Source of the DNA: an uncultured Thermoleophilia bacterium
Lineage (GTDB): Bacteria > Actinomycetota > Thermoleophilia > Gaiellales > Gaiellaceae
DNA: 32,000 nucleotides
NCBI GenBank assembly: GCA_963826485.1
Contig: CAWGXF010000010.1
Coordinates: 380,466 to 412,465 of the forward strand
Reading direction: 5' to 3'
The notes under the pieces are model-generated. The model did not search any database, had not been told where the DNA came from, and saw only the letters and a program-made list of their open reading frames with translations. Positions 1 through 32,000 of this stretch are shown one piece after another (within the stretch, counting starts at the first letter, position 1; every line of letters begins with the position of its first letter). The translations under genes were made by a program, and so were the position numbers.

Positions 1-1015
1 CGATCGTGCCGCCGGCCGCACGGTGCGGGTACGGCGGTTCGTGCGCCCGCGCGCCGATGCCGTGGCAGATCGGGTGCGTCGGCTGGGCCGGATAGCCGAG
101 CTCGGAGAGACCGTCGCGCACGAGCACGTCGAGCTCGGCCATGCTCGCGCCCGGCTCGCAGTGGTCGATCGCGCTGCGGTAGACGGCCAGCAGCCCCTGC
201 TCGAGCGCGCGATAGTCCTCACGGGGCTCGCCGACGCAGAGGAGCTTCGTGTGGTCGGCCCAGTAGCCGTCGGCGCAGACCCAGATCTCGAACAGGGTCG
301 GCTCGCCCTCGACGACCGGGAGCTCCCCCGTCGCCGTGAACGTCTTGATGCCGCGGCCGGCCCAGATCAGCGAGAAGCCGAACGCCAGCTCGACCTTGCC
401 GTCCCAGCCCGTGCCACGGCCGTGCACGAAGGCCTGCCAGAGCGCGGCGACCTCGCTCTCCTTCATCCCGGGCCTGATCAGGCCGCGGACGTGCTCGGTC
501 GCGGCCGCGCAGATCTCGTTCGCAAGGCGCAGCCGCTCGATTTCCTGCTGGGTCTTGATCGACCGTGCGGGCACGATCACCGACATCGCGTCCTGCGCGT
601 CCGGCCAGGCGTCGAACCAGGCCTTCGTGAAGGTCGTCGGCTCGCCGACCATCCGGTCGGTCGCCTGCGTGCCCATCGACAGCTCGAGCCCGACCCGCTC
701 GTAGCCCGCGGTCGCGGCCCGCGCGGCTTCGAGAGTGCGCGCGGGAACCGGCCGAGGATCGTCGGGCGCATAGCCCTGCACGAGCCGGACGTCCGCCGCC
801 CACGCCATCCGCTCGGCGTCCTCCTCGGAAGCCTCGAGGCAGATCAGCACCGGCTCACCTTCACGCGGGAAGACGCAGGCGTCGTAGCCCTTCATGCTCC
901 AGAAGTTCGTCAGATAGAGAACGTTGTCGGGCGCCCGCACGACGAGCGCGTCGAGCTCGCGCTCGGCCATCAGCGCGCGGACGCGGTCGAGCTTCGCGTC
1001 ATCGCGCGCCCACAT
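1..1015 (-). CDS. M24 family metallopeptidase (Xaa-Pro aminopeptidase / creatinase-like); partial, 3' end lies beyond the left edge
   Basis: Absent from the ORF track because it runs off the window. My own minus-strand translation from ATG at 1015 gives MWARDDAKLDRVRALMAERELDALVVRAPDNVLYLTNFWSMKGYDACVF... and later ...SIKTQQEIERLRLANEICAA...HPICHGIGARAHEPPYP, the pita-bread HGIG..HE.P signature. The ATG shares one nt with the FAH stop (TGATG). Confidence 0.8.
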   Translation of the reverse strand, partial: MWARDDAKLDRVRALMAERELDALVVRAPDNVLYLTNFWSMKGYDACVFPREGEPVLICLEASEEDAERMAWAADVRLVQGYAPDDPRPVPARTLEAARAATAGYERVGLELSMGTQATDRMVGEPTTFTKAWFDAWPDAQDAMSVIVPARSIKTQQEIERLRLANEICAAATEHVRGLIRPGMKESEVAALWQAFVHGRGTGWDGKVELAFGFSLIWAGRGIKTFTATGELPVVEGEPTLFEIWVCADGYWADHTKLLCVGEPREDYRALEQGLLAVYRSAIDHCEPGASMAELDVLVRDGLSELGYPAQPTHPICHGIGARAHEPPYPHRAAGGTI

Positions 1016-1905
1016 CAGTGGGCCTCGTCTCCCCACGGGCGGATCCGCGGAGGCGGAGGCTCGCCGTGGCCCTCCTGCCACGAGACGACGGGGTTGCGCA
1101 GGACGCCGATCCGCTCGATCTGCGCCTCGATCACGTCGCCCGGCCTCAGGTAGAGAAGCGCGCGCTCCTCCGGCGACTTGAAGCCCGCGACGCCGGAGAC
1201 CGTCCCCGTGGAGAGCACGTCGCCCGCCGAATAGCCGAGTGCCGAGAAGTTCGACAGGATCTCCGGGATCGTCACGCTCATGCGACTCGAGTGCGACTCC
1301 TGACGCGTCTCGCCGTTCACCCGCAGCTCCATCGCCAGGTCGTGTGGATCCGGGATCTCGTCGGCGGTGACGATCCAAGGGCCGAGCGGGCAGAACGTGT
1401 CGATCGCCTTGCAGAAGCTGAAGACACCCGATTTCATCTCGCCGCGCTGGATGTCGCGCGCCGTGATGTCGTTGAAGATCACGTAACCGGCGATGTAATC
1501 CACCGCCTCTTCGGGCGAGAACCACTTCCCCGCACGCTTGAGCACGACCGCCAGCTCGAGCTCGTAGTCGAGCTCCTCCGTGAGGTGCTCGGGATAGATG
1601 ATCGGCTCGTCCGGACCGATGATCGCGTCGACGTTCTGGAAGAAGTTGATCCACGGAGCGATCGCGTGCGCCCAGTCGACGTTCTTCGACTCCTCCTCGT
1701 GCTCACGGAAGTTGCCGGCGGTATGGAAGAACTTCTTCGGGACGATCGGAGCCTGCAGCCGCACGTCCGCGAACGCCGTCCGCTCCGCGGAGTCCTCGGC
1801 TCCGCCGCGCTCGAAGTAGTCGCGCATCGTCGGCACCTCGAGCCGAACGACCTCCTCCCCGTCGATCCGGCCGACCTTCCCGCCGTCGTAGGTGATCAGC
1901 CTCAT
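1015..1905 (-). CDS. Fumarylacetoacetate hydrolase (FAH) family protein
   Basis: Last 296 codons of track ORF 1015..2421. Start taken as ATG 1905 (MRLITYDGGKVGRIDGEE...), which forms an ATGA overlap with the M20 stop. The upstream 172 codons are Arg/Pro-rich shadow sequence overlapping the M20 gene. FAH-like segments: DYELELAVVL, GYVIFNDITARD, GDVLSTGTVSGV. Confidence 0.9.
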   Translation of the reverse strand: MRLITYDGGKVGRIDGEEVVRLEVPTMRDYFERGGAEDSAERTAFADVRLQAPIVPKKFFHTAGNFREHEEESKNVDWAHAIAPWINFFQNVDAIIGPDEPIIYPEHLTEELDYELELAVVLKRAGKWFSPEEAVDYIAGYVIFNDITARDIQRGEMKSGVFSFCKAIDTFCPLGPWIVTADEIPDPHDLAMELRVNGETRQESHSSRMSVTIPEILSNFSALGYSAGDVLSTGTVSGVAGFKSPEERALLYLRPGDVIEAQIERIGVLRNPVVSWQEGHGEPPPPRIRPWGDEAH

Positions 1906-3116
1906 CCGCAGATCCTCTGCGCGACGAGGGCATAGGTCTCGGCGGTCTTGACGAGGCCGTCGATGTCGAGGTTCTCGCCGAGCTCCACGTCCATCAGGCC
2001 GGTGGATGTCCCGTAGTTCAGCGTCGGGATCCCGTAGCGGGTCAGGGCGGAAGCGTCGCTGAACCAGCGCGTGACGTCTCGAGCGGGCACCTCGCCGAAG
2101 ACCTGTTCGTGGGCGGCGTCGACCGCCTGAACGAGCTCGTGCCCCTCCTCGATCTCGGCGCCGGGCGCGGTCACGTAGACCTCGCCCTCGATCCCGTAGT
2201 CGGGGAACCGGTCCGCGAGCGAGCGCACGAGCTCGAGCACCTCGCGGCGTGCGGTGCTCATCTCCTTGGTCGGCGGCACGCGCACGTCGAGGAAGAGGTC
2301 GGTGTGGTGCGGCGTGCGCGACACGCGCCAGCCGAAGCCGCCGCGCACGGCGCCGACGTTGACGATCGCCTGCGCCCCGCGGTAGGCGTTCGACGGATCG
2401 CTCTCCCAGGTGGGGATCCACTCGAGCACGGCCTGGGTCACCTCGTGCATGCGCAGGATCGAGTTCTCACCGCGCTTGCCCTCGCTGAACGCGGAGTGGA
2501 TGAAGTTGCCGTGCGTGCGGATGCGCAGCCAGAGCGTCCCGAAGTGCCCGAGCACGACCTTGCCTTCGGTCGGCTCGCCGAGCAGGCACATGTCGGCGAC
2601 GCCGCCGTGCGAGACCAGGTACCTGGTGCCGGCGGCATAGCCGCGGTACTGCGCGCCCTGCGCCTCCGCGTACTGGGTCTTCTCGATCTCCCCGCACACG
2701 GCGGCGATCAGCACGTCGCCGCGCAAGCGCACCCCGGCGTCCTGCAGCGATCGGACCGCCTCCACATAGCACGCGAGCGCGCCCTTCATGTTCGAGATCC
2801 CGAGCCCGTAGAGACGCCCGTTCTTCACGAACGCGCTGGGCTGGAACCCCGGCACGTTCTTCAACCACGGCTCGCGGCCGGAGTACGACGTGTCCATGTG
2901 CCCGTTGAACATCAGCGACTTGCCGCCACCCGTCCCGCGCCAGGTCCCAAGCGCGTTCGCGCGGCCTTCCTCGACCTGCTGCCATTGAATCTGCAGGCCC
3001 ATCCGCTCGAAGAGGGAGGCCATCAGCTCCGCCAGCCGCTGCTCGTCGCCGGTGAAGCTGTGCACGTCGATCAGCGCACTCGCCGTCTCGACGAGCCTGC
3101 TCTTGTTGATCCTCAA
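1902..3116 (-). CDS. M20 family metallopeptidase / amidohydrolase (ArgE/DapE/ACY1-like deacylase)
   Basis: 404-aa ORF. TTG start at 3116 is preceded by GGGGGAG with a 4-nt spacer. FNGHMDT metal motif, GLGISNMKGA and CGEIE segments at the positions of the canonical D-x-KG and DEE motifs, and a lid/dimerisation-length insert. Confidence 0.88.
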   Translation of the reverse strand: MRINKSRLVETASALIDVHSFTGDEQRLAELMASLFERMGLQIQWQQVEEGRANALGTWRGTGGGKSLMFNGHMDTSYSGREPWLKNVPGFQPSAFVKNGRLYGLGISNMKGALACYVEAVRSLQDAGVRLRGDVLIAAVCGEIEKTQYAEAQGAQYRGYAAGTRYLVSHGGVADMCLLGEPTEGKVVLGHFGTLWLRIRTHGNFIHSAFSEGKRGENSILRMHEVTQAVLEWIPTWESDPSNAYRGAQAIVNVGAVRGGFGWRVSRTPHHTDLFLDVRVPPTKEMSTARREVLELVRSLADRFPDYGIEGEVYVTAPGAEIEEGHELVQAVDAAHEQVFGEVPARDVTRWFSDASALTRYGIPTLNYGTSTGLMDVELGENLDIDGLVKTAETYALVAQRICG

Positions 3117-3140
3117 ACCGCTCCCCCACCGATCCGGACG

Positions 3141-3260
3141 TGCCGCGAAGGGCCACGTCGGGTGTCAGACACAGAAAAGAAACGGTGACGATTCATCCAC
3201 TGCCGCGAAGGGCCACGTCGGGTGTCAGACACAGACCAGAAACCGTGACGATTCATCCAC
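3141..3260. repeat. Two tandem copies of a 60-bp unit (3141-3200 and 3201-3260, 57/60 identical), each with a perfect 5-1-5 palindrome GTGTCAGACAC
   Basis: Direct reading. Copy 1: tgccgcgaagggccacgtcgggtgtcagacacagaaaagaaacggtgacgattcatccac. Copy 2 differs at 3 positions (aa to cc, g to c). Lies in the 160-bp gap between the LLM stop (3277) and the M20 start (3116). Confidence 0.95.
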
Positions 3261-3276
3261 AGCCGGCGGGGCACCG

Positions 3277-4311
3277 TCAGCTCCGGACGTGTGGAAGAAC
3301 GCGCTCTCCGAAGAGGCGGATCTGCTCGTGGCGGTCCGCGCCCCACAGCTCGAGCATCACATGGGTGCAGCCGGCGTCCTTGTACTCCTCGATGGCGGCG
3401 ATGCAGTCCGCCGGCGTGCCGGCGATCGGCTTGCACTTGTCGAGGATCGCGTCGGAGACGACCTCCTTCGCGGCCAGCCTGCCGCCGCGCTCCATCGCCT
3501 CGGCGACGGGCCGTATCTCGTCCTGCTCGAGGCCGGCGACGTCGAGCAGCGTGTCCGCGGCCCCCTGGATGTTCTGCACCTTGTTCGCCAGGTACATCCC
3601 GGCGATCTCACGCGCACCGTCACGCCCCTGGTCGCGGTCGGTGGCGTGGATCGAGGCGACGACCGTACAGCCGATGTCGATGTCCGCCTGGACGTTTTCG
3701 CGCGTATGGCGCACGAAGGCCGGAGTCGTGATCGACGGGGTCAGGCAGCCGTCGGCGATCTCGCCGGCGAGCGCCTGCATCTTCGGCGCGGTCGCGGCGA
3801 CATACACCGGCGGCACGCCGCGCGGCGTGTGCGCCTCCGGCCGCAACGCGGGGACGTCGGCGCTCCACGTATCGCCGTCGTACTCGAAGCGCTCGCCGCC
3901 GAGCACGCCGCGCACGATCTCGACGGCATCGCGCATCGGCCCGAGCGTCTTCCTGGTCTGCATCTTGGTGTTGTTGAGGAAGATCTTCGAGGTCCCGAAG
4001 CCAACGATGAACCGGCCCGGGCCCGCGGCCTCCTGCACGACCCGCGCGTCCATTGCGACCTGTACGGGATGCCGGGTCGAGGCGGCGATGATTCCCCAGC
4101 CGATCGTCAGCTGCTTCGTCTCGCGCGCCATCAACGCGGAGACGACGGTCGACGACCGCGCCTCCATGCCGTGCTTGCGCCACCACGGATACGCCTCGGC
4201 GAGCCAGATTGTGTCCATGCCCGCCTCGTCCATCGCACGCGCCGATGCCAGCATCTCGTCGAGCGGCTCCATGGTGAGCTGCATGACGCCGATCCGAAAC
4301 GGCACTGCCAT
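3277..4311 (-). CDS. LLM-class (luciferase-like) flavin/F420-dependent oxidoreductase
   Basis: 344 codons from ATG 4311 (MAVPFRIGVMQLTMEPLDEMLASARAMDEAGMDTIWLAEAYPWW...). The 137 upstream codons of track ORF 3277..4722 are shadow sequence overlapping coxG. Family-like segments: RFIVGFGTS, PPVYVAATAPKM, GCTHVMLEL. One-nt overlap (TGATG) with the coxG stop. Confidence 0.88.
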   Translation of the reverse strand: MAVPFRIGVMQLTMEPLDEMLASARAMDEAGMDTIWLAEAYPWWRKHGMEARSSTVVSALMARETKQLTIGWGIIAASTRHPVQVAMDARVVQEAAGPGRFIVGFGTSKIFLNNTKMQTRKTLGPMRDAVEIVRGVLGGERFEYDGDTWSADVPALRPEAHTPRGVPPVYVAATAPKMQALAGEIADGCLTPSITTPAFVRHTRENVQADIDIGCTVVASIHATDRDQGRDGAREIAGMYLANKVQNIQGAADTLLDVAGLEQDEIRPVAEAMERGGRLAAKEVVSDAILDKCKPIAGTPADCIAAIEEYKDAGCTHVMLELWGADRHEQIRLFGERVLPHVRS

Positions 4312-4769
4312 CAAGCAGCTCCGCCCGCGACCGCATCCTGCACCTGGCGGTCGAGTGCGGAGAGCACGTGCTCCACCTGCTGGTTGACGATCGGCTGAAG
4401 CACGCGTTGCCCCATCGAGCCGACCGGCCCTGCGATCTTCACATCGGCCGCCCACTTCATCGCCGTTCCCTCGTCGACGTCGTTCAGCTCGAACGAGGTG
4501 ATCATCGAAAGCATCGCCCCGACACCTTTGCCCTTGATGTTCAACTGGGCGTACTCGGGCTCGCGCTCCTCGGTCTTGTCCATGTCGATCTTCATCTTCA
4601 GACCGCCGAGCCCGAGCGGGATCTTCACGTTCGCGGTCCAGCGCTTTGCGTCGTGAATGTCGAAGCTCTCGACACCGGGCATCGTCTTCGCCATCGAAGC
4701 CGGATCGTTCAACACCCGCCAAACGGCCTGCCGCGGCGCCGCAAAGGTGCGCTCACCTGAAACGTTCAT
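4311..4769 (-). CDS. CoxG / SRPBCC family protein (carbon monoxide dehydrogenase subunit G-like)
   Basis: 152 codons from ATG 4769 (MNVSGERTFAAPRQAVWRVLNDPASMAKTMPGVESFDIHDAKRWTANVKIPLGLGGLKMK...). The rest of track ORF 4311..5060 is shadow sequence. Confidence 0.85.
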   Translation of the reverse strand: MNVSGERTFAAPRQAVWRVLNDPASMAKTMPGVESFDIHDAKRWTANVKIPLGLGGLKMKIDMDKTEEREPEYAQLNIKGKGVGAMLSMITSFELNDVDEGTAMKWAADVKIAGPVGSMGQRVLQPIVNQQVEHVLSALDRQVQDAVAGGAA

Positions 4770-4843
4770 ACCCGCTCCCGGTCCGGCAAAGCCGGCCCGT
4801 CGCTCTTTGCCGGCTCCGTCGAGCCTACGCCGGAAACGTTCAT
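4766..4843 (-). CDS. 25-codon relay mini-ORF (MNVSGVGSTEPAKSDGPALPDRERV) bridging coxL and coxG; translation unproven
   Basis: Its ATG (4843-4841) forms an ATGA overlap with the coxL stop, and its TGA (4768-4766) forms an ATGA overlap with the coxG ATG. The first five codons duplicate the coxG N-terminus. It corresponds to the last 25 codons of track ORF 4766..6796. Confidence 0.25.
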   Translation of the reverse strand: MNVSGVGSTEPAKSDGPALPDRERV

Positions 4844-7317
4844 GCGTCCACCACGCTGACACGTCCGCCGGCCTCGGCGGGGCGTTCCAACAACTCCCAG
4901 ACGCGGTGGTACGGATTGCAGCTGTCGGAGACGATCGCGTCGCCGTGCCCACGCAACGCGTCCTGCACGGCCGCGCAGACCGCGTGGATGCCGGCTCCGC
5001 CGCCCTCGCCCATCCCCTTCGTGCCGAGCGGCGTGAACGGCGACGGGCTCTCGATCGCACCTGTCTTGAGCGGCGGCATGTCCAGCGCGTGCGGGACGTG
5101 GTAGTCGTAGAAGTTCGGCGTCAACAGGTTGCCGTCCTCGTCGTAGGCGAAGTGCTCGTGGGTCGCCGCGCCGAGCGCGTGCGCCGTGGCGCCCATCACC
5201 TGCCCCTCGACGATCTGCGGATTGATGCGCCTGCCGCAGTCGTCGACGGCGGCATAGTCGACGATGTCGTAGGCGCCGGTCTCCGGGTCGATCTCGATCA
5301 CGGCGGCATGGATCTGAGTCGCGTACGTCAGCGTCAGGTTGCCGAACTTTCGTTCGATGTCCGGCACCTGGAACGGCGGCCGGTAGACGTACCGACAGTT
5401 GAGCGTCACGCCGAGATCCTCCGGCAGCCCCGCGTTGTTCGCGTTGATGATCGCACCGCAGGCCATGAACGGCAGGAACGCCTCGGGATTCTCCTTGATG
5501 CGGACGCCGCCCTCGGCGAGCTCCAGCGCGTCGGCCGGCACACCGCCGAAAACCGCCCCGGCGAGCTTCTTGATCTCGGCGGCGAGCATGTCCGTCGCAC
5601 CCTTGACCGCGCTGAGGCCCGTGACGGCGAACTGCGATGCGTAGGTGCCGGAGAAGCCCGCGTGCGAGTTCCAGTAGGAGTCGTGTCCCGCGCGCACGTG
5701 CACGTCGTCGACCGAGCACTCGAGTATGTCCGCGACCACCTGCGCGGCGGTCGTCTCGTGTCCCTGGCCCTGCGGCGTCGTCCCGAGCGTGACCACGATC
5801 TCGCCGAAGATGTCGAGCTTCACCGTCGCGACCTCGTTGTTGCCGGAGAACTGAAGCTCGGGATTGATCATGCGCGACTGGCCGAAGTTGTTCGTCCCGC
5901 TGTCGAGCGTCGAGCCAATCCCGAGTCCCAACAGCTTTCCGCGCGCAGCTGCCTCGGAACGTCGCGCCGCCACGTTCCGATGGTCGACCAGCTCCAGCGC
6001 CATGTCGAGCATCCTCGAGTAGTCGCCCGAGTCGTAGACGCAGCCGTTCGGCGTCTCGTACGGCATGTCCTCGGCCTTGATGTAGTTGCGCTTGCGCATC
6101 TCGACCGGATCGATGTCCAACTCGTGGGCGACGATGTCGATCACGCGCTCGGTGAACCAGAGGTGCTGCATACGCGAGTACCCGCGATTCGGCGACACGG
6201 GCGCCTTGTTGGTCGCGACCTGAGTGAAGTCGACGCGGATATTGCGCCACTTGTACATTCCGGGAGTGACCTGGGCCCAGATGACGCCTCCCAGCGGCTC
6301 GTAGCGAAGCCACGCGCCCGCGTCGTCGAGCGCCTTCGTCCGGAAGCCGAGCAGGGTCCCGTCGTTCAAGACGGCGACTTCCGTCTCCTGGAACCAGCGC
6401 TCGTTGCCGTGCGACATCGACATGTGGAAGTCGGTGCGCCACTCGGTCCACTGCACGGGCCGGCCGAGCTTGCGCGCGAGCAGGCAGCAGACGACGAGCT
6501 GAGGGTGCGACGTGATCTTGTTGCCGAAACCGCCGCCGATGTCCTGCGTCACAAAACGAAGCTTGTCGAGCCCGGTGCGCATGGCCGGGCCCATCATGAT
6601 CGCGGCGAAGCCCGGGAACTGGTTGTTCGTGTGAATCGTCCACTGCCCGATGCCCTTGTTGTATTCGACGAGCGCACCGTCGCATTCGAGCGGCGTGGAG
6701 TTGAACCGGTGGAAGTGCAGCTCGTCGATCTTCACGATCTTGTCGGCCTCGGCGAACGCGGCGTCGAGATCGCCCCACTCGTACGTGCCGTGCCACATCA
6801 GGTTGCCGCCCGCATCCTCGTGGATCGTCGGGGCACCGTCGTCCTGCGCCCGGCGCGCGTCGGTGACGGCGTCGAGCGGCTCGTACTCGATCTCGATCAG
6901 CTCCGACGCATCGCGGGCGCGCTCGCGGGTGTCGGCCACGACCGCGACGATCGCCTCGCCCACGTAGCGCACCTTGCCGACGGCCAGCGCATAGTCCTTG
7001 AGGTTCGCACCCGGCACCGACGAGATCTGGAAGAACGGATCGGTGAGCGCGGCAACCTCTTCCCCCGTCAGCGTGCCGTGGACGCCCGGCATCTGCTCCG
7101 CCTTCGAGACATCGATCGACGTGATGTGCGCGTGGGCGTACGGCGAGCGCACGAAGTGGATGAAGCCCATGCCGTGCCGCTTGACGTCGTCGACGAAGAC
7201 GCCCTGCCCCTGCACGAGCCGGCGGTCCTCCTTGCGCGGGACGCTCTGGCCCTTCCAGACCTCGGCCGGTGCCTCGACCTCGGTCGTCTCGGGCGCGATC
7301 GTGGTCGACGACGTCAT
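4840..7317 (-). CDS. Xanthine dehydrogenase / CoxL-family molybdopterin-binding large subunit; substrate unknown
   Basis: 825 codons from ATG 7317 (MTSSTTIAPETTEVEAPAEVWKGQSVPRKEDRRLVQGQGVFVDD...), which forms an ATGA overlap with the coxS stop. Mo-hydroxylase hallmarks GGGFGNK and PLGTKGMGEGG (catalytic Glu loop). No AYxCSFR or AYRGAGR string anywhere in the protein. Confidence 0.93.
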   Translation of the reverse strand: MTSSTTIAPETTEVEAPAEVWKGQSVPRKEDRRLVQGQGVFVDDVKRHGMGFIHFVRSPYAHAHITSIDVSKAEQMPGVHGTLTGEEVAALTDPFFQISSVPGANLKDYALAVGKVRYVGEAIVAVVADTRERARDASELIEIEYEPLDAVTDARRAQDDGAPTIHEDAGGNLMWHGTYEWGDLDAAFAEADKIVKIDELHFHRFNSTPLECDGALVEYNKGIGQWTIHTNNQFPGFAAIMMGPAMRTGLDKLRFVTQDIGGGFGNKITSHPQLVVCCLLARKLGRPVQWTEWRTDFHMSMSHGNERWFQETEVAVLNDGTLLGFRTKALDDAGAWLRYEPLGGVIWAQVTPGMYKWRNIRVDFTQVATNKAPVSPNRGYSRMQHLWFTERVIDIVAHELDIDPVEMRKRNYIKAEDMPYETPNGCVYDSGDYSRMLDMALELVDHRNVAARRSEAAARGKLLGLGIGSTLDSGTNNFGQSRMINPELQFSGNNEVATVKLDIFGEIVVTLGTTPQGQGHETTAAQVVADILECSVDDVHVRAGHDSYWNSHAGFSGTYASQFAVTGLSAVKGATDMLAAEIKKLAGAVFGGVPADALELAEGGVRIKENPEAFLPFMACGAIINANNAGLPEDLGVTLNCRYVYRPPFQVPDIERKFGNLTLTYATQIHAAVIEIDPETGAYDIVDYAAVDDCGRRINPQIVEGQVMGATAHALGAATHEHFAYDEDGNLLTPNFYDYHVPHALDMPPLKTGAIESPSPFTPLGTKGMGEGGGAGIHAVCAAVQDALRGHGDAIVSDSCNPYHRVWELLERPAEAGGRVSVVDA

Positions 7318-7787
7318 TCGGACGCCGCCTTGACGGCCTCGACGATGTTCCAGTAGCCGGTGCAGCGGCAGATGTTCCCCTGCAGGCCCTTCTTGATCTC
7401 GCCTTCCGAGGGGTGCGGGCTCCGACGCAGGAGCGCCGTGGCGCTCATCAGCATCCCGGGGGTGCAGTAGCCGCACTGGAGCGCGTGGTTGTCCTTGAAC
7501 GCCTGTTGCAGCTTCGAGAGCTCGTCGCCGTCGGCGAGGCCCTCGACCGTCTCCACGGTGGCGCCGTCGGCCTGGACGGCGAGCATCATGCAGCTCTTCA
7601 CCAGCGAGCCGTCCACGATCACCGAGCACGCCCCACAGTTACCGGTGTCGCAGCCGATGTGGCTTCCGGTCAGGTCGAGGTCGTCGCGGATGAAATGGAT
7701 GAGGAGCTTCCGCGCTTCGACCTCGCGCTCGTAGACGGTGCCGTTGATCGTGACGGTGATCGACCTGGACGACGTGACGGTGCTCAA
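7314..7787 (-). CDS. (2Fe-2S)-binding small subunit of the Mo hydroxylase (CoxS-like)
   Basis: 157 aa. TTG start at 7787 has AGGAG 6 nt upstream and forms a TTGA overlap with the coxM stop. Cluster motifs GCDTGNCGAC, CGYCTPG and CRCTGY. Confidence 0.93.
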   Translation of the reverse strand: MSTVTSSRSITVTINGTVYEREVEARKLLIHFIRDDLDLTGSHIGCDTGNCGACSVIVDGSLVKSCMMLAVQADGATVETVEGLADGDELSKLQQAFKDNHALQCGYCTPGMLMSATALLRRSPHPSEGEIKKGLQGNICRCTGYWNIVEAVKAASE

Positions 7788-8587
7788 TCCCGGCTCCTGG
7801 CTTGGTTGACGGCGCGAACTGCGAGCACCTCGGCGAGGTGGGTGCGGTACTCGCTGGAGGAGTGGACGTCCGACGGCGGTTCGAGGCTCGCGCTGCGCAC
7901 GGCGTCGCGCACGGCTTCCTCCTCGGCGGAGGCCGGGTGCAGGACGACGGGCACCGCGTCGACGCAGCCGAGCGCAACGGTCACGCTGCCGTTCACCGAG
8001 GCGGCGGCGCTCGCTATGCAGGTCCCGTCGACGCCGAGCGTGACGGCGGCGAAGCCGTCGCCGCGGCCGGCCGGGACGGTGATCTTCGTCAGCACCTCGC
8101 CGGCGCCGACCGCCGTCAGGTAGACGCCCAGGAAGAACTCTGCTGCCGGCACCACCCGGTGGCCGTCCGAACCGGCGATCGTCATCTGCGCACCGAGTGC
8201 CGCAATCAGGGGCGGCAGGTGATTCGTCGGATCGCTCGTGCAGAGGTTCCCCCCGATCGTGCCGCGGTTTCGCACCTGCACGTCGGCGATCTGCGCACAG
8301 ACCTCGCCGACGATCGGCCGGGCGCGCGCCTCGCCGGATTCGACGAGCTGGGTGTAGGTCGTCATGGCTCCGATCTCGAGCGTTCCGTCCGCCCCGAGCT
8401 CGATTCCCCTCAGCTCCTCGATCGCGGCCAGGTCGATCAGGGCGTCCGGCGATCCCGCACGTGCCTTCATCACGTTGACCAGGGTCTGGCCGCCGGCGAG
8501 CACACGGGCGCCGTCGTCGGCCGCGAGCAGCTCGATCGCTTCCGCAAGCGATCCCGGCCGCGCATATCCGACCTCACGAAGAAGCAT
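7784..8587 (-). CDS. FAD-binding medium subunit of the Mo hydroxylase (CoxM-like, xanthine dehydrogenase family subunit M)
   Basis: 267 aa (MLLREVGYARPGSLAEAIELLAADDGARVLAGGQTLVNVMK...RNRGTIGGNL...). Typical PCMH-type FAD domain of CoxM/XdhB proteins. Confidence 0.92.
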   Translation of the reverse strand: MLLREVGYARPGSLAEAIELLAADDGARVLAGGQTLVNVMKARAGSPDALIDLAAIEELRGIELGADGTLEIGAMTTYTQLVESGEARARPIVGEVCAQIADVQVRNRGTIGGNLCTSDPTNHLPPLIAALGAQMTIAGSDGHRVVPAAEFFLGVYLTAVGAGEVLTKITVPAGRGDGFAAVTLGVDGTCIASAAASVNGSVTVALGCVDAVPVVLHPASAEEEAVRDAVRSASLEPPSDVHSSSEYRTHLAEVLAVRAVNQARSRD

Positions 8588-8648
8588 GCTCAGGTGTCTT
8601 ATAAAATGTCAGGCAGGGCCGGCGCAAGTCGGAACCGTACTCACAAGC

Positions 8649-8677
8649 GAATCTGATTCGCGCAGCGAACCAGATTC
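8649..8677 (-). promoter_or_regulatory. 13-3-13 inverted repeat GAATCTGATTCGC-gca-GCGAACCAGATTC; either an operator or a U-tract-poor terminator hairpin upstream of coxM
   Basis: Direct reading. The single mismatch becomes a G-U wobble only on the minus-strand (transcribed) RNA. It belongs to a family of five GAAYCNGRTTC-like 11-mers between 8649 and 8761. Confidence 0.4.
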
Positions 8678-8742
8678 ACGAGTCTCGAGCTGCCACGCCG
8701 TCGGAGAAAACGCGCGAACCTGGTTCCCGGCTTCGCCGGCAA

Positions 8743-9891
8743 TCAGGTTCGGATCAGATTGCGGTGGCGCTCGAGCGCCGCGAGGACCGTGTCGATGTCC
8801 TCCTCGGTGTTGTAGGCGTGCGCGGAGATCCGCAGGTTGCCGTCGCGCTCCGAGGTGACGATTCCGTCCTCCTGGAGGGCGGCGACGAGGTGCGGCGCAT
8901 CCGTCGAGCGGATGCAGACGAGCGCGCCGCGCTTCTCCGGGTCACGGGGGGTTACGACCACCCCGCCGAGCTCGTCGACACCGCCGATCAGTCGCTCGTT
9001 CAGCGCGGTCACATGGGCACGGGTCTCGCCGACGCCGATCTCCTCCATCAGCTCCAGGCCGGCGATGCCGGCATAGATCGAGGGAACCGGCGGCGTTCCC
9101 GACTGGAACCGCCGTGCAGTGGGCGAGGGCGAGTAGTCGTTGATGTCCATCTCGAAGATGTTCTGGTCGGCGAACCAGCCCGTCTGGGTCGGCAGAAGCC
9201 GTTCGCTGAGGCCGGGCTTCGTCCACATGAACGCGAGCCCCGCCGAACCGAGCAGGTACTTGAGCACACCGGCCGCGAGCACGTCGACCCCGAGCTCGGC
9301 CACGTCGAGCGGGTAGGTGCCGATCGCCTGATACGCGTCGAGCACGACGAGCGCCCCGCGCTCGCGGGCGATTTGTGCGATCTCCTCGACGGCGAGCCGC
9401 GAGCCGTTGCGGTAACAGACCGCAGCGATCGAGACGACTGCGGTCTGCTCGTCGATTGCCTCGTCGAACCGTTCCACGGGGATCTCCGCCCCGTCCGCAC
9501 GCACGTGCACGACCTCCGCGCCGCGCAGCTCCTGGGCGTGCCAGATCTGGCCGATCGTCGGGAACTCGAAATCGCTGATCACGACCTTCGGCCGGGCCGA
9601 GAAGTCGATCGCGCTTGCGAGCGGGCTCACCCCGGCCGAGAGCGATGTGGTGACGGCGACGTCATCTGCCGCGCCGCCGACGAAGCGCGCGAAGGTCGCG
9701 CGTGCGGTCTCGGCGCGCTCGACCCAGTACTCCCAGGGCGCCCCGTGCCGGTCCCAGCCCGTCAGATAGTCGCCGTACGCGGCGCGCACCGCATCCGACA
9801 GAGCACCCTGCGAGCACGAGTTGATGTAGGTGAGCCCCTCGAAGATCGGGAAGTGCGAGCGACACGCCGCGACACCGCCCTTAGCGTCCAA
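8743..9891 (-). CDS. Class V aminotransferase-fold PLP-dependent enzyme (kynureninase / cysteine desulfurase-like)
   Basis: Family-like sequence begins at ...DAKGGVAACRSHFPIFEGLTYINSCSQGALSDAV... with a PLP-lysine context AGVLKYLLGSAGLAF. There is no in-frame ATG or GTG nearby. Start proposed at TTG 9891 with GGAAGG 6 nt upstream, overlapping the livF end by 11 nt. The rest of track ORF 8743..10092 is shadow sequence. Confidence 0.8.
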   Translation of the reverse strand: MDAKGGVAACRSHFPIFEGLTYINSCSQGALSDAVRAAYGDYLTGWDRHGAPWEYWVERAETARATFARFVGGAADDVAVTTSLSAGVSPLASAIDFSARPKVVISDFEFPTIGQIWHAQELRGAEVVHVRADGAEIPVERFDEAIDEQTAVVSIAAVCYRNGSRLAVEEIAQIARERGALVVLDAYQAIGTYPLDVAELGVDVLAAGVLKYLLGSAGLAFMWTKPGLSERLLPTQTGWFADQNIFEMDINDYSPSPTARRFQSGTPPVPSIYAGIAGLELMEEIGVGETRAHVTALNERLIGGVDELGGVVVTPRDPEKRGALVCIRSTDAPHLVAALQEDGIVTSERDGNLRISAHAYNTEEDIDTVLAALERHRNLIRT

Positions 9892-10603
9892 GGTAGGCCT
9901 TCCGGAGGTTCTCGTCCTCCCGCAGCTCCGCGGCCTTCCCTTCGAGCACGAGGCGGCCGGTCGAGAGGACGTAGCCGCGGTCGGCGATCGAGAGCGAGAC
10001 ATTTGCGTTCTGCTCGACGACGAGGATCGCGACACCCGACTCGTGAACCTGCTTGATGATCTCGAAGTTCCGCTCGACGAGGATCGGCGCAAGCCCCATC
10101 GACGGCTCGTCCATCAGGAGCAGCTTCGGGCGCGACATCAACGCTCGTCCCATGGCGACCATCTGCTGTTCGCCGCCCGACAAGGTGCCTGCGAGCTGGG
10201 AGCGCCGGTCGCGAAGCAGCGGGAACAGCTCGTAGACGCGATCGAAGTCCTCCTTCGAGCCGCCGCCGCGCAGATACGCCCCCATCTCCAGGTTCTCCAG
10301 CACCGTCATCGGCCCGAAAAGCCGCCGGTTCTCCGGAACGATCGCGAGGCCGCGTGCGATGCGGTAGCTCGTCGGACGCTTCGTCACCTCCTCGCCGTCG
10401 ATGCGCACCGCGCCGTTGCGGGGGCGAACGATGCCGAGGATCGTCTTCAGCGTCGTCGACTTGCCCGAAGCGTTGCCGCCGAGCAGACAGACGAGCTCGC
10501 CCTGCTCGACCTTGATCGACAGCCCCTGCAGGATGTGAATCTGCCCGTAGTACGTGTCGACCGCATCGAGCTCGAGCAGACTGGGTGCAGCTGGAGCCGT
10601 CAT
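9881..10603 (-). CDS. livF: Branched-chain amino acid-type ABC transporter ATP-binding protein (LivF-like)
   Basis: 240 aa. Walker A GGNASGKST, signature LSGGEQQM, Walker B LLLMDEPS. ATGA overlap with the livG stop. Confidence 0.93.
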   Translation of the reverse strand: MTAPAAPSLLELDAVDTYYGQIHILQGLSIKVEQGELVCLLGGNASGKSTTLKTILGIVRPRNGAVRIDGEEVTKRPTSYRIARGLAIVPENRRLFGPMTVLENLEMGAYLRGGGSKEDFDRVYELFPLLRDRRSQLAGTLSGGEQQMVAMGRALMSRPKLLLMDEPSMGLAPILVERNFEIIKQVHESGVAILVVEQNANVSLSIADRGYVLSTGRLVLEGKAAELREDENLRKAYLGR

Positions 10604-11400
10604 TTGCGCTCCGTCGTCCCGAGCCCGAGATAGGCCTCGACGACGGCCCCGTTCGTCGCGACGGACTCATACGACCCTTCCGCGATCTTGATGCCGTGGT
10701 CGAGTGCGACGACGCGGTCGGAGATGCCCTCGACGACGTGCATGTCGTGCTCGATCACGAGGATCGTGTACCCACCGTCCTCGCGAAGCTTGGCGATCAG
10801 CTCCGTGATCTCGTGTGTCTCCTTCGGGTTCATCCCGGCGGCAGGCTCGTCGAGCAGCAGGATGCGCGGGTTGGTGGCGGTCGCGCGGGCGATCTCGAGG
10901 CGGCGGCGATTCGCGTACGAGAGCGAGTATGCGGGCTGGTCCCAGCGGTAGCCCATCAGGCGCTCCCCGAAGAAGGCGAGCCGGTCGTGAGCGAGCTGCT
11001 CGATCTCCCGCTCCTCCCGTCTCATGCCGGGGGTTCGCAGCATCGAACGAAGGACGCCCGCCCGCGTGTGACCGTAGGCGGCCGTCATCACGTTCTCCTT
11101 CACCGACATGTTGAGGAAGAGCCGCAGCGTCTGGAAGGTGCGCGAGATCCCGCGCCGGCTGATCTGATGGGGCTCGAGACCCACGATCGTCTTGCCGTCG
11201 AGCAGGATGTCGCCGGACTCGGGCCGGTAGATGCCCGTGATCAGGTTGAAGAGCGTCGTCTTTCCGGCGCCGTTCGGCCCGATCACGCTGACGATCTCGC
11301 CTTCGTCCACCCGGAGGTCGAGCTCGTCGACCACGCGCAACCCGCCGAACGACAGCGAGACCCCCTTCAGCTCCAGCGTCGAGCTTCCCGGAGAGCCCAC
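10600..11400 (-). CDS. livG: Branched-chain amino acid-type ABC transporter ATP-binding protein (LivG-like)
   Basis: C-terminal 266 codons of track ORF 10600..12789. GTG start at 11400 shares 1 nt with the livM stop (TAGTG). Walker A GPNGAGKTT, Walker B LLLDEPAAG, BCAA-type C-terminal tail. Confidence 0.9.
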   Translation of the reverse strand: MGSPGSSTLELKGVSLSFGGLRVVDELDLRVDEGEIVSVIGPNGAGKTTLFNLITGIYRPESGDILLDGKTIVGLEPHQISRRGISRTFQTLRLFLNMSVKENVMTAAYGHTRAGVLRSMLRTPGMRREEREIEQLAHDRLAFFGERLMGYRWDQPAYSLSYANRRRLEIARATATNPRILLLDEPAAGMNPKETHEITELIAKLREDGGYTILVIEHDMHVVEGISDRVVALDHGIKIAEGSYESVATNGAVVEAYLGLGTTERK

Positions 11401-12854
11401 TAGACGATCTCCACCCGGCGCTCGCCCAGGAGGCCGTTCGGGCGCACGATCATCAACGCGATCAGAATCAGGCCGAGCACGATGTAGCGCGCCGGCTCGG
11501 GCTTCGCCAGCATCACGTTCTCCCACACGAACGCCGCAAGATAGAGCGTCGGCACGAGCAGCACGAGACGCAGCCGACCGCGGACGAGAGTGAGGACCAG
11601 AGCCATCGCGATCAAGCCGATGTACGAGACGGGCGCCACCCAGCGGGCGAGATGCTCGGGCGCGACGACCCAATGGTTGACGTCGGACGCGAGCCCGCTG
11701 CCCTTCTCGCCCGCCACCCACGAGGAATCGATCGCTCGCGCGAGCTCGTGCACCGCGAAGCCGAAGACGATCATGGCAGCCATGACGTACGCGAGCGTCC
11801 GGCGCCTGAACGCGAACGCCAGACCGGCGACCAGCGCGACGAAGAAGATGATGCGCGACTTCCCGGGGTCGCGCAGCATCTCGAGCAGCGGGCTGATGAT
11901 CACGGCGCCCAGCACGACCCCGGCCTGGTTTCCCGCGCCGCCCAGGATGACCATCGTGTAGACGGTGATCAGCAGGACGAAATAGAAGGTGAGTGGGAAC
12001 ACGCTTGCGTTGAGCGCCGCGAACAGCGTCCCGGTCAGGGCGGCGACCGCCGCGCCGAATCCGAAGCTCATCAGCTTCAGCCAGTCGACCGGCATGCCCA
12101 TCGCCTCGGCCGCAAGCGAGTCCTCGCGCAGAGACCGCCAGGCGCGACCGGTGCGTGACACGTTGACGAAGCGGAGCGCCACGAAGACGACCGCGAAGAA
12201 CGCGAGGGCGACGTACAGGTACGACACGGCGAAGACGCCTTCGTGTGCGACCGCCAGCTTGTGCCCGAAGAGACTGAATGGATCGACGTTGAGGATGCCG
12301 TTCGGGCCGCCGGTCAGGTTGTGCCCGAACGCGTTGTCGCCGTTCGTCATCAGCGTCTGGAAGAGCTCCAGGAAGAACAGGGTGACGATCGCCAGGTAGT
12401 CGCCGGTGAGCCGTCGTGACGGCAGACCGAGGAGCAGGCCGAGGATCGCACCGATCCCGAGAGTGATCGGGACCGACACGAGTGAGGGGAAGTGCAGGCC
12501 GAACTTGTCGGAGTCGAGGATCGCGTAGGTGTAGGCACCGATCCCGTAGAACGCGACGAACCCGAGGTCGAGCAGGCCGCCCCAACCGACCACCACGTTG
12601 AGGCCGAGCGCCAGCAGCATGTAGAGCACCGTGTCGAACCCGACCCGGCGGACGTACCCGCTCGACGAGACCACCGGCAGCAGCGAGAACGCGGCGAGGA
12701 ACAGCACGAGCCACACCCACCAGGCAACCCGGCGCAGCCGCTCCTCCATGGCCCCGAACCGGCGCCGTTCTGCGTGGCGCGCAACCCACTCGTCCTGGCC
12801 GACTGCCGGGCCCTCGGCGGGTGTGTGCGAGTCGTGCGGCGTGGAGTCGCTCAC
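11400..12854 (-). CDS. livM: Branched-chain amino acid-type ABC transporter permease (LivM-like) with an extra block of about 130 aa of TM segments before the conserved C-terminal RPNGLLG motif
   Basis: 484 aa. GTG start at 12854 has GAGGAAG upstream. Hydrophobic multi-TM profile, GGAGNQAGVVLGA region, terminal MIVRPNGLLGERR. Confidence 0.88.
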   Translation of the reverse strand: MSDSTPHDSHTPAEGPAVGQDEWVARHAERRRFGAMEERLRRVAWWVWLVLFLAAFSLLPVVSSSGYVRRVGFDTVLYMLLALGLNVVVGWGGLLDLGFVAFYGIGAYTYAILDSDKFGLHFPSLVSVPITLGIGAILGLLLGLPSRRLTGDYLAIVTLFFLELFQTLMTNGDNAFGHNLTGGPNGILNVDPFSLFGHKLAVAHEGVFAVSYLYVALAFFAVVFVALRFVNVSRTGRAWRSLREDSLAAEAMGMPVDWLKLMSFGFGAAVAALTGTLFAALNASVFPLTFYFVLLITVYTMVILGGAGNQAGVVLGAVIISPLLEMLRDPGKSRIIFFVALVAGLAFAFRRRTLAYVMAAMIVFGFAVHELARAIDSSWVAGEKGSGLASDVNHWVVAPEHLARWVAPVSYIGLIAMALVLTLVRGRLRLVLLVPTLYLAAFVWENVMLAKPEPARYIVLGLILIALMIVRPNGLLGERRVEIV

Positions 12855-12864
12855 AGGCTCTTCC

Positions 12865-13788
12865 TCATACCTTCCGGATGTCGGCGCGCCCCAGGAGGCC
12901 CTGCGGGCGAAAGATCATGAACCCGATCAAGATGGAGAAGACGACCAGGTCGGACCACTTCGTCGAGATGTAGCCCTGCGTGTACGACTCCGCGAACCCG
13001 AGCATCAGGCCGCCCACCATGGCGCCCGGGATCGAGCCGATTCCCCCGATCACCGCCGCCGTGAAGCCCTTCAGCCCTGCGATGAAGCCGATCGACACCG
13101 TGGTCGGCACGCGCAACGCGAACAGGACACCGGCCGCACCGGCCAGCGCCGATCCGAGCACGAACGTGAACACGATCACCTTGTCGATGTCGATGCCCAT
13201 CATCGCGGCAGCCTCGCGATCGACAGAGGTCGCGCGCATCGCCTTGCCGGTGCGCGTGCGGTTGACGAGGAACCAGAGCACGATCATCAGGAAGAAGGCC
13301 GAGACGATCGTGATGATGCGCAGGAGTGGCAGGCGAACATCGCCGATGTCGATGCCCTTGAGGTAGAGCGCGCCGTTCGACAGGTCGAACGTGTCGTAGT
13401 TGCGCGGCGTCGCTCCGAAGAGGAGCTGCATCGAGTTCGCGAGGAAGAACGAGACGCCGAGCGCGCTGATCAGAGGCGCGATCCGCGGCGCGTCGCGGAG
13501 CGGCCGGTACGCGAATCGCTCGATGACGACGCCGAGCACTGCGCACCCCGCCATCGCAGCCAGAGTGACGAGGGTGAGGAGAAGCCAGACCGGCACCACA
13601 GGGCTCGAGACGCCGCCGAGCAGCTGCAGGCAGCCGTAGCCGATGAACGTGCCGACCATGAACACGTCGCCGTGGGCGAAGTTCAGGAGCTTCAGCACGC
13701 CGTAGACCAGCGTGTACCCGAGGGCGATCAGCGCATAGACGCTGCCCAGGGTGAGCGCGTCGATCGTGAGCTGGATGAACGTGTCCAT
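12865..13788 (-). CDS. livH: Branched-chain amino acid-type ABC transporter permease (LivH-like)
   Basis: 307 aa (MDTFIQLTIDALTLGSVYALIALGYTLVYGVLKLLNFAHGD...FRPQGLLG). Confidence 0.93.
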   Translation of the reverse strand: MDTFIQLTIDALTLGSVYALIALGYTLVYGVLKLLNFAHGDVFMVGTFIGYGCLQLLGGVSSPVVPVWLLLTLVTLAAMAGCAVLGVVIERFAYRPLRDAPRIAPLISALGVSFFLANSMQLLFGATPRNYDTFDLSNGALYLKGIDIGDVRLPLLRIITIVSAFFLMIVLWFLVNRTRTGKAMRATSVDREAAAMMGIDIDKVIVFTFVLGSALAGAAGVLFALRVPTTVSIGFIAGLKGFTAAVIGGIGSIPGAMVGGLMLGFAESYTQGYISTKWSDLVVFSILIGFMIFRPQGLLGRADIRKV

Positions 13789-13814
13789 GGGGGGTTGAGG
13801 ACGAGTTCTACAAC

Positions 13815-13853
13815 GATCAGGGGGCGGCCCGGAAATCGGGCCGCCCCCTGATC
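13815..13853 (-). terminator. Perfect 17-bp GC-rich hairpin (GATCAGGGGGCGGCCCG, 5-nt loop, CGGGCCGCCCCCTGATC) between the SBP and permease genes; attenuator or mRNA-stabilising element
   Basis: Direct reading. It lies 23 nt downstream of the SBP stop. No U-tract follows on the minus strand (GUUGUAGAAC). Confidence 0.5.
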
Positions 13854-13875
13854 ACGTGTCATTTGGGCTCGTCGG

Positions 13876-15060
13876 TTAGCTGACGAGTTTGTACGAGCCG
13901 TTCGACTGGATCTGGAAGATGTAGAACTTCGCGTTCAGCGGGTCGTTCGACTTCGTCGACCAGCGGAACTTCCCACCGAGGATCCAGTTGTTGATCTTGA
14001 CCTTCTTGACCGTGCGGAGCACGGCCAGGCGAGTCGTGGAACCGTGCCCTGCCTTGCAGGCCCGCGAGATCGCCGTGAGAGCGATCTGCGCCGCGCCGTA
14101 GCTCGGCGGCCCGAAGGAGCCGACGGACTTCCCGGGGTTGGCCTTCTTCCAGCCTGCGATCAGGGCGGCGTCCGCCTTGATGCCCGTGATGTCCGGCGCG
14201 AAGTTGGACACGTACGAGCCCGGCACCTTGAACTGCGACGAGTCGTTCGAGCCGTCACTGCCGAACACCTTCGCCTTCTTTCCCTGCTCCAGCAGCTGCT
14301 GGGCGAACGTCTGCGCGTCGCCCGGCTTCTGGGTCGGGAAGAAGACCACATCGGCATCGTTCGGGACCTTGGTCACGAACGCCGAGTAGTCGGTCGTCGT
14401 GTTCGACGCGGAGAGGCGGGTCGTGGAGACACCGGCCTTCTTGAGCGTCGCCTCCGCGGCATTCGCGAGACCAACGGAGTACGGCTCCTGGAAGTCCATG
14501 ATCACGACCTTCTTCGCCTTCAGGGTCTTGATCATGTAGTTCGCGTCCGTCGGGCCCTGGATGTAGTCGCCGGGGACGTCACGGAAGAATGCCGTCGTTC
14601 CTTCGAGCTGGCCGCCGACTCTCTTCGTCAGGTCCGTCTTGGTTGCGGACGGCGAGAGATGCGCGAGCTTCGCCGAGAAGTAGGCCTGCGTCGAGGCGAC
14701 CGCGGCGCCCGACGTCGCGGGCCCGAGCACCATGAGGACGCTCTTGTCGGCGATGTACTTCTGCGCCAGTGCCTGGGCAGGAGCGGGGCCCTGCTCGACC
14801 GGCGTGTCGCCGAAGACGAACTTGACCTTCAGACCGAGCTTCGGAGCGAGCGTCTTGACCGCATACGACGCCCAGCTGCCCTGCTCGGCGCCGAGGAAGC
14901 CGGCGCCTCCGGTGACCGGTGTGACGAGCGGCAGGGTGATGGTCTTCTTGCAGTTGAAGCTCGCGGTCGCCTTGACCGCGACCTTGTGGGCGCCCTGCGC
15001 GCTCGCGGCCACGACCGAGGTCATGAGAACCGCAAGGGCGAGGCCGATCGCCTTCTTCAT
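13876..15060 (-). CDS. ABC transporter substrate-binding protein, LivK/Peripla_BP_6 type, secreted
   Basis: 394 aa. N-terminal signal peptide MKKAIGLALAVLMTSVVAASA-QG. Strong SD AAGGAGGA upstream of ATG 15060. Confidence 0.9.
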   Translation of the reverse strand: MKKAIGLALAVLMTSVVAASAQGAHKVAVKATASFNCKKTITLPLVTPVTGGAGFLGAEQGSWASYAVKTLAPKLGLKVKFVFGDTPVEQGPAPAQALAQKYIADKSVLMVLGPATSGAAVASTQAYFSAKLAHLSPSATKTDLTKRVGGQLEGTTAFFRDVPGDYIQGPTDANYMIKTLKAKKVVIMDFQEPYSVGLANAAEATLKKAGVSTTRLSASNTTTDYSAFVTKVPNDADVVFFPTQKPGDAQTFAQQLLEQGKKAKVFGSDGSNDSSQFKVPGSYVSNFAPDITGIKADAALIAGWKKANPGKSVGSFGPPSYGAAQIALTAISRACKAGHGSTTRLAVLRTVKKVKINNWILGGKFRWSTKSNDPLNAKFYIFQIQSNGSYKLVS

Positions 15061-15122
15061 CTAGGTGTCCTCCTTCGTGGGGGCACGACGTTTTGGTCGC
15101 CGGGGTAGGCGCTGAAGCCGGG

Positions 15123-15151
15123 AGTGTTGTCCGTGACGCTCACGGTGTCAA
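15123..15151 (-). promoter_or_regulatory. Candidate promoter of the liv operon: -35 TTGACA (15151-15146), 17-nt spacer, -10 AACACT (15128-15123), with a 6-3-6 palindrome CCGTGAnnnTCACGG (15131-15145) in the spacer
   Basis: The minus strand reads CATTGACACCGTGAGCGTCACGGACAACACTCC. Pattern match only. It would give a 5' UTR of roughly 55 nt before the SD. Confidence 0.35.
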
Positions 15152-15292
15152 TGATCAAATCCTGAGCGCTGCGACCCGGCCCGTCGCATCGAGAGTATTG
15201 AACCCATCCACCATTCGACGCCGAACGGCTCGAAAATGTTGTGCGGCACTTCCGTCGGGGCGCCCGGGCCGGCACGTAGGTTTACGAACCAG

Positions 15293-15961
15293 ATGCGGTA
15301 TGCCATGCATGAATCCCAGGCTTCGGACGGGCGCCTCTTCGAGTGTGCGGAGCTCGCTCAGCGCGTCCGTCTCCTCGCGGGCGAGCGCCGGGACGACAGC
15401 TCCGACGAGGTGCTCTATGTCCTGTCCGGGTCCGGCAACGCGACGATCGACGGCCGGGACCATGCCCTGCGGCCCGGCACCGCACTGTTCGTCGCGCGCG
15501 GCACTCCGTGGACGGTGGGCGGGGACGTGCGAGCCGTCTCCGTGCTCGTGCACGACCCCGCGCCGGCCGGGGCGACGCACGCGGTCGTGGATCTGACCGC
15601 CGCCGAGGAGGGCCGGGCGACCGCGGGGCGGGCCTTCCTCCTGGGGGCCACCCCCGAGGTGGGCTGCAGGTCGGTGACCCAGTTCATAGGCATGATCCCG
15701 CCCGGGCGCGCCCCCGAGCACTTTCACCGCTACGACGAGGTGATCTACGTGCTCGCAGGAGAGGGCGTGCTCGAAATCGGAGGCGAGCAGGCTCCCATCC
15801 GGCCCGGGACCTGCATCCACCTGCCCCGCGAGCTCGTCCACTGCCTCGTCAACACCGGCGAGGGTGAGCTGCGGGTGCTCGGCGTCTTCACCCCCGCGGG
15901 CTCCCCGGCCGAGGCCTACTACCCGGACGGCACACTCGCCGCCTTTCCGGAAGGGGGCTGA
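15293..15961 (+). CDS. Bicupin (two cupin domains; only the second has the H-x-H...E metal motif)
   Basis: Family-like sequence ...DEVLYVLSGSGNATIDGRDHALRPGTALFV... and ...PEHFHRYDEVIYVLAGEGVLEIGGEQAPIRPGTCIHLP.... The start is ambiguous among ATG 15236, 15293 and 15305. A TAGGTT box sits at 15277-15282. Confidence 0.75.
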   Translation: MRYAMHESQASDGRLFECAELAQRVRLLAGERRDDSSDEVLYVLSGSGNATIDGRDHALRPGTALFVARGTPWTVGGDVRAVSVLVHDPAPAGATHAVVDLTAAEEGRATAGRAFLLGATPEVGCRSVTQFIGMIPPGRAPEHFHRYDEVIYVLAGEGVLEIGGEQAPIRPGTCIHLPRELVHCLVNTGEGELRVLGVFTPAGSPAEAYYPDGTLAAFPEGG

Positions 15962-15963
15962 CG

Positions 15964-16404
15964 ATGCCGAGGATCGAGCGGACGGCAGACGTCGTCTGGG
16001 AAGGGAACGTCGCGCGCGGGCGGGGCTCGATCACGGCGGGCACCGGGACGTTCAGCTCGCTCCCGTTCTCACTCCCGAGCCGCATCGGCACGCCCGACGG
16101 CAAGACCAGCCCCGAGGAACTGCTCGCGGCGGCGCACGCCGGCTGCCTGACGATGTCGCTCGCAGGCGAGCTGACGCAGGCCGGGACGCCGCCGGGGCAC
16201 CTCGAGGTCACCTGCCGGATCATCATGGACGAGGTCGAGGGTGAAGGCCATCAGATCGTCGGGTCGCAGGTGACGATCAGGGCCGAGGCCGAGGGCGTCG
16301 ACGACGCGGCGCTCGCCGCGGCGATCGAGCGCGCCGACGCGGGCTGTCCGTTCTCGACGCTGCTCCGGAAGGCAGGAGCCGCCGTCGAGATCGGCCGCGC
16401 CTAG
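15964..16404 (+). CDS. osmC: OsmC family peroxiredoxin
   Basis: 146 aa (MPRIERTADVVWEGNVARGRGSITAGTG...PEELLAAAHAGCLTMSLA...ADAGCPFS). The two conserved Cys contexts of OsmC/Ohr are present. It starts 2 nt after the cupin stop. Confidence 0.9.
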   Translation: MPRIERTADVVWEGNVARGRGSITAGTGTFSSLPFSLPSRIGTPDGKTSPEELLAAAHAGCLTMSLAGELTQAGTPPGHLEVTCRIIMDEVEGEGHQIVGSQVTIRAEAEGVDDAALAAAIERADAGCPFSTLLRKAGAAVEIGRA

Positions 16405-16414
16405 AGCGCCTCCG

Positions 16415-16864
16415 CTAGAGCGCTTCCACGACCTCCGCCCGCACGGCCTCCGCCGTCCGGGCGATCGCGGCCGCGACGGGCGGCGTGAGCTCGTCGCCGA
16501 GCTCGAAGCTGCCCCCTTCGATCCCGAAGAGAACCGTGTGCCCGGGCAGCCGCCCGAGGGCGCGCGCCAGCTCGACCGCCTCGGCCAACCCGACATGATG
16601 GGTCGAGCCGCGGAAGAGGCCGGCGGGCAGCTCGGCGCTCGAGCAGTCGAAGCGGTGCAGCGTGCCGGGCGCGGCACCCGACGAGACGGCGTCGACCAGC
16701 CAGAGCCTGACGGCCCCTTCCCAGGCGTCGATCAGCGCGGTGGGCTCGCCTTCACGCTCGAGCAGATCGACGTCGAGCGGCAGTGTCCCCTCGAGGAGGC
16801 GCCCCACCGCGAGGCCCGCAGCGTCGTCGCGACGCCAGGGGTTCCCCACACAGACGACCTTCAG
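16415..16864 (-). CDS. [NiFe] hydrogenase maturation endopeptidase (HyaD/HoxW/FrhD type); start codon uncertain
   Basis: The C-terminal part of track ORF 16415..17908 reads ...[24 protein letters not shown]...[15 protein letters not shown].... No ATG, GTG or TTG lies just upstream of the conserved VCVGN strand. Candidate starts are CTG 16864 (CTGA overlap with the hyhL stop) or GTG 16903 inside hyhL. Confidence 0.8.
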
Positions 16865-18159
16865 CGCCGCTCGACCTCGAGCTTCAGGAAATGGGTCGCG
16901 CACGAGATGCACGGATCGTAGTTTCGAATCGTCTGCTCGCAGAGAATCGACAGCTCGTCGTCGGGAACATCGAGCGAGCGCTCGACCACGCCGCGGAGGT
17001 CCTCCTCGATCGTCCGCTGGTTCTGCGAGGTCGGCGGGATGATGTTCGCCTCGAGAATCGTCCCGGCGTCGTCGATCGCGTACCGGTGGTAGAGGATGCC
17101 GCGCGGCGCCTCGGTACAGCCGAACCCGACACCCGCGCGCGGCTCGAGCTCCACGGACGGAGCGTCCGGCTCCTCGTACTCGGCGATCAACCGCAGCGCC
17201 TCGTCGGCGGCGTACACCAGCTCGACGCTGCGCACGACGATGCTGCGGAACGGGTTGCGCTCGGAGGCGTGGAGACCCACCGCTTCGGCCGACTCGCGCG
17301 CGAGCGGTGAAAGCCGGTCGGCCGACATGGCGAACCGAGCGAGTGGGCCGCACAGATAGGAGCCGCGCTCGATCACCTTCGAGTGGAGCGCGTTCGACCA
17401 GGGCACGTGCTCCTCGACGAAGTGCTCGTCGTACTCCGCCACGGCGATGTCGAGACCACGGTTCGAGACGATGCGGCCCCGGTCGATCGGATACTCGCCG
17501 GGTGCGTCGAGGGCGACGAGCTCGTAGTCCTGCTGGTAGTCGGGAAAGTCGAAGCCGGCGGTGACGCGGACGGCCTCCAGCGCGATCTCCCGCGCGCGCT
17601 CGAGCTTCTCGACGAGCGGGGCGAGCTCGCGCTTGCGCGGCGTGCGATACCAGCCGCCGACCTTCACATTGATGGGATGCACCTCGCGACCGCCCACCAC
17701 CGACATCAGCTCGTTGCCGATCTTCTTCAGCTCGAGCGCACGCTCGACGAGCTCGGGGCTGTCGCGGGCCAGCTCGATCGCGCTCGAGTAGCCCAGGAAA
17801 TCGGGTGCGTGCAGCATGAAGACATGCAGCGCGTGGCTCTCGATCCACTCGCCGCAGTAGAGCAGCCGGCGCAGCGCGCGCAGCTGCCCGCCGACCTCCA
17901 CGCCGCATGCCTGCTCCATCGCAAGCACCGAGCTCATCTGGTAGGCGACCGGGCAGATGCCGCAGATCCGGGCCGTGATGTCGGGCACCTCGGTGAAGGC
18001 ACGCCCGCGCAGGAACGCCTCGAAGAACCTCGGCGGCTCGTAGATGTTCAGCTTGACCTCCTCGACGCGGCCGTTCTCGATTCGCACGAGCATCGCGCCC
18101 TCGCCCTCGACCCGGGCGAGATAGTCGGTCTTGATCGTCTTCGTCCGCCGCTCAGCCAT
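16861..18159 (-). CDS. hyhL: [NiFe] hydrogenase large (alpha) subunit, group 3 (3b-type operon context)
   Basis: 432 aa. N-terminal Ni-ligand pair RICGIC. C-terminal DPCISCATH followed by a 9-aa tail (FLKLEVERR), the expected protease substrate. Confidence 0.92.
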
Positions 18160-18925
18160 CGGTCGAACGTACCTTGTCGAATGCCGCGACGTTGAAGGTG
18201 CCGAAGGCGCGCTCGACCGCAGCGTCGCTCATCCCCAGCACGCGCAGCCGGTGGGTGAGGGACACGGTGTTCGGCGTCTCCATCGGCCCGAAGCACCCGT
18301 AGCACCCGCGGTTGAAGGCGGGGCAGATCGCACCGCAGCCGGCGTGCGTGACCGGCCCGAGGCACGGCGTGCCGTGGGCGACGGTCACGCAGACCGTGCC
18401 GCGGGCCTTGCACTCCATGCAGACGCTGGTCGACGGGACGTTCGGCCGCCGACCGCGCAGCAACGCCGTGATCACTTCGAGCAACTGCCGCTTGTTGATC
18501 GGGCAGCCGTTCAGCTCGAAGTCGACCGCGACATGAGCGGAGATCGGGGTCGAGCTCGCGAGCGTCGAGACGTACTCGGGCGTCGCGTAGACGATCGACA
18601 GGAACTCGTCGACGTCGCCGAAGTTCTTGAGCGCCTGAATCCCGCCGGCGGTCGCACAGGCACCGATCGTGACGAGCTTCCGCGACGAGCGGCGAACCTC
18701 CATGATCCGCTCGAGGTCGTGTGGCGTGGTGACCGAGCCCTCGACGAGCGAGAGGTCGTAGGGACCTTCGACGGTCGCGCTGCTGGCCTCGAGGAAGTAC
18801 GCGATCTCGATCTCACCGGCGAGCGAGAGCAGCTCGTCTTCGCAGTCGAGAAGCGAGAGCTGGCAGCCGTCGCACGAGGAGAACTTCCAGACGGCAAGCT
18901 TTGGTTTGCGTTGCTCGGATGTCAC
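18152..18925 (-). CDS. hyhS: [NiFe] hydrogenase small (delta) subunit, group 3 type
   Basis: 257 aa. GTG start 18925 forms a GTGA overlap with the hyhG stop. [26 protein letters not shown] and Cys-rich distal-cluster motifs [11 protein letters not shown] and [15 protein letters not shown]. Confidence 0.9.
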
Positions 18926-19767
18926 AGCTCGCGTACCCCCATCAGGTTCGCGACCTCGTCGTAGCGGTAGACGGGGCCGTCACGACAGATCAGCGTCGGG
19001 CCGAGCTGGCAGTGACCGCAGTGCCCGAGCCCGCAGCGCATGTTCCGCTCCATCGAGAAGTAGATCCGGTCGCTCGGCACACCGCGCTCGAGGAGGCCGC
19101 GGGCTGCGAAGTGCATCATGACCTCCGGCCCACAGACGAAGGCGACGGTCGCCTCCGGATCGAAACGCGCACTGTCGATCAGTTTCGGCACGACGCCGAC
19201 CTTGCCCAGCCAGCCACCCTCGGCCGAGTCCACCGTGACGTCGACCTGCAGGTCGAACCGGGCGCGCCACCTGCCGAGGTCGTCGGGGTAGAGAAGGTCT
19301 GCCGGGGTGCGGCTGCCGTAGAGCAGCGCCACGTCACCGAACTCGCCGCGGCGACGGAGCACCTGCAGCACGGCAGGGCGCAACGGCGCCAGGCCGATGC
19401 CGCCGGCCACGACGACGACGTCGGCTCCGACGGCCTGCTCCACCGGCCACACGTTCCCGAACGGGCCGCGCACGCCGAGCACCTCTCCGGGCTGCGCCCC
19501 GCAGATCGCCGCGCTCACGGCACCGACGGCACGCACCGTGTGGACGAGCGGGCCACCGGGCTCGCCGGAGACCGAGATCGGCACCTCGCCGATTCCGAAC
19601 GCGTACAGCATGGTGAACTGTCCGGGGGCGAAGTCGATCCGCTCGCCCGCCACCGGCTCGAGCTCCAGCGTCCAGGTGTCGGCCAGCTCCTGCGTGCGCC
19701 GGGTGATCCGAAACGGATCCGGCGTCATCGGGCCGAGCGACCGGTGGAGCTCAGCTTGATCCGGCAT
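18922..19767 (-). CDS. hyhG: Hydrogenase gamma subunit: FAD/NAD(P)-binding ferredoxin-reductase-type protein with a C-terminal 2Fe-2S site (HydG/AsrB-like)
   Basis: 281 aa. [12 protein letters not shown] nucleotide-binding loop and a C-terminal [12 protein letters not shown] cluster motif. An alternative ATG at 19728 (MTPDPFRI...) would remove the 17-nt overlap with the upstream gene. Confidence 0.88.
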
Positions 19768-20218
19768 ACCCGTAGACGTCGAGCAGACGCTGCCGCGTCC
19801 ATTGCAGGCGGCCGATCACGACCTGGGTGAACCGCGACATCAGGTCGTATCCGAGCCGGAGGTCGGTCTCGCACTTCCCGCGCAGACATGCTCCGTCGAA
19901 GCTCGTGGCACGCACGACCGAGAGAGCGCGCGCGTCGAAGTGCCAGCGATAAGGCGGGAAGAGCCATGACCAGCCGAGCACCTCACCGGCGTCGATCGTC
20001 TCGATCGTCACGGGGCCGCGCGTCGGGACGAACGTCTCCAGCGCGACGCTGCCGTGCCTGAGCACGTAGAACGTGTCGGCTTCTGCTCCGTCTCGGAACA
20101 ACAGCTCGCCCTCGCGAAACTGCACGTTCCGGCCGCAGCCCGCGATCAACTCGAGCTCCGGCTGCGTCAGGCCGCTGAAGAGCGGCACGGCTTCGAGGAT
20201 CTGCTCAATCGTCTGCAT
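19751..20218 (-). CDS. Standalone cyclic nucleotide-binding-domain protein with no output domain, embedded in the hydrogenase operon
   Basis: 155 codons from ATG 20218 ([61 protein letters not shown]...). GAGGGAG lies 6 nt upstream. The track start TTG 20224 is less likely. No HTH or other domain follows. Confidence 0.82.
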   Translation of the reverse strand: MQTIEQILEAVPLFSGLTQPELELIAGCGRNVQFREGELLFRDGAEADTFYVLRHGSVALETFVPTRGPVTIETIDAGEVLGWSWLFPPYRWHFDARALSVVRATSFDGACLRGKCETDLRLGYDLMSRFTQVVIGRLQWTRQRLLDVYGYAGSS

Positions 20219-21338
20219 GACCAACTCCCTCGTCTGCGCGGATCGCGGTCAGCTCTTCGGTCACGTCGATCCCGACCGGGCACCACGCGATGCAGCGCCC
20301 GCAGCCGACGCAACCCGAGCTGTCGAACTGGTCGTACCAGGTGCCGAACTTGTGGGTGAGCCACTGGCGGTAGCGTGAGCGCGCCGACGGGCGAATGCTG
20401 CCGCCGTGAATGTACGAATGGTCGACCGAGAAGCAGGAGTCCCACGACCGCGTTCTTTCGGCGTGCTCACCGGTCAGGTCGGTGACGTCCTCGACGCTCG
20501 AGCAGAAGCAGGTCGGGCAGACGAGCGTGCAGTTGCCGCAGGTGAGGCAGCGGGTCGCCACCTCGTCCCAGCGCTCGCTCTCCAGGTTCCGCGCCAGCAG
20601 GTCGCGCAGGTCCGTGGCGTCCACGCTCCGGCCCATCCGTTCGGCCGCGCGATCGATCGAGGCCGCCGCGGACTCCAGGTCCTGCGGCTCGGCCGCGCGG
20701 GACGGCAGCCTGCCCATCACCTCCGCCCCGCGCTCGGTCCCGGCCTCGACGAGCAGGCGATGGGCTCCATCGAGGATCTCCGTGAGCGCAAGGTCGTAGC
20801 CCTTCTCGGCTTTCGGTCCCGTTCCCATCGAGGTGCAGAAACAGGTACCGGACGGCTCGAAACAGTTGACCGCGACGATGAACGCGTCCTTGCGCCGCGC
20901 GGCGTAGTCACGGTCGGCGAAGCTGCCGCCGAGAAACACCCGGTCCTGGATCGCGATCCCGTGCAGCTCGCAGGCGCGCACACCGATCAACGCGAGCGGC
21001 GGGTCGTCGCAGGGCTCCTCCTCGACCTCGAAGCCGTCGGCGCCGCGCTTGGCCTGCCACAGCCGGATCTTCGGCGGGAAGAGAAACTGCTTCCACGAGT
21101 GTGGACCGACCGCGTACCCGAAGCGGGCCTCGTCGCCGCGCCGCTCGAGCCGGTACGAGCCGGCGTCGCTGACGTCCTTCCAGCCGATCGGAAGGTCCGC
21201 AGCGGACTCGACCTCCTCGTAGACGATCGCCCCGTCCCGCACGGTCGGGCCCAGCACGCGATAGCCGCGGTCCGACAGAGCACCGATCAGGTCGGCGAGC
21301 CCTTCGGGCGCGATCACACATGTCCGTACAGAGTCCAC
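20205..21338 (-). CDS. hyhB: Hydrogenase beta subunit: 4Fe-4S dicluster protein (HydB/AsrA-like)
   Basis: Family-like part of track ORF 20205..21590: ...[18 protein letters not shown]...CFCTSMG...[16 protein letters not shown]...[12 protein letters not shown]. Start proposed at GTG 21338 (AAGGGTGA upstream), with an alternative GTG at 21317. Confidence 0.85.
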
Positions 21339-21449
21339 GAGTCGACAGTCACCCTTGCAGGATCCACGCCCGCGACCATCGGTAGGCCCACCGAGCCGAC
21401 GGTGCGGCTTTGCCGCAGATGCTACGCCGCGCGGCTGCCCATCCACCAC

Positions 21450-21455
21450 TACCAT
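21450..21455 (+). promoter_or_regulatory. Candidate -10 box TACCAT (TANNNT) ending 6 nt before the MFS ATG; implies a leaderless mRNA
   Basis: Direct reading: TACCAT-cgagga-ATG(21462). Pattern match only. Confidence 0.3.
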
Positions 21456-21461
21456 CGAGGA

Positions 21462-22673
21462 ATGGCGGCCGGCGAGCGGGCGGGAATCGACAGGCGCGCG
21501 ATGACGGCGCTCTCGGGCGGGCACCTGGCGGTCGACTTCGCGTCGGGCAGCGTCCCGGCTCTGATCCCGTTCATGACCGACCGCTTTCACCTGAGCTACG
21601 CGCTGGCGGCGATGCTGCTGCTCGCCGCAACCACGTCGTCGGCCCTCGTTCAGCCTCTCTTCGGCCTCTGGTCCGACCGGCGAGGCGCCCTGTGGCTGAT
21701 TCCCGGCGGCACGCTGCTCGCCGCCGTCGGCATCGGCGGCGCCGCGGTCTCGCCTTCATACCCGCTCGTCCTGCTGCTCGTTCTCGCAGGCGGGCTCGGA
21801 GTTGCGGCGTTCCATCCCGAGGGCGCCAAGTTCGCCTCGTATGCGAGCGGCCACAAGCGGGCGAGCGGCATGTCGTACTTCAACAGCGGCGGGAACGTCG
21901 GCTACGCCCTCGGCGCGTTCGTGACCGCGCAGCTCGTCGTCTGGCTCGGCCTCGTCGGCGGGCTCGTCGCGATGGTGCCCGTCTTCGGCACGGCCCTCGT
22001 CCTCGCGCGGGCGGCGCCGTCCCTGTCCTTGCTGACACCGCTCGGCCGCACGGGCGAGCTGGCGCGGGGCGACGACCGGCGCCGGGCGATGGCGCTGCTT
22101 TCGCTCGTGATCGCGCTGCGCAGCGTCGCGTGGTTCACGCTGCTCGCGTTCGTCCCGCTCTGGGTCGTCTCGCTCGGCCACTCGAAGGCGGACGGAAGCC
22201 GGCTGCTCTTTCTGATGCTGCTGGCAGGCGCGGTCGGGACGCTCATCCTCGGGGCCGTCGCCGACCGCATCGGGCTGCGGACGACACTCGTCGTCACACA
22301 GGCCCTGCTCGCGCCCCTGATCATCGTGTTCGTCTACGTGGGAGGCGTGGCGGGCGTGGTCGCGCTCATGCTGGTGGGCGTCTGTGTCGTGGGCACCTTC
22401 GGCGTGACGATGGTGTTGAGCCAGCTGTACCTGCCGCGGCACGTGGGGATGGCCTCGGGGCTGTCGGTCGGCCTCGCGATGGGCGTGGGCGGCGTCGCAG
22501 CGGTCGTCCTCGGTGCGGTCGCCGACGCCGTCGACCTCAAGGCTGCGCTCACGCTCTGCGCCGTCGCACCCGCGATCGGCGTCTTCTTCTGTCTTCGGCT
22601 GCCCGCGCCGGCGCGACGGGCGGCCCGCCAGAGCGCTGCCCCGGCCGGAGCCCTGGAACCGGCCGGCTCGTAA
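21462..22673 (+). CDS. MFS transporter
   Basis: 403 codons from ATG 21462 (MAAGERAGIDRRAMTALSGGHLAVDFASGSVPALIPFM...). Roughly 12 hydrophobic segments. The upstream 352 codons of track ORF 20406..22673 are the antisense shadow of hyhB. Alternative ATG at 21501. Confidence 0.85.
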   Translation: MAAGERAGIDRRAMTALSGGHLAVDFASGSVPALIPFMTDRFHLSYALAAMLLLAATTSSALVQPLFGLWSDRRGALWLIPGGTLLAAVGIGGAAVSPSYPLVLLLVLAGGLGVAAFHPEGAKFASYASGHKRASGMSYFNSGGNVGYALGAFVTAQLVVWLGLVGGLVAMVPVFGTALVLARAAPSLSLLTPLGRTGELARGDDRRRAMALLSLVIALRSVAWFTLLAFVPLWVVSLGHSKADGSRLLFLMLLAGAVGTLILGAVADRIGLRTTLVVTQALLAPLIIVFVYVGGVAGVVALMLVGVCVVGTFGVTMVLSQLYLPRHVGMASGLSVGLAMGVGGVAAVVLGAVADAVDLKAALTLCAVAPAIGVFFCLRLPAPARRAARQSAAPAGALEPAGS

Positions 22674-22676
22674 CAG

Positions 22677-23276
22677 CTACCGGACGAGCCGTGCGAGCGC
22701 GTCGAGCGCGACGCGTTCGCCCTCGAGGGTCTCGACCGGCCGGTCGACGCGTTCCGCACGCTCGACCGCGAGGCCGCTCCCGTTCAGGTCCGAGACGACA
22801 TCGAGCGCCGTGTACAGCACCCGCGGGTCACGGGGACCGCCGTAGCCGTCGGCGAGATTCGCGCTGTCATGGCCGACGAGCAGGAACGTCCCACCTTCGG
22901 CAACCGCCGCCGCGGCCGCGCGGAGGATCGGGCGGCGGATCTCGGCCACAACCTGGAGGTAGAAGACCAGCACGAGGTCGAATGCCCGCACCGGCGGCCG
23001 ATACGCGCGAAGGTCGGCCTCGAGCCACTCCCCGTCGACGCCATGCTCCGCAGCGAGCCGGTGCGCCTTGTCGATGGCGACACCCGAGAAGTCGACGCCG
23101 GTGATCCGCCAGCCGCGCTCGGCGAGCCAGACGGCGTTCCGGCCCTCGCCGCAGGCGAGGTCGAGCGCCCTCCCTGGCTGGAGACCCTCTGCCTCGGCGA
23201 CGAGAAAGCGATTCGGCTCTGCCGTCCAGAGCAGACCGCGTTCGGCGTAGCGCTGGTTCCAGTCGGCCTGCTCCAC
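22677..23276 (-). CDS. Class I SAM-dependent methyltransferase (TehB-like size and motifs)
   Basis: Last 199 codons of track ORF 22677..25076. GTG start at 23276 (MEQADWNQRYAERGLLW...). Motif I LDLACGEGRNAVWLA. The remainder of the ORF is the antisense shadow of the SulP gene. Confidence 0.82.
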   Translation of the reverse strand: MEQADWNQRYAERGLLWTAEPNRFLVAEAEGLQPGRALDLACGEGRNAVWLAERGWRITGVDFSGVAIDKAHRLAAEHGVDGEWLEADLRAYRPPVRAFDLVLVFYLQVVAEIRRPILRAAAAAVAEGGTFLLVGHDSANLADGYGGPRDPRVLYTALDVVSDLNGSGLAVERAERVDRPVETLEGERVALDALARLVR

Positions 23277-23321
23277 CCGGTCAGCATGCCGGACCGGCGT
23301 GGATCGCGCGCCCTCATCCCC

Positions 23322-25100
23322 ATGGGACGATGCCGCTCCCGAAGCGATCCTGCTTCGCTCGTCCGCGTGAGCACCGACACGACCAAGCGAGCGTTTCACA
23401 GCCCCGTGCGCGCTCTCGACGGGATCCGCCCGTACGACCGGTCCTGGCTCTCGAAGGACATTGTCGCCGGCATCACGCTCGCTGCGCTCGCCATCCCGGA
23501 GGTGATGGGCTACACGAAGATCGCAGGCACGCCCGTGATCACCGGGCTCTACACGATCCTGATCCCAATCGCGGCGTTTGCGCTCCTCGGGTCGTCCAAG
23601 CACCTCGTCGTGGGCGGCGACTCGGCCACCGCGGCGATCATGTACGCGGGAATCGCGGGCCTCGGCATCGCAGGCCTGCAGCCCAACAGCAGCCAGTGGC
23701 TCGCACTGGCGAGCCTCAGCGCGTTGCTCGCGGCCGGGTTCCTCTTCCTCGCCCGGATCGCGCGGCTCGGCTTCCTCGCGAACTTCCTGTCGCGAACGGT
23801 GCTCGTCGGTTTCCTGACGGGCGTCGGGATTCAGGTGGCGATGGGGCAAGTGGGTGGGATGTTCGGCATCCCACCCCCGAACGTCTCGCCGAATGCGTTG
23901 AGCGGAACCGTGCGAAAGTTCGGGCTCACGCTGTGGGACATCGGCGACGCCTCCTGGCAGACGACGCTCGTCTCGGCGGCAGTGCTCGCGATCCTGATCG
24001 TGTTCGGGCGCTACGTGAAGTCGGTTCCGGGCGGGCTCGTCGCGGTGATCGGGATGATCGCACTGAGCTGGATCTTCGACTTCTCGAGCCACGACATCTC
24101 GACGCTCGGGCTGGTCCCGAGCGGCCTGCCGCACATCGGACTGCCGAAAGGCATCACGTGGAGCGAAGGAACCGGGCTCCTCACGACCGCAGCGTCGCTC
24201 TTCCTCGTCATCCTCGCCCAGAGCGCAGCGACCTCGCGCGCCTACGCCGTCAAGTACCGCGAGCCGTTCGACGAGGGCGTCGACCTGGTCGGTCTCGGCG
24301 TCGCGAACATCGCGGCGGGCCTGAGCAGCACGTTCGTCGTCAACGGCAGCCCCACCAAGACCGAGATGGCCGACGAGGGCGGCAGCCATACGCAGGTCGC
24401 GCAGCTCACGACGGCCGTCGTCGTCGCGATCGTGCTCCTGTTTCTCACCAAGCCCCTGCAGTACCTGCCGAACGCCGTGCTCTCGTCGGTCGTCTTCCTG
24501 ATCGGCCTCAAGCTCGTGGACATCAAGGGCATGCGCGAGATCCTGCGCCTGCGAAAAGACGAGTTCATCGTTGCGACCGTGACGGCATTGGTCGTCGTGG
24601 GGATCGGTGTCGAGCAGGGAATCATCCTCGCGATCGTCCTCTCGCTGATCCTGCACGTGCAGCGGCATTACGCGCCCGTGGACGTCGTCCTCGCCTGGGA
24701 CCACGAGCACCACGTCCACGCTCTGCAACCCGGCCCGGGCGTGACGAGCGAGCCCGGGCTCGTCGTCTACCGCTTCGGCGCCGGCATCTTCTACGCAAAC
24801 GCACAGCGCCTCTCGGACGAGCTCCTCGCGTTCGCAAACGCCCCGGCGCCACCCCGTTGGGTCGTTCTCGATGCGACGAGCATCGACGACATCGACTACA
24901 CCGGCGGAAAGACACTCGCTGAGGTCGCCGGCGAGCTGCGACAGAGTGGAGTCCAGCTCGCCGTGGCCGCTGTTCGCGATTCGGTGCGCACCGAGCTCGA
25001 CCGCTTCGGCGTGACGAGCATCATCGGCGAGGGCCGGATCTACGAGACGGTGCAGACGGCGGTCGAGGCGTTCCACGCCGAGTCGTCGTCCGCCCGCTGA
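23322..25100 (+). CDS. SulP family inorganic anion transporter with a C-terminal STAS domain
   Basis: ...YDRSWLSKDIVAGITLAALAIPEVMGYTKIAG...GGDSATAAIM...VVNGSPTKTEM... and the STAS-like tail VVLDATSIDDIDYTGGKTLAEV. The start is uncertain (ATG 23322, GTG 23367 or GTG 23406). Confidence 0.88.
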   Translation: MGRCRSRSDPASLVRVSTDTTKRAFHSPVRALDGIRPYDRSWLSKDIVAGITLAALAIPEVMGYTKIAGTPVITGLYTILIPIAAFALLGSSKHLVVGGDSATAAIMYAGIAGLGIAGLQPNSSQWLALASLSALLAAGFLFLARIARLGFLANFLSRTVLVGFLTGVGIQVAMGQVGGMFGIPPPNVSPNALSGTVRKFGLTLWDIGDASWQTTLVSAAVLAILIVFGRYVKSVPGGLVAVIGMIALSWIFDFSSHDISTLGLVPSGLPHIGLPKGITWSEGTGLLTTAASLFLVILAQSAATSRAYAVKYREPFDEGVDLVGLGVANIAAGLSSTFVVNGSPTKTEMADEGGSHTQVAQLTTAVVVAIVLLFLTKPLQYLPNAVLSSVVFLIGLKLVDIKGMREILRLRKDEFIVATVTALVVVGIGVEQGIILAIVLSLILHVQRHYAPVDVVLAWDHEHHVHALQPGPGVTSEPGLVVYRFGAGIFYANAQRLSDELLAFANAPAPPRWVVLDATSIDDIDYTGGKTLAEVAGELRQSGVQLAVAAVRDSVRTELDRFGVTSIIGEGRIYETVQTAVEAFHAESSSAR

Positions 25101-25115
25101 CGCCCGTCCCGTCGC

Positions 25116-26024
25116 TCAGAGCGGCCCGAGCCCCCAGGTGCCGACGAACGAATCGCCGGGGGCGAGCACGATCAGGTCCTCTCCGGACCGAAAGGCATTC
25201 GGCGGGCACGTCATCGGCTCGACGGCCAGGCTCCGGCGGTTGACGTCCGGAAGGGGGTCGCCGGTGAACAGCATCAGCCAGCGGTAGCGCTCGTCCAGCC
25301 ACAGCACGAGACCGGCTCCGCCGGTGGGCGGCCGGAGCTCGACGCGGGCGAGACCGTCCGGGCCGCGATCGAAGTCGGTGAACGCGTGGTCGAGCCGCGT
25401 TGTCCCGATCGGCCTGGGCTGCAGGAAGTCGTGCTCCGTCCCCTGCACGGCGACCCTCCCGGTCGGAATGCCGTGCTCGTCGGAGTGCAGGACCGTTCGA
25501 CCCGGCGCGCTGAGCACGACGGAGTCGACCGTCTCCGTTCCGATCGTGAGATAGGGATGGGCGCCGCTTCCGAACGGGCACGGCTCGGGGCCGACGTTCG
25601 TGGCGGTGGTCTGAACGCGGAGCCCTGTCTGCGAGAGCGAATACTCGATCGAGAGGTCGAGCGAGAACGGATAGCCGGGCTGCGGAGGCAGCGCGTGCTC
25701 CATGACGACCCGGCTCGCGTCGCGCTCGGCAACCGTCCAGCTCGCCCACCGGACGAGGCCGTGGATCGCGTTGCCGGCCGACGGCTCGTCGAGTGCGAGC
25801 TGATGAGGGCGGCCTCCGTACACGTAGGAGCCGCCCTGGATCCGGTTCGGCCAGGGCATCAGGACCTGCCCGCGACCCGACGTGCTCATCTCGGTGACCG
25901 GGTAGCCGTCGAGACCGACACCGTCCGCGACGCGGTAGGACCGCAGCCCTCCGCCGACTTCGACGACGACGGCGCGCTGCTCCCCGGATGCGATCTCGAC
26001 CTGCTCGCCGGATGGCGCGTTCAC
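25116..26024 (-). CDS. Aldose 1-epimerase family protein (galactose mutarotase-like)
   Basis: 302 aa. GTG start 26024 forms a GTGA overlap with the upstream stop. [20 protein letters not shown] and GAHPYL segments are typical of the family. Confidence 0.85.
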
Positions 26025-27031
26025 GAGGGGGGTGCCGTCTTCTGCATCGCGGCGTCGAAGGCGATCCCCGACGGGGCGAAGTCCGTGCGGCGAACGAACG
26101 CCAGGGCATCGGGCGCTCCCCAGTCACGGTCCACGCCGCTGTCCTCCCACTCGACCGACAGCGGCCCGTCGTACCCGATGCGGTTCAACGCGCGGAAGAA
26201 GCTCTCGAAGTCGACATCGCCGTGTCCGGGCGAGACGAAGTCCCAGCCCCGCGCTTCCTCGCCGAAGTCGAGATGCGAGCCCAGGATCGACCGGCGCCCG
26301 TCGAGCCGTTTCAGCGAGTCCTTGACGTGGACGTGGTAGATGCGGTCGCCGAACTCGAACGCGAACTGTGCGGCGTCGAGGCCCTGATGGCAGAAGTGGC
26401 TCGGGTCGAGGTTGATGCCGAACGCCTCGCGGTTGCCGATCGCATCCAGGCTCCTGCGCGTGGTCACGAAGTCGTAGGCGATCTCGGTCGGATGCACCTC
26501 GAGGCCGAACCGCACGCCCTCCGCGTCGAACACGTCGAGGATCGGGCCCCAGCGCTCGGCGAAATCGTCGTAGCCGCGCGCAATCGCACCGAAATCGTTG
26601 GGCGGGAAGGAGTAGATGAGGTGCCAGATCGATGAGCCTGTGAAGCCGTTGACCTGCGTGACTCCGAGCCGTGCCGCGGCGCGGGCCGTGTCCTTCATCC
26701 GTTCGGCTGCGCGCATCCGAACGCCGTCCGGATCTCCGTCACCGTAGATCTCCGGCGGCAGGATCCCTCGGTGCCGCGCGTCGATCCTGTCGCAGACGGC
26801 CTGGCCCACGAGGTGGGCGCCGATCGCCCACACGCCGAGCCCGTGCGTCTCGAGGAGCTCGCGGCGCCCGCGTGCGTAGCCACTGTCGAGAATCGCCTTG
26901 TCGACCTCGAAGTGGTCTCCCCAGCAGGCGAGCTCGAGACCGTCGAACCCCCAGCCGGCGCAGCGCGCAGCGAGGTCGCCGAGCGGCAGGTCGGCCCACT
27001 GGCCGGTGAACAACGTGCACGGACGGGCCAT
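26021..27031 (-). CDS. Sugar phosphate isomerase/epimerase (xylose isomerase-like TIM barrel)
   Basis: 336 aa. Strong SD AAGGAGGGAG before ATG 27031. [32 protein letters not shown] and SVEWED segments. Confidence 0.85.
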
Positions 27032-27075
27032 CGGTCTCCCTCCTTTTCGCCCGAGGCGACGATCCTACGATGCTT

Positions 27076-27081
27076 TAGGTT
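27076..27081 (+). promoter_or_regulatory. Candidate -10 box TAGGTT ending 6 nt before the glcD ATG; implies a leaderless mRNA
   Basis: Direct reading: TAGGTT-gtcgtg-ATG(27088), with no SD. The divergent intergenic region is only 56 bp. Confidence 0.3.
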
Positions 27082-27087
27082 GTCGTG

Positions 27088-28527
27088 ATGAGGCTTGCCC
27101 CCGAGCTGGTCGAACGGTTCGCGGCGGCAGCGAACGTCATTCGCGAGCCGGAGCAGCTGCGGACCTACGAGTGCGACGGGCTGACAGGCCGCCGTGTGAT
27201 TCCAGCTCTGGTCGCGCTCCCGGCCGACACCGCGGAGGTTCAGGCGGTCGTTTCGATCTGCAACGACGCGGGGATCCCGTTCGTCGCCCGCGGGGCGGGC
27301 ACGGGGCTCTCGGGCGGCGCGCTGCCGGTCGCCGAGGGGATCGTCATCTCGCTCGCGCGGATGAACCGCATCCTCTCGCTCGACATCGAGCGGGGCGAGG
27401 TCGTCGTCGAGCCCGGCGTCGCGAATCTCGACGTGACGCGCGCGGTCTCGGGCGAGGGCTTCTACTACGCGCCCGACCCGTCCTCGCAGCAGGTGTGCAC
27501 GATCGGGGGCAACGTCGCCGAGAACGCGGGCGGCGCGCACTGCCTGAAGTACGGCTTCACCGTCCACCATGTGCTGGCTGCCGAGATCGTGCTGCCGGAC
27601 GGTGAACTGGTCGAGCTGTCGGTGTGGGACGACGGCCCCGACCTGCTCGGCCTGTTCGTCGGCTCCGAGGGGACGCTCGGGATCGCGACGCGGCTGACGC
27701 TCCGGGTGCTGCCCGCCCCGGAGGCGGTGTGGACGCTGCTCGCCGGCTTCGAGCACACGGACGGAGCGGGCGCCGCCGTCTCCGGCACCATCGCGGCGGG
27801 CATTCTCCCGGCGGCGATCGAGATGATGGACGCGATCACGATCGAGGCGGCGGAGGCTGCGGTCGGAGCGGGCTATCCGCCCGGTTGCGGCGCGGTGCTG
27901 ATCATCGAGCTCGACGGGCGCGCCGCGCAGGTCGAGCACGATCTGGGGCTCGTCGAGGAGATCTGCCGGGCTGCGGGCGCGGTCGACATCCGGCTTGCCT
28001 CCGATCCGGACGACCGGGCGGCGGTGTGGCGGGGCCGCAAGGCGGCGTTCGCCGCGATGGGCCGGGTCAGCCCCAACTACTACGTCCAGGACGGCGTCGT
28101 CCCACGCACCCGGCTCCCGGAGGTGCTTCGGCGGATCGACGACCTCTCGCGTGAGCACGGCCTACGCGTCGGCAACGTCTTCCACGCCGGCGACGGCAAC
28201 CTGCACCCGCTCGTGCTCTACGACGCGCGGATCGACGGCGAGGCCGAGCGCGCCGAGCAGCTCGCCGGCCGCATCCTCGAGGCCTGTGTCGAAGTGGGCG
28301 GGTCGCTCACCGGCGAGCACGGCGTCGGCACCGACAAGGCGTGCGCGATGCCGCTGATGTTCAGCGAGGAGGACCTCGCCGTGATGAAGCGGGTGCGCGC
28401 CGCATTCGATCCGGCCGGTCTTGCGAACCCCGGCAAGCTGTTCCCGACGCCGCGGCTCTGTGGCGAGGTGCCCGGTCCGTATCGCGCCCACCCGCTGGAG
28501 CTGGCCGGCCATGCCGAGCGTCTCTGA
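27088..28527 (+). CDS. glcD: FAD-linked oxidase, glycolate oxidase subunit GlcD type
   Basis: About 479 aa. FVARGAGTGLSGGA, GGNVAENAGG, GSEGTLGI and GEHGVGTDK motifs. The track start GTG 27085 is immediately followed by ATG 27088. Confidence 0.9.
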   Translation: MRLAPELVERFAAAANVIREPEQLRTYECDGLTGRRVIPALVALPADTAEVQAVVSICNDAGIPFVARGAGTGLSGGALPVAEGIVISLARMNRILSLDIERGEVVVEPGVANLDVTRAVSGEGFYYAPDPSSQQVCTIGGNVAENAGGAHCLKYGFTVHHVLAAEIVLPDGELVELSVWDDGPDLLGLFVGSEGTLGIATRLTLRVLPAPEAVWTLLAGFEHTDGAGAAVSGTIAAGILPAAIEMMDAITIEAAEAAVGAGYPPGCGAVLIIELDGRAAQVEHDLGLVEEICRAAGAVDIRLASDPDDRAAVWRGRKAAFAAMGRVSPNYYVQDGVVPRTRLPEVLRRIDDLSREHGLRVGNVFHAGDGNLHPLVLYDARIDGEAERAEQLAGRILEACVEVGGSLTGEHGVGTDKACAMPLMFSEEDLAVMKRVRAAFDPAGLANPGKLFPTPRLCGEVPGPYRAHPLELAGHAERL

Positions 28528-29239
28528 GCCCGGGATCGTCGAGCACGAGCCCGGCGACCTGACCTGCGTCGTCGACGGCGACCTGCGGCTGGCCGCCCTG
28601 CAGAGCGCACTCGCACCGCACGGACAGCGCTTCTCGCTCGACCCGCCGGGAGACCCGACGCTCGCCGAATGCCTGCTCGACGACCTCTCCGGCCCGCTGC
28701 GCCACCGCTTCGGCACGATGCGCGACCTGGTGATCGGCGTCGGCGTCGTGCTGCCGGACGGAACTCGCGCGCATTCGGGCGGCAAGGTCGTGAAGAACGT
28801 CGCCGGCTACGACCTCGGCAAGCTCTTCTGCGGCTCGGGCGGGCGGCTCGGCTCGGCCGAACGGCTCGCCCTGCGGCTGCACCCCCGCCCCGCTGCCGCG
28901 GAGACGGTTCGCGTCGGCGCTGAACACTGGGGCGAGCTGCACCGGTCCGGTCTCTGCCCGAGCTCCGTCGACGTTCTCGGCGGCTCGATGTTCGTGCTGT
29001 TCGAGGGCGCGCGGTCGGCGGTCGCCGAGCAGGCGGCCGCGCTCGGCGGCGAACGGGTCGACCCGTGGGACGAGGTGCGCGAGCTGCAGGCGAGCCTTCC
29101 GGGCCGTGCCCGCTGGGACGGCGGGAGCGCTCCGCTCGTCCGACCGGGCCCCCGCGTCGCCTTCCTCGAGCGGGGCGAGCCCCGGTCGTGGAGCCCGCTG
29201 GCCGAGCGCGTCCTGGAGGCTCTGTGCAGCCCGAGCTGA
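28511..29239 (+). CDS. glcE: Glycolate oxidase FAD-binding subunit GlcE-like, unusually short (242 aa)
   Basis: ATG 28511 overlaps the glcD end by 17 nt. ...GTMRDLVIGVGVVLPDGTRAHSGGKVVKNVAGYDLGKLFCGSGGRLG... matches the central GlcE/PCMH region. The N-terminal nucleotide-binding segment is not encoded. Confidence 0.75.
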   Translation: MPSVSEPGIVEHEPGDLTCVVDGDLRLAALQSALAPHGQRFSLDPPGDPTLAECLLDDLSGPLRHRFGTMRDLVIGVGVVLPDGTRAHSGGKVVKNVAGYDLGKLFCGSGGRLGSAERLALRLHPRPAAAETVRVGAEHWGELHRSGLCPSSVDVLGGSMFVLFEGARSAVAEQAAALGGERVDPWDEVRELQASLPGRARWDGGSAPLVRPGPRVAFLERGEPRSWSPLAERVLEALCSPS

Positions 29240-30393
29240 TCGCCGACTGCGTGCACTGCGGCTTCTGCCTGCCGGCCTGTCCCACCTACACCCTGTGGCA
29301 CGAGGAGATGGACTCACCGCGCGGCCGGATCCACCTGATGAGCGGTCTCGTCGACGGAACGCTCGAGCTGACCGACACGGTGGTCGAGCACTTCGACCGC
29401 TGCCTGGGCTGCATGGCGTGCGTGCCCGCCTGCCCGTCCGGGGTGCGGTACGACCGGCTGATCGAATCGACGCGCGCGCACCTCGAGTCCCGGCACCGGC
29501 GCGGAGCCGGCGAGCGGCTGCTGCGGCGCCTGATCTTCGACGTCGTCCCGCACCGCAGGCGGCTTCGGGCGGCGCTCCTCCTGCGCCGCCTGCCTGCGCC
29601 CGGCCCACTCGGGCCGCTCCGTGCGCTGGCCCCGCCGTGGCGTCACCCGGCCTGGCCGCCGGAGCATCTGCCCGGCGCCGGCCCACGAGTCGCCCTCGTC
29701 GCGGGCTGCGTCCAGAGCGTCCTCTTCGGCGACGTGAATGCTGCGACGGCACGCGTGCTCGCGGCGGACGGCTTCGACGTGCACGTCCCCCGGGCGCAGG
29801 GCTGCTGCGGCGCTCTGCACGCCCATGCGGGGCTCCAGGACGAGGGCATCGCGAGAGCCCGCACGCTGGAGGAGTCGCTGCGCGGCTACGACGCGATCGT
29901 CACGAACGCCGCCGGCTGCGGCTCGCATCTGAAAGACCACGGCAAGGCGCGCGTTGTCGACGTCTCGGAACTGCTCGCCGAGTCGCCGGCCCCGGCAGCC
30001 CGCCACCCGCTGCCGGTCAGGGTGGCGCTCCAGGACTCCTGCCACCTGAAGCACGCACAGGGGATCACCGCTCTGCCGCGGGCCGCGCTGGGCACGATCC
30101 CGAGCCTTCAGATCGTCGAGCCCGACGAGCAGGATCTCTGTTGCGGCAGTGCCGGCATCTACAACCTCGTGCAGCCGCTCGCGGCCGGCGAGCTGGGCGA
30201 CCGGAAGGCGAGCCGCGTCGCTGCAACCGAGGCGGACGCCTATGCGAGCGGCAACCCGGGGTGCCTCGTGCAGGTGACGGCCGCCCTCCGTCGGGCGGGA
30301 CATCCGCTGCCGGCGTTCCATCCGATCGAACTGATCGACGCCTCGATCCGAGGCGTCGCAGCGCCGGAACTGCTCGCGTCCGCGCGCCGCTAG
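29224..30393 (+). CDS. glcF: Glycolate oxidase iron-sulfur subunit GlcF type ((Fe-S)-binding protein with CCG domains)
   Basis: GTG 29224 has GGAGG 4 nt upstream. CVHCGFCLPACP and CLGCMACVPACP ferredoxin motifs, two CCG motifs (GCCGAL and LCCGSAG). Confidence 0.9.
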   Translation: MQPELIADCVHCGFCLPACPTYTLWHEEMDSPRGRIHLMSGLVDGTLELTDTVVEHFDRCLGCMACVPACPSGVRYDRLIESTRAHLESRHRRGAGERLLRRLIFDVVPHRRRLRAALLLRRLPAPGPLGPLRALAPPWRHPAWPPEHLPGAGPRVALVAGCVQSVLFGDVNAATARVLAADGFDVHVPRAQGCCGALHAHAGLQDEGIARARTLEESLRGYDAIVTNAAGCGSHLKDHGKARVVDVSELLAESPAPAARHPLPVRVALQDSCHLKHAQGITALPRAALGTIPSLQIVEPDEQDLCCGSAGIYNLVQPLAAGELGDRKASRVAATEADAYASGNPGCLVQVTAALRRAGHPLPAFHPIELIDASIRGVAAPELLASARR

Positions 30394-31130
30394 TGCTCGA
30401 CGTGGATCCGGCCTGCGGCCTCTCGCAACGGTCCGCCGAACCGCCCCGCGCGCAGGGCAAGCGCCTCACCGAGGATCGAGACGGCTGTCTCGGCCGGGCT
30501 CTCCGCCCCGATGTCGAGACCGGCCGGACCACGCAGGCGACCCAGCTGTTGCTCGGTGACGCCCGCCTCGAGCAGCCGCTCGCGGCGCTTCGCCTGCGCG
30601 CGCCGGCTTCCGAGCGCGCCCACGTAGAACGCCTCCGAGCGCAGGGCGACAGCGAGCGCCGGAATGTCGAACTTGTCGTCATGGGTCAAGACGACGACCG
30701 CCGTGTCGCGATCGGGGCCGATCTCCGCGAACGCCGGCTCGGGCCAATCGGCAACGATCTCGTCGGCGCTCGGCACGCGCTCGGGCGTCGCGTACTGTGC
30801 GCGCGCATCGACGCAGATCGTGCGCCAACCGACCTGCTTCGCCGCCGCGCAGAGCGCCTCGCCGGTGTCGACGGCGCCGACGACGACGAGTCGAGGCGGC
30901 GGTCCGTAGACCTCGGCGAAGACCTCGAGCCCCTCGTGCTCGAAGATCCCGCTGCGCCGCAGCGTCGCCGCGCCGGGCGCGAGCCCCAGTGGGTCGTCGC
31001 CGATCACCTCGCCGCGGTCGAGAAGCACGAGAACCTTGGTCCCCAGCTCGCGATCGCCCGCCACCACCGTGAACAACACCGCCCGGTCGTCACCGTGGGC
31101 GAGGGCGAGCAGGTGCTCGGCGAGTGTCAA
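30390..31130 (-). CDS. xdhC: XdhC family Mo-cofactor insertion accessory protein, C-terminal (Rossmann, XdhC_C) part
   Basis: 246 codons from TTG 31130 (TTGA overlap with the upstream stop). ...RLVVVGAVDTGEALCAAAKQVGWRTICVDAR...VVVLTHDDKFD...YVGALGSRR.... Its stop shares a CTAG tetranucleotide with the convergent glcF stop. Confidence 0.82.
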   Translation of the reverse strand: MTLAEHLLALAHGDDRAVLFTVVAGDRELGTKVLVLLDRGEVIGDDPLGLAPGAATLRRSGIFEHEGLEVFAEVYGPPPRLVVVGAVDTGEALCAAAKQVGWRTICVDARAQYATPERVPSADEIVADWPEPAFAEIGPDRDTAVVVLTHDDKFDIPALAVALRSEAFYVGALGSRRAQAKRRERLLEAGVTEQQLGRLRGPAGLDIGAESPAETAVSILGEALALRAGRFGGPLREAAGRIHVEH

Positions 31131-31438
31131 TCCAGCCGCTCGAGGAAGACGTCGATCTCGCCGCCGCACGGCAGGCCGACGCCGAGCGCCTGGTCGTCCG
31201 TGATGCCGTACGTCAGCAGCCGCGGCTCCCCCGAGGCGATCACGTCACGCGCCTGGACGGCAACGTCGTTCTCGACGCACCCGCCCGAGACCGATCCGCA
31301 CATCTCGCCCTGCTCGGAGATCGCGAACTTCGCGCCCACTGGGCGCGGCGCCGAGCGGCGCGTCGCCACCACGGTCGCGATCGCGATCCTCTCACCGCGC
31401 TCCCGCCAGCGTTCGACTTCCCCGACGATCTCCTTCAC
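31127..31438 (-). CDS. xdhC: XdhC/CoxI family protein, N-terminal domain only
   Basis: 103 aa. GTG start 31438 has GGAGG upstream. ...IATVVATRRSAPRPVGAKFAISEQGEMCGSVSGGCVENDV...GLPCGGEIDVFLE... covers a complete XdhC_CoxI domain. Confidence 0.85.
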   Translation of the reverse strand: MKEIVGEVERWRERGERIAIATVVATRRSAPRPVGAKFAISEQGEMCGSVSGGCVENDVAVQARDVIASGEPRLLTYGITDDQALGVGLPCGGEIDVFLERLD

Positions 31439-31492
31439 GCGCCAAAGCCTCCGTTCGGTTCCAGTGAGGACTCTAGCGTCGCTGTGACGCGA

Positions 31493-31498
31493 TACGGT
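31493..31498 (+). promoter_or_regulatory. Candidate -10 box TACGGT ending 6 nt before the SDR GTG; implies a leaderless mRNA
   Basis: Direct reading: TACGGT-cgatcg-GTG(31505). Pattern match only. Confidence 0.3.
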
Positions 31499-31504
31499 CG
31501 ATCG

Positions 31505-32000
31505 GTGAGCGGCTCCGACGAGCGGTTCCTGGTCACTGGTGCACTCGGTTGCATCGGCGCGTGGACCTGCGCGGTCCTTGCGGAGTCCGGCGCCTCGGTC
31601 GTCGGCTACGACGTCGGAGACGATTCCCGCCGTCTACGGCTCGCGGGCGCCGACGACGTACCGGTCGTCCGCGGCGACATCGGCGACAGACCGACGCTCG
31701 ATCGTGTGCTCGACGAACAGGCGATCACCCACGTCGTCCATCTCGCGGCGCTCCTGATCCCGCAGATCAAGGCGGATCCTCCACTCGGAACGGCGATCAA
31801 CGTCGGCGGGACGGTCAACGTCCTCGACGCCGCCAAGACCCGCAACATCCGTGTCGCCTACGCCAGCTCGGCCGCGGTCTACTCGCGCGTCGACGACAAC
31901 GGGCGGCCTGTCGCAAACGAGGCGGCAGGTCATCCGACGACGTTCTACGGCGTGCACAAGCAAGCGTGCGAAGGCCTCGCGCGCATCTTCTGGCAGGAGG
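31505..32000 (+). CDS. NAD-dependent epimerase/dehydratase (extended SDR) family protein; partial, continues beyond the right edge
   Basis: Absent from the ORF track because no stop falls in the window. My own translation gives MSGSDERFLVTGALGCIGAWTCAVLAESGASVVGYDVGDD...VVHLAALLIP...NVGGTVNVLDAA...YASSAAVYS...FYGVHKQACE, with a TGxxGxxG Rossmann motif and a Y-x3-K catalytic pair. Alternative GTG at 31484. Confidence 0.82.
   Translation, partial: MSGSDERFLVTGALGCIGAWTCAVLAESGASVVGYDVGDDSRRLRLAGADDVPVVRGDIGDRPTLDRVLDEQAITHVVHLAALLIPQIKADPPLGTAINVGGTVNVLDAAKTRNIRVAYASSAAVYSRVDDNGRPVANEAAGHPTTFYGVHKQACEGLARIFWQE

Follow-up and report, generated by a model that had tools for sequence, protein, structure and literature searches.

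What is taken up and broken down by the long co-directional run of genes in this soil actinobacterium of the Gaiellaceae type, and do these genes form one unit? The window, i.e., the whole stretch of 32,000 nucleotides that was analysed, carries 14 minus-strand genes at positions 1-15060. Their frames are backed by GC3 periodicity and agree with gene calls made independently on a metagenome contig of the same sequence, and the gene number and families given in the preliminary description were borne out by Pfam searches (Table 1). Eight junctions are overlaps of 1-11 nt and one is a 10-nt spacer. The gaps of 87, 155 and 160 bp had been described correctly, each with its structured element (a hairpin, an inverted repeat with boxes and a tandem repeat, respectively), and a fourth sizeable gap, of 70 bp, lies between CoxL and CoxG. 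The range of 1-15060 proved too narrow, since the unit goes past both ends: in relatives M24 is followed, beyond the window edge, by two more genes of the array, one LeuA/HMGL-like and one for an FAD oxidoreductase, and on the other side the divergent bicupin gene is part of the conserved unit. In agreement with the earlier statement that a regulator gene is absent, no HTH regulator was detected among the window ORFs covered by a non-exhaustive scan. A [NiFe] hydrogenase operon is located at about 16.4-21.6 kb of the window.

Table 1. Genes and sequence elements of the array and its bicupin flank (window coordinates).
Feature	Position	Strand	Length and basis
M24 creatinase/prolidase-like hydrolase	1..1015	-	first 338 codons, cut by left window edge (384 aa in full on L089); Peptidase_M24 6.4e-23, Creatinase_N
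FAH-family enzyme	1015..1905	-	296 aa; FAA_hydrolase 1.7e-64
M20 amidohydrolase	1902..3116	-	404 aa, TTG start; Peptidase_M20, M20_dimer
Tandem repeat, LLM-M20 gap	3141..3260	-	2 x 60 bp, 95% identical
LLM oxidoreductase, F420/Mer type	3277..4311	-	344 aa; Bac_luciferase 2.3e-45
CoxG (SRPBCC) accessory protein	4311..4769	-	152 aa; COXG 3.5e-21
Insert with flanking direct repeat	4756..4843	-	60 bp, hairpin with 9-bp arms; 14-bp repeat ATGAACGTTTCNGG
CoxL, Mo-hydroxylase large subunit	4840..7317	-	825 aa; Ald_Xan_dh_C, MoCoBD_1, MoCoBD_2
CoxS, [2Fe-2S] small subunit	7314..7787	-	157 aa; Fer2_2 5.9e-33, Fer2
CoxM, FAD-binding medium subunit	7784..8587	-	267 aa; FAD_binding_5 2.2e-48, CO_deh_flav_C
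Promoter-like element	8597..8627	-	TTGCGC, 18 nt, TATAAG, within box TGACATTTTATAAGA
Boxes and inverted repeat, PLP-coxM gap	8649..8750	-	four palindromic GAAYCWGRTTC boxes, 13-15-bp inverted repeat
Class-V PLP enzyme, kynureninase-like	8743..9891	-	382 aa, TTG start; Aminotran_5 1e-39, KYNU_C
livF	9881..10603	-	Pfam
livG	10600..11400	-	Pfam
livM	11400..12854	-	484 aa; Pfam
livH	12865..13788	-	Pfam
Hairpin, SBP-livH gap	13815..13853	-	perfect 17-bp stem, 5-nt loop; repeat/fold search
SBP	13876..15060	-	394 aa, signal peptide, strong Shine-Dalgarno; Peripla_BP_6 3e-24
Bicupin, divergently transcribed	15293..15961	+	222 aa; Cupin_2 x2
OsmC-family peroxiredoxin	15964..16404	+	TIGR03562, 115.7 bits vs cut-off 85.8

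All 13 related loci that have full flanks and whose PLP enzyme is at least 72% identical hold the whole array. This rules out, for this lineage, a chance juxtaposition of unrelated operons, the objection raised at the outset. In more distant Gaiellales the conserved part shrinks to a core, consisting of the bicupin, the LIV-type ABC importer and the PLP enzyme coupled translationally to livF; the Mo-hydroxylase genes and the block LLM-M20-FAH-M24 are absent, displaced or inverted there. Thus, the array is made of three modules and is not a single fixed operon, and the conserved promoter-like element directly upstream of coxM also counters the single-unit view. Module A comprises the bicupin, SBP, livHMGF and the class-V PLP enzyme; module B, with a probable promoter of its own directly before coxM, comprises CoxM/S/L, CoxG and the LLM gene translationally coupled to CoxG; module C comprises M20, FAH and M24 and, in relatives, also the LeuA-like enzyme and the FAD oxidoreductase. 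Most loci with a PLP enzyme identity of 60-68% hold the core module only, and in complete loci below 72% the Cox genes and module C were each found within 10 kb in 3 of 19 cases, which indicates that the core module can work without the other two nearby. The LLM gene bridges the modules, since in some genomes it directly adjoins module B and in others module C: its distance to CoxG is -5 to +20 bp in 15 of 20 loci, and its gap to M20 is -7 to +5 bp in 10 of 19 related loci. In the window it shares 1 nt with CoxG, whose stop overlaps its start, and FAH shares 4 nt with M20 and 1 nt with M24.

The SBP-livH hairpin (fold energy -50.5 kcal/mol, z = -7.7) has no T-tract, and for this reason it is probably an mRNA stabiliser or an attenuator that sets the SBP:permease ratio. 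The window contains five GAAYCWGRTTC matches, four of them in the PLP-coxM gap element (fold z = -2.7), and at least five matches occurred in none of 100 shuffles; similar AACCWGGTTC boxes are present in L002, L005, L014 and L077, and the boxes are probably operator sites. The promoter-like element ends 10 nt ahead of the coxM ATG, has no Shine-Dalgarno sequence and lies in a box that is unique within the window. Its 13-nt form ACATTTTATAARA occurs exactly once per locus in 20 related loci and nowhere else there; in the 18 loci with gap sequences to compare, it stands a few bases ahead of coxM. The sequence flanking the box is not conserved, and the coxM transcript is probably leaderless or nearly so. 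The 70-bp CoxL-CoxG gap results from the 60-bp insert between the copies of the direct repeat; in relatives this junction is a contiguous ATGA/GTGA/TTGA-type stop-start overlap, and the insert, which has no second copy in the window and is absent from all 90 loci, interrupts the ancestral overlap. Each unit of the LLM-M20 tandem repeat contains the palindrome GTGTCAGACAC, which is also located directly past the PLP stop codon in L004, L006, L010 and L025. The repeat gave no RNA-fold signal (z = +0.5 to +0.9) and is probably a pair of protein-binding operators. Both the 155-bp and the 160-bp gap are variable and tolerate insertions across related loci.

With such separate promoter and operator elements the modules could be regulated independently. 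Could they also be functionally independent operons that became chance neighbours in one Gaiellaceae clade, namely an amino-acid importer with a PLP enzyme and a bicupin, a general-purpose dehydrogenase of the Mo aldehyde or 'CoxL-like' kind together with an F420 enzyme, and peptidase-type hydrolases with a LeuA-like enzyme? We consider this possible but doubtful. The many loci with the core module only, the different cis-elements ahead of SBP, coxM and M20, the variable gaps, and an aldehyde dehydrogenase model as the top NCBIfam match of the Mo enzyme are in keeping with it. However, the modules re-associate in varied order and orientation, which is disfavoured by chance. L032 keeps the gene order except for an XdhC gene inserted directly ahead of coxM; L038 and L063 have the PLP gene beside an inverted M24-FAH-M20-LLM block, without the transporter; L044, L051 and L056 have an inverted CoxLSM block beside the bicupin gene; and in L047 the PLP gene is followed by an inverted Cox block. 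Moreover, LLM joins either module B or module C, and a GTGTCnGACAC palindrome stands ahead of coxM in some genomes and ahead of M20 in this window, which suggests a shared regulator.

The independent re-association of the modules in diverged genomes speaks instead for the reading that we favour with moderate confidence, namely that soil Gaiellaceae have conserved here a modular catabolic island which serves to break down an amino-acid-like nitrogen compound after its import. The gene set probably degrades such a compound via a route that matches no characterised pathway: no enzyme of the array reached an NCBIfam equivalog cut-off, all markers tested for the nicotinate, purine/ureide, ectoine and kynurenine pathways failed, and literature searches turned up no matching gene set, as the preliminary description had anticipated. 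The SBP has its solved relatives among Leu/Ile/Val- and amino-acid-binding proteins (2.5e-17), and PLP homologues from other phyla (40-57% identity) usually neighbour an amino-acid-type transporter (SNF, AA_permease, SBP_bac_5). An amino-acid-like substrate is therefore favoured, which fits the earlier idea of an unusual amino-acid derivative, and an imported beta-substituted alanine or an amino acid bearing an N-heterocycle is the best reading. The exact SBP protein is also encoded on a JGI soil contig.

In module A, livFGMH (ABC_tran x2, BPD_transp_2 x2) is a HAAT/LIV-type ABC importer with two ATPases and two permeases; LivM has a C-terminal extension of about 140 aa, and the NCBIfam LivM model covers its residues 34-342 only. 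Of the 67 loci whose sequence reaches 1 kb or more upstream of the PLP gene, 63 gave a livF homologue, mostly within about 100 bp, and in the window the PLP gene overlaps the livF stop by 11 nt. The importer would take up the compound, and the translationally coupled, kynureninase-like PLP enzyme would split a beta-substituted alanine into its alanyl part, released as alanine or pyruvate, and a side-chain moiety; its closeness to kynureninase (see below) counts for this scheme. The bicupin, whose 222-aa start is confirmed by P0290, carries the HxH...E...H metal motif in the C-terminal barrel only and could act on the same substrate as a single-metal dioxygenase, isomerase or aminohydrolase. 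Its AF2 model (pLDDT 91) gave generic fold matches to small bicupins at 12-19% identity. The gene adjoins SBP in all close loci, is co-directional and upstream of SBP in many distant ones, and in close relatives is co-transcribed with the OsmC-family peroxiredoxin gene, whose position beside it is conserved in loci with a PLP enzyme identity of at least 72%.

For module B, the best solved relatives of CoxL are the M. smegmatis CODH 8uem (3.6e-125) and quinoline 2-oxidoreductase 1t3q (1.7e-119), and CoxL carries the GMGEGG glutamate. The Mo enzyme might hydroxylate (or dehydroxylate) the carbon adjoining a ring nitrogen, and the F420-type LLM might then reduce the ring. Among the best NCBIfam matches of the LLM, 15 of 16 are F420-dependent LLM classes, all under cut-off, and its best solved relative is Mer 8qq8 (4.8e-19). 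We count in favour of the catabolic island the presence of XdhC (Mo-enzyme maturation) in the window and before coxM in L032. Degradation of an N-heterocycle, as proposed earlier, fits the families from which it is deduced, but it is just as possible that the Mo enzyme is an aldehyde oxidoreductase, acting on an aldehyde and not on a heterocycle.

For module C, the closest solved relative of M20 is 5-nitroanthranilate aminohydrolase NaaA 5k8m (5.4e-50, full length), followed by DapE/ArgE (1e-17), and its score on the ArgE/DapE NCBIfam model is under cut-off. M24 reached no NCBIfam cut-off; among solved structures it comes closest to prolidase 5cdl (1.4e-18) and ectoine hydrolase DoeA 6twk (1.4e-15), and the latter match counts for ring opening by M24. 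Together, M24, which resembles DoeA and creatinase, and M20 may carry out hydrolytic ring opening, deacylation or deamination. The FAH enzyme (best solved relatives: OPET decarboxylase 6iym, 4.7e-40, diketo-deoxyrhamnonate hydrolase 8gsr and maleylpyruvate hydrolase 6jvv) would cleave or decarboxylate a dicarbonyl acid to central metabolites. The enzyme scores under the equivalog cut-offs, the rarity of modules B and C near the core in complete loci below 72%, the separate promoter and operator elements, the generic bicupin fold, a leucine at a catalytic position of the PLP enzyme (see below) and the aldehyde (glyceraldehyde) dehydrogenase match of the Mo enzyme count against this scheme.

A diverged purine/ureide catabolism, or a variant of the reductive uric acid pathway, appears unlikely. 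Here the Mo enzyme would be a xanthine dehydrogenase, M20 an allantoate-type amidohydrolase, the bicupin a ureidoglycine aminohydrolase, the class-V PLP enzyme a ureidoglycine aminotransferase and FAH a ureidoglycolate lyase. Each family does have a member in purine breakdown, the bicupin fold resembles two members of the ureidoglycine aminohydrolase family, YlbA and DR1152 (TM about 0.7), there are weak NCBIfam matches to ureidoglycine aminohydrolase (5e-8), M20 matches the YgeY model (2.3e-27), and an LLM replacing the reductase has been reported for Chloroflexota. However, every specific model scored under its cut-off (XdhA 283 vs 780, PucD 255 vs 784, YgeY 96 vs 321, ureidoglycine aminohydrolase 32 vs 445), and no allantoate-amidohydrolase model was among the best 25 of 30 M20 family matches. 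The window lacks the marker amidohydrolases SsnA and HyuA (Amidohydro_1) as well as YgeX, a fold-type-II lyase, and none of them was seen by the array in related loci. The transporter, too, is an amino-acid-type one and no nucleobase permease.

It is highly improbable that the class-V PLP protein is a MOCOS-like cysteine desulfurase without a catabolic role, from which the neighbouring Mo enzyme would receive the sulfur of its sulfido ligand. Its gene adjoins CoxMSL, it matches SufS/NifS-type proteins (1e-17 to 1e-32), a MOSC-domain gene is directly upstream of the bicupin gene in L036 and L046, and a rhodanese gene is inserted into the array in L007, L009, L010 and L025. Yet the best solved relative of the protein (start confirmed by P0001, 382 aa, 100% identical) is kynureninase 1qz9 (5.5e-27), with which it has the KYL-G lysine motif in common, not SGHK, although it has a leucine where kynureninase has the catalytic Tyr226. 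No catalytic cysteine is conserved: there is none at the persulfide-loop position, and C326 is not conserved in alignments A1 and A2. Its constant partner is livF, the Cox genes often being absent nearby, and homologues elsewhere are paired with amino-acid permeases. Finally, it is scarcely conceivable that CoxMSL-CoxG is an aerobic carbon-monoxide dehydrogenase scavenging trace gas beside the hydrogenase, with the other genes as unrelated neighbours: despite the three-subunit layout with CoxG, the top solved relative and the hydrogenase operon, CoxL failed the defining active-site test, as its loop VSPNRGYSRMQ, in which NRGYSRMQ aligns to AY(A/R)CSFR of true CODHs, lacks the cysteine of AYxCSFR and the 2-residue insert and has the length seen in quinoline oxidoreductase, Kdh and the Sulfolobus enzyme, TIGR02416 gave 438 bits vs a cut-off of 991, and the quinoline 2-oxidoreductase match is almost as good.

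The catabolic island for an amino-acid-like compound can be compared with the reductive uric acid pathway, in which an XDH homologue and a reductase act along with amidohydrolases, an M20 enzyme and a PLP lyase. By analogy, the proposed route of Mo-dependent hydroxylation, F420-type reduction and hydrolytic ring opening would resemble that pathway.

The coding frames of the window (G+C about 68%) were fixed by its very strong third-position GC periodicity, and Pfam searches confirmed on the minus strand every gene family, and the gene order, named in the preliminary description. At its upstream end the array encodes a Peripla_BP_6 substrate-binding protein (SBP), two BPD_transp_2 permeases (LivH, LivM) and two ABC ATPases (LivG, LivF), followed by a PLP enzyme of class V whose C-terminal domain is of the kynureninase type. 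Next come the three subunits (FAD, [2Fe-2S] and Mo) of a member of the XDH family (CoxMSL), CoxG, a luciferase-like oxidoreductase (LLM), an M20 hydrolase and an FAH-family enzyme; the last is an M24 enzyme that has a creatinase-type N-terminal domain and is truncated by the window edge. Start codons were chosen among listed candidates, and database proteins of identical sequence, where available, confirmed them: the PLP enzyme (382 aa, TTG start) agrees with P0001 and the bicupin (222 aa) with P0290. For SBP through livF, the genes called independently on a JGI soil contig concur.

Eight of the 13 junctions overlap by 1-11 nt and one more has a 10-nt spacer. The initial observation of an array interrupted by gaps of 87, 155 and 160 bp was essentially right, but these are not the only gaps, the ends of the array are open, and a divergent gene belongs with it. 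Between CoxL and CoxG there is a fourth gap, of 70 bp, which contains a 60-bp insert between 14-bp direct repeats of the CoxG start, ATGAACGTTTCNGG, with a hairpin of 9-bp arms (CCGGCAAAG...CTTTGCCGG). The insert splits the CoxL/CoxG stop-start overlap present in relatives and creates, in another frame, an ORF of 25 codons with the same MNVSG at its start; it occurs once in the window and is absent from all 90 loci. This junction was estimated to be a 4-nt overlap in 18 of 20 related loci, and the five relatives read had a contiguous ATGA/GTGA/TTGA-type stop-start overlap. The 70-bp gap is a lineage-specific accident. The window ends inside M24, and the array is larger than first stated. In relatives, from which the left flank beyond M24 was read in place of the window's own genome, M24 overlaps a gene for a 382-aa LeuA/homocitrate-synthase-like HMGL-domain enzyme lacking a regulatory domain, and a FAD-dependent oxidoreductase comes next. 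The divergent partner, the bicupin gene, is the transporter's most faithful neighbour in related loci after the PLP enzyme.

Positions of the array and of other features in the window and in related loci
Feature	Sequence	Position	Strand
Array of 14 genes	window	1-15060	minus
Insert at the CoxL-CoxG junction	window	4756-4843	
CoxL, large subunit of the Mo hydroxylase	window	4840-7317	minus
PLP enzyme	window	8743-9891	minus
livM; hydrophobic C-terminal extension of ~140 aa (residues 343-484) past the LivM model	window	11400-12854	minus
SBP, with a signal peptide	window	13876-15060	minus
SBP/bicupin divergent intergenic region; palindrome CCGTGA-GCG-TCACGG beside a TTGACA-like hexamer	window	15061-15292	
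Fifth GAAYCWGRTTC box, imperfect, overlapping the bicupin start	window	15286-15296	
Bicupin	window	15293-15961	plus
OsmC	window	15964-16404	plus
[NiFe] hydrogenase operon	window	16415-21590	minus
Apparently unrelated genes: SulP-STAS anion transporter, aldose 1-epimerase, xylose-isomerase-like TIM-barrel protein, GlcD/GlcE/GlcF-like FAD/Fe-S oxidase set	window	22869-29240	
XdhC, first ORF	window	30390-31169	minus
XdhC, second ORF, overlapping the first	window	31130-31633	minus
MOSC_N + MOSC protein directly upstream of the bicupin	L036	3042-3806	
389-aa enzyme between CoxG and LLM; C-terminal part matches dimethylargininase/arginine deiminase models	L017	6638-7846	
XdhC gene before coxM	L032	about 11140-12200	

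The conservation of the array was evaluated in the best 80 loci of a scan with the closer PLP-enzyme alignment (A2), one genome per species. Of these, 79 carry the label of a Gaiellales, Thermoleophilia or unclassified Actinomycetota MAG, and the remaining one is a 1.6-kb contig binned as Chthoniobacterales. In soil metagenomes the PLP enzyme has at least 7,764 relatives at E <= 1e-20, the best 120 listed all being at least 82% identical, and the bicupin too has thousands of close relatives; their taxon labels, where given, are Gaiellaceae, Thermoleophilia or broader actinobacterial. When all window proteins were compared with the 80 loci by tblastn, the complete array was recovered in 13 of 13 loci with full flanks and a PLP-enzyme identity of at least 72%, in the shared order OsmC and bicupin (divergent), SBP-livHMGF-PLP, CoxMSL-CoxG-LLM, M20-FAH-M24. 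The preliminary description had made its reading depend on synteny in related genomes, and this synteny holds, which implies that the juxtaposition is not due to chance in this lineage.

Among the 19 complete loci at a PLP identity of 59-68%, Cox genes were found within 10 kb in 3/19 and the LLM-M20-FAH-M24 block, likewise, in 3/19; the core kept there often comprises the bicupin gene, in these loci co-directional, followed by SBP-livHMGF-PLP. Rearranged loci were also observed. An inverted M24-FAH-M20-LLM block adjoins the PLP gene in L038 and L063, where the transporter is absent, an inverted CoxLSM block adjoins the bicupin gene in L044, L051 and L056, and an inverted Cox block follows the PLP gene in L047; in L032 the order is unchanged apart from an XdhC gene inserted ahead of coxM. 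In most loci the translation of LLM is coupled to that of CoxG, and in 10 of 19 the gene abuts M20 (-7 to +5 bp). We read the array as three modules that selection has kept together (bicupin, SBP, livHMGF and PLP enzyme; CoxMSL, CoxG and LLM; M20, FAH and M24), and not as an indivisible operon, with LLM as the link between the second and the third. The chances that all three modules serve a single pathway seem to us about evenly balanced. The alternative, that they are three independent neighbours, could account for the loose association at 59-68% identity, and has against it that the modules come together again, in differing order and orientation, in diverged genomes; we consider it rather unlikely.

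Close relatives carry two transporter types, one in L003, L012, L013, L021 and L022 and the other in L002 and L006. Between the types, livF is about 94% and the enzymes are 90-95% identical, whereas SBP (33-40%), livH (about 60%) and livM (about 47%) are far more diverged, which suggests that SBP-livH-livM was swapped as a cassette. In eight loci a gene for an M55 D-aminopeptidase precedes the transporter block at a distance of a few genes.

None of the array enzymes reached an NCBIfam equivalog cut-off. The SBP, the two permeases and the two ATPases form one unit and constitute a HAAT/LIV-type importer, and amino acids are the ligands of the solved SBP relatives. Among solved structures the M20 enzyme matches NaaA by far the best (5.4e-50 over the full length), at the level of overall similarity; NaaA is an aromatic deaminase that acts by hydrolysis. 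A tblastn search of plasmids for M20 homologues returned one 30%-identity match, on an unannotated Microvirga plasmid, with no other array homologue nearby. The FAH protein is closest to HpaG/HpcE-type decarboxylase-isomerases and acylpyruvate-type hydrolases, and M24 to prolidases and ectoine hydrolase. Full-length M24 scored far below the cut-offs of both ectoine hydrolase models (TIGR02993, 67.2 vs 613 bits; NF038259, 50.8 vs 575 bits), and its identification as DoeA/EutD was rejected.

The predicted model of the bicupin is confident (pLDDT 91) and its fold resembles small bicupins generally (quercetinase, the YlbA/DR1152 family, BacB/AerE; 12-19% identity), the His/His/Glu/His metal motif, as read from the sequence, being kept in the C-terminal barrel only. 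Its likeness to (S)-ureidoglycine aminohydrolase is at fold level (1rc6, 1sfn, 15% identity), and that function was discarded, the scores of 32.4 vs 445 (NF008373) and 29.3 vs 200 bits (TIGR03214) falling below both cut-offs. A diverged purine or ureide route, to which this fold and a resemblance to the reductive uric acid cluster would lend some support, is improbable: the M20 enzyme reaches 95.9 bits against the YgeY cut-off of 321, and SsnA, HyuA and YgeX are absent, so that membership in the reductive uric acid system was rejected as well.

The best solved relative of the PLP enzyme is the P. fluorescens kynureninase (5.5e-27, residues 1-352), with which the KYL-G lysine motif and the Asp binding the pyridine nitrogen align. 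Its motif reads LKYLL where kynureninase has YKYLN, replacing the catalytic Tyr by Leu, and it scored 82.3 bits against the TIGR01814 cut-off of 246.4. Having failed on both the cut-off and the Tyr-Lys pair, it is not a kynureninase proper. Nor is it a cysteine desulfurase (SufS/IscS/NifS) or the NifS-like domain of a Moco sulfurase: no invariant or nearly invariant Cys was found in the C-terminal third of either the diverse (A1) or the closer (A2) alignment, the lysine motif is VLKYLLG and not the SGHK of desulfurases, and the SufS model gave 112 bits with a cut-off of 475. The Moco-sulfurase reading, which the position of the gene next to those of a Mo enzyme might invite, is accordingly very improbable.

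The PLP family comprises 1,050 clusters at 50% identity (E <= 1e-30). Outside Gaiellales, where gene context comes from single look-ups and not from the 80-locus scan, homologues at 40-57% identity (including those of Gemmatimonadaceae and Pseudonocardiaceae) directly adjoin SNF, AA_permease, MFS or SBP_bac_5 transporters, and one distant homologue adjoins a TonB-type receptor and an M61 peptidase. Genes for a Cyclase (PF04199), a split TPP-enzyme, Cupin_2 or ornithine-cyclodeaminase are frequent near distant homologues. The repeated position beside transporters suggests that the enzyme breaks down an amino acid taken up by the cell. This class-V branch includes kynureninase, cysteine sulfinate desulfinase and selenocysteine lyase, and the analogy with these enzymes suggests that the PLP enzyme removes a beta-substituent. 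In loci L082 and L086 and on a JGI contig, distant members stand beside a Cyclase (PF04199), a TPP-dependent enzyme with its N and C halves in separate genes and a small Cupin_2 protein, apparently another uncharacterised set of genes centred on this PLP family.

CoxMSL combines a large subunit with hammerhead and two MoCo-binding domains, a [2Fe-2S] subunit and a FAD subunit, which we took as defining a Mo hydroxylase; by Pfam it is a three-subunit CoxMSL/Qor-type enzyme of the XDH family (Ald_Xan_dh_C, MoCoBD_1, MoCoBD_2, Fer2_2 and FAD_binding_5 above cut-off), and the GMGEGG glutamate is visible in CoxL. The CO dehydrogenase of M. smegmatis and quinoline 2-oxidoreductase are equally close relatives of the Mo subunit. 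Where true CO dehydrogenases have the active-site loop AY(R/A)CSFR with its Cu-binding cysteine, CoxL reads NRGYSRMQ, and the 2-residue insert found in 8uem and 1ffu is absent. Lacking both the cysteine and the insert, and with 438 bits against the TIGR02416 cut-off of 991, the enzyme is excluded as an aerobic CO dehydrogenase (form I CoxL); despite the similarity to the M. smegmatis enzyme, the CO-oxidation reading deserves hardly any credence. As the best NCBIfam model of the Mo subunit is archaeal glyceraldehyde dehydrogenase, below cut-off, aldehyde oxidation is still a possible activity. For LLM, 15 of the 16 best NCBIfam hits were F420-dependent LLM classes (Mer, 109.9 bits; TIGR04024, 93.9 bits), all below cut-off, and the best solved relative is the F420-dependent Mer. 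XdhC, the Mo-cofactor insertion chaperone, is encoded about 15 kb from the Mo enzyme by two ORFs, one with the XdhC_CoxI domain and the other with the XdhC_C Rossmann domain, which could reflect either a natural split or a frameshift.

The hydrogenase operon beside the OsmC gene encodes a HycI protease, large and small subunits, a FAD/NAD subunit with a DHODB Fe-S domain, a Fer4_22 protein and a 157-aa protein consisting of a cyclic-nucleotide-binding domain only. Its layout resembles group 3b, and a large-subunit homologue is also adjacent in L001, L003 and L006.

The consensus scan for promoters and terminators gave nothing useful, and the promoter-like box before coxM was detected solely by comparing loci. 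This AT-rich box, ACATTTTATAARA, lies immediately before coxM and is present in exactly one copy in each of 20 related loci, with none elsewhere in those loci, and the intergenic sequence around it varies freely. A TTGCGC hexamer lies 18 nt upstream, so that the two resemble -35 and -10 elements, with 10 nt between the end of the pair and the ATG. Because of this pair close to the ATG and the lack of a Shine-Dalgarno sequence, coxM is probably transcribed from a promoter inside the array, as an mRNA with no leader or almost none. The same PLP-coxM gap contains four palindromic GAAYCWGRTTC boxes. The SBP-livH gap harbours a perfect hairpin (17-bp stem, z = -7.7) without a T-tract, which may be the usual device for producing more binding protein than permease. 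The LLM-M20 gap is an insertion hot spot: it is closed in the ten loci where the two genes abut, and four others (L007, L009, L010 and L025) carry a 128-aa rhodanese gene there. In the window it holds two 60-bp tandem repeats with the palindrome GTGTCAGACAC in each unit, and in L004, L006, L010 and L025 the same palindrome occurs just past the PLP stop codon, ahead of the coxM promoter. An RNA-structure reading of the repeat was rejected, its fold energy being no better than that of shuffles (z = +0.5 to +0.9), and the palindromes are therefore taken to be putative protein-binding sites. An Rfam search of the whole window (E <= 1) returned a chance miRNA match only, so the gap elements do not belong to known RNA families. 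The ORFs scanned included no gene for a DNA-binding regulator.

Taken together, the claim of an uptake-plus-catabolism system without a characterised counterpart survives as a conserved island; it does not survive as a single unit, the array being modular with a probable internal promoter, and both the substrate and its heterocyclic nature are putative. In the scheme that we infer for steps, cofactor and substrate, the compound would enter through the LIV-type importer, and the PLP enzyme and bicupin would handle its amino-acid end. The Mo enzyme would add or remove oxygen next to a ring nitrogen, the F420-type LLM would then reduce the ring, M24 and M20 would open and trim it hydrolytically, and FAH and, in relatives, the LeuA-like enzyme would turn the carbon skeleton into central metabolites. 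As a tentative proposal, to which we give a low probability, this could be an undescribed, largely oxygen-independent soil-Gaiellales route for an alanine that carries a heterocycle or some other beta-substituent, in which a new kynureninase-like PLP subfamily is coupled to amino-acid importers, a Mo hydroxylase and F420-dependent LLM dearomatise the ring, and M24/M20 enzymes replace the usual cyclic amidohydrolases. Candidate substrates include a plant or microbial non-protein amino acid and a kynurenine- or albizziin-like compound.

Gaiellales belong to the most abundant soil actinobacteria and to those least often cultured, and catabolic clusters of uncharacterised function are frequent in actinobacteria that have not been cultured. 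The identity of the substrate would give a function to widespread 'hypothetical catabolism' genes, define a new specificity in the kynureninase/SufS branch of class-V PLP enzymes and test the Mo enzyme with an F420-type LLM as a general means of N-heterocycle dearomatisation. Such CoxL genes are also a warning against counting them as CO-oxidation markers in soil surveys.

Literature on F420 and Mo-hydroxylase pathways and on operons with kynureninase-like and cupin genes yielded no matching gene set, and the riboflavin/lumichrome cluster was rejected as a counterpart, sharing only generic families with the array. Rhizobial mimosine catabolism proceeds by ABC uptake, a PLP C-N lyase and then pyridone ring cleavage and hydrolysis. 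The likeness is one of concept, an ABC-imported, heterocycle-bearing beta-substituted alanine being split by a PLP lyase and the free N-heterocycle degraded, whereas the enzyme families differ (a class I/II lyase, without Mo enzyme or LLM). The kynureninase (KynU) step of tryptophan catabolism has the type of chemistry suggested for the PLP enzyme, releasing alanine from a beta-substituted alanine, and some distant PLP homologues stand beside genes of the Cyclase family (PF04199), which includes bacterial kynurenine formamidase; no tryptophan dioxygenase or formamidase gene was found in the array.

In ectoine/hydroxyectoine breakdown (DoeA/EutD, DoeB/EutE, DoeD, DoeC, EutABC), the M24 enzyme would open a cyclic amidine, a deacylase would follow, and a PLP enzyme and oxidation to an acid would complete the route; moreover, the bicupin has weak ectoine synthase matches, and ornithine-cyclodeaminase-like genes lie near the PLP gene in some loci. 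However, DoeB-, DoeC- and DoeD-type homologues are absent from the array, and its FAH, LLM and Mo enzymes have no role in ectoine breakdown. The 5-nitroanthranilate pathway (NaaA, NaaB and NaaC; Bradyrhizobium JS329), to whose NaaA the M20 enzyme is closest, ends in FAH-type hydrolysis. It also employs a cupin ring-cleavage dioxygenase (PMC10306065). Nevertheless, M20 is the only related protein, the bicupin having no specific similarity to NaaB, and the pathway has no counterpart of the Mo enzyme, LLM, M24, PLP enzyme or transporter.

The reductive uric acid cluster of E. coli and C. difficile (XdhD-YgfM, YgfK/UacX, SsnA, HyuA, YgeW/UacY, YgeY, YgeX) is marked by an SsnA-type amidohydrolase with HyuA, YgeY and YgeX (PMC12507026). 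The array lacks SsnA, HyuA, a carbamoyltransferase and the fold-type-II lyase YgeX, having M24 and FAH instead; its PLP enzyme is of class V, its transporter is of the amino-acid (LIV) type and its M20 enzyme lies below the YgeY cut-off. No Amidohydro_1 or PALP protein was found in the window or seen beside the array in related loci. At the same time, the uric acid route uses an XDH homologue, a reductase, two amidohydrolases, an M20 enzyme and a PLP lyase, and passes via albizziin (PMC12507026). Chloroflexota uricolytic clusters share the pairing of Mo enzyme and LLM with the array, a role for this pair in dearomatising N-heterocycles having so far been suggested only from Chloroflexota gene neighbourhoods (PMC12507026). 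In both systems an XDH-family Mo enzyme would come first, a reductase would dearomatise the ring, hydrolases would open it, and an M20 hydrolase and a PLP enzyme would end on a beta-substituted alanine (albizziin or diaminopropionate). By this analogy, the reductive uric acid pathway is the closest documented logic for the array.
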